Shown here: positions 1 through 64,000 of the stretch, piece after piece
Numbering within the stretch: the first letter of the stretch is position 1
How the letters are laid out: each line of letters starts with the position of its first letter
From: an uncultured Verrucomicrobiae bacterium
GTDB lineage: Bacteria > Verrucomicrobiota > Verrucomicrobiia > Limisphaerales > Palsa-1400
Assembly: GCA_963764165.1 (NCBI GenBank)
Contig: CAVXRD010000002.1
Location: forward strand, 64,001 to 128,000
Direction: 5' to 3'
Length of the DNA stretch: 64,000 nucleotides
Translations under genes and position numbers: made by a program
Notes under the pieces: generated by a model
What the model saw: the letters and a program-made list of their open reading frames with translations, nothing else
The model's database searches: none
What the model was told of the DNA's origin: nothing

Positions 1-2317
1 CAACCCAAGAGCCGATTGTAGGGGCGAAGCTCACTTGGATGCCTCGCTCTCCCAAAAGTTCTTCGGTGAACTTTCTAATATCATCGGTCGGAATCCAAGT
101 GCTGCCAAGACGGGCGTCAATTTCGGTGGCGGCGAGATCGGCGGGCTGCACCGCCTTTAGCGCTTCGACGTTTGGTTGATAGCGGGCGTCGGTCAGTGAT
201 GCGGCTTCCGCCGTCTCCAATTTCGCCCGCACATTGCCCGAAAGATAATCGTCTTCGGTTTCCCAGCGGTCAGTTTGAGGATTGAAGAAAATCATTCCGT
301 GCAAGTCCGGCAGAAATTCGGATGATGGCCGATGAAGGAGCCCGCTCAGATAATCGAGATCGACCATCCCTCGCTCATTAAGTGTCAAGAGCAGCCCGGT
401 TTTGGCGTCCGGCGCAGTTTGAGGAGCTTGGACACGCTGAATCGTGCGCTCGCGAAAAATTGCCGCTTTGGAAGCCGTCTTGGTGTCTTCGTCGTAATGC
501 TCCAAGGAAAGCAAGAGAGGTAAATCCGGGTCGCCACGAAAAGCAGAAGTATTCGCTCGCGCCGAAATCGGCCCGTAACGACTGACAAATGAATCGTAGG
601 CTTGATTGAGTTGGGCGCGGGCGGCGATTACTGCCGCTTCATCGTGGCCTTCCAATTGTGAACCCAAGCACCTTCGGACTGCATCGCGCACTTGGATGAG
701 CTTCCGAATACGCTGTTTGGTGTTGCTGCTTAAATCTCCAAGCGCCCGCACAGTGTCCTCCTCCCGCACGCAGACTTCCCCTTGAACAATGCAATAGGCA
801 TTGGGTTTGATTTCGTCCGGGGCGGGAAACTTCTGGTTTGACTCAACTGTCAGGGGATTAGATTGCCGCGCGGTGAAAACGTTGGCTGGCAGACGCAAAA
901 TGGTGGTCCGAAGTTGTTCGGCTAGGTCTCGTCCATTATCCTCAAGGGTGGGTTCGCCGCGTTGATACATTCTGCCTGCCAGCCGCATTTCACCCAGCAT
1001 CATTTCCGGCCGCGCAACGAAATACTCATTTACGGCAATGGATTCTTCCAAGGAATTTGTGATGTTCGCGACCTCCCGCCATGCTGCGTCTTGCGGAATT
1101 TCGCCGCGGAATCGTTTGCGCAACATGATAATGTCTGTAGTAACCTCGGTATTGGCATTCTGTTTGAAAGCGGTGTTGGGGAGCCGGATGGCTCCGAGCA
1201 GGTCGGCCTGTTGCGCGACATATTCGCGCAATGCGCCGTCGAGCTTGTCCATCGTTCCCTTGGAAGTCACAAATAAAATCAGTCCCCCTGGACGCACTTT
1301 TTCGAGGGAATTGGCGAAGAAATAATCGTGAATGACGAAATTCCATTTCTTGAAGCGAGGGTCAAAGGGCTTGTAATCGCCGAAGGGGATATTGGAAATC
1401 GCGACATCGTAGAAATTATCGGCGAGTTTGCTTTCTTCAAAGGGCTGATGCCGAACGTCGGCATCTGGATAAAGTGCTTTCGCCAATCGCGCAGTGACCA
1501 AATCAATCTCGATGCCCGTGATTTGAGAGCGGCCCGCCATTGCCGTGGGCATCAGTCCGATGAAATGGCCTAGACCACATGCTGGCTCAAGGATTTTGCC
1601 ATTTTCAAATCCGAAGCGAGCCAAAGTGTCGTACATGGCCCGAATGACAACCGGCGAAGTATAATGAGCATTGAGGGTGCTGGCGCGGGCCGATTCCAAT
1701 TCGTCCTCCGTCAACAACTTTTCTAACTGCTGGCGTTCCTTGGCCCATTCTTCGTTGCGAGGATCGAAAGGCTGAGGCAGTCCGCCCCAACCCACATAGC
1801 GGACAAGAATTCGTTTTTCGTCGGTGGCGGCTGAACGGTTATCCTTCTCGATTTGTTTGAGAAGGTCGATGGCCGCAAGATTATGGCGGCATTTCTGGCG
1901 AAGGGAACCAACGCCTAGTTTGTCGGCCTCAGTAATGCGATAATTGTTCTGATTGCGAGGGGCTTCTTCGTCCGGGATGGGAACTAATTTTCCGTTTCTT
2001 CCGGTGGGAGCAGGATGTACCGCTCCCTCACTATTTCCCACGCTGAGTCGTGGGCTTGCTGCGGTGTCCATCTTTGTTGAATCAACCGGCGACGAATCTG
2101 GTCGATTTCCGCTTCCGTCTGGTCCTCCGCTTGCTTCAAGGCTTGGTAAAGGGTTCCCTGGCTTTCCATTTCCGTCACCATTTTGGGACGGAACTCGCGC
2201 CAATGTTTCTCGGCCATTCGGCCGTACTGGGTTAATAGTGGTGGAGAGGTTTGCGTCATAACCAAATAAATTCAGTTGGTTGTCGTCATTGCGTGCTTTG
2301 GCGCGTTTTACTGCCAT
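1..2317 (-). CDS. DarB-like N6-adenine methyltransferase / probable SNF2 helicase fusion (3' part off-window)
   Basis: Manual translation from ATG 2317 is open to position 1 (absent from the ORF track). Motifs YVGWGG, STLNAHYTS, ILEPACGLGHF (SAM motif I), AISNIPFG (motif IV), IRLPNTAF, YLSGNVRAKL; helicase motifs not within window. Confidence 0.88.
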   Translation of the reverse strand, partial: MAVKRAKARNDDNQLNLFGYDANLSTTINPVRPNGRETLARVPSQNGDGNGKPGNPLPSLEASGGPDGSGNRPDSSPVDSTKMDTAASPRLSVGNSEGAVHPAPTGRNGKLVPIPDEEAPRNQNNYRITEADKLGVGSLRQKCRHNLAAIDLLKQIEKDNRSAATDEKRILVRYVGWGGLPQPFDPRNEEWAKERQQLEKLLTEDELESARASTLNAHYTSPVVIRAMYDTLARFGFENGKILEPACGLGHFIGLMPTAMAGRSQITGIEIDLVTARLAKALYPDADVRHQPFEESKLADNFYDVAISNIPFGDYKPFDPRFKKWNFVIHDYFFANSLEKVRPGGLILFVTSKGTMDKLDGALREYVAQQADLLGAIRLPNTAFKQNANTEVTTDIIMLRKRFRGEIPQDAAWREVANITNSLEESIAVNEYFVARPEMMLGEMRLAGRMYQRGEPTLEDNGRDLAEQLRTTILRLPANVFTARQSNPLTVESNQKFPAPDEIKPNAYCIVQGEVCVREEDTVRALGDLSSNTKQRIRKLIQVRDAVRRCLGSQLEGHDEAAVIAARAQLNQAYDSFVSRYGPISARANTSAFRGDPDLPLLLSLEHYDEDTKTASKAAIFRERTIQRVQAPQTAPDAKTGLLLTLNERGMVDLDYLSGLLHRPSSEFLPDLHGMIFFNPQTDRWETEDDYLSGNVRAKLETAEAASLTDARYQPNVEALKAVQPADLAATEIDARLGSTWIPTDDIRKFTEELLGERGIQVSFAPTIGSWV
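1984..2259 (-). CDS. TnpV-like small protein nested out-of-frame in the 5' region of the DarB-like gene
   Basis: TQYGRMAEKHWREFRPKM...GTLYQAL...AWEIVRERYILLPPE resembles the TnpV family pattern. Confidence 0.6.
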   Translation of the reverse strand: MTQTSPPLLTQYGRMAEKHWREFRPKMVTEMESQGTLYQALKQAEDQTEAEIDQIRRRLIQQRWTPQQAHDSAWEIVRERYILLPPEETEN

Positions 2318-2402
2318 AGCAAATCTAGTTCAAAAGTTGATGATTGCCAACCAGGATGACCGGGCCAATCGCGGCCCGGTCATCCGGGTCGATGAGGTGG
2401 AT

Positions 2403-2807
2403 TCAAGCGGCGACGCCAACTCCTTCCGACTTGGCCTGTTGCGGGCGAGTGACACGAGCGGTGTTGCGCATATTTTGCCGCTCCAGCGAAATCATGGCTT
2501 CCTGCCGTTCGCTTTCGGGCAAATGCCGGACCATCGTTTCCAAGGCCCGCTTCTTTTCTGGGTCTTCATTGATCTTGCGCCAGATGCCGGCATCGAGCTT
2601 TTCGCCTCGCTCGATTTTCTGCACTTCATGCAGCGCCAGCGCCCTCTCCAGCCGCTCACGCGGCAACTTCTGGATATAGGCCCAATGCTTGTCGTTGTTC
2701 TTGATCCAGTCATCAATCTTGGCATTGACGCGGGGATTATCGCGATGGGCTTCGGCGGGGTCGCCGTCGCCACCGGTCGCTACCTGTCGTATTTTACCTT
2801 TGAGCAT
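2403..2807 (-). CDS. Hypothetical helical protein of the transfer operon
   Basis: 134-aa ORF with AAGGAG RBS, co-oriented with tra genes. Confidence 0.75.
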   Translation of the reverse strand: MLKGKIRQVATGGDGDPAEAHRDNPRVNAKIDDWIKNNDKHWAYIQKLPRERLERALALHEVQKIERGEKLDAGIWRKINEDPEKKRALETMVRHLPESERQEAMISLERQNMRNTARVTRPQQAKSEGVGVAA

Positions 2808-2858
2808 AATGCTCCTTTCGTTTGTGTTTTTGTTGATAGGTGGTTTGGGAGAAGATCT

Positions 2859-3440
2859 TCACCAGTTCGAGTTATCGTTGGTTGAAGGAACAGCGGTGGG
2901 AACGGGCTGTTCGCGGAGTTGTTTTTCCAAGAGTTCGATGCGCCGGGTATTATCTTCATTTTGCTGTTTTACCTGGGCGCTTTGGATTGCCGTTTGTTGA
3001 GTTGCCGCGACAACGCCGGAAAGTTTTCCCAGCGTTTGATCGAGGTGTTGCTGCTCTGAAATAACGGTTTGGGTGAGGCTCCGCTGTCGGTTGATCTCAG
3101 AAATAATCTCCGCGTTGACTGGCGGGTTACGATGCGCGGAATCGACAATGCCGACCGCTGGCCCCATTGCCACGCCAACCGGCGCGTTTGGATGGAGGTT
3201 CCACTTGGCGGTCGTCTCAACTCGATAAACTGTGTGGCGCTCGTGCATGACGAGCGGATTATCCGGCTCGACATAACGGCCAATGGTGTAGGCTTTGAGA
3301 TTTTCACCATAGCGAACGGACTCGGCTTCATCCGATGGGATAACCGTGCCCGGAACGTCATGATTCATGTGAACGACAACAGGTTTTTTGCTGGCGCAAC
3401 CGGCCAGCACCAATAGAGAGATTACGATGGAGTATTTCAT
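2859..3440 (-). CDS. Conjugation-associated lipoprotein
   Basis: Lipobox LAGC, coiled-coil C-terminus, ATGA overlap with VirB10-like gene. Confidence 0.8.
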   Translation of the reverse strand: MKYSIVISLLVLAGCASKKPVVVHMNHDVPGTVIPSDEAESVRYGENLKAYTIGRYVEPDNPLVMHERHTVYRVETTAKWNLHPNAPVGVAMGPAVGIVDSAHRNPPVNAEIISEINRQRSLTQTVISEQQHLDQTLGKLSGVVAATQQTAIQSAQVKQQNEDNTRRIELLEKQLREQPVPTAVPSTNDNSNW

Positions 3441-4495
3441 GGCAAGACAGGTGTGAAATGGGGCGGACGTGGATATGGCATAAATTGGGGAGGAGGATTT
3501 TCAACGAAATCATTCGTTTCTGGCGGCTGAAATCGGGTGCCGCCAATCATGGCATCGCTTTGGTCTATTGTTTGGGTCACGTAGAGATAGAACTGCTTTC
3601 CCGCCGGAACCCGGACATAAAATCCGTCGCGTTCAATGGAATTGAGAATTTGCTGAGAATAAGTGCCAAGCACGCTCTCGGCTCCGGCGAGAGAACCATT
3701 TTGTACGGTTTCGGTCGCAATTGGCCCGAGAACCGTATTTTGGCGTTCAGTTAAAGCTCCGGCGGCTCCGCTCAAAAATGCGGAGGCAAAGAGTTTGATT
3801 TCGGCCAAACTGTCCGACTTGATGATGCGCCCGCGTAATCCGGCGCTTCCGTCCGTGATGCCCCAACCGCTGCCATTGGGGTCTTGCTCACGATCCAGGG
3901 CAACGCCATGAAGGCTCAATTCCTCGCCATCGTGCCAAACCAATGTCCAGTGATTGCCGCTGGCGATGCGCTCGCGCGTGGTGTCCGTTTGCGCTGTCCC
4001 ATGCACTTCCGTACCAGCCGGAATAACCAAGCGGCCCGCGTGATAAACGTCTTCGGTGACAAGGCCGATAATGGGAGTCTTCATTTTGGCCGAATCCACC
4101 GTCACAACCAATTCGCATGGAATCAATCGGCCATAGGGCGCGTAGTGCTTGCTCAATGGTTTGACTTTCGCCTCCGATGCAGGCGGTTCGACATAAAGAC
4201 TAATCGGCAGACGATCTGGTTTGACGGCGTTCGTGACCGGTGCAGTGGCCGCAATTGGCGAATGTTCGGAATGAAATTGAGGTGGAGGGAAATGCAAAGG
4301 AGCAGAATTCCCCTCCACCGTCTGCACAGTCTGAGACTGCGCAGAATTTTTCGATGGCGGATCGGGCGGTGGTTGGTCGGCCTTGGCCTTCTTAAATCCC
4401 GAGACCAAGGCCAGAATGACGATACCCGCCCCGCAAAAGCCGGTGATTTTGCCGGTAGGACTTTTTATGAAATTGATGGCATCGCGAGCATTCAT
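3437..4495 (-). CDS. TrbI/VirB10-family T4SS core protein
   Basis: N-terminal TM, Pro-rich linker, GRLIPCELV/IPAGTEVHG/DGSAGLRG/VRVPAGKQF motifs. Confidence 0.88.
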   Translation of the reverse strand: MNARDAINFIKSPTGKITGFCGAGIVILALVSGFKKAKADQPPPDPPSKNSAQSQTVQTVEGNSAPLHFPPPQFHSEHSPIAATAPVTNAVKPDRLPISLYVEPPASEAKVKPLSKHYAPYGRLIPCELVVTVDSAKMKTPIIGLVTEDVYHAGRLVIPAGTEVHGTAQTDTTRERIASGNHWTLVWHDGEELSLHGVALDREQDPNGSGWGITDGSAGLRGRIIKSDSLAEIKLFASAFLSGAAGALTERQNTVLGPIATETVQNGSLAGAESVLGTYSQQILNSIERDGFYVRVPAGKQFYLYVTQTIDQSDAMIGGTRFQPPETNDFVENPPPQFMPYPRPPHFTPVLP

Positions 4496-5388
4496 GGCTT
4501 GTTCGTATTGACGTTGGGAACAATTATCGGGGGAGTTGATTGGGCCACATGCAGGGCGGGATTGGCTTGGAGCACAACAATGAAATCGTTCTTGAGCGAC
4601 AGATCATTGCGCCCTCCGTCAGGAGTGCCGGTGACTGCGAAATAAGCGGGAGTTTCGCCCTTGGGCGGAATCATCCCGCTCGCATCACTAATGGAAGAAA
4701 AATAAGTGCGCTCCCCTGCACGCAATGAAAATCCGTCTGGCGCATAAGCCAAAGGTTGATCGGTTTTGTTCCGCAGCCGGACATGAAAGATCAACGTATC
4801 CTCGGCATCGAATCGGAACACTTCATCCAACTGCACTTCATAATCATGATAATCCATGATGCGGGGCGCTTTTTCGTAGGAGTGGTATTCCACGTCCAGG
4901 ATGGATTCCGGATGGTATGCTTTGAGCAATGGATAGCCTTTGGCTTTGTCAAGCAAGGCAAGCAAACGATGAGGCGAGACGCTGGGTTGCTCCATGTGAT
5001 CGACCGGCTCGGGCGGCAAATTGAAAATGACGGAATAGAGAGGCGAAGAATTTTCAACCAATTCCACCACATAGGTTTTGCCGTTCCACCGAATATTCAG
5101 ATTGGTCGCGGCTTTTTTCGCTAGGGCCCGGATGGACAGGAAGGCCGTGCCGGGGGAATGGGCAATTTGAAATTCCGCGGGCGTTTTGTTGTCCGCTGTA
5201 ACTTGGGCGGCATCAATGGCCGAGATTGGACCCGGAAAACTGATGGTCGTCACGCGGTCCTGCGAAACGGAGATGGTGAACACTGTCCGTTCATCCAAGG
5301 TGAATTCCTTGATCGCATCGCTGGCGGCAAGAACGCTGCCCGCCACGATTGCGCCAAGCCAAATGAGAATTTTAGTGCTGCATTTCAT
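4492..5388 (-). CDS. VirB9/TrbG-like T4SS core protein
   Basis: Signal peptide, beta-rich RVTTISFPGPI region, position between VirB8- and VirB10-like genes. Confidence 0.65.
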   Translation of the reverse strand: MKCSTKILIWLGAIVAGSVLAASDAIKEFTLDERTVFTISVSQDRVTTISFPGPISAIDAAQVTADNKTPAEFQIAHSPGTAFLSIRALAKKAATNLNIRWNGKTYVVELVENSSPLYSVIFNLPPEPVDHMEQPSVSPHRLLALLDKAKGYPLLKAYHPESILDVEYHSYEKAPRIMDYHDYEVQLDEVFRFDAEDTLIFHVRLRNKTDQPLAYAPDGFSLRAGERTYFSSISDASGMIPPKGETPAYFAVTGTPDGGRNDLSLKNDFIVVLQANPALHVAQSTPPIIVPNVNTNKP

Positions 5389-6031
5389 ATTTGTAATCGA
5401 GGACGGCAGTCGGAAACCGCCCGTTTAAGGCCATGTTGGGATTGCGCTGCAATTTGAGCGACAGTTTGAATGGGACGGCTTCGGAGAATGCTTTGCCGTC
5501 GAATATGCCGTTTCGTACGAGCTGCCCAAACACTTGGGTGAGGACAAAATCTTCGCGGGTTTGGAGAATGTCAATATGGTCCACTTCCGCTTTTTGGTGG
5601 AGATCTTTGGCCTTGAATTCCGGTTCTTCGGAGTAGCATTCGGTGGTGGCCTTTTCCCAAGCGCGCTTCAAGAACATCTGTTTGAGCAATTCGGGATGAT
5701 CGAAGCCTTTGGGATTGCGTTGCAAGAAGGCGATGGTTGCCAATGAACTTTGCTGCGCGTGCAACTGTTTGGCTTCGGGAAACGAAAGCAAGGGGGCCTG
5801 ATAATAAGTGCCGCTTGGGTCGATGATGACGACGCGCTCGCGCTCCTTGAAACTCTTGACCAGATAAATCCGCTCCACCGCTGCGCCGACGATGACCAGT
5901 ATCGCGACCCCAAACCAAAACCAAGTAAGGCGGTCGCGCTGCACAAAAATGCGGGTCGGGTCGGAATGCTTTTGCGCAGTTGGAACGTGGCCGTTATGCG
6001 GGACGGTTTCGCGAAGCGTAGGCGTGTTCAT
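5372..6031 (-). CDS. VirB8/TrbF-like inner-membrane T4SS protein
   Basis: Single TM followed by VVIIDPSG and an NTF2-like body ending RNP...NG; likely start at ATG 6031. Confidence 0.7.
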   Translation of the reverse strand: MNTPTLRETVPHNGHVPTAQKHSDPTRIFVQRDRLTWFWFGVAILVIVGAAVERIYLVKSFKERERVVIIDPSGTYYQAPLLSFPEAKQLHAQQSSLATIAFLQRNPKGFDHPELLKQMFLKRAWEKATTECYSEEPEFKAKDLHQKAEVDHIDILQTREDFVLTQVFGQLVRNGIFDGKAFSEAVPFKLSLKLQRNPNMALNGRFPTAVLDYKYEMQH

Positions 6032-6035
6032 AAAT

Positions 6036-6248
6036 TCAATGATTGGTTTTGGAAAGCGGGTTGGTGGTTTGGCCATCGGGAAAAACTGGCGTCGAAGTAT
6101 CCAGTTTGAACGTCTTTTGATAATTGCTCATGGCGTTGGGCAATTCATTTTCAACGCCGGAAGTGGCATGACGGCGGACGCCGATGATCGCGACTAGCCC
6201 GATGACGACGACGACAATGCCGCCGAAATAAATCAGTTTTCGTTTCAT
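6036..6248 (-). CDS. Small membrane protein, candidate TrbK-like entry-exclusion factor
   Basis: 70 aa, N-terminal TM, directly after the TrbJ-like gene, C-terminus similar to the TrbJ C-terminus. Confidence 0.55.
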   Translation of the reverse strand: MKRKLIYFGGIVVVVIGLVAIIGVRRHATSGVENELPNAMSNYQKTFKLDTSTPVFPDGQTTNPLSKTNH

Positions 6249-7057
6249 GGCGAATTGGTCTCCGTGAAGTTGGCGGCTTCGGTGCTTAGTTTGAAAAGGG
6301 AGCCGTAATTGGAAATGCTTTCCGTAAATTCGGCCTGCTGCTCCTCGCTTTCCGCTTTGATCTGCTTGTCCCGGTCGTTCTGATTTTCAACGTGCTGCAC
6401 TAAGGCGAGACCGACGGCTTGATCAGCCTCCTTGTCGGTCGCCGCCAGTGCGCCGTTTAGACCAGTCAAAACGCCCTGCAACTTCTGCACTTCCGCATCG
6501 GTCGTGGCCGACTGCAATTGCTGGGTGGTGGTGGCGATCTGCGCTTTTAAAGTGGCTCGACGCTGCTGCACGTCGGCATATACGTTCGTATAATTTTGCG
6601 TGGCTCCATCAATGGCCGCGTTGGGTCGATAATAATTGGTGTCCCGCGTGACCTGCGTCCCGGAAGGAGTCGTGAAATTTTGCCCCACGTTGTGATACAA
6701 CCCGTTGCCGTTGTTGTTCAAAGCCTCGTTCCCATCGGCGGAGACTTGAATGGTCACCATCGACTGGCCGACGGTGGGATGATTCAAATCGGCCACCAAG
6801 CCAGGCACGCCTGTGACTGAGACCACGGCGGCGGGGTTTCCGAAAGCGGCGTTATACTGCTGCAATTGCTGCAACTGCGAAGTCAGCGTGTTGATCTGCT
6901 GGACTTGGTTGTTGATCATCTCGACGTATTTGGCGACGTTCTGAGCCTGGTCGATGATCTGCTGGGTGTTCATCGTGGGATCGTAAACCACCCACTGCGC
7001 TTGCGCCTGAATTGCCGAAAGCAGGATTAGAAATGGGGTTAGCTTTTTCATGTTCAT
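6245..7057 (-). CDS. TrbJ/VirB5-like conjugal transfer protein
   Basis: Signal peptide then AQWVVYDP motif and Gln-rich coiled coil. Confidence 0.8.
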   Translation of the reverse strand: MNMKKLTPFLILLSAIQAQAQWVVYDPTMNTQQIIDQAQNVAKYVEMINNQVQQINTLTSQLQQLQQYNAAFGNPAAVVSVTGVPGLVADLNHPTVGQSMVTIQVSADGNEALNNNGNGLYHNVGQNFTTPSGTQVTRDTNYYRPNAAIDGATQNYTNVYADVQQRRATLKAQIATTTQQLQSATTDAEVQKLQGVLTGLNGALAATDKEADQAVGLALVQHVENQNDRDKQIKAESEEQQAEFTESISNYGSLFKLSTEAANFTETNSP

Positions 7058-7470
7058 TCCTCAATACGGAGATATTTAGTGGTCGGATTGAGCACCGCGC
7101 CATCAATCGTTTGCTCGGGAACCGGAATGGCATAAAGGCGAACACTGGGATCGACCGGTGGGGTTTGCTGCTGTTTGACTTGCAGCCAGTATTGTTGCTT
7201 CACCGCATCACTGCGGCCTTTTTCGTAGCCAGTCTGAAACGATTTGCTTTGCTCCTTGCGGGCCAGATATTGGCCGCCTTCGCTTAAGAGCACCCCGCCG
7301 GCCGCCCCTGCCACCGCGCCGACTGGACTGCCGCCGGATAATTCATATCCGGCATAGGCGCCTCCAGCTCCCAGCGCGGTGTCGGTGATGGGACGACTCG
7401 CGGCGCAACCCGACAAAAGCAGGACGGCGGCGGGAATGGAAACGAGAATCAGAATTTCGGAGTTTTTCAT
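7054..7470 (-). CDS. Glycine-zipper lipoprotein of the transfer operon
   Basis: MKNS...LSGC lipobox; GAGGAYAG/GAVAGAAGG zipper; ATGA overlap with VirB4-like gene. Confidence 0.75.
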   Translation of the reverse strand: MKNSEILILVSIPAAVLLLSGCAASRPITDTALGAGGAYAGYELSGGSPVGAVAGAAGGVLLSEGGQYLARKEQSKSFQTGYEKGRSDAVKQQYWLQVKQQQTPPVDPSVRLYAIPVPEQTIDGAVLNPTTKYLRIEE

Positions 7471-10190
7471 ACGTTCGTGGTCACTTCGGTGGAATGTTCG
7501 ATGATGCCTTCGATGACATTGGCGCTCCCCCGCAACTGGCGGGCGCGCTTCTCGAAGTGCTCCCCGCTGGAACTGCTGCAATAAAGCATCTCCGGCGAAG
7601 AAACATTCTGGACGGTCCCGCAAATCGGGCGATGGGCGTCCAAGTGCAAATAGGTAAAGGCGCTGAACTTTTGGCCGACCTGATGGTCGGGCAGCGGATA
7701 ATTCATGATCGTGTGCTGGGTCACATCGGGCAGCGCGATGTCATGGGCCATATCTTCCAAGTCGGCCCGGTCGCTCTGGCGCATCAGGAAAAATTGACGG
7801 CTATTGCCAAAGACGGCGGAGCGAATACGCGACTGTTTGAATCGGCTGTATTGCTGGACGATGGAAATATTCCAGCAATTGAATTTGCGAAGCTGCGCGT
7901 AACTTTCCCGCACAATTTCCTCGCCGCCCGGAATATCGAGGAAACGAGCCACTTCCTCATAGACGTTGCGTTTCCGTAACGCACGCGGAAGCGTGATGAT
8001 ATGCTTCCGCGCGTCGTTGGTGATGAGGAAACCTGCTGCGGCTTTCAGCTCCTTGGCGGAATCAGGCACGTAACCCAACTCGAAGTGAGCAATTTTTCCG
8101 GTAATCGAAAGATTGCTGACTCCGTCAAACAAACACCCGTAATTGCCTTCGCGGCACCAGGGCAAAAGCAGCGTGGCGATTTCGATGATTTGGTCGCGTT
8201 CCGCGCCCGAAGCATCGAGATACATCAATTCCTGCAACATGCGATGGGTCGGATATTCGGCAGGTTGAAAATAGGCGAAGGCCAAATTGCGCACGTCGCG
8301 GGCCGTGTTCGGCTCTTTGGAGAATTTTAATATTTCCGCTTCGTCAAACCGATGGAGATAAGCCTGCGCTTCGTCAGAATGAGAACTCTGCCAGTCCCGA
8401 AAATCAGCAAATGCTTCCAAGGCAGTCGCGCCGGGTGGCAGTTTTTCATGCCGGTAATAAGACAATGCGCAGGCGTGGCGGGCGATGGCCGGCATTTGAT
8501 CGGCATGAGTGCGAGACCAATCCGTGAATACATCTTCGTAGAGGAGATTCAGGTATTTTGAAATCTGCGCCTGGCGCAACATCTGTTTGTCCTCATGCTG
8601 GCTGGTGCCAACCATGCGCGATACCAGCGCGGTAGCCGAGGCCAGATGATCGGGAGTCAGGGGCAATCGCTTGGTGTCGAGGTAATTGATCGTCAAGTCA
8701 CCGTCCGGCTGAATGATGATCGGTTTCGCCCCCGGCTCGACCGTTTGCGTGTAGATGCCATAGGACAAACCTTCTTCGATAATGACGGTGTAAGCGAAAT
8801 ACCCCTCTGTTTGACTCAAAAGGTCGCAGACATTCACGGACTTGCCGGTGCCGCTCATGCCCAGCAGCACCGCGTGTTGCGGGGAACTGTTTCCATTCGT
8901 TCCCGCAAAAGTTTTTATGCCGACAAGATTGTGGTCTGAACCTTCGTAAAGAGCTTCGGCGGATTCCAAATGTCCGGTGAAGGTCGCGCTGAAAGGAAGC
9001 ATGTCGGCCAGATAGCGATTCTCCGCGTAGAGCTTGCGCGCGTCGTACTTGCCCCAAGTCCAGCCGGGCCACGTCTGGAAGAACAATCGCCGCGAGCTGC
9101 TTGGCAATGCGCTCTCGTGATATTGTGCGCCATTCATCGAATTGATGGCGTTCTTGATCGCGCTGGTTTTGGCGCATAACCCTTCCTTGGTTTGATCCCA
9201 GGCGCGGACCACAAACAAAACTTTGAACGGCAGCGTGTGCCCCTGCATCAAGGCCGCGATTTTCTTCTGCTTCTTCTCCATGACAGTGACGAGCGAGAGC
9301 TTTTTCTCACTGGCGTAATCGCCCGCGATGCGGTCGTGTTGACGCTCCTCTTTGTCGATTTCCTCACGCACAGGCAGCGGTTCCACATTGACCGTCACGG
9401 TGAAATCTAAGAGCCGAAGGCCCGTCAACCGGTGAATCAAACCGGGATGCGTCATCTTGGGCCAACGGGTGAGGACGATGAGCGAGTGGTAGTGGCCGTC
9501 CATCCAAAATCCAAAATCGGATTGCCCGTTTCCCTCGCTGTGCCAGCAATTCTCCTGAATGGAAAGGTCCGCGTCGAACGTTTCGAGCGGGTCGTAATCG
9601 AACCGAAGGCCCAGCGAGGGATTAAGAAAAGTGGTGTAGTGCCGGTAATGCTCGGCGGCGGTCATGGGCAAAATTCTCGCGCCTTGGCCGGAGAAGATGC
9701 CGCAGAGAGTTTCATGAACCTGGGTGAATTCCGAATCCAATTGATCGAGCAACGTTTGGTAATATTCCGACAACCCTTTTTCCGAGAGGGTCCCCTTCGG
9801 GGAACTGTCAATGGCGCGGGAGATATAAAGGACCAGGCGTTGCCGCCGCAGTTTGCGTTCCGTCATCAAGTTCCAATACCGGGTGAACCGCTCATTGCGA
9901 GTGCGTTGCGTCCAGACGTTGTTCATCTTCTCGGTCTCGGTCTGATACCGAGACAGTTCATTGCGGTAGTCGGAATCGCAGTAGTACTGCACTTGCAGCC
10001 GTTGCCGGTCATGCAACGACGCCAGTAGAAGCGAGATTTGATCTTGGAATTCGTTCAGTTCCGAAATCTGCGCATTGTGCAAATCCGGCGGCTGCACGAT
10101 GAACCCTTTGGAGACATAACCTCCTTGCCGCAGGCCGTTGAACACAATCAGGTCGCGGATAAAGAAACCGTTGGGCGCATTTTCAAACAT
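7467..10190 (-). CDS. VirB4/TrbE-family conjugation ATPase
   Basis: ~900 aa, Walker A GMSGTGKS, Walker B-like VYEE, RKFNC...QQ motif; follows pilin and VirB3-like genes. Confidence 0.9.
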   Translation of the reverse strand: MFENAPNGFFIRDLIVFNGLRQGGYVSKGFIVQPPDLHNAQISELNEFQDQISLLLASLHDRQRLQVQYYCDSDYRNELSRYQTETEKMNNVWTQRTRNERFTRYWNLMTERKLRRQRLVLYISRAIDSSPKGTLSEKGLSEYYQTLLDQLDSEFTQVHETLCGIFSGQGARILPMTAAEHYRHYTTFLNPSLGLRFDYDPLETFDADLSIQENCWHSEGNGQSDFGFWMDGHYHSLIVLTRWPKMTHPGLIHRLTGLRLLDFTVTVNVEPLPVREEIDKEERQHDRIAGDYASEKKLSLVTVMEKKQKKIAALMQGHTLPFKVLFVVRAWDQTKEGLCAKTSAIKNAINSMNGAQYHESALPSSSRRLFFQTWPGWTWGKYDARKLYAENRYLADMLPFSATFTGHLESAEALYEGSDHNLVGIKTFAGTNGNSSPQHAVLLGMSGTGKSVNVCDLLSQTEGYFAYTVIIEEGLSYGIYTQTVEPGAKPIIIQPDGDLTINYLDTKRLPLTPDHLASATALVSRMVGTSQHEDKQMLRQAQISKYLNLLYEDVFTDWSRTHADQMPAIARHACALSYYRHEKLPPGATALEAFADFRDWQSSHSDEAQAYLHRFDEAEILKFSKEPNTARDVRNLAFAYFQPAEYPTHRMLQELMYLDASGAERDQIIEIATLLLPWCREGNYGCLFDGVSNLSITGKIAHFELGYVPDSAKELKAAAGFLITNDARKHIITLPRALRKRNVYEEVARFLDIPGGEEIVRESYAQLRKFNCWNISIVQQYSRFKQSRIRSAVFGNSRQFFLMRQSDRADLEDMAHDIALPDVTQHTIMNYPLPDHQVGQKFSAFTYLHLDAHRPICGTVQNVSSPEMLYCSSSSGEHFEKRARQLRGSANVIEGIIEHSTEVTTNV

Positions 10191-10527
10191 GATGAGATTC
10201 CTTGAGAGGATGAACGGGCGAGACGGTTTCCGGTGTGAAACCACTCCCGCTCATCCAATAGTCGAAGCAGTCCACGTCGTACCCGGGCGGCTTTCCCTGG
10301 CGGAAGCCAAAGACGTAACCGAACGTAAGCGCGAGAGGAATGGCCGCGATGGATGAAGCCAGCAGAATGTTCAGCCGCAGGGCGCTGAATAAGAGCAGCA
10401 GAATAATCACCGAAATGAATGAGCCTCCCGCCACATACCAAAACAGATTGCCATCCAGCCCCCACGTCTTCCCTTCGGAATCGTCGGCGCTGTTGGTTTC
10501 CGTGAATCTGAGTTCCTGCGATTTCAT
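10183..10527 (-). CDS. VirB3/PrgI-like membrane protein
   Basis: 114 aa, two TMs, GKPPGY motif, immediately upstream of VirB4. Confidence 0.75.
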   Translation of the reverse strand: MKSQELRFTETNSADDSEGKTWGLDGNLFWYVAGGSFISVIILLLLFSALRLNILLASSIAAIPLALTFGYVFGFRQGKPPGYDVDCFDYWMSGSGFTPETVSPVHPLKESHHV

Positions 10528-10829
10528 TGGAACGTGCCCACATCGACGGTGGAGTTTCCGTTGCCGAAAGCTGTGAACAGAGCCTTCACGATGACCGGCG
10601 CACCCGCGATGATGAGGCCGCCGATGATGGAGAGTTTGCCGGCGTCGGTGTCCCCGCGCCGGATGGCGAATCCCCCGCCAATGACGCAGAGCGTGCCGAA
10701 CAGGAATCCAATGAGCATGACGATGCCCAAGGCCGATGACGCGCCCGAGGACAAGCTGCCTGTAGAGGCAGCTTGCGCCAGGAGCGGTGCGAATCTTGCG
10801 ATAGCTAATGTTTTCATAACGTCGCTCAT
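10524..10829 (-). CDS. TrbC/VirB2-like pilin (start may be ATG 10817)
   Basis: ~100 aa, leader plus two hydrophobic helices, first gene of the tra operon. Confidence 0.75.
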   Translation of the reverse strand: MSDVMKTLAIARFAPLLAQAASTGSLSSGASSALGIVMLIGFLFGTLCVIGGGFAIRRGDTDAGKLSIIGGLIIAGAPVIVKALFTAFGNGNSTVDVGTFQ

Positions 10830-10853
10830 CCTAGCGAAAGTTTGCAGGGGGTC

Positions 10854-10871
10854 TGTTCAGACTTCTGAACA
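10854..10871. promoter_or_regulatory. Palindromic box 1 TGTTCAG-ACTT-CTGAACA between divergent pilin and AAA ATPase genes
   Basis: Perfect 7-bp arms; 20 bp from TAGGAT (minus strand) and 20 bp from TTCAAT (plus strand). Confidence 0.75.
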
Positions 10872-10903
10872 ACATTCAACTTTTTTTCGGCTTCAATGGA
10901 GGC

Positions 10904-11821
10904 ATGAATAATATTCTCGAATCGAAGCCGGATTCCCTCGGAAAACTCCAATCTCTTGAAGCCCATCTGCGGGAGCGGATTCGCGGGCAAGACCACGTTT
11001 TGCCGCGAATCATTTCTGTCCTCCAACGCGGTGAGTTAGGGCTGACCAAATCGGAGCGGCCCAAGGGAAGTTTTCTTTTCCTTGGGCCTACAGGCGTGGG
11101 AAAAACAGAAGTAACACTGGCGTTTACAAGTTTCCTCCTGAGCAGTCAGCACGTTTTTCGTTTTGACATGTCCGAGTATCAAACACAGGACCGTTTGCCG
11201 CTCCTGCTGGGAAATTCGCAGAGTGAACCGGGAATGCTTTCGGCGGCTTATTCCCGCTTCCAAGTTGGAACATTATTGTTCGATGAAATCGAGAAGGCCC
11301 ACCCCCGTGTGCTTGACCTTGCCCTGCAAATGCTCGATGCGGCCCGCATCACCATCGCCACAGGTGAAACGCTTGACTTGAGCGGTTACTACATCGTCTT
11401 CACGTCAAATATAGGCTCTGCCGATTTGCTCAATCTTCAACACTCCAGCGCCGCGACGATGGAGCGGCATGTGTTGACGCGAGCGCAACAATCGTTGCGC
11501 CCAGAAATCTACGCTCGCATCACTGAAAAATTGGTTTTCCACCGGCTCAGTTACGATCACCAATTGGAAATTGCGCGGCTCATGTTGGAAAAGGAGTTGA
11601 AGTTTTTGCGGCAGAAGGGCTGTTGTCTGGAAGCGGATGCGTCCGTTCTTCCGTTTCTGGTGCGGCAGGGATTCCATCCAAAGCTCGGCGCTCGCCCCAT
11701 GCGTGATGCTGTTGAAAAATATGTCGGCGATGCTGTCGCCACCGATTTACTAACCGATGGGAGCGGCTCTGGCCGTATCAGCGTGGACCAATCCGCTCGA
11801 TGTCTCGTGGTTCGGCAATGA
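10904..11821 (+). CDS. Stand-alone ClpA/ClpB-type AAA+ ATPase (second NBD plus D2-small only)
   Basis: RIRGQDH, FLFLGPTGVGKTE, RFDMSEY, LLFDEIEKAHP, TSNIG, GARPM. Confidence 0.9.
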   Translation: MNNILESKPDSLGKLQSLEAHLRERIRGQDHVLPRIISVLQRGELGLTKSERPKGSFLFLGPTGVGKTEVTLAFTSFLLSSQHVFRFDMSEYQTQDRLPLLLGNSQSEPGMLSAAYSRFQVGTLLFDEIEKAHPRVLDLALQMLDAARITIATGETLDLSGYYIVFTSNIGSADLLNLQHSSAATMERHVLTRAQQSLRPEIYARITEKLVFHRLSYDHQLEIARLMLEKELKFLRQKGCCLEADASVLPFLVRQGFHPKLGARPMRDAVEKYVGDAVATDLLTDGSGSGRISVDQSARCLVVRQ

Positions 11822-11824
11822 TAT

Positions 11825-11999
11825 TGCGCTGATTGGCGGTTTGCGGACGCGTGAGTGGAACACGCCAAAAGGGGAAAGGGTTGGCTTCGTGGAACGGCGC
11901 GTCCGCAAACCGCCAATGAGCGCACACCAAACTCTGTGCGGCTCACTTTTGTCTCTCGCCTTCGGGAAGGGCAAGAGGGCGGAAGGCGAGAGTCAAAAG
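11825..11999. other. Cluster of long inverted repeats (structured non-coding DNA/RNA)
   Basis: Perfect 20-bp IR 11832-11851/11898-11917; 17/18-bp IR 11946-11963/11982-11999. Confidence 0.8.
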
Positions 12000-12011
12000 C
12001 AGCCTCCAAGA

Positions 12012-12413
12012 CTACGCCAGCAACAGGTACATGTGCTTTTCACCAGCATCGGTCTCAGGTGAATAGCCCGCTTTGTCACCTTGTTCTTTGCACCACCGGA
12101 ATATTGCGTTCCTCAGTTTGGTGTCGGCGGGCAATTCCATCACCAATTTCTCGGTGTGCTGACTGCCATTTGGCCGAGCCTTAATGTCCACGGCAAGAAT
12201 TTTAACAGCCCCAGCGGCGTATAATTCCTTCACAATTTCGAGAGATTGTTTTGTCCCTTTGAATGGGCCGAGGGTTCGTTGTCGTGCCGCCTGGCTCTCA
12301 TTGAGCCAGCGTTCCGCTTCAGCTTTATGGGACGAACGCAATAGCCTTTCGATAAGATGTAGATGATCGCTGCTGCCGGGCTGTACGCCACTCAAAATGG
12401 ATTCGGAATTCAT
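12012..12413 (-). CDS. Hypothetical protein
   Basis: ORF with GAAGG RBS before ATG 12413, downstream of box 2. Confidence 0.7.
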   Translation of the reverse strand: MNSESILSGVQPGSSDHLHLIERLLRSSHKAEAERWLNESQAARQRTLGPFKGTKQSLEIVKELYAAGAVKILAVDIKARPNGSQHTEKLVMELPADTKLRNAIFRWCKEQGDKAGYSPETDAGEKHMYLLLA

Positions 12414-12468
12414 TATGCCTTCAAAATTTGCAAATTGCGTGATCACACTATAGCCCAAGAATAATTAC

Positions 12469-12490
12469 GTTGTTCAGCTACCTGAACAAC
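12469..12490. promoter_or_regulatory. Palindromic box 2 GTTGTTCAG-CTAC-CTGAACAAC
   Basis: Perfect 9-bp arms; core is 20 bp from TAGTGT on the minus strand. Confidence 0.7.
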
Positions 12491-12573
12491 CCCTCCAAGC
12501 CTGACGCCACGCGTTCCTGCACGATTGTCAACGATTCAATATCTCGGTCAGAAAAACAGCACATTGCTGTTCC

Positions 12574-13290
12574 TCATTTCGATAATCTGAGCCGAAAAAA
12601 CATTGCGTTGGTTGAGATGGGAAAAGTTGCTCGTCCTCCCGAAAACGGACCAGCAAACGGTTTCCAACTGGTTTCGCTGAGGTTCGACTTGGATTCGACA
12701 AATACATTGCCGTCTGCCCCGAACCACAGTGCCTGCATCGTCCCATTAGTTTGGCCGGTCTGAAGCGATACGACGAATGGCCCGGATCGCCATCCGACCG
12801 GTCCAACAAACATTGAAGGATTTGATTGGACTGTTCCTGCATTTACAAAGCCTGCCGACGTGCCCAAAAGGCCGGTCAACATTTCAACACCCGGCGGGTA
12901 ATCCACGGCGAACATGACCTCCTGCGTCTTGGAGGATGAAATATACATTTCGGGGAAAGAATCGGACGCGTATAAATTCCAGAAGCATGAGTTTGTATCG
13001 CTCTGGAAAAAATCATAGCTCCAAAACCCCGCTGAGTAAAACATTGCTGGCTGACTCAGTGAATAAATGTTGGAGATGGTAAAAGCGTCTATCTGGTCGT
13101 TTGTCGTGTCATTCTCGATTTCGACAGCTACGACCGTAAAATTCGATCCAAAGTAAAGCGGCGCTTGGCCCTCCATTTGAAACGATTGGGCGTCTGCCGA
13201 ACATTCGAGACGCCAAAGAACAAATGCGAGTCCTATGCAACCAAACCAAAACCTTGCGCCAAAAAGTCGCTGTAAAAAGCTTGGTCGCAC
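12574..13290 (-). CDS. Secreted protein with C-terminal '...FFRLR' domain
   Basis: Signal peptide; C-terminus VESKSNLSETSW...NAMFFRLRLSK. Confidence 0.7.
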   Translation of the reverse strand: MRPSFLQRLFGARFWFGCIGLAFVLWRLECSADAQSFQMEGQAPLYFGSNFTVVAVEIENDTTNDQIDAFTISNIYSLSQPAMFYSAGFWSYDFFQSDTNSCFWNLYASDSFPEMYISSSKTQEVMFAVDYPPGVEMLTGLLGTSAGFVNAGTVQSNPSMFVGPVGWRSGPFVVSLQTGQTNGTMQALWFGADGNVFVESKSNLSETSWKPFAGPFSGGRATFPISTNAMFFRLRLSK

Positions 13291-13307
13291 TTCAGCCCTT
13301 CAGGATT

Positions 13308-13811
13308 TTAGCGAACCGGCCTAAGCAACGGTGGCCCCGGCCTCACGACTTGGATGGGACGCCGAACTGGCGATAAGGCAGGCCGGAACACCGGCTGCTT
13401 TTGAGTGCCAATTACAGTGGGACCGGAATTTTCAGGATTGGTGACCTCTCCGACAGGCACAGAGTTTGTCGTGGTGGGAGGCGGGGTCGAACCACCTCCT
13501 CCAGCGATGATGACCGACGACGGCGAAAATTGAACGGGTGAAATGATATTGGTATTGATGACGGGCGGCGCAACCGTAATCGGACCCACAGTAGGAGCAG
13601 AGCCGCCCACAATAATCACCTGAGATGAAGGTGTCAAAACTGGAGGTGCCACCTCGGTCGGGTCACTCGTCACTGTGGTTAATTCCGAATCGTCACCTAC
13701 CACAACTTGGGCACGAACCGCACCGGCTGCAACCAAGGACAGTGTCGAGGCAAGCAACAGCGTTTTGAATTTCATCGTTATGAGGATATGTTTATTTTTC
13801 ATTTCGTTCAA
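13308..13811 (-). CDS. Secreted Pro/Val/Thr-rich low-complexity protein
   Basis: Signal peptide MKFKTLLLASTLSLVAAGAVRA (start may be later than 13811). Confidence 0.65.
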   Translation of the reverse strand: MNEMKNKHILITMKFKTLLLASTLSLVAAGAVRAQVVVGDDSELTTVTSDPTEVAPPVLTPSSQVIIVGGSAPTVGPITVAPPVINTNIISPVQFSPSSVIIAGGGGSTPPPTTTNSVPVGEVTNPENSGPTVIGTQKQPVFRPALSPVRRPIQVVRPGPPLLRPVR

Positions 13812-14280
13812 TGGATTTTTGTTTGTTAATTTTCACGTTTTGGGCTGGAGGAATTTGTTGACCACCCTCAAGAACCAACTGGGTAAAGTTCAGGTTTGCG
13901 GTCAAATTGGTGCTGCTGAGCGGATGGCTCAACCGAAAAACAAAATTAAATGAGGCAACCTGATTAGGGTTAAGCGCAAGCTGCTCTTTGTTGCCTCCGA
14001 TCACCCATCGGCTTCCTTGACTGACCATTGAGCCATTCTCATCCAAGAGAAACAACGAAGCACGCGCGGATTCAATTTTCACCTTAAAGGAGTTTGTCAT
14101 ATTTAATCTCACAACAACCTTCTGACCGGTGACGGAAGGTGCCTCAACCCCTACTGCGAGTTGTGCGGTACAGGTTTGACCGAAATGTAGAGCAAGGAAC
14201 AAACTGAGAATCTTCGCTATTCTCGTTTTATTCAACAGAATCGGCCGAAAGTGCAACATCAATGAGCTAATTAAATTCAT
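13792..14280 (-). CDS. Secreted beta-sandwich hypothetical protein
   Basis: Signal peptide ending TCTA-Q; beta-rich; immediately follows the immunity gene. Confidence 0.65.
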   Translation of the reverse strand: MNLISSLMLHFRPILLNKTRIAKILSLFLALHFGQTCTAQLAVGVEAPSVTGQKVVVRLNMTNSFKVKIESARASLFLLDENGSMVSQGSRWVIGGNKEQLALNPNQVASFNFVFRLSHPLSSTNLTANLNFTQLVLEGGQQIPPAQNVKINKQKSIERNEK

Positions 14281-14283
14281 TTT

Positions 14284-14493
14284 TTATTGATTTTGGACAT
14301 CGACAATGCGGCTTGGATCAAATGGTATATCCTCGCTCGTCCCGACTTTCACAATTTCTTTTGCCCACGCGATGAATACATCACGAATTCTGGTGCCGTC
14401 CTCCAAGACGACAATGACGCGGTTAACGCCATATTTGTATTCGGGAAACGTGGCTACTTTGTCCTGTAATTCTCTTGGCAATTCGCGGTTCAT
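14284..14493 (-). CDS. Probable immunity protein for the Rhs toxin
   Basis: 69 aa, no signal peptide; ATG overlaps the toxin stop (TAATG). Confidence 0.75.
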   Translation of the reverse strand: MNRELPRELQDKVATFPEYKYGVNRVIVVLEDGTRIRDVFIAWAKEIVKVGTSEDIPFDPSRIVDVQNQ

Positions 14494-17400
14494 TAAAATC
14501 CTTTGGGGAAAATGACTTCTTGAGCGCCCCCAACCCCTCCGAACTCTCCTCCTGGGACGATGCCTCTTTGTATGGGCGTTCCAGGTGGTGGCCTAAGGAT
14601 TCGGAAATATTGAGGTGGCTTTCCGGGAAGATCCCCGAAATTCTTGAGTGCGGCGGGGTCTTGTCCGATGGCGTTGAATGCAGCTTCTGGAAACGCATAA
14701 GTTCCCGGTTGAGCCCCACTCAAAGAACCGGAGCCAAATTTTAGATTAACGGGGCCTGCACCAACGCGCACGAAGGTCTCACCCGCTTGGGTTACATCGG
14801 GTGTTTGAACGCTCGCGCCATTTGCGAACGGAAACTCCATCTGGGTGGCGTTAGCTCCTCCGGTGCCTGTGGTGGCTGTGGCCGTTGGTGTAGGAGCAAC
14901 TCCTGAAGGCTTGGAACTCGTGTTTAGGGAATTGCCAAAATCGAATTCTAACTGCGTTGCAGCAGACGCGTCGCCATCCCTAAGGGCCCCGAGGGCAGAC
15001 AAAAGCGCGTTTCCGGCAGGCGTAGGAACATATTTGAAACTTAACGGGTCCATTCCTGCTTCCTGCATTCCTTGCACACCAGCAGAAAGAAAGAGTGAGC
15101 CGAGAGAGGCATCTTGGGCGGCGGTAAAATCGCCTGTTGCAGCGGCTTCACCAAAGCCTTTTCCCATGCCGTAAAGGCCAAGACTCCCAATATTTGCCTC
15201 CGCTTCTAAAGTTCCCATGAGAATATCACTAGATGTCGGCCCGGCACTTGGGTTGTTATAGATATTCTGATATAACTGGCTGAACCCCTGATAGTCACCC
15301 CCTGCGCCACCTAACGCCCAAGCAGTCTGCGCCGTCATGTCGTAACCTATCTCCCCTGCTTGAGCTAAGCCATTGACAGTTCGGGCACCTAAATTGTAGC
15401 TGGTATTCGCGACTCCACCCCAAAATACCCCACTGGAAAGGGCGTCCGCATCCAGTGCCCCCTCCTTATAAATATTCCTGGAGACGCGTCCATCTGCGTC
15501 GAAATAAATCGCAGGATTTCCACCGAACGCCGTGTTCAAGGCCTCGTCAGAACCGTGCCCGAGGGGGTCAGCGCATAGGAATGCCCGGCGTGTGAAATCA
15601 TAGGGACGAAAACCCAATTGAGCGAAGCCTGCGGTATTGATCGCGCGACTACGCCAAGCCAAACTGGCAAAGGCTGGAGATGCTAATGAAAGGCGCGGGG
15701 GACTGTAACCGTCTGCGGGCCCGTAAAGGCTCAGTCTCGCCGAGTTCCACGACAAAACGCCATTGGTTATACCGGCTAATACATTTCCAAATCCATCCGA
15801 AATGATGCCCGACGTCAAGTTTACCGACGCGGTTCCGCTAGTGATTTCCTCGATCCCACCCACTCCTTGCATCCCGCCGTAGTGGCCACTTGTATCGGGC
15901 CCATACGTAAGGATATCCTGTCGGAAGTCACTGCCCTGACTAAGACTAAGAATAACTGGCTGGAATTGAATTTGAGGATCATATTGGTACCCAATCGTCA
16001 ACGGCTCTGGTCCACTCGTCAGAGCAATGTTATTGCTTACAGTTGTTTCAACCGTTTGGACCTGTCGCCCGAGAGCATCAAAAACTACTGCCAAATTAAA
16101 ACCATTATTATTTGTGTCACGCTCGTTAACCTTTACCAGTCTATTGAAAGCATCCCAAGTTAAGGTTTGTACTTTAATAAGCTGGCCACTTCCATTCTTC
16201 CATACAAGATTGGTCACATTACCTGAGCCATCGTACTGGCTACTTACTTGGTCTGCCGCGTTAGAACCGACGGTAAACGCACTAACCCGATTTGTAGTAA
16301 ATAGACCGCCCGGATGATCGGCATACACTGCAAGCGTATTCGTCCCTCTTTGCAGACCGAGTGCGGCACTCCACTGGCTAGCGCCTCGTCCATCGTAACG
16401 CAGATCTAGGGGCTGTCCGTTGAGATACCCACGCAGCGTCGCTGCACCGTTAACATGCCCAGTCGCCACCCGTTCAATAATGGTATTTGTCCCAGTTATA
16501 ATGCGTGAGAAGGCATCAACTCCGCCCATCCAGGAATTTGAGCTCGCAGACAACTCCGAGGCTGATGTCAAGACGCCTAAACCAGCGGCGACACCATTAT
16601 CAAATGTATATTTGTTCGTAAGAGAACTGGCACCAGCGAGATTAAAGCTCTCTTGCGTCAGCTTCCTCGTCAATGGAGCGTAGGAAAAGTTGCGTGTGTC
16701 AGTGAAATCACCCCGCGTTGCCACATAATTTGATGGAGAGCCATCATCCAACCACTTCCATGTTTCCGTCATTTCCGTCGTACCGAAGACCTTTGTGGTC
16801 ATCTGGAGTGGGCGGCCTATTGAATCTCTCGAATCAACGCTTACTGATCGGAAAGCGTTAGTCCGACCCGTAAGCAATCCGTTGTCCGCATATGCGTAGG
16901 TGGCATCGTTCATCGCGGTCATTAAGTTGTCTGCGCGGTATTGAAAACTCATGCCGGATGAAACTTGAGTCCTTCTTCCTGCACTGTCCCATTGCTGACT
17001 AATCGTGGCTGGCACGCCGCCCACCGTCAGGGTATCACTGCTCAGTTGGGAATAGGCATCGTACGATCGTTGAATGGACGTGGCTACACCCGCATTTGTG
17101 TTTACGTAAGCTTGAGTGATCGACGACACCAAACCGCGTGGTTCGTATTGCCAAACAATGGACAACTGCTGCTCAGGAAGCGAGCCGGCGGTAGTCGTAT
17201 TTGTAATACGCAGGAAATCATCATACAAATTCGTTCTAGTCACCCCTCTTTGATCAGTGACTGACTGAACCAAACCCGGCCACGCACTGCTATAGTACGT
17301 GTAAACATTTGTTCTCGTACCCTGCGCCCCTGTCTGGTCCCACTCGTTCAACATCTGACCAGCCGAGGAATAGGTGGCGGACCAAGTAAGATTTCCGGGC

Positions 17401-20400
17401 ATCGCGCGGTTGGTAAGATCGTTTAATTGATCGTAACGATAAGTCGTAGTAGCATAATCGCGTGTCGTTTCCGTTTCGATCCGGTTTAACCCATCAAAAG
17501 TCCACGATGAGAATGACCATAAGATTAAACCGCTTGATGCTTTGTCATGTTCGATTTCATTACCAGAGAGATCATATCTATGGAGATCGTAATCCAGTTT
17601 CCCGCCACCAGGAGAAGATGCTGTGAGAAGCTTACGCCCATCATTGTCAAGGTAGGTGGTTGTGCTAATAGCACCACCGCCAGTTCCTTCCGTGACAGTG
17701 ACACTGTGATGATCAGCAGAATAGACGTTTGTGGTAACATGTAATGGTGTTAAGCTGCCGGGAGCAAACACCTGCACCGAGACTTGACGGCCCAGAGCAT
17801 CCTTGGTCGTGATCGTTTTCTCGCCCAAGGTGTTGGTAAAGGTCAAGACACGCCCGCTCCCGTCATAAAAGAAGGTAACCGATTGCTGCGATATATTAGT
17901 CGTATAGGTAGGGGGGCCAGCCGGGTTTAGCCCGGAAACAATACTATCAACAGTAACTATGGCCGGACCGGACTCGATTTTCACCCGATCCAAACCGTCA
18001 AACGAGCTCACAAATATGTTTCCAAGCGCGTCTGTTTCTTGAATTGAGTTGCCTCGCCTGTCCAATTGAACTGAATTCGTTCGCAATGGGACTCCCAAGG
18101 CGGAATAAATTACTTTGGTCGTAAGCCGATTAAAATCATCGTAGGTCGTCTGGACGTACGCGCCGTTGCATTGAAATTCGCGGTAAATCCGACCGTCTAG
18201 GTAATAGCGCCAAGCATTCGTTGAGCCATCGGCGTTGTGTCTGTATTCAGGTTGTCCCGCAGCAGTGTACTCAGTTTCAGTAATGCCTCCCAAAGCATTC
18301 GTATGGTAGCGAAGAAGTCCGCCTGGCTCATACCCAAAAGTTTCGGATGACAGTAACGTGATTCCATCCACGTCGAAAAATTGCCGTCTCGTTAAGCGAC
18401 ATAGCGAATCCCAAGTGTTGCTGGTGATTGCACCACGAGGATCAACAGTCCGGGTAAGATTGCCAAGCGTATCGTATGAATTGAACGTCTGAGCATAAAG
18501 ATTGTATCCGGCAGGCGCCTGAACCCCCGATCCGTCCTGCTTCGCCTCGCAACGCCAGTGGATTTCTGTTGTTGGTCGACCGGCCCCATCATAATCATGC
18601 CAGATATAATCTTCCGGGTTGTAGCGCGGACCATCCACCCAAGTAAGTTCCCCATTTTCATTGTAATAATTGAAATTCCATGAGAGCAGATTGCCGCCTT
18701 CGTCGAAGTTTTCCTGTTCAGTCCGACGGCCCAGATCGTCGTAAGCAAATTCCGTCGTGGCACCCAAAGCGTCGCTTTCATCTACAAGTTGGCCACGCTC
18801 GTTGTAAAGGAACGTGTTGGTAATGGAAGGATCGCTAGTGCCCGAGTAAGCGACGCTTTGTGTTAGGAATCCCTGGCCATTGTAGGTGAAATCATTGGTT
18901 GCGGCATCTGGCGAACTGTAAGCACGAACAGTTCGCACCAATAGGCCACATGAAAAATTCGTCTGGGTTATTGAGCCGAGGATGACGACGTTTGTCGCGT
19001 TTGCGTATAGCTGCAAATTTGTAACGATAGGGTTAAGACTGGCGTAACGTATCGTTTGCGCGGGCAGAAAGGGAAATTGAGTGTCGTAAACATAAAAAGT
19101 GCTATTTCCCACCGGATCCGTGCGCTGCAACGGTAAACTGTTTGTGTTGTACACTGCCGTATTCGTTGCAGCTTGCGTAAGAATTCCATCTCCCGATATG
19201 TCACCCGTTATAACCGTATTTGTAATATTTCCATTCAAATCGTATTTGAATTGTGTCCAAATTCCACGCTTGTCCTTGCGTTGAGAAACGCTCCGTGGGT
19301 ACCCAGGCGCGGTCGCGTTGTCTGCATACCAAGATTGTTGGATAGTCTGCCCGAACGGGTCGGTCACCTGCGTAATAAGGCTGTTGGTGTAATCGTAACG
19401 GTTGGTTCCATTATTTCCGTCAACGACCGTCGTGTATCCACTTATGGCGTTGGTGGCTGAATTGGTGAGATTGAAGTTGTTAGAATAGTAGAATGTGGCT
19501 GTTCGTATCGGATTCAGATCTATGCCTGCCGTAGACCATTGGTTGGTGACGCGCCGCTGACTATCATAGGTGTTTTGCAACACTCTCCCATTGGGGTTGT
19601 CCTCTTCTGCGATGAGATGCGTCGAGAATAGTTGTTGCGTCACTGCGGAGCCATTTGTCACAGATTGGGTCCCGTGGAGATACTGGTAAGAACGGGTCGT
19701 GCCATCAGGCAATGTGACGCCTATCAGATCGCCAAATTTGTCATATGCGTAAACCAATCGCCTTCCGTCGCCGCAATAGGCTTCGATGATGTGTCCGTAC
19801 ACGTCATAATAAAAGCCCAGAAAGTTTCCGTTACTACACTGGATTCTTCGCACCTGGCCAAAATCCGGTTGGGAAGGATCGGAACCGTAAGTGAATGTGT
19901 AGAAATTCCCGCAATTATTTGTCCAAGCCAGCATGTATGGACGGGTCTGATTGAGAACCCCGTTGTTGAATGTAATGTACTGAAACACTCGGATGCTGCC
20001 GTCCGCCCCATATAAGGCGAAATTCGTTGTTCCGCTGGTGACCGTTTGGACAAGGCGGTCGCGTAACCGATTCACAAGCCCACCAACACCGGAGGAAGTA
20101 TTGTTTACAAGCTGGGGATTAGCAGCGGTGGTCGGCATCCAAAGATTACTGTTTGTAGGTGACTGAACATAACTCAGAACAGCTCCATCCATATCTGCCG
20201 CGTAAATATTTAGATTGCTCTGCGCGACACTCAAATATGGTGCGATGCTAAACTTCCAGCCTGATCCGAATTGGTTATCTGCGAGATTGAGACTTGAATA
20301 GTTTCTTCCCAATGAAAGCGGAATCGGGCCAGCCAGTTTCAAATCAACCTCGCTGACATAAAACTCGCCAGTGATATTGTTGACGGGATCGGCAACCTGG

Positions 20401-23400
20401 CTCATTAACTGCGAACCCATGTCGCTCAAAGTTCCCCAAAAGCCTTTTTGCTGAGTTTGCTGGACGTCTTGAGCAAGATTTTGGTTTTGAGTGCTCTGCG
20501 CCGTGAGGTCCAAGGACGACTGAACATTGGCAGACCACGCTGAGTCATAGGGTGTTGCTGCATAATCCCCGCTGAGAATTTGATTATACACCTGGGCCGA
20601 ATTGAAATTGGCGATCTGGTCTGGCAGCAAGGTGGTGCCGGAAGTTGGTGCTTGGAAGGTGAGTGTGGCAGTATCACCCATTGTTAAATTGTAATTAACC
20701 GCATTGCCTGGGGTTACGGAGTTGTTCGGCAGATTTTCTCCGAACGCGCCATTCAGGCTGTTTGGCGAAATTACAGCAGCCTGTTGATTAAACCCAAAAA
20801 CGAAAGCGCCCATGCCTGAGAACGCAGAGTTCGAAACAGGCCCTGGAGTTATGTAGGCTGTTACAAAACCGTAGTCATTGTTGTTGTTTTGAAAGGCAGA
20901 AACCACTTGATTCCAGACGTAAGGGTCAAAAGTTTGGAGTTGGCTGCCCTGGTAAACTGTTGATCCCTGCGAGGCGTAGGTATTAACACTGAGTGGCACA
21001 ATCCCTAGCCCCCGGCTTTGGGCCAATTGCAAAAGACGAACAGTGGAGACAGCATTGGATTGCTGGTAATAGTCGTTCAGGACCTGGTGTTCCTCGGCGG
21101 AACCGTCCACGACTCGAATCAAGTTGTAATTTTGCGTTGCTGTTTCAATGGACTGGCCCGAATCAGGCCGAGACGAGGCGTTGCCGACAGTCGCAACATC
21201 GTAGTAAAACATATCCACCGATGGAAGCACAGAGTCAACGGTGCCGTTGGTTAAATTGCCCGAACTGTCGCGAAGCGGCCCCAAAATCGACAGACCCGCC
21301 GCCCAAGTCGAGAGTGTATCAATCTTATGAAAGTTGCGATTGACTTGGTCAAAGTCACTAACATTTTTGTAATATGACATCCCCGCGAGATAGAGGGTGG
21401 CCCCCTGATAAACGTCTGGGGAAATGCTTGCCGTTGGATTTGTTCGCAGCGTGTTTTCCATCTGCCACAAATCTTCCGCATGAACATTCAGCATGTCTTG
21501 GGTAACTCGCCCATAATCCAGGCAAATAGCGGCCAATTCACCTTTGCGCAAGGGCCGTTCCATCACGATATTCCGGTCGGCAGCATAACCCAAGTAAGTC
21601 GAATATGGGTTTATTGCATACGATGGACTTAGGGCCCGATGCCGATTATATACGAACCTTACCCATAGCTGGTCGTCAAATTGGTCTAAGTTTATCGAAA
21701 GAACCTCTTTGGAGAGCAATGTCGAATCGTTTGTGAACGAATACTGTGTCGCAATATTGGTGCGAAATGGGGACAGAACTAAACTCAACAAGATTTGATT
21801 CGTAATATTGTTTGTAGCTGTAATATAAAATTGCCGATTGTGCAAATCGGTCAGACGCATTGGACCAGTTTGAATATCTTTGTGTGGGTCGGTTTGGCTG
21901 TAGATTTCCAGGCTGAACGTATCAAATACGTTAGTCATGAGCGGATCAACATTCGTAATGGAATTCGCGGATAGACTCTCCACTGTGTAGCTCGTGTTCG
22001 TCAAAAATGTTGGGGTTGGAAAATCCTGCCAACGAGAATAATTATGCCGACGCGGTAGAATCTGCATTCCAATATCATCCACGGAAACACCCGGATAATT
22101 TTGCAGGAGCGTCTGCGCTAAATACTTGGGAAAAATCACCCGCGGCGTGTTGTCCCCGTTCGTCGCAAGAGACAATATGTTTGAAGCTCCATAAATATAG
22201 TCCTTCGCCCAGCCGTACGCACTGCTGTAATTTGTTGGCATGTACTCATAAAGGTTGAGTCCTTCGACCATCTGATAGTCCTTGAGCCAAGGGAAAATAT
22301 GAACCCAATTGGTGCCGATGTAGGCAGCAACCCACGGATAATTGACGGCGATCATCGTGTTGCTCGAATAAAGCTGCCCGGCGTCGTTGAAGCTTCCGTG
22401 AACTTGGAATCTCAACATTTGACTGAGACGCGCATCGAGAATTTGAAGCCCGTTGTGAGCCGGAAACATATAGGTGGCGGGGACGCCAGCCTGACGAAGC
22501 AAGTAAACAAGAAGCGCGCACTGCTCGACCGGCGATCCCTGCTTCTCCAAAAACACGCCAAGTGCGCCGCGCGAGACTCCGCTGGGATTGACGGATTGCT
22601 CGGAAACAGTTCCATCATCATTGTAGTCCATCGGATCAGTGAGGTCTATATCGTTCAGCACGTAATTCGCCAAGGCCATCGGATCGTTTCCCATGTCAGC
22701 CACGAATTGATCGATGACTAGGCTGCGACGTAGTTCTGGGCTCTGGTCGATGTTGGTGCAAGCCGATGGCGACAGGCCGACGGAATTGTTGACGGGCGGC
22801 GTATTGGTTAATATTTCGTCGAGAGTCATGCCTGCATAAAAGGGCGGCAATGGATTGCCATTAAATTGAGGTTGGTCAATCATGGTTGCACGCCACGGCG
22901 GTCGCTGCTCAAATTCGAGCGAATAGAGGTACGAAGGGGCTACGTAGCCATTGGTGTCCTGAGCCATTCCAATTTGGTACGAATCGTTCGGTAATCCATA
23001 TTGAAGAATCAGATAATAGTAATTGGTCGCGGAGCTGCTGGCCGTATGAGTAAGCGTATATGCACCAAGTGTGGTGGCACCGAACGACAATTTCGGAGTC
23101 GTCGAAAGAACGGTTGTCAATCCGTATCCAGAAGCCGTTACCTGAAGTCCGTTGCTGGTGAAATTATTCCAAGAGTTCGTGTTGGAGAAATTGGGTGGAT
23201 ATAAATCCGTCTCTCCCGCAAAGGAGAAGTTTGTTCGGAAAAAGGCCAAAATCTTGAGAGGGGTTCCAACTCCAACCGGATCGCCAGCATATATCCCAAA
23301 ATTGTATTCCTGACTCAAATAAAGCGGAGTGCCCCCTACGCGTTCACCGAACGAAACAATCGGATTATTGAAGGGAATTCGATTGGTCCAATTTGTTTGG

Positions 23401-25448
23401 GTCAAGGCGTTCGTTTCATTGTAATGGTAATATGTGCTTGCGCTCCATGAGAGAAGACCGGGATAAAGCGTTGAACAGTTACCAAAGGTATTAGAGTAAT
23501 AAACGCCTTTCTCATAATCCAAAGGAACAACCACGGACCAATATGTCGGATCGCTGCCCGTCCCGCGCCAATATCGACCTACAGGAGATTGAACCGCATT
23601 GGTCGAGGAGCCAGGTGGCAAGATCGTCACGACTGCTTGTGTGTTGACGGCAAGATAATAAAGGCTGTTTGTGGAGAGCGTCAAAACTGCGGTTCGGGCA
23701 TTTGTCAGAGTGGGGCTGAGTGTCGGACCAACGATCAAATTTGTTGCGACTTGATAAGGAGCAAACGTAACCGATAAGGGGAGATTGGTATAGGTGGTGC
23801 CAGCGATGGCAGTCCCGCTGAGAGTAAAATTGGCCGTGACAGCTTTTGGATAGCCATAGGTACGGGTGATCGTAAAACTCCCTGAGGTTCCGCCCTGAAT
23901 GGCGTCGGATGCAGTGGCAGTTACACCAATCATTGGCGCGTCTTCGATTATCCCAATACTGGTGTTACTCAAGACGCCGTAATAGTACATGGTGCCCGGC
24001 TGGAGAGCCATGTTCAGAATCTTCGTGCCGTTCAAACTGGCTTCTGTTCCAGGGGTCAATGTGTTGGTCAATGCTGGTGCCCCAGCCGGTATGACAGCAG
24101 AACCGCTCAGAGATGGGGTATAATCAACGCCATTCACTGCTGTGCTTCCGGACAGGCTGTAATTTACCGTTTTTGCCGCACTAACCCCGGGATAATAGCT
24201 TTCGCGTTCAAAAATGAGGGTGGCTGTGTTTTCGCCTCGGGTCATTGTCGAGCTAGCGAGGATGTCCACATTGGGAAAATCTTCGTCAATTTCAATGGAT
24301 GTACTGTTATACGTGCCGACGCTGTACCCACTACTAGACGCAAGCGCCACGTCCAAATACTTAATTCCGTTCGTGGATGTTTCGATCGCAGGAGTGAGAG
24401 TATTGGTTACTGACCAACTTCTTGCTGGAATGACGAGGGTGCCTGAAAGCGATGGGGTATAATCAACGCCGTTAATTGCAGTGCTTCCCGAGAGACTATA
24501 ATGAATTGTGCGAGCCGTCCCTGAGTTCGGCCAGTATGACTCCCGCTCGATGACGAGAGACGAGGTTGTATCACCACGAATCATCTGTGGCGACGTAGCA
24601 AACACATCTACAATGGGAAAATCATTATAGATATATACCTCCATATTTGTGTAGGGGGCATAGAGAGCGTATGTGCCGCCTGTAACGGAAACCCTGATTG
24701 TCTTGTCCGTAGCCTGATTTGTATTGTTGGCCGTTATCGTCACGTCAGCGTGATCGCTTTCGTTTGGAATGGTAACCGTTCCAATGGTCGGAGTATAATC
24801 AGTTCCCGCGACGGCTGTACTGCCAGTGAGGCTATAGTTTATTGTTCTGCCGTCAGTCAAATAATTTCGGAAGAAACGAATCGTGGTTTGATCGCTGTTC
24901 GTAATCCCCCCCTGCAAGATATAGTTTGTCCCTACATATAACGTTCCCCCAATAACAAACCCAACCCCAACAGGGTTGTTGTTGTCCTGAATCGTTAGGG
25001 ACGCTGTTTGGATGTGATTGCTGTCAGTGTAACCACTTGCGATTTTCAGGATGCCCGTACGATCGTAGTCAACACTTGAATTCTGTGGGACGGGAACCGA
25101 GAAGGAGGCAATTGTTTGATTGGCAGCAATAGTAATGTAGTACAGACCATTGCTGCTCACGTCATAAGATTCAATTGGATTCGTTCCTGTTCCGGGATAT
25201 GGAATTTGTAGCGTTACGGTCACAGGCGAGGCCGGAAACCAGTCGCATGAGGACGTGCAACCAGTGTTTATCGCCTCACGAGTAACGGTTCCTGTGATTG
25301 TGCCGCCTTTTACGCCAGTATAAGAACTGGTGTTTAGGTAAAACGCAGTGTTGAATCCTGCCTGGGCGGTGAGTGCGGCGGTTACGAAGAAAATAATGAT
25401 TGGCCAAAGGCGCGGAATCGCACGGAAGGAAAGTGTTCGGGCTGTCAT
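14493..25448 (-). CDS. Giant Rhs/YD-repeat polymorphic toxin: signal peptide, Calx-beta-like repeats, transglutaminase-like domain, DUF6531-like domain, Rhs core, NAD-active (ART/TNT-like) C-terminal toxin
   Basis: Repeats of YSLSGSTAxNGVDYTP; LLVYLLRQAGVPA; DPVNNITGEF; many YD repeats; FLCADPLG...NPAIYFDADG; C-terminus FVRVG...GTY...LP...GGVGGAQEVIF. Confidence 0.88.
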   Translation of the reverse strand: MTARTLSFRAIPRLWPIIIFFVTAALTAQAGFNTAFYLNTSSYTGVKGGTITGTVTREAINTGCTSSCDWFPASPVTVTLQIPYPGTGTNPIESYDVSSNGLYYITIAANQTIASFSVPVPQNSSVDYDRTGILKIASGYTDSNHIQTASLTIQDNNNPVGVGFVIGGTLYVGTNYILQGGITNSDQTTIRFFRNYLTDGRTINYSLTGSTAVAGTDYTPTIGTVTIPNESDHADVTITANNTNQATDKTIRVSVTGGTYALYAPYTNMEVYIYNDFPIVDVFATSPQMIRGDTTSSLVIERESYWPNSGTARTIHYSLSGSTAINGVDYTPSLSGTLVIPARSWSVTNTLTPAIETSTNGIKYLDVALASSSGYSVGTYNSTSIEIDEDFPNVDILASSTMTRGENTATLIFERESYYPGVSAAKTVNYSLSGSTAVNGVDYTPSLSGSAVIPAGAPALTNTLTPGTEASLNGTKILNMALQPGTMYYYGVLSNTSIGIIEDAPMIGVTATASDAIQGGTSGSFTITRTYGYPKAVTANFTLSGTAIAGTTYTNLPLSVTFAPYQVATNLIVGPTLSPTLTNARTAVLTLSTNSLYYLAVNTQAVVTILPPGSSTNAVQSPVGRYWRGTGSDPTYWSVVVPLDYEKGVYYSNTFGNCSTLYPGLLSWSASTYYHYNETNALTQTNWTNRIPFNNPIVSFGERVGGTPLYLSQEYNFGIYAGDPVGVGTPLKILAFFRTNFSFAGETDLYPPNFSNTNSWNNFTSNGLQVTASGYGLTTVLSTTPKLSFGATTLGAYTLTHTASSSATNYYYLILQYGLPNDSYQIGMAQDTNGYVAPSYLYSLEFEQRPPWRATMIDQPQFNGNPLPPFYAGMTLDEILTNTPPVNNSVGLSPSACTNIDQSPELRRSLVIDQFVADMGNDPMALANYVLNDIDLTDPMDYNDDGTVSEQSVNPSGVSRGALGVFLEKQGSPVEQCALLVYLLRQAGVPATYMFPAHNGLQILDARLSQMLRFQVHGSFNDAGQLYSSNTMIAVNYPWVAAYIGTNWVHIFPWLKDYQMVEGLNLYEYMPTNYSSAYGWAKDYIYGASNILSLATNGDNTPRVIFPKYLAQTLLQNYPGVSVDDIGMQILPRRHNYSRWQDFPTPTFLTNTSYTVESLSANSITNVDPLMTNVFDTFSLEIYSQTDPHKDIQTGPMRLTDLHNRQFYITATNNITNQILLSLVLSPFRTNIATQYSFTNDSTLLSKEVLSINLDQFDDQLWVRFVYNRHRALSPSYAINPYSTYLGYAADRNIVMERPLRKGELAAICLDYGRVTQDMLNVHAEDLWQMENTLRTNPTASISPDVYQGATLYLAGMSYYKNVSDFDQVNRNFHKIDTLSTWAAGLSILGPLRDSSGNLTNGTVDSVLPSVDMFYYDVATVGNASSRPDSGQSIETATQNYNLIRVVDGSAEEHQVLNDYYQQSNAVSTVRLLQLAQSRGLGIVPLSVNTYASQGSTVYQGSQLQTFDPYVWNQVVSAFQNNNNDYGFVTAYITPGPVSNSAFSGMGAFVFGFNQQAAVISPNSLNGAFGENLPNNSVTPGNAVNYNLTMGDTATLTFQAPTSGTTLLPDQIANFNSAQVYNQILSGDYAATPYDSAWSANVQSSLDLTAQSTQNQNLAQDVQQTQQKGFWGTLSDMGSQLMSQVADPVNNITGEFYVSEVDLKLAGPIPLSLGRNYSSLNLADNQFGSGWKFSIAPYLSVAQSNLNIYAADMDGAVLSYVQSPTNSNLWMPTTAANPQLVNNTSSGVGGLVNRLRDRLVQTVTSGTTNFALYGADGSIRVFQYITFNNGVLNQTRPYMLAWTNNCGNFYTFTYGSDPSQPDFGQVRRIQCSNGNFLGFYYDVYGHIIEAYCGDGRRLVYAYDKFGDLIGVTLPDGTTRSYQYLHGTQSVTNGSAVTQQLFSTHLIAEEDNPNGRVLQNTYDSQRRVTNQWSTAGIDLNPIRTATFYYSNNFNLTNSATNAISGYTTVVDGNNGTNRYDYTNSLITQVTDPFGQTIQQSWYADNATAPGYPRSVSQRKDKRGIWTQFKYDLNGNITNTVITGDISGDGILTQAATNTAVYNTNSLPLQRTDPVGNSTFYVYDTQFPFLPAQTIRYASLNPIVTNLQLYANATNVVILGSITQTNFSCGLLVRTVRAYSSPDAATNDFTYNGQGFLTQSVAYSGTSDPSITNTFLYNERGQLVDESDALGATTEFAYDDLGRRTEQENFDEGGNLLSWNFNYYNENGELTWVDGPRYNPEDYIWHDYDGAGRPTTEIHWRCEAKQDGSGVQAPAGYNLYAQTFNSYDTLGNLTRTVDPRGAITSNTWDSLCRLTRRQFFDVDGITLLSSETFGYEPGGLLRYHTNALGGITETEYTAAGQPEYRHNADGSTNAWRYYLDGRIYREFQCNGAYVQTTYDDFNRLTTKVIYSALGVPLRTNSVQLDRRGNSIQETDALGNIFVSSFDGLDRVKIESGPAIVTVDSIVSGLNPAGPPTYTTNISQQSVTFFYDGSGRVLTFTNTLGEKTITTKDALGRQVSVQVFAPGSLTPLHVTTNVYSADHHSVTVTEGTGGGAISTTTYLDNDGRKLLTASSPGGGKLDYDLHRYDLSGNEIEHDKASSGLILWSFSSWTFDGLNRIETETTRDYATTTYRYDQLNDLTNRAMPGNLTWSATYSSAGQMLNEWDQTGAQGTRTNVYTYYSSAWPGLVQSVTDQRGVTRTNLYDDFLRITNTTTAGSLPEQQLSIVWQYEPRGLVSSITQAYVNTNAGVATSIQRSYDAYSQLSSDTLTVGGVPATISQQWDSAGRRTQVSSGMSFQYRADNLMTAMNDATYAYADNGLLTGRTNAFRSVSVDSRDSIGRPLQMTTKVFGTTEMTETWKWLDDGSPSNYVATRGDFTDTRNFSYAPLTRKLTQESFNLAGASSLTNKYTFDNGVAAGLGVLTSASELSASSNSWMGGVDAFSRIITGTNTIIERVATGHVNGAATLRGYLNGQPLDLRYDGRGASQWSAALGLQRGTNTLAVYADHPGGLFTTNRVSAFTVGSNAADQVSSQYDGSGNVTNLVWKNGSGQLIKVQTLTWDAFNRLVKVNERDTNNNGFNLAVVFDALGRQVQTVETTVSNNIALTSGPEPLTIGYQYDPQIQFQPVILSLSQGSDFRQDILTYGPDTSGHYGGMQGVGGIEEITSGTASVNLTSGIISDGFGNVLAGITNGVLSWNSARLSLYGPADGYSPPRLSLASPAFASLAWRSRAINTAGFAQLGFRPYDFTRRAFLCADPLGHGSDEALNTAFGGNPAIYFDADGRVSRNIYKEGALDADALSSGVFWGGVANTSYNLGARTVNGLAQAGEIGYDMTAQTAWALGGAGGDYQGFSQLYQNIYNNPSAGPTSSDILMGTLEAEANIGSLGLYGMGKGFGEAAATGDFTAAQDASLGSLFLSAGVQGMQEAGMDPLSFKYVPTPAGNALLSALGALRDGDASAATQLEFDFGNSLNTSSKPSGVAPTPTATATTGTGGANATQMEFPFANGASVQTPDVTQAGETFVRVGAGPVNLKFGSGSLSGAQPGTYAFPEAAFNAIGQDPAALKNFGDLPGKPPQYFRILRPPPGTPIQRGIVPGGEFGGVGGAQEVIFPKGF

Positions 25449-25463
25449 AATTGCAGTTGTTGG

Positions 25464-25889
25464 TTATTGAACTGTTGAGCCGTTTGCTGGCGTGTCGATT
25501 GTAACGGTGAGCGCGCCTGCTGCCGGATTGTTTGGGTCAGCCAGTTCGTAATCGGGAATTCCGCTGTAAAATTGTTCTATTTGCGCTTTGAAAAAACCCG
25601 CAGAGTAACCTTCTCCATTAACGTTGAAGTTGGTGATACCGTTCGTTCCTAGGGCAATCAATTGCCACGGATAATCAGGGTCCGCGAGGGAAGGAGTCCA
25701 ATACAGCTCGTAAGAATTGGTGGAGATTGCGTTCGTAATTACGACGACATATTGGTTTGTGCCGGCAGAATTAATGGCGAGTCCGGGCGGGGTCTGAGCA
25801 CAGAGTTTGAAAGCGAAACAAAGAAGAATGAATGCGGCTACGCTTGCACCGGCGAATGTTGCCCAATATTTTTGAAGGATTGTTTTCAT
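25464..25889 (-). CDS. Secreted partner protein upstream of the Rhs gene
   Basis: Signal peptide; YELYWTPSL...W...GFFKA resembles the FFRL-type domain; 15 bp from the Rhs start. Confidence 0.7.
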   Translation of the reverse strand: MKTILQKYWATFAGASVAAFILLCFAFKLCAQTPPGLAINSAGTNQYVVVITNAISTNSYELYWTPSLADPDYPWQLIALGTNGITNFNVNGEGYSAGFFKAQIEQFYSGIPDYELADPNNPAAGALTVTIDTPANGSTVQ

Positions 25890-26087
25890 TGGATTCCCTG
25901 AAGTTGGCTTATTGAGTAATCTATTTCTTTGCCGTTAAGTTGACGCTCTTTCCCCTAATTTGATCCGCTGCCCACCTGGTATTTTGTTGCGATTGCGTTG
26001 CCTTATAGAGCGTTTTCGCCGCCCTGCTGCCCGATACTTGACTATAGCAAAGTTCCTGTCAAGGCCGATGTTTTGCGAGGCTTCGTC

Positions 26088-26399
26088 ATGCCCGGCATCG
26101 GACATTACGAAACGATACGAAAGGAAATTATTCGACTTTTGCGCCTCGAACGCGAGCGTCGAGGGCTCTCTAATTACGTCGTGGCGCAACGTTCCGGGGT
26201 CTCTGAATCCATGTTGAGTTTGGTTGAGCGGGGACTTAGAAATCCAACGCTCGAATTGATGCTGCGTGTTGCGGACGGAATCGGAGTAAACTTGGCCTAT
26301 TTTATCGAAGAAGCCCAACAACCTGCTCACAGAGTCACTCCAAAAGGGCGCGTCAGAGGAAAACAACAAACCGCAAACAGCTCGCCTCCCAAAAAATGA
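26088..26399 (+). CDS. XRE-family HTH transcriptional regulator
   Basis: RERRGLSNYVVAQRSGVSESMLSLVERGLRNPTL. Confidence 0.85.
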   Translation: MPGIGHYETIRKEIIRLLRLERERRGLSNYVVAQRSGVSESMLSLVERGLRNPTLELMLRVADGIGVNLAYFIEEAQQPAHRVTPKGRVRGKQQTANSSPPKK

Positions 26400-26997
26400 G
26401 CCGTCCCCGAGAACAATGCGCTGAGTCAATGGGCTCGACACAGTGAAAGCTTTTCGTCGGAATGGCGGTCGCGAGCCTTGCGCCAGCCCGATATAAAAGC
26501 TCCGCGATAGCCCCAGCCGCAAGTCATCCTGCATGACACATTTTCCGTCCGATTCCTCATTCAAAAGATTCGCTAAATGCTTGCGACAACAGTTCTCGGC
26601 CAATACGTCAATTTGCGGAAACCACGCTCGCTTCGTCCCCGTGAGCCGTGCTGCGACACAGCGCCGATGCGCGTCATGCGAATGAACTTTTTTGGAGTTC
26701 AACATTTTTCGTTTGAAATTGGAAAATTCTTAGTTGCTCCAACATGAACACCATTCGCCTTTATTTGCGAGGAGATTTTCTGAATGAGAGCCCTTCGGAT
26801 TTCAGCCATTGCCCTTTCAGGTTTGCCCCTTTTTCTGTAAAAAGAAGGCATTTCAGCAGACTTTGAGTGACAGGATTGGTTGCAGTGGAGGATAGGGCCA
26901 TTTTCGCCCATTGGAGAAGGTTGCAATGCGACAGCCGGTCTTAAGTGCTGCATACTTGATACGTTAATCAGTTCATCAACCACCATGCAAGCGCAAA

Positions 26998-27032
26998 ATG
27001 CGGATTATAATCCGTGGACGCTAAATCCTCAC
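26998..27032 (+). promoter_or_regulatory. C-box-like operator upstream of a controller-type XRE gene
   Basis: ATGCGGATTATAATCCGTGGACGCTAAATCCTCAC: strong palindrome, central CGTG, weaker second site, 16 bp before the start codon. Confidence 0.6.
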
Positions 27033-27048
27033 TATTCAACACTGTCAA

Positions 27049-27279
27049 TTGTTGAAAAAGGATCCTTCGCTCAAAGCGTTTGGAGAGAAAGTCCGCCAAG
27101 TGCGAAAGGCACAAGGATTGTCTCAGGAGGGTCTTGCCTTTGAATCAGGAATAGATCGCAGCTACATGGGAGGTGTCGAACGGGGAGAACGAAATTTGTC
27201 CCTAAAAAAAATGTGTCGGATTGCCAAGGTACTGCATTGCGATTTGTCCACTTTAACCACGGGCTTGCCTCTCGACTGA
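27049..27279 (+). CDS. XRE-family regulator, R-M controller (C-protein)-like
   Basis: FGEKVRQVRKAQGLSQEGLAFESGIDRSYMGGVERGERNLSL. Confidence 0.9.
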   Translation: MLKKDPSLKAFGEKVRQVRKAQGLSQEGLAFESGIDRSYMGGVERGERNLSLKKMCRIAKVLHCDLSTLTTGLPLD

Positions 27280-27405
27280 AAAATCGAGCTGAAAAACAGA
27301 TTTTCTGACAGGGCGAATCGATTCGAGGAATTTGACCCTTTGTTTTTTTCTGCATTATCCTGTACCCTCCTGAACAAACGATGTAGAACAATTATCAAAC
27401 TTTAG

Positions 27406-27530
27406 CGTAACCTAGGTTACGGTCCCATCTAAAACCGCGAATTTTAATGTGCAAGACCGCAACCGGGCCGCCCCGAATCGGGCGCGGCTCGGCGTACTCT
27501 TGCACGGGCGCTTCGCGGTGCCTAGATGGG
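27406..27530. other. 16-bp perfect palindrome followed by a ~107-nt rod-like hairpin
   Basis: CGTAACCTAGGTTACG; nested stems CCCATCTA/TAGATGGG, ACCGCGAA/TTCGCGGT, GTGCAAGA/TCTTGCAC, CCGGGCCGC/GCGGCTCGG, CCCG/CGGG. Confidence 0.8.
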
Positions 27531-27588
27531 GGTGCGTTGAGTCCGCGCCTTTTCCGTTCCTGGATGTTCGTTAAGAAGAAAGAGAGAA

Positions 27589-28008
27589 ATGAACACCACC
27601 GAACCACGGGCGTTTACGCCGAACCACGAAATCAAAATTCTCCTCATTGATGATGACCCCGGAATGTTGAGGGTACTGAATTCCGTTCTTTCAATTGGAG
27701 GGTACAGCGTCGAATCGGCAAGTAACGGCAAGGAGGCGGTTCACTTGATCGAAACCCAGTCCTTTGACGCAATCGTTTCTGATGTCGATCTTCCTGACAT
27801 AGACGGGTTCGAGATTTGCAAGCTGGTTCGGCGGCACCCCCGTTACAAACTGACACCCATTATACTCATGTCGGGGCGATTGCCCGAGGAACAGCGACCG
27901 GAGGCAATTGAAGCGGGAGCCAATGATTTCTTGGGCAAGCCTTTTCCTGCGAAACGGCTTCTCGAAAAACTTTCGCTCGCTCTTGCAATCAAACCCCCCG
28001 CCTTATGA
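27589..28008 (+). CDS. Single-domain response regulator (receiver)
   Basis: ILLIDDD, IVSDVDLPDIDG, GANDFLGKPF. Confidence 0.9.
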   Translation: MNTTEPRAFTPNHEIKILLIDDDPGMLRVLNSVLSIGGYSVESASNGKEAVHLIETQSFDAIVSDVDLPDIDGFEICKLVRRHPRYKLTPIILMSGRLPEEQRPEAIEAGANDFLGKPFPAKRLLEKLSLALAIKPPAL

Positions 28009-28188
28009 AAATGGAAGAAATTGCGCGGCGGGTGGAAATGCAAAATGAAAAAGCTGAACAGGCCGCAAAATGGAATCGGTTGAGGGAGGAACTGTGGCAG
28101 CGCGTAAAGACAGCTATAGCCAAAGAAAAGTCCAAAGCACGGGATGCCGGGGACGGTGTCGAGCCCAAGAATAAAATGACACGATTGC

Positions 28189-29685
28189 TTAGGCTCCCAA
28201 CCCTGCCAACCAGCGGCGCTTGTACCACCGAGAAATCTTTCCATCGGCCTCCAGTGGCGGAAGGACCGTTTTTTTTAGTCCGCGTTCGCAATGCACCAGC
28301 ACGCATTGATGCTTTCTCAGGTTGCGCAATTCGTATGGTTTCATTTTGTGTTCGTCCTGGTCGTAATAATTGCGCGTGGTCGTTCCGTTGGAATAACCCC
28401 AACTGCGTTTGGTCACTTTTTTCTGCCCAAGAAAATCGGCGCTGTCCAAAGCTCCCGCTTCGTCGGCAGCTTTGAAAATGATTCTGTTGCGCAGATTCAG
28501 CGTGAAAACCTTGGCTTTGTCGGCCCCAAGTGGCGGGATGAACGAGGTCGCTGACTGAGCGGCCGCAACCATCGTGGCCCGAGCTTCCCGAATTACGTCG
28601 ATGGAATTGAAATCGCTCATGCCGTCTTCGCTGGCCGTCACAAACCGCTGCGCCTCGTCGGCCCACAGAATGAGCAGATTATCGTCGGCTCGCTCCTGTT
28701 TGGTGTGGTCAAATCGCCGCAGAACGTGCGTGTAAAAAAGCATTTTGAGATACGTATTCACGTAACGTCGCTCCATTTGATATTTCTGCGGCATCGAAAC
28801 GCAGATAATTTTCCCGTGGTCGATGTCTGAAAAGTCAAACGTGTTGCTTTTGCCGATGGGGCAGAACACCTCAGAAATGTCCGGGGCGGCGAAGCATTGA
28901 AGATAGTTGCCGATGGTTTCCCGAACACCACCGATTTGCTCGGGCGGCTGATTCTGATAACGATTGACAAAGTGATCCCGCAGTTCATTCCGCCTCTGGG
29001 TGCGATGGCTTTCAGCCAAAGTCTTCATGGCTTCGTCGAGATCATTCTTGTCGAGCAAGATGCTGAGGGCGTTTTCCAGCGTCACGTCACCCGCAATTTC
29101 GTAAAGCAGTTCCAGCGCAAAGGCGATGTGGGTTTGGGCCTGCGTTTTGAAAAACCCTTTGTCTCCCTGCTGGCCCAAGCTGCTGGCCGAATCGACCACA
29201 AATTTGGCGAACGTGCTGAACGGGATACCCGGCGCGGACGTGAGATTGTATTTATGCTTCGGCTTCCAGTCTGAACGAGCATTGTCCGGTCTGACTTGCA
29301 AGAGAATTAAATCCCGCTCTCGGTTGAAGTGTTTTGCCATCGCTTCCAGCGTTTCCCAATAAATGCCTTTGTCGTCGATGCACAGACCGCCCCAACGCGG
29401 CTCGTTCTTGAAAACTTGATAGAGCAACTGGTTGATGCCGGAACGAGTTTTCCCTGAACCCGTGTCGCCCGTAATCAGCCAACCTCGGCAGAAATCCTCT
29501 CGCGACCATGAAAGCCCATTAAGCCGAACAATTGCCTTGGTGCCATTTCCCCACAGGAGAACAAAACCAACTACCCCTGCCGCCAGCAACAAAGCCCAAT
29601 CCCATGAAGGGATATGCGCCAGACTCCGCCACAGCGCAGCCGCTTCGCTGGCCGTCCCCCTCAAGATGTGATTCAAAGCATTCAT
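28189..29685 (-). CDS. Type IV coupling protein (VirD4/TraG/TraD-like)
   Basis: N-terminal TM, Walker A GDTGSGKT, Walker B WADEAQ, AAQS. Confidence 0.88.
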   Translation of the reverse strand: MNALNHILRGTASEAAALWRSLAHIPSWDWALLLAAGVVGFVLLWGNGTKAIVRLNGLSWSREDFCRGWLITGDTGSGKTRSGINQLLYQVFKNEPRWGGLCIDDKGIYWETLEAMAKHFNRERDLILLQVRPDNARSDWKPKHKYNLTSAPGIPFSTFAKFVVDSASSLGQQGDKGFFKTQAQTHIAFALELLYEIAGDVTLENALSILLDKNDLDEAMKTLAESHRTQRRNELRDHFVNRYQNQPPEQIGGVRETIGNYLQCFAAPDISEVFCPIGKSNTFDFSDIDHGKIICVSMPQKYQMERRYVNTYLKMLFYTHVLRRFDHTKQERADDNLLILWADEAQRFVTASEDGMSDFNSIDVIREARATMVAAAQSATSFIPPLGADKAKVFTLNLRNRIIFKAADEAGALDSADFLGQKKVTKRSWGYSNGTTTRNYYDQDEHKMKPYELRNLRKHQCVLVHCERGLKKTVLPPLEADGKISRWYKRRWLAGLGA

Positions 29686-30047
29686 AAAAGAAACCGGCCC
29701 AGGACAAAGCCGGTAATCAGACAGGCCAGCGACGCGATCAAGATGGCAGTGACTTTGCCGTGGGCCAATTCCTCGCGGAATTTTGGAAAGGCGCGCAATT
29801 CCTCGGTGACGCTCCCGGTTTGCTTCGTCAATTCTTTGATGAGTCGGTCGGTTTGTTCCAAAGTGTCCCGAAACTCCGTGTATGAAGGCGGCGGCGGGTT
29901 GATAGGGCCATTGCCGTAGCGATGATTGAAGTAAATTTCCAGCAGCTCCAAGATGGCCGTCGTCGGGTCGTTCTCACGGATTTTGTGCTTCTGCTTCCAT
30001 TCCGCGATGGATTTTTGGAGCGAGATGGTGACTGCGGTTTCGTTCAT
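29682..30047 (-). CDS. TraM/StbC-like protein with C-terminal TM
   Basis: Third gene of a traK/L/M-like arrangement; ENDP motif; C-terminal hydrophobic helix. Confidence 0.55.
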   Translation of the reverse strand: MNETAVTISLQKSIAEWKQKHKIRENDPTTAILELLEIYFNHRYGNGPINPPPPSYTEFRDTLEQTDRLIKELTKQTGSVTEELRAFPKFREELAHGKVTAILIASLACLITGFVLGRFLL

Positions 30048-30739
30048 ACAAGAAGAAGTTCCTGGGCAGATTGAAGTTGTTCGTTAAAACGCCGTTGCCA
30101 GTTGAGCAGGCGTTGCCGGTCAATGATCGAGCATTTGTCGGACTGCCCACCCTGGCTGACGGTTAAATTCTCGGCGTTCAGCTTGGCCACCAGCCAACCG
30201 TATAGCGGGGGCATCATGATTTCCTTGGCCCGCAATTCGCCCACCACCTTTTTCCGCGTTTGGCTCTCGTCATAAAGTCGGAAGTCTTCGCACAGGCCGT
30301 AATTCTTGACCACGACATAGGCGCTTTGATCTGACAGCACCTCGGAAAGCAGTTGCACTTGCCCCACCGCGTCCGCGTCGTGAGAAATCGGGATGATGAC
30401 GGTGAGTGACGCTTTCAACTTTCCAAGCAGTTCGGCAAATCCGACTTCGCCGAAATAGGCCAGAAATTGATCGGTCGAGGCGGCGCGTCCATCCACCACT
30501 ACCAGTGGTTGAACATCCAGCGAAGTGAAAATGGCATCCATTTCCTGCTTCTTGTCCAAATTGACGAACACCGCTTCGGGATGCGCTCGTTTCAAGCTGG
30601 AATTGGCGTTATCCGTGTCGATGGCGACATGGGGTTGATTTTGGTCTTTCAGGAATTGCACGAGGTTGACGGCAAAGAAACTTTTGCCGACGCCTCCTTT
30701 GGCATTCAGGACCATGATGATTCGTTTTTTTGTGCTCAT
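30044..30739 (-). CDS. ParA/MinD-like ATPase (TraL/StbB type)
   Basis: Deviant Walker A AKGGVGKS, IDTD, VVVDG; start ATG 30739 overlaps the upstream stop. Confidence 0.8.
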   Translation of the reverse strand: MSTKKRIIMVLNAKGGVGKSFFAVNLVQFLKDQNQPHVAIDTDNANSSLKRAHPEAVFVNLDKKQEMDAIFTSLDVQPLVVVDGRAASTDQFLAYFGEVGFAELLGKLKASLTVIIPISHDADAVGQVQLLSEVLSDQSAYVVVKNYGLCEDFRLYDESQTRKKVVGELRAKEIMMPPLYGWLVAKLNAENLTVSQGGQSDKCSIIDRQRLLNWQRRFNEQLQSAQELLLV

Positions 30740-31107
30740 AAACTTTTGGGATCGACCACGCGCGGGCCGGTGGGTGCCTGGTAACGTCCTGTTCTGCGTT
30801 GGTCGGCCAGCGCCTTGGCGGCGGTCATGCCGTTGCTGGACGCACAGCGTACCTTTTGCTTTCGTTTGCTGCCGCGACTTTCCGGTTCGGCTAAAACGAG
30901 GTGGCAAAAGCGGGCCACGGTATCAGCCGAGACGGCCACGGCGGTTTGGGCCAAGTAGGTGCGAATGATTTCGTAGGACGCTCCCTTTTTTCGGGCTTCC
31001 GCAATCGAATCCCGGAATTCCAGCAGGAGCCGCAATTTGGCCGGTCGCAGCGATGGGTGCTGCTGAATCAAGTTTTCAAAAGCGTGGCGTGAATCGTTGG
31101 CGTCCAT
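30736..31107 (-). CDS. Small basic DNA-binding protein (TraK/StbA-like)
   Basis: FRDSIAEARKKGASYEIIRTYL...VSADTVARF HTH-like pattern; first gene downstream of the iteron array. Confidence 0.6.
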   Translation of the reverse strand: MDANDSRHAFENLIQQHPSLRPAKLRLLLEFRDSIAEARKKGASYEIIRTYLAQTAVAVSADTVARFCHLVLAEPESRGSKRKQKVRCASSNGMTAAKALADQRRTGRYQAPTGPRVVDPKSL

Positions 31108-31123
31108 AGATCAAACCTCGAAA

Positions 31124-31410
31124 TGTCGTTTGTTCTTGCGGCAGTCCTGCGGCAATCGTCGTCGAAGCATCGTTGGCCGCGGCGGGAGGTGTGCGGCAAG
31201 TTTCGTTGAAAAATCGTTGAGGTCTGCGGCAATCTTGCGACAAAGATCGTTGGAACTTGCGGCAGTCCTGCGGCTAAAGTCGGTGAATTTTGCGGCAATG
31301 CTGCGGCAAAGATCGTTGAAACCTGCGTCAATATTGCGGGACGGATTGTTGAAGTTTGCGGGAGACTTGCGGCAAAAATCGTCGAGACTTGCGGCGAGTT
31401 TCGTTGGCCA
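31124..31410. repeat. Degenerate 33-bp tandem array with 11-bp internal periodicity (TCGTTGA/TGCGGCA/TGCGGCA)
   Basis: Units start at 31211, 31244, 31277, 31310, 31343 and 31376, with degenerate copies to the left. Confidence 0.85.
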
Positions 31411-31504
31411 ACATCTAACGGACGTTAGAGGTCGGGCGTCCCTTCCTTTTTCATGGGCATACAGCGAATGCACGCCCACAGTTAAGCACAGTCCATTCTG
31501 TGCA

Positions 31505-31527
31505 GTTGTTCAGGCTTCTGAACAATC
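31505..31527. promoter_or_regulatory. Palindromic box 3 (GTTGTTCAGGCTTCTGAACAATC)
   Basis: Core 31507-31524 lies 21 bp from an extended -10 TGnTTAACT on the minus strand, facing the traK-like operon. Confidence 0.75.
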
Positions 31528-31869
31528 GGACTCCGAACTGAGGCAGCGCAATGCGCTCATTTCATCTGCGTCAGATTCACATTATCTGGCTTCAGGACCA
31601 CGGTCTTTTCGCGATGTCGCCACCCATTTTCAGCGATTTTCGATTGGTTTAACAAATGGGCGATCATCGGCTTTTTGTGCGATGCAGTCCTGCGAAAAAA
31701 CCCCATACGCAGCCTTGGGTGGGGAATAGCAAAAACCCCCAATTGGCTGAGGGCCAGAGCACAAAAAACTGCTTGTGCAGAGGTTGATCAACGGGCAAAC
31801 TCGCCACGCTGGCAAAAGGCTCGAAGGAGTCAGGCAATTAATGTAATTTATAATAGGACAATAGGACGT

Positions 31870-32673
31870 ATGAACAAATATGACCCGAGCGAACCGTGGT
31901 GCGATCTTCTTGAGAGCGCCACAGCGCCAGACCACATCGTCCAACTTTATCAGGATGAAAAATTCCTGAGTCGCGCCGTCTGCCGCTTCGCGGTTTCCGC
32001 GCTTGCTCACGGGGAGGGAGTGATCTTGGTGCCCACATCGTCGCACTGGAATGCATTGCGCCCGCGTCTTGAGGCCGAGGGCGTGAATACTGAAGCCGCA
32101 CAGAAGAGCGGTCAACTCACGGTTGTTGATGCCGATGGCCTTCTCCCGGAGTTTATGCGAGGTTCAATGCCCAATTCGCCGCTTTTCATGGGAGTCGCCG
32201 CTGAAACCGTGGCCAGGGCGCGTGGAGGAGACCGTTTTACGAAGGTTCGCTGGTGGGGTGAAATGGTCAATGTCCTCTGGGAACAAGGTAATGTGGCAGG
32301 AAGCATGAGCCTTGAAGACCAATTTCACCAACTGGCACGCGAGCAGGACATCGCGATCTTTTGCTCTTTCCTGATGGATAATTTCAATGGCGATGTACAT
32401 ACGCGCATGATTCCAAGGCTCGGACAGAACCACACGCACTTGATTCCAGTAGAGGACTACTCTCGTCTGGAGCGGGCCGTTACGGACGCCCTTCGCGAAA
32501 CGGTCGGCCCGCTTCAGGCTCAGGTCCTTGAAGGGCAAATTCTAAATGGCTTTAACGCACCTCTCAACGTGCCGCGACCCCAGGCGCTACTGATGGCGTT
32601 ACGCGAGGCGCTGCCGCAGGTCGCTCATGCTGTGCTTGAGCGAAGCCGGAGTTTATACGCCTCCACATCATGA
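31870..32673 (+). CDS. MEDS-domain sensor protein
   Basis: DHIVQLYQDE, VRWWGEMVNVLW, FCSF...HTHLIP. Confidence 0.85.
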   Translation: MNKYDPSEPWCDLLESATAPDHIVQLYQDEKFLSRAVCRFAVSALAHGEGVILVPTSSHWNALRPRLEAEGVNTEAAQKSGQLTVVDADGLLPEFMRGSMPNSPLFMGVAAETVARARGGDRFTKVRWWGEMVNVLWEQGNVAGSMSLEDQFHQLAREQDIAIFCSFLMDNFNGDVHTRMIPRLGQNHTHLIPVEDYSRLERAVTDALRETVGPLQAQVLEGQILNGFNAPLNVPRPQALLMALREALPQVAHAVLERSRSLYASTS

Positions 32674-35357
32674 AAGGACCAATGAGTGAATCGGACGGGG
32701 CTATAAAAGCCGTCCCGTTGCGAGCACTCGGCCTGGAAATCATCGAGAGCATTGATCTGCCCGTGCTGGTCATCGGGTGCGATTCCAAAATCTCCGGTTT
32801 TAATCAGGCCGCTGCCACACTGTTCTCGCTTCGTCCATCGGATGTCGGACGATTGGCCCGCGAAATCCGCATTTTGTCGAGCATTAAGAGATTTGAGGAC
32901 CTGTGCGCGGATGTGATCGGGGGCGGGCCAGCGTCCCAAGGCGAAGTGCGCGATACGAATGGATGCTGGTTCGTTCTCAGAATCGCAGCTTATCGGGGAA
33001 GCGATCAACAAATTAACGGCGCAGTCCTCACGCTCACCAACGTGACTGCCGTGCGTGAGAGCCTGGAACAAGCAGTGCATGACCGCGAGTACACGAAAGC
33101 GATCCTCAATACAGTCATTGATCCATTAGTGGTCCTTGATGAAGATTTACAGATTCAGACGGCAAATCAGGCGTTTTATACAATGTTACAGGTATCCCGC
33201 GAAGAGACACGCGGCGGCCGGCTTCCTGAGTTGGGAAGCACGGATTGGGTCATTGCGTTAGAGACGTTGCTGAAAAATAGCCGCTCCACGGATCTACCTG
33301 CTACCGCCATAGAAGTGGAGCATGAGTTCCCAACAATCGGCCATCGGAAGGTTTTGCTCAACGCACGTCCCATTTCAGGAAAGGGCAATTTCAAGCCCTT
33401 GATTCTTCTTTCGATCCACGACATCACGGAGCGCAAACGAGCGGAAGAAAGGTTGCGTGAGAACGAGCATCGCTTCCGCCAGATGATTGAGGCTCTTCCT
33501 GCGGCTGTATATACGACCGACGCTGAGGGCCGGCTTACTCATTTCAATCAAGCCGCTGTGGAGTTCTCCGGGCGCGTGCCGGACCTTAGCACGGACAAAT
33601 GGTGCGTAAGTTGGAAGCTCTATCGGCCTGACGGCACTCCCCTGCCTCACGACGAGTGCCCGATGGCCATTGCCCTGAAGGATGGCGCCACGATTAGCGG
33701 CGTGGAAGTCATTGCTGAGCGCCCTGATGGAACACGCGTCTGGTTTACGCCTTACCCGACGCCATTTCGCGACGGTGACGGGAGAATCGTGGGAGGCATC
33801 AATATGCTGGTGGACATCACTGAGCGTAAAAAGGCTGAGGAAGTGACCGCGCGACTTGCCGCAATCGTCGAGTATTCGGACGACGCAATCATTAGCAAAG
33901 ATCTCAATGGCGTTATTGCTACTTGGAATGAAAGTGCGGAGAGGCTCTTCGGTTACACAGCGCAAGAAGCCATCGGCCAACCCGTAACTATGCTCATTCC
34001 CTCAGAGCGCCTTGATGAGGAGCCTGGCATTCTTGAACGCATTCGAAAAGGGGAGTCTATTGAACATTATGAAACCATTCGGCGTCGAAAAGACGGAAAG
34101 CTTCTCGACATTTCGCTTTCGGTATCACCCATTGCGGACAGAGCAGGTCGCGTCGTAGGCGCGTCGAATATTTCCCGCGACATCACCGCGCGCAAACAAA
34201 TAGACCAAGCGTTGCGGGCATCTGAAGAGCGTTATCGCAACCTTTTTCGGTCAATTGATGAAGGGTTTTGCATAGTTGAAGTGGTTTTTGACGAGAACAA
34301 GAAACCGGTTGATTACATTTTTTTGGAAATCAATCCGGCTTTCGAGCGACAAACCGGAATCCAGAACGCCCACGGCCGAAGCATGAGGGAAATTGCGCCG
34401 CAGCACGAAGAACATTGGTTTCAACTGTATGGACAGATTGTTCTGACAGGCGAATCAAAACGGTTTGAATATCCGGCCGTCCAATTACAGCGCTGGTACG
34501 AAGGCTATGCTTACCGTATTGGCGAGGCTAACGTCAAAAAAGTTGGCATCATTTTCAACGATATTACGGAGCGCAAAAAAGCACAGGAAGTTTTGGAGCG
34601 CACCGTCACCGAGCGAACCGCCAAATTGCGCGCGACAGTCGAAGAGCTTGAGAGTTATTCCTACAGTATCGCCCACGACATGCGTGCGCCGCTTCGGGCG
34701 ATGCAAGGTTTCTCCGACATTCTGATCAAGGAATATGCTGCGAAAATCGATACTGACGGCCAGCGTTACTTGCGCCGAATTGCTCTGTCCGCAGACCGCA
34801 TGGATCACCTCATTGAGGATGTGCTTAACTACAGCAAAGTCGTCCGTGCGGAGTTGCCTTTGGAGTCGATAGCCATTGATACACTTTTACAAGGGATGCT
34901 GGAAACTTATCCTGTGTTCTTCCCGGATGAGGCCGATATCCAGGTGCAAACCCCCATGCCGAGAGTTGTCGGTAATGAGGCCGCTCTTACTCAGGTATTT
35001 TCAAATCTGCTCGGCAACGCGATCAAGTTCGTTACGCCCGGCCTCAAACCCATGATCCGCGTCTGGGCGGAGGAAGTTAATGTATCTTGTGCGTCCACTT
35101 CCTCGCACGATGGAATGAGTGGGAACGGTGAAGGCCGAGGCATTCGTTTTCTCGTGCAAGACAATGGTATCGGTATAGCCCCGGATCAGCACGAAAAGAT
35201 ATTCGAAATATTTCAACGGATCAACAAAAATACTCCCGGCACGGGCATCGGCCTAGCCATTGTCAAAAAAGCCGCGGAACGCATGGGGGGACGCGTAGGC
35301 GTGCAATCTTTTCCTGGCAAGGGAAGCACGTTCTGGCTAGAACTTCGAACGCCATAA
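32670..35357 (+). CDS. Multi-PAS cytoplasmic sensor histidine kinase
   Basis: About five PAS/PAC units (DITERK), H-box SIAHDMRAPL, NLLGNAIKF, DNGIG, GTGIGL. Confidence 0.93.
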   Translation: MKGPMSESDGAIKAVPLRALGLEIIESIDLPVLVIGCDSKISGFNQAAATLFSLRPSDVGRLAREIRILSSIKRFEDLCADVIGGGPASQGEVRDTNGCWFVLRIAAYRGSDQQINGAVLTLTNVTAVRESLEQAVHDREYTKAILNTVIDPLVVLDEDLQIQTANQAFYTMLQVSREETRGGRLPELGSTDWVIALETLLKNSRSTDLPATAIEVEHEFPTIGHRKVLLNARPISGKGNFKPLILLSIHDITERKRAEERLRENEHRFRQMIEALPAAVYTTDAEGRLTHFNQAAVEFSGRVPDLSTDKWCVSWKLYRPDGTPLPHDECPMAIALKDGATISGVEVIAERPDGTRVWFTPYPTPFRDGDGRIVGGINMLVDITERKKAEEVTARLAAIVEYSDDAIISKDLNGVIATWNESAERLFGYTAQEAIGQPVTMLIPSERLDEEPGILERIRKGESIEHYETIRRRKDGKLLDISLSVSPIADRAGRVVGASNISRDITARKQIDQALRASEERYRNLFRSIDEGFCIVEVVFDENKKPVDYIFLEINPAFERQTGIQNAHGRSMREIAPQHEEHWFQLYGQIVLTGESKRFEYPAVQLQRWYEGYAYRIGEANVKKVGIIFNDITERKKAQEVLERTVTERTAKLRATVEELESYSYSIAHDMRAPLRAMQGFSDILIKEYAAKIDTDGQRYLRRIALSADRMDHLIEDVLNYSKVVRAELPLESIAIDTLLQGMLETYPVFFPDEADIQVQTPMPRVVGNEAALTQVFSNLLGNAIKFVTPGLKPMIRVWAEEVNVSCASTSSHDGMSGNGEGRGIRFLVQDNGIGIAPDQHEKIFEIFQRINKNTPGTGIGLAIVKKAAERMGGRVGVQSFPGKGSTFWLELRTP

Positions 35358-35362
35358 GACCT

Positions 35363-35812
35363 ATGCAACTCAAACCGATTCTTTACGCAGAGGACGAAGA
35401 GGATGATGCCTTTTTTATGCAACGGGCCTTTCAGCAGGCTGACATTCCAAATCGGCTCATCATCGTTCCGGACGGTCAGAGCGCCATTGATTATCTTTCC
35501 GGGACTGGCCATGAAGCAGAAGGCAAGGAACGTGTGCTCCCTTGCCTCGTGCTGCTCGACTTGAACCTCCCTATCAAATCCGGCCTCGAAGTCTTGAAAT
35601 GGATTCGCACATGTCCCTCGGTTTCCGCAGTTCCCGTAATATGTGTGACTTCCTCAACCCAGGACTCGGACATTCATCGTGCATACATCATGGGGGCCAA
35701 TAGTTATCTCGTGAAGACGGCCAAGTCCGACAAACTGCTCGTCATGGTCAAAGCCATCAAGGACTACTGGCTGAATCAGGACCGCGCTGTGCAGGGTGGA
35801 ATGAATGACTAA
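35363..35812 (+). CDS. Single-domain response regulator
   Basis: ILYAEDE, VLLDLNLP, GANSYLVK. Confidence 0.9.
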   Translation: MQLKPILYAEDEEDDAFFMQRAFQQADIPNRLIIVPDGQSAIDYLSGTGHEAEGKERVLPCLVLLDLNLPIKSGLEVLKWIRTCPSVSAVPVICVTSSTQDSDIHRAYIMGANSYLVKTAKSDKLLVMVKAIKDYWLNQDRAVQGGMND

Positions 35813-35912
35813 ACAAAGCGGACTCCTTCCTCAGCTCCCAGTCCCTTTCCGCGAATAATTCCGTACGGCGAACTCGTCGGGCGCGCGCTGCTTGGAACGG
35901 AAGGGCGTTGAT

Positions 35913-35935
35913 GTTGTTCAGGCTTCTGAACAATC
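35913..35935. promoter_or_regulatory. Palindromic box 4, identical 23-mer to box 3, upstream of the relaxase
   Basis: Core 35915-35932 lies 21 bp from TGnCACAAT; GTG start follows 6 nt after the hexamer. Confidence 0.75.
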
Positions 35936-35965
35936 TTGCTCGGTAATTTGTGGCACAATTCGTGT

Positions 35966-38761
35966 GTGCTTGCATGGAAGACACAAACGAACTTGGTGAA
36001 CGCCGAGACCTATTTTGACGAGCATTTGCGCATCGGCGAATACTACAACCAGGATGATCGAACGCTAGGTCGGTGGCAGGGATTCGGAGCGGAAAGGCTC
36101 GGTTTGCGGAATGCCGTTCAGCGGGACGATTTCCTGCAACTCTGCCAAAACCTGAATCCGGTCACCGGCGAACGGCTGACTCAGCGCCATAAAACTACTC
36201 GCCTTGAGTCCGGCCATGAAGTCGCTAATCGGCGCATTTTCTACGATTTCACGTTTTCGCCGCCCAAGTCGGTTTCGCTCCTGGCTCTCGTGGCGCAAGA
36301 CCAGCGATTGATTGAAGCCCATGAGCGGGCCGTCGTCTCGGCCTTGGCGGAACTGGAACAATTCGCCGCCACTCGTGTTCACGAGGCCGGCCAAATCAGT
36401 GACCGTTTAACGGGCAACATTATCGCCGCCACGTTCCGCCACGACACATCACGCGCCCTGGACCCGCATTTGCACACCCACTGCATTCTGTTCAACGCCA
36501 CGTATGATGACGTGGAAGGCCGTTGGAAGGCGATGGACAACTTTGAAATGCTCCAGGCCAAGAAATTCGTGGAGAATGTATATTATCATGAACTCGTCAA
36601 GGCCATGAAAACATGCGGTTACGAAATTCAGAATCATGCGCGAGGAGATTTCCAAGTGGAAGGTGTGGCCTCTGAGTTGTGCCAGCGGTTCTCCAAGCGG
36701 CATCAGGAAATTGACTCGCGCGAGGGGGAATTGCTGGCGCAAAAGCCAAGCCTGGCAAATGGCAACGTCATGGACATGCGCGAGAATATCGCGCACAAGG
36801 AACGACCGCGAAAGGTTAAAGACGTCACACCGTCCGCGTTGCAAAGCCGGTGGGACGGGGAACTGTCACAAACAGAAAAATCAAGTCTTTGCGGACTGGT
36901 TCAAGCCAGGGCAAATGAGGCAAGAGGACCCGTGCCTGACGCGGCGGACCGAGCGTTAAGCTGGGCGGAAGATCACCTGTTCAACCGTCATTCGGTTGTT
37001 CGTGAACATGAACTCTGGCGTCACGCGTTGGAACATGCGCGGGGTGAGGATTGGACGGTGGCGGAACTCAAAGGTGAGAGTCAGCGGCGAAACTACGTCT
37101 CCAACGAAAAGATGCACGGCAAGGTCACAACCCGCGAAATGCTCCTGCGAGAATATCAGATTGTCTCGCTGGCGCATGACGGAATTTCACGGTTCTGGCC
37201 ACTGGCTCCTGGTTTCATTCCGAAAGGACTGGCGGACGATCAGAAAAGGGCAGTCGAACGAATCCTAAACTCCCGAAACTTCATCACCCTGTTTCGGGGT
37301 GGCGCTGGCACAGGAAAGAGTTTTGCTCTGCAAGCGGTCAATCAGGGACTGACCGAAGCCGGCCATGCCGTGCTGGTCGTGACTCCGCAACGCCAGCAAG
37401 CGATTGATCTGGCCGCAGCGGGATTTCAGGAAACGCAAACGGTCAGTGAACTTTTGGCAAGGCAGCGAATGCCACGCGGCGGGGTCGTGCTGGTGGATGA
37501 AGCCGGTCAAATCGGCGCACAGCAAATGCTCGAACTCCTGAAACTGGTTCAAGCGAATGGCGGTCGGGTCATCCTCTCTGGCGACACCCGGCAGCATGGC
37601 GCGGTCGAGGCGTCGGACGCCTTGCGGGCGATTGAAAAGTATTCGGGCATAGTTCCGGCAGAATTGACGGAAATCCGCCGCCAGAATCCTGCCTTGGGCA
37701 AGACTGTCGGCGAAAAATCGTGGATCAAGGAGTATCGAGCAGCGGTGGCCGAAGCTCAGGCGGGAGACCTGGCCGCTTCATTTGACCGCCTCGACCGCTT
37801 GGGTGTTGTCATCGAATGCAACGATCAAACTCCGCGATTGGTTGCTCATTTCTTGGAACTAGCGGCACAAAAGCAGTCAAGCGTTGTCGTGTCACAAACA
37901 TGGGATGAGATTCATCGGCTCAATGAGAGCATTCGGAAAGGGTTGCAAGCGCGGGGATTGATTGACAAAGAGGAGGTGGTAGTCACGGCCTGCGAGCGCC
38001 GTGATCTCACGCCAGCTCAGAAGCGCGACAAGCGATTTTATAACGATGATTCAATTCTTGTCTTTCAACGGAGGACCGGCGGCATTGCCCGGGGGGAAAT
38101 GGGCAAGTTGTGGGACATCACTGACACCCATTTGCTGGTCGAAGCCGGTGGGCACATTCGTTCCGTCTCTTTCAATCAGTTGGAACACTTTCACGTCTGT
38201 CGGCCCAAACAACTGAAACTCGCCTCCGGCGACAGATTGCAACTCAAGAGCAACGGTGAGACTGGAACAGGCCGCAAACTCGCCAACGGCGAACTGGTCA
38301 CAGTTAAGTCAGTTTTATCGGATGGCCGCATCCGTCTGGCCGATGGCCGCATCTTGGAAAAGCACTACCGCGAATTTGTGCGGGGTTACGCCGTCACGTC
38401 CTATGCCTCCCAAGGCAAAACTGTGGACTACGTGCTGTTCTCGGATTCCGCCGTCAAAGCAGCCACGAACGATCAACAGTGGTACGTCACGACTTCGCGG
38501 GGCCGGAAAGGCATACGGATTTTTACCTTCGACAGACTTCAACTGCGGGAGAGCGTTGTCCGCTCTGGTCGCCGCACGCTGGCTTTGGAACTGGCGTGTG
38601 AACCGGAACGGATCGAAGAACTGAACGCGCGCCGCCGGGTAATGATGGTGGTCCGCCAGCGCGTACGACAGTTCATCTCCCAGCGCCGTTCGCCCGTCGC
38701 CCATAAACCTGAAATGAAAAATTATGAAAACCAGAGGCGTGGAACCCAAATCCGAATCTAA
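35966..38761 (+). CDS. MOBF (TrwC/TraI-type) relaxase-helicase
   Basis: YF...GEYY catalytic Tyr region, DFTFSPPKSVS, HDTSRALDPHLHTH, helicase GGAGTGKS/VDEAG/SQGKTVD; likely GTG start 35966. Confidence 0.95.
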   Translation: MLAWKTQTNLVNAETYFDEHLRIGEYYNQDDRTLGRWQGFGAERLGLRNAVQRDDFLQLCQNLNPVTGERLTQRHKTTRLESGHEVANRRIFYDFTFSPPKSVSLLALVAQDQRLIEAHERAVVSALAELEQFAATRVHEAGQISDRLTGNIIAATFRHDTSRALDPHLHTHCILFNATYDDVEGRWKAMDNFEMLQAKKFVENVYYHELVKAMKTCGYEIQNHARGDFQVEGVASELCQRFSKRHQEIDSREGELLAQKPSLANGNVMDMRENIAHKERPRKVKDVTPSALQSRWDGELSQTEKSSLCGLVQARANEARGPVPDAADRALSWAEDHLFNRHSVVREHELWRHALEHARGEDWTVAELKGESQRRNYVSNEKMHGKVTTREMLLREYQIVSLAHDGISRFWPLAPGFIPKGLADDQKRAVERILNSRNFITLFRGGAGTGKSFALQAVNQGLTEAGHAVLVVTPQRQQAIDLAAAGFQETQTVSELLARQRMPRGGVVLVDEAGQIGAQQMLELLKLVQANGGRVILSGDTRQHGAVEASDALRAIEKYSGIVPAELTEIRRQNPALGKTVGEKSWIKEYRAAVAEAQAGDLAASFDRLDRLGVVIECNDQTPRLVAHFLELAAQKQSSVVVSQTWDEIHRLNESIRKGLQARGLIDKEEVVVTACERRDLTPAQKRDKRFYNDDSILVFQRRTGGIARGEMGKLWDITDTHLLVEAGGHIRSVSFNQLEHFHVCRPKQLKLASGDRLQLKSNGETGTGRKLANGELVTVKSVLSDGRIRLADGRILEKHYREFVRGYAVTSYASQGKTVDYVLFSDSAVKAATNDQQWYVTTSRGRKGIRIFTFDRLQLRESVVRSGRRTLALELACEPERIEELNARRRVMMVVRQRVRQFISQRRSPVAHKPEMKNYENQRRGTQIRI

Positions 38762-39101
38762 CGAAGTCCAGTGTTGGGGTGAGAATCCAAACGCTCAAAT
38801 GTTGCGCGTCGAATTGCGCGACGGAAGCGTCAATCTTTACCAGTATGCCTGGCTGGAACGGGTGCAATTCTTACCGGCAGAAGAAGCCGACAGCCTGACG
38901 CTGTTCTTCAACCGCCAATGCGTCCGCATCACTGGAAAAAAGCTCCGAGAATTGGTCTCGGCGTTCCAACGCATGGCCGTCGAATGGGTGAAAGAGCAGT
39001 CGGAACATTTCGATTCCGTCGGAACCTCTGACGGAGCTTGGGTGGAAAGCATTCAGATCGTAGAAAAGACACCAGCGTTGAAGGCCGATGGAAAAGACTA
39101 A
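38724..39101 (+). CDS. Hypothetical protein coupled to the relaxase
   Basis: 125-aa ORF overlapping the relaxase 3' end. Confidence 0.7.
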   Translation: MKTRGVEPKSESNEVQCWGENPNAQMLRVELRDGSVNLYQYAWLERVQFLPAEEADSLTLFFNRQCVRITGKKLRELVSAFQRMAVEWVKEQSEHFDSVGTSDGAWVESIQIVEKTPALKADGKD

Positions 39102-39156
39102 AATAGCCGTTCCCTGTTTGAAACGGGTTTGTCCATGACGAAGGCGGCTGAGGAGT

Positions 39157-40665
39157 TTACGCCGTTTTTGCAAGGAGCTGCGGCGCGGCGTGGACGTGAC
39201 GCTCGGCGCTAATTTTCGCGCGAAGCGTTGTCATGGTAGCTTCAGGAACGAGTGCCACAAATTCCTCGATCAAAACCTGACGATCCTCGATCTCATGCGG
39301 AAAAACTTCGCGGCCCATTGCCTCTTTTGCAATTTTCAAAAAACGCTCGGCAGGAAGGAGCCAGACTGGCTCGTTGAGTTGCCCCCAAAACACCTCAATC
39401 GGATTCTGGGATGCCCACCACGCATATCCGTATTTCGACTTCACCTGCCCGACGGTTTTCTTCTCCGCATTATTCGTTTCAACCGCGTGGCTGGCTTGAA
39501 CCGTTGTTTCCGCCACTGGAAGCGACAGGACATTCGACGCTGTTTCGGTGAAAACGACCTTCTGCGCCATCGTCGTTGAGTGCTGATCGCGCAAGTGTCC
39601 GTAAGTTTTCATTGCGAGCGCGCCGCCGTCCTTGTGACCGAGCCAGCGGGAGACTGTGGGTATGTCAACCCCGGATTCAATGCAGCGCGTGGCAAACAGA
39701 TGCCGCAAGTCGTGGTGCGTGAAACGGGTGATCCCCAATTTCTTGCAGGCCGAGTCAATTGCTTTCTGGCACTCGCGCACACCCATCACCGGCTGTTTCG
39801 CCCATTCCGCTTCACCGCGTTCGGCTCGGATGCGGTCAAGCAAACGACGCATATCGGAGATCATCGGAATGTTGCGAACTTCCCAGTTCTTCGTTCCGGT
39901 TTCGGGGTCGCCTTTGATCGAAATTCTTCCGTTGACCAAATCGCAGTCAGAGCCAAATACGCGGGCGGCTTCGCTTTTACGTGCGCCACTGTATGCAAAA
40001 AACTCAATTAAATCACCGCAAGGTTTGCTGAACCCACTGCCGGCATTTCTCACGGACGCAACGAGCGCAAGGAATTGATCGTGTTCGGGGAGCTTTAGAA
40101 TTTTTTGTCGCACCTTGACCTTCTTAATTTGATCAGCCGGATTGCCATAGCGAGCGCCAGAATCAATCGTAATTTTGATAATCTGTCGCAAAGTGCCCAC
40201 CGTGTTATTGAAAAACGAGGGACAATGCTTCTCGGCAAAACTGGAGGCCCAATGCAGGCAGTCGTTCGTTGAAATTTTCCTGGCATCCAAATTTTTCAAA
40301 TCGGGCCAGCTTTTGAGAAGGGCTTCGATTGTGTTTTTTCGATAGAGTTTAGCGCCCGGTTTCAGGTGTTGGGCTTCTTCAACGCGTTGCTGGTAAATAG
40401 CGACTGCATCGTCGAAAGTCATTTTCCCGCGCGCCGCCGCCTGATCTACCTCCACCCGGTGATTCTCCTGCTTGAGAAAATCTCCCAGGCGTAATTTTGC
40501 CACAGCAAGACGATCTGTCTTAAGTGATTTCCAAATCAGCTTGCCCTTAATGCGCGCTCTGGCGTAATATGTTCCTGACGCTGTACTGCGAACGAGATTG
40601 GCGATGGGCGTTTTTTGCCACTGCGGCTCTCGTTCGGATTCTGATTCTGTTTTGCTCTCGTTCAT
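39157..40665 (-). CDS. Tyrosine recombinase/integrase with C-terminal extension
   Basis: N-terminal arm-binding-like YYARARIKGK; SGARKSEA, HDLRH, WLGHKDGG, KTYGH; true start ATG 40665 (track ORF extends into the tRNA). Confidence 0.93.
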   Translation of the reverse strand: MNESKTESESEREPQWQKTPIANLVRSTASGTYYARARIKGKLIWKSLKTDRLAVAKLRLGDFLKQENHRVEVDQAAARGKMTFDDAVAIYQQRVEEAQHLKPGAKLYRKNTIEALLKSWPDLKNLDARKISTNDCLHWASSFAEKHCPSFFNNTVGTLRQIIKITIDSGARYGNPADQIKKVKVRQKILKLPEHDQFLALVASVRNAGSGFSKPCGDLIEFFAYSGARKSEAARVFGSDCDLVNGRISIKGDPETGTKNWEVRNIPMISDMRRLLDRIRAERGEAEWAKQPVMGVRECQKAIDSACKKLGITRFTHHDLRHLFATRCIESGVDIPTVSRWLGHKDGGALAMKTYGHLRDQHSTTMAQKVVFTETASNVLSLPVAETTVQASHAVETNNAEKKTVGQVKSKYGYAWWASQNPIEVFWGQLNEPVWLLPAERFLKIAKEAMGREVFPHEIEDRQVLIEEFVALVPEATMTTLRAKISAERHVHAAPQLLAKTA

Positions 40666-40671
40666 GCAAAC

Positions 40672-40700
40672 AGTATAGAATACCGGTATAGAAAAGTCAA
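40672..40700 (-). promoter_or_regulatory. Sigma70 promoter of the integrase (probably leaderless) overlapped by direct repeats
   Basis: TTGACT-17-TATACT, 6 nt before ATG; CAGTATAGAA (40671) and CGGTATAGAA (40684) repeats. Confidence 0.75.
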
Positions 40701-40716
40701 TTTTTAAACTTTGGTT

Positions 40717-40792
<76 letters not shown>

Positions 40793-41713
40793 AATTCCTT
40801 CCGGCAGATGAACAAAGGGGAGACTTCCTCTAAATTCCTCTAAAATTGCCCCGGTCGCCCCGCCAAACTCACTGAGGCGCAAGCCGGAAAAATTGATGGG
40901 ATCCGCTGATGGCGTTGGTGTAAGGGCTCGTGGCTGCTGGCAAATTGGTGTATGGCCCACCGACGTCGGAGGCCGCTTGCAAACCGAAATCCGCGCTTCC
41001 CCAAGTCAAAACGACGTTGCTGTCAGTCTTTTGAATCGCGAGCGGCGCGCCGAGCGAGACAAACGTAATGTCGGTGCTCCATCCACTGGCGCCAGTGCTC
41101 AGTTTGGTGACAACAAGGCGGTTGAAGTTTTGGTTTGGCGTCAAAACAAAAAGTTCCTCATTGATGTTCTCTGAAGTGCCAGAGACCAGCGTGCCCGCGC
41201 TCGCGTTCCATGTGGGCCATCGCGAATCCGGCGGCGAACCAACCGTCCCGGCGAAAGGCTGCCCTGCCCAGCCGGCGGTGCTCACCGGCATGTCAAATGT
41301 TTCATTGACGAAGGAAGCCTGAAACAAATATTGCTCCGGACCGTCGACATCCACCACCAGTATGCGATCCAACGGCGTCATGGGTATCGCAAAATCGAAC
41401 TGCACTGCGCCGCTTGCGTCCGACGTCATATCCAAATCCGCCAAATCACCGGCAGTTCCATCTCCAGTGCCGTTGCTGGCTGCTCCCACAAAATTTGCCA
41501 GGTAGGCGGGGTTGTTTGCGGATGACGAGCCTCCGAAGGTGTCGTAGGTCACTGCAACGGGGTCTGAGGTTTGGAGGACAACACTGAAATCATTCGTCGC
41601 CTTAAAATCGGAGATGAATACTCCGTTGGTGTTTAGCACGGTCGCGGCGTCCAGTCCGGCATCATTGATCCAGTGCGCAACAGCCAGGCTCCGCGCGCCT
41701 GCATGGTGGGCTA

Positions 41714-42536
41714 GGGCCTGTTAACACTAATTGACATTTTATAGGCGACAAGGCAAAATGGCTGGGTGGAGCTTACAGAGAGTCAATATCAGCGGGTTGC
41801 TGATTGTCTGCCGCGGCAGCGCGGCAACGTGAGCATGACCAATCTGCAACTTCTCAACGCCCTGCTCTATGTGGTGGAGCATGGGTGCAAATGGCGCGGC
41901 CTGCCAAAACATTTTGGCAACTGGCATACGATCTACACCCGCATGAACCGCTGGAGCAAAGCGGGCGTGCTGGATCGAGTCTTCGCCCGGCTCCAGCAGG
42001 AGCAAATCCTGGCGATCCGGATCGAGCAAGTCTGCTTGGACAGCACGACGATCAAGGTTCACCCCGACGGCACCGGGGCGCTAAAAAAAACGGCCCACAG
42101 GCCATCGGGCGCTCCCGAGGCGGTTGCACCACCAAAATTCATCTGGTTGCCGCGAATGCCCAGTGCGCCTTAATGCTCAAGCTTTCCCCCGGCCAGGCGG
42201 GGGACGCGCCGCAAGGACGCGAGCTTTTGCAGGCGGGCGGGCCGGTTCCGGCAGGGCTTCCACTCATCATGGACAGCGCCTATGAAGGGGACGAGACTCT
42301 GCAACAGGCGCGGGAATTGGGCTACGCTCCAGTGGTTCCTCCTAACCCCCGACGCTTAAATCCGTGGGAGTATGACCAAACCCTTTACCGACGCCGCAAT
42401 GAGATTGAACGGCTTTTTCGCCGACTCAAAAGCTACCGCCGAGTCTTCAGTCGCTTCGACAAATTGGATGCGTTGTACTCCGGATTCGTCGTCCTCGCGC
42501 TCATCGTGGAGGCGTTACGTTAGTGTTAACAGGCCC
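41714..42536 (+). mobile_element. IS5-family element (IS427-group-like), 823 bp
   Basis: Perfect 17-bp TIRs GGGCCTGTTAACACTAA/TTAGTGTTAACAGGCCC; TA target duplication at 41712-41713 and 42537-42538. Confidence 0.95.
41766..42523 (+). CDS. IS5 transposase, -1 frameshift at the A8 run 42083-42090
   Basis: orfA GCKWRGLP...LDST; orfB GRSRGG.TTKIH...DSAY...RNEIERLF. Confidence 0.9.
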
Positions 42537-42753
42537 TAACCCGACGACCGCAATCAACCCAACAAAGGACCCTCGAAGGGAAAACCCCATGTTCATTGGA
42601 CTCTTATACACTCCATAAAAATGGAGTCAACTCTTACGCACCACCTCACCGCCGGGATTATTGAGACGGCATCCATCCCGCCGATCTCCGGCTGACCGGG
42701 CGCCATTCTTCGGTTGGAGTTGACTTAGTTTTTGGATACTGCACTATGTTACT

Positions 42754-43566
42754 ATGGATTATTTGTCCAAACTGGAGAATCAGAGCATATATATTTTGCG
42801 GGAAGCGTTTAACAAATTTGACCATCTCGCTATGCTTTGGAGCATCGGCAAGGATTCGACTGTGATGCTTTGGCTGGCCCGAAAAGCATTTTTGGGCCAC
42901 GTCCCCTTTCCGCTCGTCCATGTTGATACCAGCTACAAAATCCCAAGCATGATCGAGTATCGCGATCAATTGGTGAAGAACTGGGGTCTTCAGTTGGTGG
43001 TTGGAAAAAATGAGGAAGTGCTCGCGCAAGGACAGACCTATCCGAACGGCAAAGCCACCCGCGTCGAATGCTGCAGCGCGCTGAAAATCGGCGCCCTCCG
43101 GGCGGTGCTCGACAAGCATCATTACACCGGCGTCATCGCCGGCGTGCGGCGCGACGAGGAGCCGACCCGCGCCAAGGAGCGTTATTTCAGCCCGCGGGAC
43201 AAGAACATGGATTGGAATGTCGAAGACCAGCCGCCGGAGCTTTGGGACCAGTTCAAAACGGACTTTGAAAAGGGCGCGCACATTCGCATCCATCCGCTGC
43301 TGCATTGGACGGAGCTGAACATCTGGGAATACATCGAGCGCGAAAAAATCCCGGTCATTCCGCTTTATTTCGACAACGGCAAAGGCGAGCGCTTTCGCAG
43401 CATTGGCTGCGCGCCATGCACCTTTCCGATCAAATCCAAGGCGCGGACGGTGGCGGAAATCATCGAGGAATTGCGCCACACCAAAACCGCCGAGCGCTCG
43501 GGCCGGGCCCAGGACAAGGAAAGCGAAGACGCTTTCGAGAAATTGCGCCGCGACGGCTATATGTGA
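42754..43566 (+). CDS. cysD: Sulfate adenylyltransferase subunit 2
   Basis: [32 protein letters not shown]. Confidence 0.95.
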
Positions 43567-43607
43567 TTGACATTCCCGCGCAACCCCTGACTTTCAAAGA
43601 ATCATCG

Positions 43608-45536
43608 ATGCATCCAAACGCAACCCAGGCTCCCAGCGAGCAGCTCAAAATCGTCATCGTCGGCCATGTTGACCATGGAAAATCCACCTTTGTCGGCCGC
43701 CTCCTGAATGACACCGGCTCGCTGCCGGAGGGAAAACTGGAGCAATTGGAGCAAATCGCCCAGCGGCGCGGAGTGCCCTTCGAGTGGGCCAATCTCATGG
43801 ACGCGCTTCAATCAGAGCGCGACCAGAACATCACCATCGACACGGCGCAAATCTGGTTCCAAACGCAGAAGCGCCAATACGTTATTATTGACGCTCCGGG
43901 GCACAAGGAATTCCTCAAAAACATGATCACCGGCGCGGCCCACGCGGAAGCCGCCCTGCTTCTCATTGACGCCAACGAAGGCGTCCAGGAGCAATCGCGC
44001 CGCCACGGCTATATGCTCAATTTGCTGGGCCTCCGGCAGATCGCGGTGCTTGTCAATAAAATGGATTTGCAGGGTTATTCCGAAAAGCGGTTCAATGAAA
44101 TTGAGGCGGCTTTTCGCGGATTTTTGCAGACCGTCGGCGTGGCTCCCACCTGCTTCATCCCCATTGCGGCCAGGCACGGCGACAACATCGCCGCGCCCAG
44201 CGCAAAAATGCCGTGGTGGAAAGGGCCAACCGTGCTTGCGATGCTCGATCAATTCGAGCCAGCCCAGCCGCCGACCGGGCAGCCGCTCCGTTTTCCCATT
44301 CAGGACGTCTACCGGTTCGACGACCGCCGCATTCTGGCGGGCCGCGTCGAAGCCGGAAGAATCAAAGTGGGCGATCATCTCGTTTTTTCGCCGACGAACA
44401 AAGTCAGCACTGTCAAGACGATTGAGCGTTGGAATGCCCCACCATCGGATTTCGCCGAAGCAGGCGAATCGATTGGGCTGACACTGACCGAACAGGTCTT
44501 CGTCGAACGAGGGTCGGTGGCGGCGCTGGAGACGGATCCGCCGTATGAATTGGCGCGATTCAAGGCGCGCTTGTTTTGGCTCGGCCGCTCCCCGATGGTG
44601 CCGCAAAAAGCTTACAAAATCAAACTGGCCACCCAGGAGGCCGAATGCAAAATCGAGAGCATCGAGCGCGTGATTGATTCGTCCACCCTCGAGACATTGA
44701 CGAGGGCCGAACCGCAAGTGGGCCGCAACGAAGTGGCGGAATTGATTCTGCACACGAAGCGCCCGATTGCCTTCGACACCCACGCCGACATTATCGCCAC
44801 CGGGCGATTTGTTATTGTTGACGGTCTGGAAGTGGCGGGCGGCGGCATCATTATTCAGGACAATTACCCGCGCCGCACGTCCGACAGTTCCCAGAAAAGC
44901 CACAACATTTATTGGAGCCACGGCAAAGTCACCACGGTGCAGCGCGAGTTGCGCAACGGGCATCCAGGAAGGGTCGTATGGTTGACAGGGCTTTCGGCCT
45001 CCGGCAAATCGACCATCGCGGTGGAACTGGAGCGCGAATTGTTCAACATGGGACGGCATGTTTACGTGCTCGACGGCGACAATATCCGCCATGGCCTCGG
45101 CTCCGACCTCGGCTTTTCCGCCAGCGACCGCAAAGAGAATATCCGCCGTGTGGGTGAAGCCGCGCGCTTGTTTGCGGACGCGGGCGTGGTCTGCATCACC
45201 GCCTTTATTTCGCCGTATCGGGCAGATCGCGACATGGTTCGACGTCTGATGCCGGCGGGGACATTTATTGAAGTGTTCGTAAACGCGCCCGTTGAAGTTT
45301 GCGAGAAGCGCGACCCCAAAGGGCTTTACGCCAAGGCGCGGGCGAACGTCATCAAGGATTTCACGGGAGTTTCCGCACCTTATGAAGCGCCTCATGCGCC
45401 GGAGATACAATTGCCGACCGATAAAATGACCGTCGCGGAATCGGTGGCCACGATCATCGAATATCTAAATGATCAAACGGCCAAACTCGTCGCCACTGAG
45501 GTTCCACATGACACCTGGGCGGGCGCGGATATTTAG
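43608..45536 (+). CDS. cysNC: Bifunctional ATP sulfurylase GTPase subunit / APS kinase
   Basis: GHVDHGKST, DAPGH, NKMD; C-terminal WLTGLSASGKST, LDGDNIR, DPKGLY. Confidence 0.93.
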   Translation: MHPNATQAPSEQLKIVIVGHVDHGKSTFVGRLLNDTGSLPEGKLEQLEQIAQRRGVPFEWANLMDALQSERDQNITIDTAQIWFQTQKRQYVIIDAPGHKEFLKNMITGAAHAEAALLLIDANEGVQEQSRRHGYMLNLLGLRQIAVLVNKMDLQGYSEKRFNEIEAAFRGFLQTVGVAPTCFIPIAARHGDNIAAPSAKMPWWKGPTVLAMLDQFEPAQPPTGQPLRFPIQDVYRFDDRRILAGRVEAGRIKVGDHLVFSPTNKVSTVKTIERWNAPPSDFAEAGESIGLTLTEQVFVERGSVAALETDPPYELARFKARLFWLGRSPMVPQKAYKIKLATQEAECKIESIERVIDSSTLETLTRAEPQVGRNEVAELILHTKRPIAFDTHADIIATGRFVIVDGLEVAGGGIIIQDNYPRRTSDSSQKSHNIYWSHGKVTTVQRELRNGHPGRVVWLTGLSASGKSTIAVELERELFNMGRHVYVLDGDNIRHGLGSDLGFSASDRKENIRRVGEAARLFADAGVVCITAFISPYRADRDMVRRLMPAGTFIEVFVNAPVEVCEKRDPKGLYAKARANVIKDFTGVSAPYEAPHAPEIQLPTDKMTVAESVATIIEYLNDQTAKLVATEVPHDTWAGADI

Positions 45537-45940
45537 ACTGGGGGTTCCGTATGCCATTGCAAGCTCTTGATCGCCGGGTGACTCCTGAGAATGATGTCAA
45601 GCGCATGGCTGACCTTTTCAATATCGGCCACGGTATTCACCTTCTTAAAGAGGCCTCTCCGAATCTCGGGTTTCGATGGGTCAATAAAGCAAAGAAATCG
45701 CGTGCCGCCTGGGTCGATCTGATTCCCGCAGCCAATAAAAATGGGGAACGCTTCATTTTTCACCGGAATTTCCCATCCCCAATCCTCGGGATAAAACTCC
45801 CCAGTCTCTATCCCCTGCTCGGATAGCTTCGCGGCGATGAACTCAGCCAGCCTTTTGCCCCAGATATTGGGATTCACCTCTTCGTCTTCGCCGGGGTAAG
45901 GCGGGAAGGCATCCGAATCGAATTCCACTTTCGTTCGCAT
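45533..45940 (-). CDS. Hypothetical protein
   Basis: 135-aa ORF, WGKRLA/PEDWGW motifs, downstream of Rrf2. Confidence 0.7.
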   Translation of the reverse strand: MRTKVEFDSDAFPPYPGEDEEVNPNIWGKRLAEFIAAKLSEQGIETGEFYPEDWGWEIPVKNEAFPIFIGCGNQIDPGGTRFLCFIDPSKPEIRRGLFKKVNTVADIEKVSHALDIILRSHPAIKSLQWHTEPPV

Positions 45941-45973
45941 ATTCGCGATCGGAAAAATTAAATTCTGAGCTTG

Positions 45974-46435
45974 TCAAATAATGTAATCGAGGGCGGCGGA
46001 TGGCGCTTGTTCCAATTCGACGGCACGCTCGCACATATCCGCAAGTGTCGTGTGGTCCATGATGTCGACCACGGCGGTGCGGACGTCTTTCATCACGGAA
46101 CGAATTGGGCAGCGCGCCTCGTCCGGGCAAGTGCAGCGCTCGTAAAAGCGGTCGCTCACGCAACTTACCGGCGCCAGCGCTCCCTCAATATGGCGCACGA
46201 CGGAGCCCAAAGTAATATGCTGCGGAGGCCGGGCCAGCCGGTACCCGCCCGATGCTCCTCTGCGGCTCTCGACCGCGCCCAGCGACTTCAGGTCGTTGAG
46301 AATTTGCTCAAGGAATTTCTTGGGGATGTTTTGCTGGTCGGAAATCGTTTGGATGCGCACGACATTCTCCCCATAGTGCCGCCCCAACACGAGCAATGCC
46401 CTTAACGCATATTCCCCGCGAACGGAAAGCTTCAT
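45974..46435 (-). CDS. Rrf2-family regulator (CymR/IscR-like)
   Basis: MKLSVRGEYALRAL, FLEQIL, SRRGASGGYRLAR, Cys cluster, C-terminal DYII. Confidence 0.92.
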   Translation of the reverse strand: MKLSVRGEYALRALLVLGRHYGENVVRIQTISDQQNIPKKFLEQILNDLKSLGAVESRRGASGGYRLARPPQHITLGSVVRHIEGALAPVSCVSDRFYERCTCPDEARCPIRSVMKDVRTAVVDIMDHTTLADMCERAVELEQAPSAALDYII

Positions 46436-46492
46436 TTCAGGCGCAAACTATCATTTCGATTCCCATTGTCAAGATTTGGGAGTGCAAGTCGA

Positions 46493-46601
46493 GGGAGCGC
46501 CCGCGCCTCGCATGCAGACAATCGGCACCCTCGCCGATTGCCTCAGAAGATGGGGCTGGCGAGAGTGCCAACCACGACTCGCCAGGGCGCGTGGGCTTCC
46601 C
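46493..46601. repeat. GGAG-type REP-like inverted repeat
   Basis: GGGAGCGCCCGCGCC...GGCGCGTGGGCTTCCC with internal hairpins, intergenic. Confidence 0.5.
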
Positions 46602-46678
46602 CGATGAGGTTCAAGAAAATCGCTCTTTGCGCGCAATCTCTATTGACATTATAGGGTTTAATCGTAGGCTTTCACGGA

Positions 46679-47728
46679 GTGAAAATGGGCGTGCTTACTT
46701 TGGCCAAAGCGGTGTTATCGAGCGTAATCCGCTGCGTAGCCATGTTTGTATTCTGCCTGCTAGGAATATTCGACACGCAGGCCGGGCAATCCATCTCCCT
46801 CTTGAACGTTTCCTACGATCCAACTCGCGAATTTTACCAGGAGGTCGATGCCGCCTTTAGCAAGGCGTGGAAAGCGAAGACGGGAGATGCCGTGGCAATT
46901 GGCTTGTCGAACGGCGGTTCTGGCAAACAAGCGCGCGCCGTCATCGATGGGCAACAGGCGGATGTTGTCACTCTGGCGCTCGCATCGGACATTGATGCGA
47001 TCCATGATAAGGCCGGCTTGCTTCCCTCAGACTGGCAAAAAAGGCTGCCGAATAATAGCTGCCCGTATTCTTCCACGATCGTTTTTCTTGAGCGCGAGGG
47101 TGGTCGCGTGCATGTCACGAATTGGGATGCGCTGGCGCGCCCCGGCGTCAGCGTCATTATTCCAAATCCGAAAACTTCCGGCGGCGCACGCTGGATTTAT
47201 CTCGCGGCGTATGGCTGGTCACTCCGCCAAAATCACGGCGATCACCAAGCTGCGCGCAAATTTGTGGAGCAGCTATTCCGCAACGTGCCGGTTATGGACG
47301 AAGGCGCGCGCGGCTCAGCGACAACCTTCGTAAACCGCGGGATCGGCGATGTTTTAGTGGCGTGGGAGAACGAGGCGTTGCTGGTAGTCAATGGACTTGG
47401 AAAAGGGAAATTTGAAATCGTCTACCCGCCGGAAAGCATCCGCACCGAACCGCCTGTGGCGTGGGTGGATAAAAATGTGGATGCTCACGGAACGCGGGCA
47501 GTCGCCGAAGAATATCTGCGTTTTCTTTACACGCCCGACGCGCAGGAAATGGCGGCTCGCCATTATTTTCGGCCGAGCCTCGAATCCGTCGCCAAGAGCC
47601 ACGCCGCGGAATTTCCGCCAGTGAAAATGTTCACCATCGAGGAAATGTTCGGAAGCTGGCGCGAAGCGCAGAAAACCCATTTTGATGAAGGAGGGATCTT
47701 TGACCAGATCGCCCGCAGCCGGCGCTGA
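46679..47728 (+). CDS. sbp: Sulfate ABC transporter substrate-binding protein (start uncertain)
   Basis: LLNVSYDPTRE, GGSGKQARAV, PNPKTSGGAR, WENEA. Confidence 0.93.
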   Translation: MKMGVLTLAKAVLSSVIRCVAMFVFCLLGIFDTQAGQSISLLNVSYDPTREFYQEVDAAFSKAWKAKTGDAVAIGLSNGGSGKQARAVIDGQQADVVTLALASDIDAIHDKAGLLPSDWQKRLPNNSCPYSSTIVFLEREGGRVHVTNWDALARPGVSVIIPNPKTSGGARWIYLAAYGWSLRQNHGDHQAARKFVEQLFRNVPVMDEGARGSATTFVNRGIGDVLVAWENEALLVVNGLGKGKFEIVYPPESIRTEPPVAWVDKNVDAHGTRAVAEEYLRFLYTPDAQEMAARHYFRPSLESVAKSHAAEFPPVKMFTIEEMFGSWREAQKTHFDEGGIFDQIARSRR

Positions 47729-47732
47729 AAAG

Positions 47733-47811
47733 GGTAGGGACGCCTCGCTGAGGCGTCCGGTTGCGCGTGAATCGAGCCTCACCCCGGACGCCTCGGCGAG
47801 GCGTCCCTACC
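47733..47811. repeat. GTAG-type REP doublet (REPIN)
   Basis: GGTAGGGACGCCTCGCTGAGGCGTCCGG ... CCGGACGCCTCGGCGAGGCGTCCCTACC. Confidence 0.85.
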
Positions 47812-47829
47812 TGTCTTCGTGAATTAGGC

Positions 47830-48684
47830 ATGGCCTCTCTTTCCCAACGCGCCGGCATTCGCGCCACTCCGACAAATCCCCTCCCCGGATTCTCGATCAC
47901 GCTGGGTTTCACAATTATTTATTTGACAATAATCGTGCTTGTCCCGATTGGCGCGCTGGCGCTCAAGGCACTGAGCCTGTCGTGGAAGGAGCTTTGGGAA
48001 TTGGCCACCAACGAACGCGCCATGGCTGCGTATCGGCTGAGCCTCGGCGCGTCGCTGGCGGCGGCGTTGATCAACGCTGTTTTCGGAACGCTCTTGGCCT
48101 GGGTGATTGTGCGTTACCGCTTTCTGGGCCGCCGCATTCTCGATGGTTTGATCGATTTCCCTTTTGCGCTGCCAACCGCCGTCGCCGGTTTGACGCTTGC
48201 AAACTTATTCTCTGATCACGGGTGGCTCGGGCAATTCCTCGTTCCCGCTGGTTTGCACGGGGCATTTTCGCGACTCGGCGTGGTCATTGCGCTGACGTTT
48301 GTCGGCCTGCCTTTTTCCGTTCGCACCATCCAGCCGGAAATCGAAACACTCGACCCGGCGGTGGACGAAGCCGCCATGTGTCTTGGCGCAGGTGCGTGGA
48401 AACGGTTTGTCTCCATCACCGCGCCAACGCTGCTGCCTTCTGTGCTTGCGGGTTTCGGATTGTCGTTCGCGCGCGCGCTGGGCGAATACGGCTCGATTGT
48501 TTTCATTTCCGGCAACCTGCCCTTCCAAACCGAAATCGCGCCGACGCTGGTCGTGATGCGCCTTGATCAATTCGATTACACCGGGGCAATTTCCGTCGCG
48601 GTAGTGCTAATGATTTTTTCGTTTGCATTATTATTGACGCTTAACCTGCTGCAAGGCTGGGCCGCGCGATATCAAGAGCCGTAA
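47830..48684 (+). CDS. cysT: Sulfate ABC permease CysT
   Basis: DFPFALPTAVAGLTL, EAA loop, FARALGEYGS. Confidence 0.92.
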   Translation: MASLSQRAGIRATPTNPLPGFSITLGFTIIYLTIIVLVPIGALALKALSLSWKELWELATNERAMAAYRLSLGASLAAALINAVFGTLLAWVIVRYRFLGRRILDGLIDFPFALPTAVAGLTLANLFSDHGWLGQFLVPAGLHGAFSRLGVVIALTFVGLPFSVRTIQPEIETLDPAVDEAAMCLGAGAWKRFVSITAPTLLPSVLAGFGLSFARALGEYGSIVFISGNLPFQTEIAPTLVVMRLDQFDYTGAISVAVVLMIFSFALLLTLNLLQGWAARYQEP

Positions 48685-48685
48685 A

Positions 48686-49525
48686 ATGAACGCAGAACAG
48701 ACCACACACGCATTGCCAGGCCGCACCAAGCCGTTCCAATGGCTGCTGATCGGCATTGCCCTGCTGTTCTCGTCCGTCTTCCTCGTGCTGCCGCTGGCTA
48801 ATGTCTTCGCGCAGGCATTGGTGGCAGGGCTTGGGCCTTATTGGAAGGCGCTTGCTGATCCAGACACGCTGTCATCCATACGCTTGACACTGCTGATTGC
48901 CGCGATCACCGTGCCGCTGAACGCCGTTTTCGGAATCGCCGCCTCGTGGGCCATTGCGAAATTTGAATTTCGGGGCAAAGCCTTTTTGTTGACGCTGATG
49001 GACCTGCCCTTCTCCATTTCGCCGGTGGTGGCGGGACTGATGTTTGTGCTGCTCTTCGGCTTGCACGGATATTTGGGGCACTGGCTGGAAGCGCATCATG
49101 TCACGATTATCTTCGCGCTGCCGGGCATGGTACTTGCGACAATCTTTGTCACTTTTCCTTACGTGGCTCGCGAATTGATCCCCATCATGCGCGCGCAGGG
49201 GCGCGAACAAGAGGAGGCAGCGCTCACACTGGGCGCGAGCGGCTGGAGGACATTCTGGCACGTCACACTGCCGTCGGTTCGGTGGGGATTGTTTTACGGA
49301 ATCGTCTTGTGCAATGCGCGGGCAATGGGCGAATTCGGCGCGGTCTCGGTCGTCTCGGGACACATCGCGGGCCAGACAGACACGCTGCCTCTGCGGGTGG
49401 AGAAATTGTATAACGAATTTGATCCAGTTGCGCCATTTGCCGTGGCAACACTTTTGGCCTTGCTGGCGGTGGCGACCATGATTCTCAAGGCGCTGCTGGA
49501 ATGGAAGACCCGCCGCGAAACCTGA
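48686..49525 (+). CDS. cysW: Sulfate ABC permease CysW
   Basis: DLPFSISPVVAGL, EQEEAA, NARAMGEFGAVSVVSG. Confidence 0.93.
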   Translation: MNAEQTTHALPGRTKPFQWLLIGIALLFSSVFLVLPLANVFAQALVAGLGPYWKALADPDTLSSIRLTLLIAAITVPLNAVFGIAASWAIAKFEFRGKAFLLTLMDLPFSISPVVAGLMFVLLFGLHGYLGHWLEAHHVTIIFALPGMVLATIFVTFPYVARELIPIMRAQGREQEEAALTLGASGWRTFWHVTLPSVRWGLFYGIVLCNARAMGEFGAVSVVSGHIAGQTDTLPLRVEKLYNEFDPVAPFAVATLLALLAVATMILKALLEWKTRRET

Positions 49526-49526
49526 C

Positions 49527-50630
49527 ATGAGCATTGAATTAAGAAACGTCAGCAAGAATTTCGGCCAGACCAAGGTTGTCGAGAATGTCAGCCTCAAGGT
49601 GCCGGAAGGCGCGCTCATCGCCCTGCTCGGCCCCAGCGGCAGCGGCAAGACGACGGTGCTGCGATTAATCGCCGGCTTGGAGACGCCGGGTGCAGGCGGC
49701 ATTTTTGTGCGCGGCGCGGAAGTCGACAAATTGCCGGCCCAAAAGCGCAACATCGGATTTGTTTTTCAAAGCTACGCGTTGTTCAAGCACATGAGCGTGC
49801 GCAAGAACATCGCCTTCGGCCTCAAAATCAAAAAATGGCCCGCCGCAAAAATCGAAGCGCGGGTGAATGAACTCACCGCCCTTCTCGATCTTAACAGCTT
49901 GCTTGACCGTTATCCTCATCAACTCTCCGGCGGCCAGCGCCAGCGGGTCGCCATCGGCCGTGCCCTCGCGCCCGGGCCGGATGTCCTTCTGCTTGACGAG
50001 CCATTTGCGGCCGTCGACGCGCAAATCCGGCAGGATTTGCGGCAATGGTTGGTGCGCGTTCACCGCGAACTAAAAGTGACCATCCTGTTCGTCACCCATG
50101 ACCAGGAAGAAGCAATGGAAGTGGCCGATCAAATCGTGATCTTCAATAAAGGCCGAGTTGAACAGATTGGCTCGCCACAGGAGGTTTATGAAAAACCGCA
50201 CAATGAATTTGTGGCCAGATTCGTGGGGGTGATGAACATTTTGGAATTGGAAGTGCGCAACGGCCTGGCGCGGCATGAGGAACTTGAGTTTCCCGCGCAC
50301 GGCGTGCCGGAGGGACAGAAAATGCGGATCGGCTTCCGCCCTTACGCGGTGCAGGTCTCAGCGGATGCGCTAGCCTACCGTTACCGCGCCATTTTGCGGC
50401 GCACCTATTTCCTCGGCGTCATGCTGCGGCTCGAGATGGAGCTTCCCAGTGGCTTGGTTCTGCGGTCGCGCATCAGCAAGGAGGATTACGCGCGGCTCAG
50501 CCTGAGGGATGGACAAACCGTGTCGTTCCAAATCCGAAACTATCGCATTCTCTCAAAAGAAGACGCCGCTCTCGGCGCGGAAGTGGCCGCCTCCCACGAA
50601 ATGCCAGCATATGTGGCGGAGGGAATTTAG
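49527..50630 (+). CDS. cysA: Sulfate ABC ATPase CysA
   Basis: GPSGSGKT, LSGGQRQR, LLLDEPF, TOBE-like C-terminus. Confidence 0.93.
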   Translation: MSIELRNVSKNFGQTKVVENVSLKVPEGALIALLGPSGSGKTTVLRLIAGLETPGAGGIFVRGAEVDKLPAQKRNIGFVFQSYALFKHMSVRKNIAFGLKIKKWPAAKIEARVNELTALLDLNSLLDRYPHQLSGGQRQRVAIGRALAPGPDVLLLDEPFAAVDAQIRQDLRQWLVRVHRELKVTILFVTHDQEEAMEVADQIVIFNKGRVEQIGSPQEVYEKPHNEFVARFVGVMNILELEVRNGLARHEELEFPAHGVPEGQKMRIGFRPYAVQVSADALAYRYRAILRRTYFLGVMLRLEMELPSGLVLRSRISKEDYARLSLRDGQTVSFQIRNYRILSKEDAALGAEVAASHEMPAYVAEGI

Positions 50631-50671
50631 CCACAACCCGCCAAATCGGCACCGGCCGCTGCCCTTTAGGC

Positions 50672-50789
50672 GGAGCGCGACTGTGTCGAAGACCAGTCGC
50701 AGCACCTTGAACTGAAAGGCGCGCCGTTGGATTGTGGCGCGCTGCGGCTGATTCCTCGTCGCTTCGCTCCTCCGAACACAGCCGCGCCC
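50672..50789. repeat. GGAG-type REP-like inverted repeat
   Basis: GGAGCGCGACTGTGT...ACACAGCCGCGCCC between convergent genes. Confidence 0.5.
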
Positions 50790-50841
50790 AACGTGAGTCG
50801 GCGGCAACCTCATTTACGCATCACCAACTCTTGATCACAGC

Positions 50842-52323
50842 CTACCAAATCGACTTCATCGGCCACACGCTCACGTCGCTGGCCACCGCGTAGCCATCCG
50901 GCGCGCAGAATCGGAGCGTCGGCGTTCCTTCAATTGGCGCGATAACTTTCGTGGCGCAGATCGTTTTATTGACAAACACTTCCAACACAGAGTGATCCAG
51001 GAAAATCCGAAGATCAATATGCCGATGCGTCCCATGAAACGAGAGGGGCGCCCGGGTGTCGGGCATGGTGAATTCATCCGGCGTCACCGTGAATACGATG
51101 GGCGCGCCGGCCCCCTGCCCTTTCAGCGTCAATTCCATTTTTTCCGCGTTGTCAAAATCGATGCTGGTCGAAATCTCGAAGGCATTCGTCGGCGGCAATT
51201 CCATGATGACGCCGCTGTCGGCGAACAAAACGTCGCTCCGCTCCATCGGCGCGCCGCGCAGCTTGGCCAATTGCGGCGCCGGTGTTTGGCGCAGCCGAAA
51301 GTCGTCGCCGATGCTCAACTCACGCGGCAGCGAAAGGCTTCCGTTCCAGCCGCGTCCCTCGGGGAATCCCGTCACCCAGCCCCAGGTAATCCGCCGGCCA
51401 TCCGGAACGAGCATCGTGTTGGGCGCGTAAAAATTCGGGCCGTAATCAGCCCAGCCGTTGGTGCGCGGATGAAATTCACAGTGGTAAGTGTCAAAATCGC
51501 CGACGAAATACTGCACCTTGCCGTAAGGCGAAACGAAAAGGACGAAATGATCACCAAGCGGAAAGAAATTCGGGCACTCGGCCGTGGGAGCGTCCTTGGG
51601 AAGATGAAATAAAATCCCGCGATACTTCCATTTGGTAAGCTCGGGATTCAGCGCCTGATAAATGTTTACAACGCCTTCTCCGCCGTGCGCTTGATTCAAG
51701 TTTCCACCGGCGACCAGATACGTGAGCTTCTGGTAATGAAAAATAAACGGGTCACGCCAATCGTAAACTTTCCGGTGGCCGTTCAACGCCTCGCTCAGCA
51801 CCGGGTTGTCGGCGGATTTGTGCCACGTCATCATGTCGTCGTCGCTGATGGCGGCCCATTGCTCGGCGTGGTTTCCCGGATTCGATCCTGCCGCGATGCT
51901 GGTGTAAAATGCCATTGGCACTCCCAGCCCATTGATCGTGCAGCAGCCTGACCAAATCTCCGCTTCGCCCTTCTCAGACGACGGCCATAGCGCAATCGGC
52001 AACCGCTCCCATTTAACCAGGTCGCGGCTGCGGACGTGGCCCCAGTACTTCGGCCCGCTGCCGTCGCTGTAAGGATTGAGCTGGTAGAACAGATGGAAGT
52101 AATCCTTGTAAAAAACAGGGCCGTTCGGGTCGTTCATCCATTGCGCCGGAGATGTCACATGAAAAATCGGATGCATCGGGTCGGCCTGGGCGCGCGGGAT
52201 GGCGGCTTCCATGGCGGCGGTGGCCTTGGCGATGCTTTCGTTGGTTGGGGCGGCCCGCAATGGCAATGTCAAGAAGACAGCGACCGCGGCCAGCCCAGCG
52301 GCGATTCTGTGAAGAAACGTCAT
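50842..52323 (-). CDS. Secreted glycoside hydrolase family 32 (beta-fructofuranosidase-like)
   Basis: WMNDPNG, WSG, RDP and ECP motifs; signal peptide from ATG 52323. Confidence 0.93.
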   Translation of the reverse strand: MTFLHRIAAGLAAVAVFLTLPLRAAPTNESIAKATAAMEAAIPRAQADPMHPIFHVTSPAQWMNDPNGPVFYKDYFHLFYQLNPYSDGSGPKYWGHVRSRDLVKWERLPIALWPSSEKGEAEIWSGCCTINGLGVPMAFYTSIAAGSNPGNHAEQWAAISDDDMMTWHKSADNPVLSEALNGHRKVYDWRDPFIFHYQKLTYLVAGGNLNQAHGGEGVVNIYQALNPELTKWKYRGILFHLPKDAPTAECPNFFPLGDHFVLFVSPYGKVQYFVGDFDTYHCEFHPRTNGWADYGPNFYAPNTMLVPDGRRITWGWVTGFPEGRGWNGSLSLPRELSIGDDFRLRQTPAPQLAKLRGAPMERSDVLFADSGVIMELPPTNAFEISTSIDFDNAEKMELTLKGQGAGAPIVFTVTPDEFTMPDTRAPLSFHGTHRHIDLRIFLDHSVLEVFVNKTICATKVIAPIEGTPTLRFCAPDGYAVASDVSVWPMKSIW

Positions 52324-52386
52324 GGTTATTGAATTCCGCAAATGAGGCGCATTGTAAACAATTAAACGCGCCCGTTTGCGAAGCGA

Positions 52387-52488
52387 GGTAGGGACGCCTC
52401 GCCGAGGCGTCCGGTTGCGCGGGATTGCCGCCACTGTTTTCGCATGAAGCGCGCCTCACCCCGGACGCCTCGGCGAGGCGTCCCTACC
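52387..52488. repeat. GTAG-type REP doublet (REPIN), same family as 47733
   Basis: 28-bp perfect inverted arms 52387-52414/52461-52488. Confidence 0.85.
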
Positions 52489-52539
52489 TTTTTCGCTTTT
52501 CGTCGTCGAACCTGCCGGATAGGTTTTCCCAGATTGATT

Positions 52540-53589
52540 ATGACCACAGAGAATGCCCGCACCGCTGCCATTGACCTTCGCAGCGACACTGTCACCAAAC
52601 CGACGCCAGCCATGCGCGAGGCGATGGCCAATGCCGAAGTCGGCGACGATGTTTTCGGCGAGGACCCGACCGTCAAAGAACTTGAAGCGGAAACGGCGGC
52701 ATTGCTGGGGAAGGAGGCGGCGCTGTTTGTTGTTTCCGGCACCATGGCCAATCAACTCGCCATTCGCGCCCACACGGAGCCGGGCGATGAGATCATCGTC
52801 GAAGCGGGGGCGCACATATACTACTACGAAGGCGGCGGGCCGGCTGCCTTGAGCGGCGTGATGTGCCGTTTGATTGAAGGCGAGCGAGGCGTTTTCAGCG
52901 GTGCAGCGGTTGAATCAGCATTGAGGCCGGTTGATCCGCATTTTCCGCGCTCGCGCATGGTCTGCATCGAGAACACACACAATCGCGGCGGCGGAAAAAT
53001 CTGGCCAATTGAGAAGATCAATGAGGTCGGCAAAACGGCCAAGGCAAACGGTTTGATTTACCACCTCGACGGCGCGCGCCTCTGGAATGCGGCCATTGCC
53101 ACGGGCATCGCGGAAAAGGAGTGGGCCGCGCCATTCGACTCGGTCAGCGTTTGTTATTCCAAGGGGCTCGGCGCGCCAGTCGGCTCGGCGCTCGTCGGGA
53201 CAAAGGAAGTCATCGCGAGGGCGAAGCGTTTTCGAAAAATGTTCGGCGGCGGCATGCGGCAGGCCGGAATCGTCGCGGCGGGCGCGTTGTATGCCCTCCG
53301 AAATTCTCGCTCGCGACTGGCCGAAGATCACGCAAACGCGAAAGCTCTTGCGGAAGGAATCGCCCGCTGCGGCAAATACGAACTGAACGCGGTTGAGGTG
53401 GAAACGAACATGGTGCGGTTTCGTTTGCCGGGCACTCCCGCAAAAGAATTAATTGAGCGGCTTCGCGCCCACGGAGTTTTGGTGTTGTCATCAGACCGCA
53501 ACACGATCCGCGCTGTTGCAAATTTGATGGTCTCTGCCGAGGACATCCAACGGGCCATCGGCATCATCGCGAAGGTCGCGGAACAATGA
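52540..53589 (+). CDS. ltaE: Low-specificity L-threonine aldolase
   Basis: [44 protein letters not shown]. Confidence 0.93.
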
Positions 53590-53614
53590 CTTCTCGTTAG
53601 TCAAGTATAACCAT

Positions 53615-54022
53615 ATGAATGCATCCCACGAGGCCTCTGGCGGCACATTCTTTGCGCCACAATTAACCGTTCGCAACGTGCTCATGGCATTGGAGTTTTG
53701 CAAAGCCGCGTTTGACGCGGTGGAATTGCGGCGCTTTACAAACGACGATGGCTCTGTGCATGTCGCTGAAATGACGATTGGCGGCGCGCTGTTCCATATT
53801 CACGAGGCTGTGCCGGCTTCAAAGGAAATCAGCCCGGAAACAGCCAATGGAACCACCGTGTTGATCGGACTGTTCGTCAACGATCCTGCGGCGACTGCGA
53901 AAAAAGCAGTGGCCGCCGGCGCCGTGGAATTCAAGCCGGTCACAGATTACTTTTACGGCTATCGCCAGGGAACGATTATCGATCCTTTGGGCCACCATTG
54001 GCTCATCCAGAAAAAGATTTAA
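53615..54022 (+). CDS. VOC/glyoxalase (PhnB-like) protein
   Basis: HVAEMTIGG, YGYRQG...DPLGHHW. Confidence 0.85.
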   Translation: MNASHEASGGTFFAPQLTVRNVLMALEFCKAAFDAVELRRFTNDDGSVHVAEMTIGGALFHIHEAVPASKEISPETANGTTVLIGLFVNDPAATAKKAVAAGAVEFKPVTDYFYGYRQGTIIDPLGHHWLIQKKI

Positions 54023-54027
54023 CCGTT

Positions 54028-56340
54028 GTGAAACAAAAATTCATCCGATCCTTCGCCACCTCAATCCTGTTGGCTTTCGCCACGTTCGCTCTGCCTTCGC
54101 CGGCGGCAGCGGCAACTTTCTCGATTGGCGAAACAAATTTCCTGCTCAACGGGAAACCTTTCCAAATCAAAGCTGGGGAAATGCACCCGGCGCGTATTCC
54201 CCATCAATATTGGGCCGACCGCCTTCGCATGGCGCACGCGATGGGCCTCAATACCATTTCGATTTACGTTTTCTGGAATCAGTTCGAGGAACGCGAAGGC
54301 CACTTCAATTTCACCGGCGATGCGGATGTTGCGCAATTCGTGCGGCTCGCGCAAGCGGAAGGCTTGTGGGTCATACTGCGGCCTGGCCCTTACGTTTGCG
54401 CCGAGTGGGAATTTGGCGGATATCCATGGTGGCTGCTGAAAGATCACGATCTCAAAGTACGAAGCCAGGACGCGAAATTTCTGGCCGCGTCCGAGCGTTA
54501 CTTGAAGAAACTCGGCGAGCAGCTCGCGCCCCTGCAAATCACACACGGCGGGCCGATCATCATGATTCAAGTGGAAAACGAATACGGCAGCTACGGAGCC
54601 GACCACGTCTACATGGGAAAAATCCGCGACATGGAACGCGCGGCGGGATTCGACATCCCGCAGTTTACCGCCGATGGCGGCGGCAGGATGATGGCTGGCG
54701 GCTATGTCGAAGGCGCCCTGCCCGGCCTCAACGGCGGCAGCGGTCCGGAAATAATGCGTGAAGTTGGAAAATATCGCCCGAATGGCCCTTGGTTCGTGCC
54801 GGAATTCTATCCCGGCTGGCTTGATCATTGGGGCGAGGCGCACGCGCATACCGAAACCGCGGGCGTCGTGCGCGAAACCGAATGGAAACTGACCAACGGC
54901 GTCTCGTTTTGCTACTACATGGTTTACGGCGGCACATCGTTCGGATTCACCAGCGGGGCGAATTATGGCGGGCACTTCCAACCTCAGCCCACCAGCTACG
55001 ATTATGACGCGCCTATCGATGAAATGGGACGGCCGACCGAGAAATTCATCGCCCTGCGCGAGCTTTTTGCAAAACATCTCGCTCCCGGCGAATCCTTGCC
55101 GGATGTCCCGCCAACCACACCTGTGCTCGAAATTCCGAACATTGAATTAAACAGTTCTGCAAGTATATTTGACAGCCTAAAGTCGCCGGTGAAATCCCCC
55201 AAACCCTTGAGCTTTGAAGATATCGATCAAGCCTATGGCTTTGTGAATTACCGCGCCAAACTTTCCGGCCCGGTTCACGGCACTTTGAAAATCAAAGAGC
55301 TTCGCGATTTCGCCGTCGTTTGCATCGACGGCAAACGCATCGCCACCCTCGACCGGCGTCACAATCAAAGCACCGTTGCCATTAGCACAGACAAACCGGC
55401 AACGCTGGACATCCTGGTGGAAAACGGCGGTCGCATCAATTACGGCTCGCGCATTCCAGATAATCGCAAGGGAATCACGGAGTCAGTCATGCTGGACGGC
55501 AAAGAAATCCTCGGCTGGGAAATGTATCATCTTCCGTTTGACAAAGTCTCCGGCCTCAAATTCAAGTCCGAATCACAAGCCGCCGCGCCCGCCGTTCACA
55601 AGGGAACTTTCAGCATTTCAGAAATCGGCGATGCGTTTCTCGACATGCGCAATTGGGGCAAAGGCATCGTGATCGTCAATGGCCATAATCTCGGCCGCTA
55701 TTGGAACATTGGCCCACAGCAGACGCTCTATCTGCCGGGCGTCTGGCTAAAAAAAGGCAAAAACGAAATCGTCGTCTTCGAGGAAATGAAGGATGACGCC
55801 CACAATCTCGCCGCCATCAAAACGCCGATCCTCAGCGAGCTTCACCGCGACGCGAGCGCTCCCGCGCGCGGCCCGATGAAAACGCCGCGACTCGAGTCCT
55901 CAACGCCCATCGAGGAAGGCGCCTTGGCTGCGGGAAAAACAGCGCAAGATATTAGGTTTGACACTCAAAAAGGCCGCTTTCTTTGCCTGCAAGCGCTCTC
56001 ATCCCACAACGGCGACGAATACACCACCCTCGCCGAACTCGACGCGCTCGACGCCGCAGGCCAGCCCCTTCCGCACGACGGCTGGCGCGTTGCTTATGTG
56101 GACAGCGAAGAAACGTCCGCGGAGGATTCGCAGGCGGAAAACGCATTCGACGGCGACGCGGATTCCTTCTGGCATTCGCAATGGAGCGCGCCGCATTCCG
56201 CGCATCCGCACACGCTCGTCATCGATCTCGGGGCGGAGCGCGAACTTTCCGGTCTTCGCCTGCTTCCACGCCAGGACTCCGCCAATGGCCGAATCAAAGA
56301 CTATCGCGTCTATTTAAGCACCGCGTGGTGGGGTGATTAG
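54028..56340 (+). CDS. GH35 beta-galactosidase with C-terminal F5/8-type (CBM32-like) domain
   Basis: GEMHPARIP, LRPGPYVCAEW, QVENEYG, PEFYPGW, TSYDYDAP; AFDGD...WHSQW...IDLG. Confidence 0.92.
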   Translation: MKQKFIRSFATSILLAFATFALPSPAAAATFSIGETNFLLNGKPFQIKAGEMHPARIPHQYWADRLRMAHAMGLNTISIYVFWNQFEEREGHFNFTGDADVAQFVRLAQAEGLWVILRPGPYVCAEWEFGGYPWWLLKDHDLKVRSQDAKFLAASERYLKKLGEQLAPLQITHGGPIIMIQVENEYGSYGADHVYMGKIRDMERAAGFDIPQFTADGGGRMMAGGYVEGALPGLNGGSGPEIMREVGKYRPNGPWFVPEFYPGWLDHWGEAHAHTETAGVVRETEWKLTNGVSFCYYMVYGGTSFGFTSGANYGGHFQPQPTSYDYDAPIDEMGRPTEKFIALRELFAKHLAPGESLPDVPPTTPVLEIPNIELNSSASIFDSLKSPVKSPKPLSFEDIDQAYGFVNYRAKLSGPVHGTLKIKELRDFAVVCIDGKRIATLDRRHNQSTVAISTDKPATLDILVENGGRINYGSRIPDNRKGITESVMLDGKEILGWEMYHLPFDKVSGLKFKSESQAAAPAVHKGTFSISEIGDAFLDMRNWGKGIVIVNGHNLGRYWNIGPQQTLYLPGVWLKKGKNEIVVFEEMKDDAHNLAAIKTPILSELHRDASAPARGPMKTPRLESSTPIEEGALAAGKTAQDIRFDTQKGRFLCLQALSSHNGDEYTTLAELDALDAAGQPLPHDGWRVAYVDSEETSAEDSQAENAFDGDADSFWHSQWSAPHSAHPHTLVIDLGAERELSGLRLLPRQDSANGRIKDYRVYLSTAWWGD

Positions 56341-56416
56341 CCCAAGATTTTACCCGGACGGAAAGAGCGGGCTGCCCTCCGATTGGAATGCGGCTGCACA
56401 AGGCCTATGTTGCTCC

Positions 56417-56818
56417 ATGAATACGAAATCGTTGTTACTTGGAGTGGGCGTCGGAGTTCTCGGACTCACATCGACGCTGGTTGCCGGCGTTCGTGAACCT
56501 TATGTTCCGGACGTGGGCGTTGGAATAACTCAAACGCAACATATCGAAGCCGCCAACCGGCAGGCGTTAAATCAACTTTCGCCCGCCGCGCGGCAGACAG
56601 TTGAACGGACAATCGGAGACGATCAAATTCGCTCCGTGAAAGTGGAAACCTCCACCGGAACGGAAACCTACAAGGTTCAATTGGTTCGCCAGCCGGGAAC
56701 GGAAGGCACGCCGACCGTGGTCGTTTCGCAGGATGGCACGCTGGTGCGCGAGTCGCACATGGATAACGCTGCAACTTGCGTGATGACGCCGGATTCTGGC
56801 GCTCAGTCCAACCGGTAA
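56417..56818 (+). CDS. Secreted hypothetical protein (PepSY/BLIP-like)
   Basis: Signal peptide from ATG 56417; LSPAARQTV...YKV...VSQDGTLV pattern. Confidence 0.6.
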   Translation: MNTKSLLLGVGVGVLGLTSTLVAGVREPYVPDVGVGITQTQHIEAANRQALNQLSPAARQTVERTIGDDQIRSVKVETSTGTETYKVQLVRQPGTEGTPTVVVSQDGTLVRESHMDNAATCVMTPDSGAQSNR

Positions 56819-56831
56819 TGTCAAGGCGCGG

Positions 56832-57569
56832 TCAGTGGTGGTGTTCAACGCCGCGGCTATGCTGCCAAGCGTGAACAATGTGACTGACAATGTCCTCCAC
56901 CCCTGGGCCGTGTTTGACCTGAGCGAATATGAATGGACCGTGACCCCGCATTTTGCGAGCGTCACGGTCCATCACATTTAGATCGGCGCCGACCGCCGCA
57001 GCAAGGTCGGTTTTATTGATGACAAGCAGATCGGCCTGCGTAATGCCGGGACCACCCTTCCTCGGAATTTTATCTCCTCCCGCTACGTCGATGACATACA
57101 CGGTGTAGTCGGCGAGTTCACGGCTGAAGTGAGCGGCCAGATTATCACCTCCAGATTCCAGCAACATCATGTCTGGACGAAATCTGGCGTGAAGGTCCTC
57201 CAACGCTAACAAGTTCGCGGAAATGTCCTCCCGAATGGCGGCGTGCGGGCAACCCCCCGTTTCGACGGCGCGAATGCGGTCTGGCTCCAGCGCTTGGTGG
57301 CGTACAAGAAATTCCCCGTCTTCCTTTGTGAAAATATCGTTCGTCACGGCGGCGATGTTGAACTTCTCGCGAAGCCGCAAGCAGAGTGCCAGCATCAATG
57401 CCGTCTTTCCGCTTCCGACCGGGCCCCCCACTCCGATAGTGAACGCGCGTGTCTTGAAATCGCGCGAGAGCGGTTTTTCCCGCTGATCAAAATGGCCCGG
57501 GTGCTCCATGGGTTCATGGGTGTGATCGTGGCCGTGCGTGTGGGAATGGGAATGAGATGGCGCGCTCAT
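56832..57569 (-). CDS. ureG: Urease accessory GTPase UreG with His-rich N-terminus
   Basis: [27 protein letters not shown]. Confidence 0.95.
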
Positions 57570-57575
57570 AGTTGG

Positions 57576-58244
57576 CTAGCTTTGAAATAACCTGGAATAA
57601 AGTCGATCCTGCGCGCCCTGCCACATTTCGATCAATGGCGCTGTCTGGGCGGCTTCGCCAATCTCAATGGCGCCGCATTCGGCGAAGATGGCACGGGCGG
57701 AATTTCCAAGGCGATGCTGCATCGTCTGGCCTTCCATCGGACCCACAATGCCAAGCCTCACCGCTGCGGCGATCAGTCCGCGCAGGTGCTGGAAGCAAAA
57801 AATTTCCGCTCCGTCGCCCAGGCCGAGGCCAAGCGCGTCAGTCACCGCGCCGAACACTGGCGCGAAATGGCCGCACGGTGGAAGCGCGGGCAATCCACTT
57901 AAATCGCCAGAAAAAATTCTTTTTGCCGAGCCGTGAAACGCCCTCCCCTGCAACCGGCTGGCTCGATTGGCGACGTGATTGGAGATAAACGCGTCGCATT
58001 GCAAATCGAATTCGACGAGCCGTCCTGGATTTGCATGGGCGGCCTTGAAAAACGGCAGGCTGGCGTGAGCAAACTGGCTCAAACTCGATTCAAGAAATCC
58101 TGTCAAATCAACGCGGCCATTGATTTCACCGTGGTGCCACGCGGCTTCGAGGCCCGCGCTGTGGGCGAAACCGCCGCTCGGAAAAGCAGAGTCGGCCAGT
58201 TGCCAGATCAGCCAGGCATCAGCGCTTTTGCAGTGAGTTTTCAA
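57576..58244 (-). CDS. ureF: Urease accessory protein UreF
   Basis: [25 protein letters not shown]. Confidence 0.93.
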
Positions 58245-59956
58245 AATAAACTGTAGCGTTGCGCGAGCGGCAGAATCCTGGCTGGCTCGCAGACCAGCGG
58301 TTGTCCGTCCGCAGTCACTTCGTATGTTTCGGGATCGACGGTGATGCGCGGGATGGCGTCATTCCACTTCATATCTTTTTTTCCAAGTTTGCGGCAATTG
58401 CGAACGGCTTCGATTCGCTTTTGCAAACCATAGCCACCTGCCACGCCTTTTTCCGCGCACAACTTGCTGACAAACGCGATGGACGAACGCCCCGCCGCGA
58501 TGCCAAACGCACCGAACATCGGGCGCATGATGACGGGTTGTGGCGTAGGGATGGAGGCATTGGGATCGCCCATTTGCGACCACGCGATCAATCCGCCTTT
58601 GACCACCATTTCGGGCTTCACCCCAAAAAACGCGGGCTTCCACAAAACCAAATCGGCCAGTTTTCCCACTTCAACGGAGCCGATGCAATGGCCCATGCCG
58701 TGGGCAATGGCGGGATTTATAGTGTACTTGGAAATGTAGCGCTTGATGCGGAGATTGTCGGCGCCGGATTTTTCACCGGGCAGCGCGCCGCGCTGCTGCT
58801 TCATCTTGTCGGCCGTTTGCCATGTGCGCGTGATGACTTCCCCGATGCGGCCCATCGCCTGCGAATCCGAACTCATCATGCTGATCGCGCCCAAGTCGTG
58901 CAAAATATCCTCGGCCGCGATGGTTTCACCGCGAATGCGGCTTTCCGCAAAAGCCACGTCTTCAGGAAGGCTTGGGTCGAGATGGTGGCAAACCATCAGC
59001 ATGTCCAAATGCTCGTCAATCGTATTGACAGTGTAGGGGCGGGTCGGATTGGTGGAGCTGGGCAGCACATGAGCTTCGCCGCAAATTCGAATAATGTCCG
59101 GCGCATGGCCGCCGCCCGCGCCTTCGGAGTGATACGTGTGAATCGTGCGGCCTTTGATTGCCGCCAGTGTCGCCTCGACAAATCCAGATTCGTTCAGGGT
59201 GTCGGTGTGAATAGTAATTTGAACATCGTGCTCATCGGCCACTGCAAGGCAGCAATCGATTGCGGCGGGCGTTGTCCCCCAATCTTCGTGCAACTTGAGT
59301 CCAACCGCTCCCGCCAGAATTTGCTCTGGCAAACCCGCGGGCATCGCGGTGTTGCCTTTGCCGGTAAAACCAAAATTGAGCGGCAGCGCGTCCGTCGCCT
59401 GCAGCATTCGCTCGAGGTAAAACGCGCCCGGTGTGCAGGTTGTCGCGCAAGTGCCTGTCGCCGGACCGGTGCCGCCGCCGACCATCGTCGTTAATCCTGC
59501 GGCGATAGCTTCATGCGCTTGCTGGGGGCAAATGAAATGAATGTGCGTATCAAGTCCGCCTGCCGTCACGATCATCCCCTCGCCGGCGATGACTTCGGTT
59601 GTCACGCCGATGATCATTCCTTTTGTCACGCCCGCCATCACGTCGGGATTTCCCGCTTTGCCGATGCCGGAAATCAGGCCGTTCTTAATGCCGATATCGG
59701 CCTTGTAAATCCCAGTGTAATCCACCACCAGCGCATTCGTAATAACGCAGTCCAGCGCATCCGCCTGCGCGACACCAGCCGCCTGCCCCTGCCCTTCGCG
59801 AATCGTTTTGCCGCCGCCGAATTTGCATTCATCGCCGTAAACGGTGAAGTCGCGTTCCACTTCCAGAACCAGTGACGTGTCCGCCAGCCGGACCTTGTCA
59901 CCCGTGGTCGGCCCGAACATTTCGGCGTAATGCCGCCGTTTCATTTTGTGTGGCAT
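58241..59956 (-). CDS. ureC: Urease alpha subunit
   Basis: [39 protein letters not shown]. Confidence 0.97.
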
Positions 59957-59959
59957 GCG

Positions 59960-60718
59960 TCAGGAAGATTGATGCGAAAAACCCTGTTTCGCCGCGCGTT
60001 CCATCGCGGTCTTTTGGCCCGCTTCGGAAACCGGCCCGTCACTTAAATTATTTCCGCCGCGTATGACCCGCCCGCCCGCGATTTCAACCACCTGAACGGT
60101 TTTGGTTTCGCCGGGCTCGAAACGCACTGCGGTTCCGGCAGGAATATCGAGCCGCTTGCCATAGGCCAAAGCGCGGTCGAATTTCAACGAAGCATTCGTT
60201 TCGATGAAATGGTAATGGCTGCCCACTTGCACCGGGCGATCACCCAGGTTCGTCACAGCGAGCGAGGCGGTTGCGCGTCCCGCATTCAATTCCAATTCGC
60301 CATCTTCCGCTGTGCATTCGCCGGGTTCGAAATCCGAATTTGCGGATTGGAACGCGGAGGATTTTGGGATCGGCAGGAAACTTCCGTAAAGAGCCAGCTC
60401 CAGATTCCCATTCTCGGCGGCGATTGGGTGATGCACTGTGACTAATTTGGTGCCGTCGGGAAACGTGCCCTCCACTTGCACCTCAGTCACCATGGCCGGA
60501 ACGCCGTCCATGACTTGGTTGCGGCCCAAAAACTGCCGGCCAAGGTTCATCAACTCGGCCACGCGGCGCCCGTCACGTATAAATTCAAGCAATTGGGCAG
60601 CGATCAGCGCGACGGATTCGGGGTGGTTCAGGCGCAGGCCACGCGCGAGGCGCTTTTGGGCCAAATAGCCCGCCTGATGCAAAATCAGTTTGTCAATTTC
60701 ACGGGGATTTAGGTGCAT
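59960..60718 (-). CDS. ureAB: Fused urease gamma/beta subunit
   Basis: [14 protein letters not shown] followed by [12 protein letters not shown] and AVRFEPG. Confidence 0.95.
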
Positions 60719-60727
60719 GCGATGAGA

Positions 60728-61567
60728 TTACCATTTTCGCGCCCACGGGTCATCACCCAAAAATTCGGGAGCAAATTTCAAAAGCCGCCGGACAGTCCGG
60801 CTCACTTCCTCGCCGCTTTCGCCAGCCACCCGCACAATCGCGCCCTGCGAAATGGCGCTGGCGCTGAGAATCAGGGGAGCGCGCCGGGCGACGGGCATGA
60901 GATTAATTTCTTCGAGGATTGCAGACGCGGCAGACGCGGCCATCGGCCCCGTCAAGACTAATAAAGCGATGCAATTAAACCGCCCCATCCGGCTGGAGGA
61001 TTCCAACGGCCCATGCATTTGGTCGAGCAGGAGCGAATCAACCAGCAATGTTTTTCCGCCAACGAGAATTTCATTGCGGCTCTGCAATCGGTGGAAGGAC
61101 CAGCGCTCGTGCCGCGCGGCCCGGCCGGAACCGTACCAATCCAGCAAAACCAAATTTGCGGTCGGCGCAAGGTGGAATTCCTGCCGCTGTGTGTAAACCG
61201 AGCCCGCGAACGATTGCACCGGGTCGGGCGCCAGCACCAAGAGTGAATCCTCCGATAAAGTGGCGCGCAACGAATGGCTGCATGGGCGATGGCGCGGGTT
61301 GCGGTAAATTTTTGTGGAAGCCTGGGTGGTTAAAAAGCAGCGCGTGCCACTGCCCAACCGAACGTCAAGACTAGTTTCGTCACCCGCGACGAATCCGCCG
61401 CCGTATGTTCCCACACACGCCCAAACGCTGCTGCCGCGCGCACGGGGAATGAGCAATTTCATCGGGCTGGAAGCGCAGGCAGCAGTGGCGGCGCTGCAAC
61501 CGGCCACCACGTCCACTTCAAGGCGGGATTTGGCGACGTCCTCAAGCATATGCGGGGCGGGAATCAT
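60728..61567 (-). CDS. ureD: Urease accessory protein UreD
   Basis: YGGGFVAGD, TTQASTKIY, GRAARHERW. Confidence 0.9.
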   Translation of the reverse strand: MIPAPHMLEDVAKSRLEVDVVAGCSAATAACASSPMKLLIPRARGSSVWACVGTYGGGFVAGDETSLDVRLGSGTRCFLTTQASTKIYRNPRHRPCSHSLRATLSEDSLLVLAPDPVQSFAGSVYTQRQEFHLAPTANLVLLDWYGSGRAARHERWSFHRLQSRNEILVGGKTLLVDSLLLDQMHGPLESSSRMGRFNCIALLVLTGPMAASAASAILEEINLMPVARRAPLILSASAISQGAIVRVAGESGEEVSRTVRRLLKFAPEFLGDDPWARKW

Positions 61568-61573
61568 CCAATA

Positions 61574-62269
61574 TCACACTGTGAGATGCTTTTTGACGTT
61601 GGGATCGTTCAAGTTCGCAATCGGCCCCTCGGCCACGACCGCGCCTCGATCCATGATGTAAAACGTGTCCCCCACTTGAAGGCAGAAATCCAAATATTGC
61701 TCAACGAGGAGAATGCTGATTTTGCCTTCCTTCTTGATGCGCATAAGCGTGTCGCCAATGAGATCAATGATGTTGGGCTGAATCCCTTCTGTCGGTTCGT
61801 CAAGGAGAAGGATTGAGGGATTGGTGAGCAGCGCGCGGGCAATGGCGAGCTGCTGCTGCTGGCCGCCGCTGAGGACGCCGCCTTTGCGCTGCAGCATTTC
61901 CTTCAGCACCGGGAATAATTCCAGCACGCGGTCCAGATCGGCGCCGGGCTTTGTTCCATGGATGACCATGCTGATTTTCAAATTCTCCCAAACAGTGAGA
62001 TTGGGAAAAATGTCGCGGCCCTGCGGAACGTAGGCCAAGCCCATTCTGGCGCGATCATCGGGAGGGAGCGACGAAATCTCTTTGCCCTTGAATTTGATCG
62101 ATCCGCCGTCAATTTTCGTCAGCCCGATGATCGATCTGAGCGTTGTTGTTTTGCCGACGCCGTTGCGGCCCATCAGGCAGACGAGGCTGCGCTCGGGCAC
62201 GCTCAGCTTGACGCCGCGCAGGATGCGCGAGCCTTCGTAGGAAACGGCAAGTCCAGAGACGTCGAGCAT
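61574..62269 (-). CDS. urtE: Urea ABC transporter ATPase UrtE
   Basis: GRNGVGKT, YVPQGRDIF, LSGGQQQQ, DEPTEGIQP. Confidence 0.92.
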   Translation of the reverse strand: MLDVSGLAVSYEGSRILRGVKLSVPERSLVCLMGRNGVGKTTTLRSIIGLTKIDGGSIKFKGKEISSLPPDDRARMGLAYVPQGRDIFPNLTVWENLKISMVIHGTKPGADLDRVLELFPVLKEMLQRKGGVLSGGQQQQLAIARALLTNPSILLLDEPTEGIQPNIIDLIGDTLMRIKKEGKISILLVEQYLDFCLQVGDTFYIMDRGAVVAEGPIANLNDPNVKKHLTV

Positions 62270-63039
62270 CAGTGATCGGCTTTCTTTTTGCGGCCGAGAT
62301 AAACCTCGATGACGCGCTCGTTGTTCTGCACCTGATCGACCGTGCCTTCGCAAAGGACCGTGCCTTGGTGGAGCACCGTCACCTTGCGCGCAATCTGGCG
62401 GACAAAAATCATATCGTGCTCAATCACGATGACGCTGTGTTTCCCGGCGAGGCTCATCAGCAATTCGCCAGTCTTGTGGGTTTCCTCGTCGGTCATGCCT
62501 GCGGCAGGCTCGTCAACGAGAAGCAACTTCGGGTCCTGCGCGATGAGCATGCCGATTTCCAGCCATTGCTTCTGGCCGTGGCTGAGCGAGCCAGCCTTGC
62601 TGGCGCTGCGATCGAGCAATCCCACCGTCCGCAGCACCTCGCCAATGCGTTCACGTTCGCTGGGCTTAACCCGGTGAAAGAGCGATGAGAAAACGCCGCG
62701 CGGACCCTTCAACGAAAGCAGGACGTTCTCGAAAACCGTGTGGTAAATGTAAACGGACGGCGTTTGAAATTTGCGGCCTATGCCGAGGCGGTTGATCTCG
62801 TATTCATTGAGCCGCGTCAGGTCGGTATTAAAGCCGTATTCAATTTTGCCGGTGTCAGGGCGGGTGCGGCCGGTGATCAAATCCATCATGGTGCTTTTGC
62901 CCGCGCCATTGGGGCCGATGATGACGCGAAGCTCGCCCTCATCCATGTAGAAATTCAATTCGGATATGGCTTTGAACCCGTCGAAGGTTTTGTTGACACC
63001 TTCCAGCGTCAAAATAAATTTGGCGGGGGCCACGCTCAT
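62269..63039 (-). CDS. urtD: Urea ABC transporter ATPase UrtD
   Basis: [28 protein letters not shown]. Confidence 0.92.
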
Positions 63040-64000
63040 TTTGTCTTGGCGATTGCCTCATCCGGCTGAGTGGCAGCCGGAGACTCGTCCCTGCCCCGGC
63101 GGTTCAAGGTGGAGCGGATCTGGCCAGGAAGCCCTACAATTCCCTTAGGCATGAACACCGTCACCAAAATGAACAACACGCCAAGAATCAGCAGCCACAT
63201 ATCCGGGTAAGCCCGGGTCGTCCAGCTTTTCAGCGCGTTGATGAAAATCGCGCCGATGATCGGGCCGATGAGTGTTCCCCTCCCGCCAACGGCAACCCAG
63301 ACCACCGCCTCCAACGATTTGTCCGTTGCCATCTCGCTGGGATTGATGATGCCGACTTGCGGGACGTACAGGATCCCGCCCAGGGATGCAATCATCGCGC
63401 AAAATACGAAGACGAAGAGCTTGTAGTATCCGGCTGCGTAGCCGCTGAACAAAACGCGATTTTCGCTGTCGCGAATCGCTTGTTGAATAAGGCCAAATTT
63501 GGTGCGGCTTAACCAAAGGCAGCCTGCATAAACGAGGACAAGAGCAATTGCCGTCGCAATATAAAGTCCTCGCAGGGTCGAAGGTGAGCGCAAATCGTAG
63601 CCGAGAACAAATTTGAAATCGGTGAAGCCGTTATTGCCGCCCATCAAAAGGCTGTTGCGGAAAAACAGCAGGCACGCGGCGTAAGTCAGCGCCTGCGTGA
63701 GGATGGAAAAATAAACGCCGCGTATCCGCGAACGGAAGGCAAGGAAGCCAAAGATCGCCGACAGCGCCGCGGGCAGCAAAAAGGCCATCATCATGGCAAA
63801 TGGAAAACTTGAAAACGGCTTCCAGAACGCGGGCAGCGTGCTCCAGCCGAGGAACACGAGGAAGTCCGGGATCGGTTGATGATACTGGCCGAGCGTGCCG
63901 ATCATCCGCATCAAATACATTCCCATCATGTAGCCGCCGAGGGTGAAAAACAGGGCTTGTCCCAAGCTCAGCATTCCGGTGTAACCCCAAAGCAAATCCA
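63036..64000 (-). CDS. urtC: Urea ABC transporter permease UrtC (5' part off-window)
   Basis: [33 protein letters not shown]. Confidence 0.92.

Follow-up and report, generated by a model that had tools for sequence, protein, structure and literature searches.

The window analysed is a 64,000-nucleotide stretch of the genome (G000) of an uncultured Verrucomicrobiae bacterium, and its positions 1..40756 belong to an ICE that continues 14.3 kb leftward beyond it. The right end of the ICE is attR (40715..40756, plus strand), the 5′ part of tRNA-Lys(CTT), which is repeated as attL at G000:C2:49669-49711. As the initial annotation had reported, four exact intergenic copies of the palindrome TGTTCAG-N4-CTGAACA (the box) were found at 10854-10871, 12471-12488, 31507-31524 and 35915-35932 (expected 0.0002), and the next matches in the window carry three mismatches. 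No box was found in the window to the right of attR (40756), which bears out the remark that the host part has none.

Box 1 (TGTTCAG-ACTT-CTGAACA, 10854..10871) is common to two divergent promoters. On the minus strand, the predicted -10 hexamer TAGGAT (10828..10833) lies 20 nt from the box, ahead of a likely target, the pilin-T4SS operon (1984..10817, pilin start at 10817; Pfam and NCBIfam), in which the gene order is pilin, VirB3-like, VirB4, lipoprotein, VirB5-like, VirB8-like, VirB9, VirB10, orf193, orf134 and TnpV-like; the VirB3-, VirB5- and VirB8-like genes are putatively named from position and likeness. A methylase-helicase runs on leftward of this operon. On the plus strand, the predicted -10 hexamer TTCAAT (10892..10897), also at 20 nt, precedes a gene encoding a ClpB-D2-only AAA ATPase (10904..11821; Pfam, NCBIfam) without an HTH. 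Box 2 (12471..12488) is followed on the minus strand by TAGTGT (12445-12450) at 20 nt and by orf148 (12012..12413), which encodes a conserved hypothetical protein with no HTH match and a weak YfbO-like lead; this box is kept with one mismatch in G205 and G401.

Box 3 (31507..31524) lies 21 nt from TGC-TTAACT (31480-31485, minus strand), and its likely target is an operon encoding traK-like, traL/ParA-like and traM-like proteins and the coupling protein (28189..31107, minus strand; Pfam, NCBIfam). The traK and traM names are tentative assignments from gene position, and the traL/ParA-like protein matches PRK13886 TraL with an E of 2.5e-10, under the cut-off. Box 4 (35915..35932) lies 21 nt from TGG-CACAAT (35954-35959), ahead of a MOBF (TrwC) relaxase-helicase gene (35966..38761, plus strand; Pfam, NCBIfam). 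The five hexamers and their distances had all been read correctly in the initial annotation, and two of the start sites predicted there, 10904 and 35966, coincide with the ATG of the ATPase and the GTG of the relaxase, so both mRNAs are likely leaderless, judging from sequence. Translation from GTG 35966 gives an N-terminus (VLAWKTQ...) that agrees with those of related relaxases. The promoter of the tyrosine integrase gene (39157..40665, minus strand; Pfam, NCBIfam) has no box within two mismatches in this ICE, and it is boxed in G406 and G410.

Across the 7.0-Mb genome, the box occurs in six exact copies (expected 0.02), and the exact arms with any other spacer of 0-11 were found in no copy. 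Five of the six are in the 55-kb ICE. The fifth (box 5, G000:C2:52533-52550, outside the window and 11.5 kb to its left) overlaps the stop codon of an XRE gene and lies 20 nt from TATCTT and 33 nt from the ATG of the excisionase-orf200-virB6 operon. The sixth, at G000:C1:1102066, is inside a second tRNA-integrated element, a satellite, so that all exact copies are confined to two such elements. A single site with one mismatch was seen at C3:329215 in the genome scan. The ICE-wide regulon proposed earlier is supported, and it extends to the excisionase-orf200-virB6 operon and recurs across the family.

A usable -35 element is absent from all six ICE promoters (best match 1-3/6 at 16-18 nt spacing), in agreement with the earlier reading, and a TGn extension is present in two of the six. 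With start sites deduced from start codons, the box, by its position in the sequence, is centred near -42 in place of the missing -35 at the transfer and excision promoters.

VirB10 has relatives in 66/401 genomes from the host order, and a species-wide collection contains 384 such loci. The position of box 1 in the pilin/ATPase intergenic region is kept in relatives, and 42 unambiguous, de-duplicated boxes of this region, drawn from 67 loci, were compared. The arms differ by lineage yet remain palindromic in all 42, with about a dozen half-site variants including TGTTC, TGTAA, TGTGC, TGTGT, TGCTC and TGTCC. On the pilin side, a hexamer starting with TA is found at an offset of 20-21 nt in 36/42; on the ATPase side, an ATG or GTG start codon lies 32-34 nt from the box in 41/42 and the -10 is weak (TA at 20-21 nt in 15/42). 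This palindromic structure and fixed spacing across relatives favour the class II activator geometry and dimeric binder suggested in the initial annotation. Each element carries one box variant at its relaxase/traK, pilin/ATPase, excisionase and other promoters, with five exact copies of the own variant in each of G404 and G406, and different variants co-occur in single host genomes (G190, G258 and G308). In other genomes, 7/20 exact sites have no ICE gene nearby. In viral contigs, the pattern matched at 120 loci or more, with a single site at each of the 80 listed, and these were treated as chance matches.

Sequence comparison points to an XRE protein of the ICE itself, a relative of the controller (C) proteins of restriction-modification systems, as the likely binder of the box. 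The gene (100 aa, G000:C2:52536-52838, minus strand, outside the window) has a GTG start after GGAGG, no box of its own upstream, and excisionase, orf200, virB6 and orf83 as neighbours. XRE was the sole protein cluster found in all 13 elements first compared. The best PDB profile matches of the ICE protein include C.BclI (E 5e-7), C.AhdI (7e-6) and C.Esp1396I, its matches to HTH_3/HTH_31 are below the cut-off, and its predicted model (pLDDT 85.8) has the XRE fold, near ClgR, BldD and C.AhdI (all E > 0.001). Arg R38 of the family aligns with the Arg of HRTY in C.BclI. An own box with a -10 at 20-22 nt precedes 45/162 genes of the XRE family (shuffled 4.25), and 20/40 boxed stand-alone genes have a second copy that covers the probable start site, 28-32 nt downstream of the first (shuffled 0.22); no such second copy was found at the six ICE promoters (best 4-5/8). 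The ICE copy in G418, unlike that of this ICE, has its own box. Many ICEs encode two to four members of the family, and the cognate was picked by hand, partly after the boxes were known.

The rules of the code were trained on 40 stand-alone genes; left out were three of 43 rows as probable chance matches and, at an earlier step, two that were ICE targets. Among the stand-alone family members, box bases covary with recognition-helix residues: helix position 2 pairs with base 2 as R-G in 28 cases, Q-A in three and E-C in two, Lys at position 7 goes with C in 22/23, and Gly at position 3 is paired with C3 in 8/9. Whole helices do not follow the 7-bp arms; bases 2-5 alone follow the helix, and bases 6-7 are not tied to it, the same helix occurring with TGTGTAT and TGTGTCC. 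Stand-alone XREs that share the helix type of this ICE have GTTC boxes.

When the rules were applied to ICE pairs, base 5 was predicted correctly for 13 of the 15 predictable pairs (shuffled 5.9, p 0.0002; related pairs are not independent). Taking the box of the nearest stand-alone helix yielded the correct 5-mer in 7/8 cases with a close neighbour, the helix of this ICE included, and in a forward check on G419/G420 a TGCTC box (TGCTCCC) was present where the helix predicted it. The rule from helix position 3 to base 4 fails (12/25 correct; shuffled 9.5, p 0.17), that from helix position 3 to base 3 gives 24/25 but the shuffled value is already 22.2, and position 2 and base 2 are invariant among ICEs (all R and G). 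In the TGT(A/T)A lineage, base 5 fits and base 4 mostly does not, the training set being without Asn at position 7.

Ahead of an XRE-excisionase operon, satellite elements have boxes of several ICE types in tandem, with 13 further ICE-type boxes in 12 satellite upstream regions (expected 0.6); those on the satellite in this genome, within C1:1101850-1102280, are of types TGTAATG, TGTCCGC and TGTTCAG. In both satellites checked, a GCTC-type box lies 20 nt from a -10 ahead of the relaxase gene, and the ICEs whose XRE has the helix of the satellite bear GCTC-type boxes. From these motifs, the satellite's own XRE appears to drive its relaxase, the promoter of which lies at C1:1075594 in this genome. 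We somewhat favour the broader view that the diverse C-protein-like XREs would be lock-and-key ICE switches with a readable code and that the tandem satellite promoters would form a multi-input, two-tier helper sensor. No published description of such a control system was found in the literature searched, which consisted mainly of open-access papers.

At a probability of roughly 70%, a dimer of the XRE on the box would be the class II master activator of six ICE operons or genes, namely those for the pilus, coupling protein, relaxase, ATPase, orf148 and excisionase. The protein encoded at G000:C2:52536-52838 would bind TGTTCAG-N4-CTGAACA as a dimer whose centre is near -42; its helix Arg2 would read the G of TG, like R35 of C.Esp1396I, and Glu3 would probably go with TT and Lys7 with C5. 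The bound dimer would recruit sigma-70 RNA polymerase, substituting for the -35 element, and one box and dimer could serve two divergent promoters. Every ICE lineage would have its own helix/box pair, so that co-resident ICEs would be largely insulated. Satellites without a T4SS may listen in through tandem ICE-type boxes ahead of their XRE-excisionase operon, and the satellite XRE would then activate the satellite relaxase and traK-traL through its own-type box.

Alternatively, the same XRE might act on the box as a global repressor by covering the -35 region, and its loss would start transfer. KorA, ArdK and TrbA are global repressors of conjugative plasmids, XRE proteins are mostly repressors, and the final three bases of the box overlap the -35 position; in addition, an XRE gene with a ribosome-binding site and without its own box suits steady expression. 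However, none of the promoters offers a usable -35 (TGn at two of six), repression has no need of the 20-21 nt spacing kept across diverged lineages, and the absence of any one repressor would be enough to turn on a satellite whose three tandem box-promoters differ in type. The stand-alone genes, with an upstream box and a second over the start site, also have the activate-then-repress layout described in the accessible text of PMC2632904, and we regard repression as unlikely. An activator site with another main binder, such as an unrecognised ICE gene, the short cargo XRE (26088-26399 of the window), TraK or a host-side family member, is suggested by the presence of several XREs per element, by G405 (whole 60-kb contig) and G414 (77 kb examined), in which no XRE of the family was found despite exact or near-exact boxes, and by a host-side XRE at G000:C1:1618099 whose own box (TGTTCTA-N3-TAGAACA) has the TGTTC half-site. 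This is nevertheless improbable, because the exact box lies at no host gene, different boxes coexist within one host, TraK helices do not track box type (14 sequences), and the cargo XRE, which BLASTP does not align with the ICE XRE, carries a Glu in helix position 2, a residue that goes with C rather than G in the code. Also rejected as binders were orf134, the TnpV-like protein and the AAA ATPase, which are near-identical across box types and have no HTH, orf148 for want of an HTH match, and the excisionase, one helix type of which accompanies both TGTTATG and TGTTCAG boxes.

A parS-like or other structural role of the palindrome, with the promoter spacing incidental, would fit the plasmid-like G138:C42, where three identical perfect boxes occur in or close to rep and parB genes, beside parA-parB, and have no -10 at 20-21 nt. 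We consider it very improbable, as no ParB match was found among the ICE ORFs scanned (Pfam, NCBIfam), all five ICE boxes stand at promoter distance, and the start codon is at 32-34 nt in all but one of the 42 relatives. The verrucomicrobial LexA half-sites are reported to be TGTTC/GAACA, and the resemblance of the box to them had led the initial annotation to hint at a LexA-related binder, by which a LexA-type SOS repressor or LexA-derived domain would couple transfer to DNA damage. This hint did not hold up and is barely credible: neither LexA (TIGR00498) nor Peptidase_S24 was matched in the genome (97% complete; the profiles worked in 9/14 genomes used as controls), TGTTC-N4-GAACA was found five times in the genome, no more than other spacers, and the half-sites vary among lineages.

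Activation by the XRE would complete a control circuit, open to experiment, for an ICE family that is large and little studied: expressing the XRE gene should trigger excision and transfer, which might make genetic tools possible in Verrucomicrobiota. C-protein-like regulators, known for timing restriction enzymes, would gain a further role in running conjugation. Natural helix/box pairs exist by the dozen and lend themselves to compact tests of how proteins recognise DNA; if the reading is true, they would also be small activators that nature has made orthogonal. Satellites with several boxes would illustrate how elements that parasitise mobile elements come to use a wider range of helpers.

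Among known systems, the C proteins (C.AhdI, C.BclI and C.Esp1396I) share the XRE fold and the best PDB sequence matches with the ICE XRE. According to PMC3488213, the operator of C.Esp1396I contains TG, GAC and TATA elements, and the G of TG is read by R35; Arg at this position goes with a TG...CA operator in C proteins as in the XRE family, and by analogy an Arg-G contact is probable in the latter. The accessible text of PMC2632904 describes an activating site just upstream of the -35, common leaderless mRNAs and activate-then-repress autoregulation, and one of its ten motifs may overlap with the box types. Unlike C proteins, the ICE XRE has five extra residues before the recognition helix, a longer C-terminus and no restriction gene beside it, whereas C proteins precede and control a restriction endonuclease gene. 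C proteins use a 35-bp OL-GTG-OR pair in which OR occludes the -35, while the ICE targets have one operator, and in 20 of the 40 stand-alone XRE genes the second copy comes after the -10. C proteins control themselves from a leaderless mRNA, whereas the XRE gene of this ICE has GGAGG ahead of its start and no box upstream; an own box is present in the stand-alone relatives and in the G418 copy. C-like proteins do exist on ICEs, according to the part of PMC8789080 available; QseC of ICEMlSym (QseC/QseC2) controls only itself and an antiactivator, whereas the ICE XRE would act directly on six transfer promoters and, in this ICE, not on its own gene.

The TraR/tra boxes of Ti/repABC plasmids, as the accessible portions of PMC3907764 and PMC4700958 describe them, are 18-bp inverted repeats at about -45 overlapping the -35, one being common to divergent promoters, and activator/box groups co-diverge without cross-activation. 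To that extent, the ICE boxes resemble them in being 18-bp inverted repeats, in serving divergent promoters and, probably, in forming lineage-specific activator/box pairs. TraR is a LuxR-family autoinducer receptor, whereas the scanned ICE ORFs (Pfam, NCBIfam) gave no match to a LuxR HTH or an autoinducer-binding domain. SetCD (SXT/R391) and AcaCD (IncA/C) are, in the available text of PMC4542580, class II activators that replace a missing -35 and switch on transfer and excision, and they are read by unrelated mobilizable islands upstream of the excisionase gene. The ICE system shares with them, as so described, the class II geometry, the missing -35, the likely transfer and excision targets and the hitch-hiking islands. 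SetCD and AcaCD are FlhDC-like heteromers, whereas the candidate here is an XRE, and no FlhD-/FlhC-like pair was found in the ICE ORFs scanned (Pfam, NCBIfam; cargo ORFs at C2:56-60 kb partly covered). In the SetCD/AcaCD islands, as far as the source text goes, each island family has one helper type, whereas the satellites described here bear boxes for several and would relay the signal via their own XRE.

All four exact TGTTCAG-N4-CTGAACA boxes listed in the initial annotation were recovered at the positions given there, against a chance expectation of 0.0002 for the window. A genome scan found six exact copies in the source genome (G000, contigs C1 and C2) and none with other spacer lengths. 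The 55-kb ICE, whose right part forms the left 40.7 kb of the window, lies between 43-bp repeats derived from the tRNA-Lys 5' part (G000:C2:49669 and 104715) and encodes a T4SS, a coupling protein, a MOBF relaxase and a tyrosine integrase. The fifth box (C2:52533) is in the same ICE, where it overlaps an XRE gene at the stop codon; TATCTT follows 20 nt on and the ATG of the excisionase-orf200-virB6 operon 33 nt on. The sixth is on C1, in a 33-kb element at tRNA-Pro with integrase, relaxase, traK/traL, XRE and excisionase genes. VirB10 relatives were found in 66/401 genomes of the order. The labels VirB3/5/8, traK and traM are tentative and follow gene position.

At all six ICE promoters, a -10-like hexamer was located 20-21 nt from the box, and the -35 match was 1-3 of 6. 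Among relatives, 67 loci with both pilin and ATPase (some in duplicate) yielded 42 distinct, unambiguous TGT...ACA palindromes of 17 or 18 bp, once repeated loci, loci with a TGCTC-type, imperfect or register-shifted box and loci without a box were set aside. On the pilin side, TA occurred at offset 20-21 in 36/42 and at any other offset in at most 3; on the ATPase side, the hexamer was weaker (15/42) and the start codon lay 32-34 nt from the box in 41/42, which is compatible with a leaderless mRNA whose 5' end lies 6-7 nt past the -10. This spacing supports the previously predicted start sites, whose positions remain predictions from sequence.

The arms (box halves) differed between lineages, both halves changing in step, and each element used one variant, found again at its promoters for relaxase/traK, pilin/ATPase and excisionase; some elements also had it before the orf148, methylase-helicase, XRE or integrase gene. 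The ICE-wide regulon first proposed from the window is judged genuine and family-wide. ICEs with different variants coexist in single hosts, indicating that the binder should be element-encoded.

The initial annotation had suggested a LexA-related binder, and this proposal was not upheld, with no LexA match in the G000 genome. As candidate binders, TraK, the ATPase, orf134, orf148 and the TnpV-like ORF did not qualify either. The XRE cluster was the sole cluster in all 13 elements first compared; it was multi-copy and initially showed no evident tracking of the boxes. Counting against it, the DNA fetched for G405 and G414 contained boxes and no XRE of this kind. A genome-wide palindrome scan found box-like sites immediately upstream of both stand-alone XRE-family genes of the host. 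Among 162 XRE-family genes for which sufficient upstream sequence was available, 45 were preceded by a palindrome whose -10 lay 20-22 nt away (shuffled 4.25). Setting aside 2 that are ICE targets and 3 hits probably due to chance left 40 genes for training; in 20 of them the palindrome recurred 28-32 nt downstream, covering the probable start site (0.22 after shuffling). The box binder is very probably an activator, and we put the probability that it is the 100-aa ICE XRE (G000:C2:52536-52838, minus strand) at roughly 70%. The cargo contains another XRE gene, short and canonical (window 26088-26399, plus strand); its product has Glu at helix position 2 and did not align with the putative activator.

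In the stand-alone genes, recognition-helix residue 2 paired with base 2 of the arm, counted from its outer end (R-G, Q-A, E-C), residue 7 with base 5 (K-C in 22/23) and Gly3 with C3 (8/9). When this code was applied to 27 distinct, hand-chosen ICE helix/box pairs, in which kin are statistically non-independent, the base-5 rule was right in 13/15 predictable pairs (shuffled 5.9, kinship ignored), the base-4 rule was right in 12/25, which was not significant, and bases 6-7 were not accounted for by helix residues. The nearest stand-alone helix gave the correct 5-mer in 7/8 close cases. The Arg2, Glu3, Lys7 helix, the type of this ICE, goes with (T/C)GTTC boxes in all six listed stand-alone genes of that type; in G419/G420 a TGCTC box was predicted from the helix and then found, and the XRE beside the relaxase in G416 is of a helix type whose stand-alone counterpart shares the 7-bp arm.

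By sequence, the closest solved relatives of the ICE XRE are C.BclI, C.AhdI and C.Esp1396I, and its predicted structure has a five-helix XRE domain plus an additional C-terminal helix. In C.Esp1396I, R35 bonds the outer-TG G and a flexible loop absorbs a one-base spacing change (PMC3488213), which fit the R-G rule and the 17/18-bp box forms. The activating site of C proteins is placed just upstream of -35, possibly acting via sigma region 4, with frequent leaderless mRNA (PMC2632904). A C-protein-like XRE was probably recruited by the ICE as master activator, with one dimer per box; a second operator is absent at the ICE target promoters. The XRE gene lacks its own box in this ICE and would here receive no feedback.

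VirB4 was found in the ICE alone. In the C1 element, a satellite, three ICE-type boxes stand in tandem before the XRE-excisionase operon, TGTAATG (C1:1101878), TGTCCGC (C1:1101965) and TGTTCAG (C1:1102066), and a hexamer lies 20-21 nt from each. Twelve 500-nt regions of this kind (G000, G011, G055, G118, G156, G194, G205, G261), nine of them picked by exact TGTTCAG sites, held 13 boxes beyond the selecting sites (0.6 expected), with zero in five regions; complete and T4SS-free status was demonstrated for the G000 satellite only. The C1-element XRE has a helix different from that of the ICE XRE, and three ICEs sharing it have GCTC-type boxes, the link being looser in one (ATPase locus on another contig). 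The relaxase/traK gap of the C1 element contains TGCTCCC-N4-GTGCGCA, with TAGTTT at 20 nt and the ATG of the relaxase gene at 32 nt, and the G156 element has a similar box with hexamers 20 nt away on both sides. A multi-helper relay is slightly favoured, in which a helper XRE would switch on the satellite XRE and excisionase, and thereby the satellite relaxase.

Further features were recorded in these and other elements. In each of the two G000 elements the 5' part of the tRNA gene is present twice, and the partial copy carries one extra base (window 40715-40756, G000:C2:49669-49711; G000:C1:1070383/1103232). In G406 (19143-20054, L312 region), a fused excisionase-orf200 gene has its own box upstream. 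The plasmid-like relative L009, with rep, parA and parB, carries three perfect TGTTCAG palindromes of identical sequence (G138:C42:18338, 19563, 21925), which are parS-like and do not show the promoter geometry; it additionally encodes an XRE preceded by its own box. A third relaxase-bearing element (G000:C2 ~505500) has a single CTGAACA half-site before the relaxase, with TAAACT 21 nt downstream.

Within the ICE, a TnpV-like ORF (window 1984-2317, minus strand) is nested wholly within the beginning of the ORF for the 1724-aa methylase-helicase and is read in a different frame, and the relatives examined keep both frames open; the methylase-helicase N-terminus has a QLxLF-like motif, which we take to resemble a sliding-clamp motif. 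In several relatives, orf134, orf200 and the methylase-helicase N-terminus share a start resembling M-(L/I)-K-(R/G)-(N/K), and basic tails occur at the C-terminus; these may be secretion signals. The ATPase (window 10904-11821, plus strand) is a stand-alone ClpB second domain, strongly conserved and nearly always divergent from pilin in the ICE family. A 3651-aa cargo protein (window 14493-25448, minus strand) has Calx-beta, DUF6531 and RHS repeats and resembles RHS proteins of the polymorphic-toxin type. Between box 3 and traK (window ~31210-31393), an imperfect direct repeat of 118 bp is a candidate oriT or TraK-binding region. Elsewhere in the genome, a palindromic unit is repeated 92 times with a ~72-nt period from G000:C1:185962 onward, resembling a CRISPR array, and nine tRNA genes, among them one whose predicted anticodon is TTA (stop), cluster at G000:C2:1559019-1561230.

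A literature search of incomplete coverage found no description of such an ICE regulatory system. The arrangement resembles TraR at tra boxes, with an 18-bp repeat near -45, common to divergent promoters, and lineage-specific pairs (PMC3907764, PMC4700958), and it would work like SetCD/AcaCD and their islands (PMC4542580), but the ICE XRE belongs to neither family. Although it is C-protein-like, tandem operators, a restriction gene and autoregulation were not found, and it is therefore not classed as an R-M controller. The nearest case of a C-like protein on an ICE is QseC of ICEMlSym, whose target is an antiactivator rather than the transfer genes (PMC8789080).
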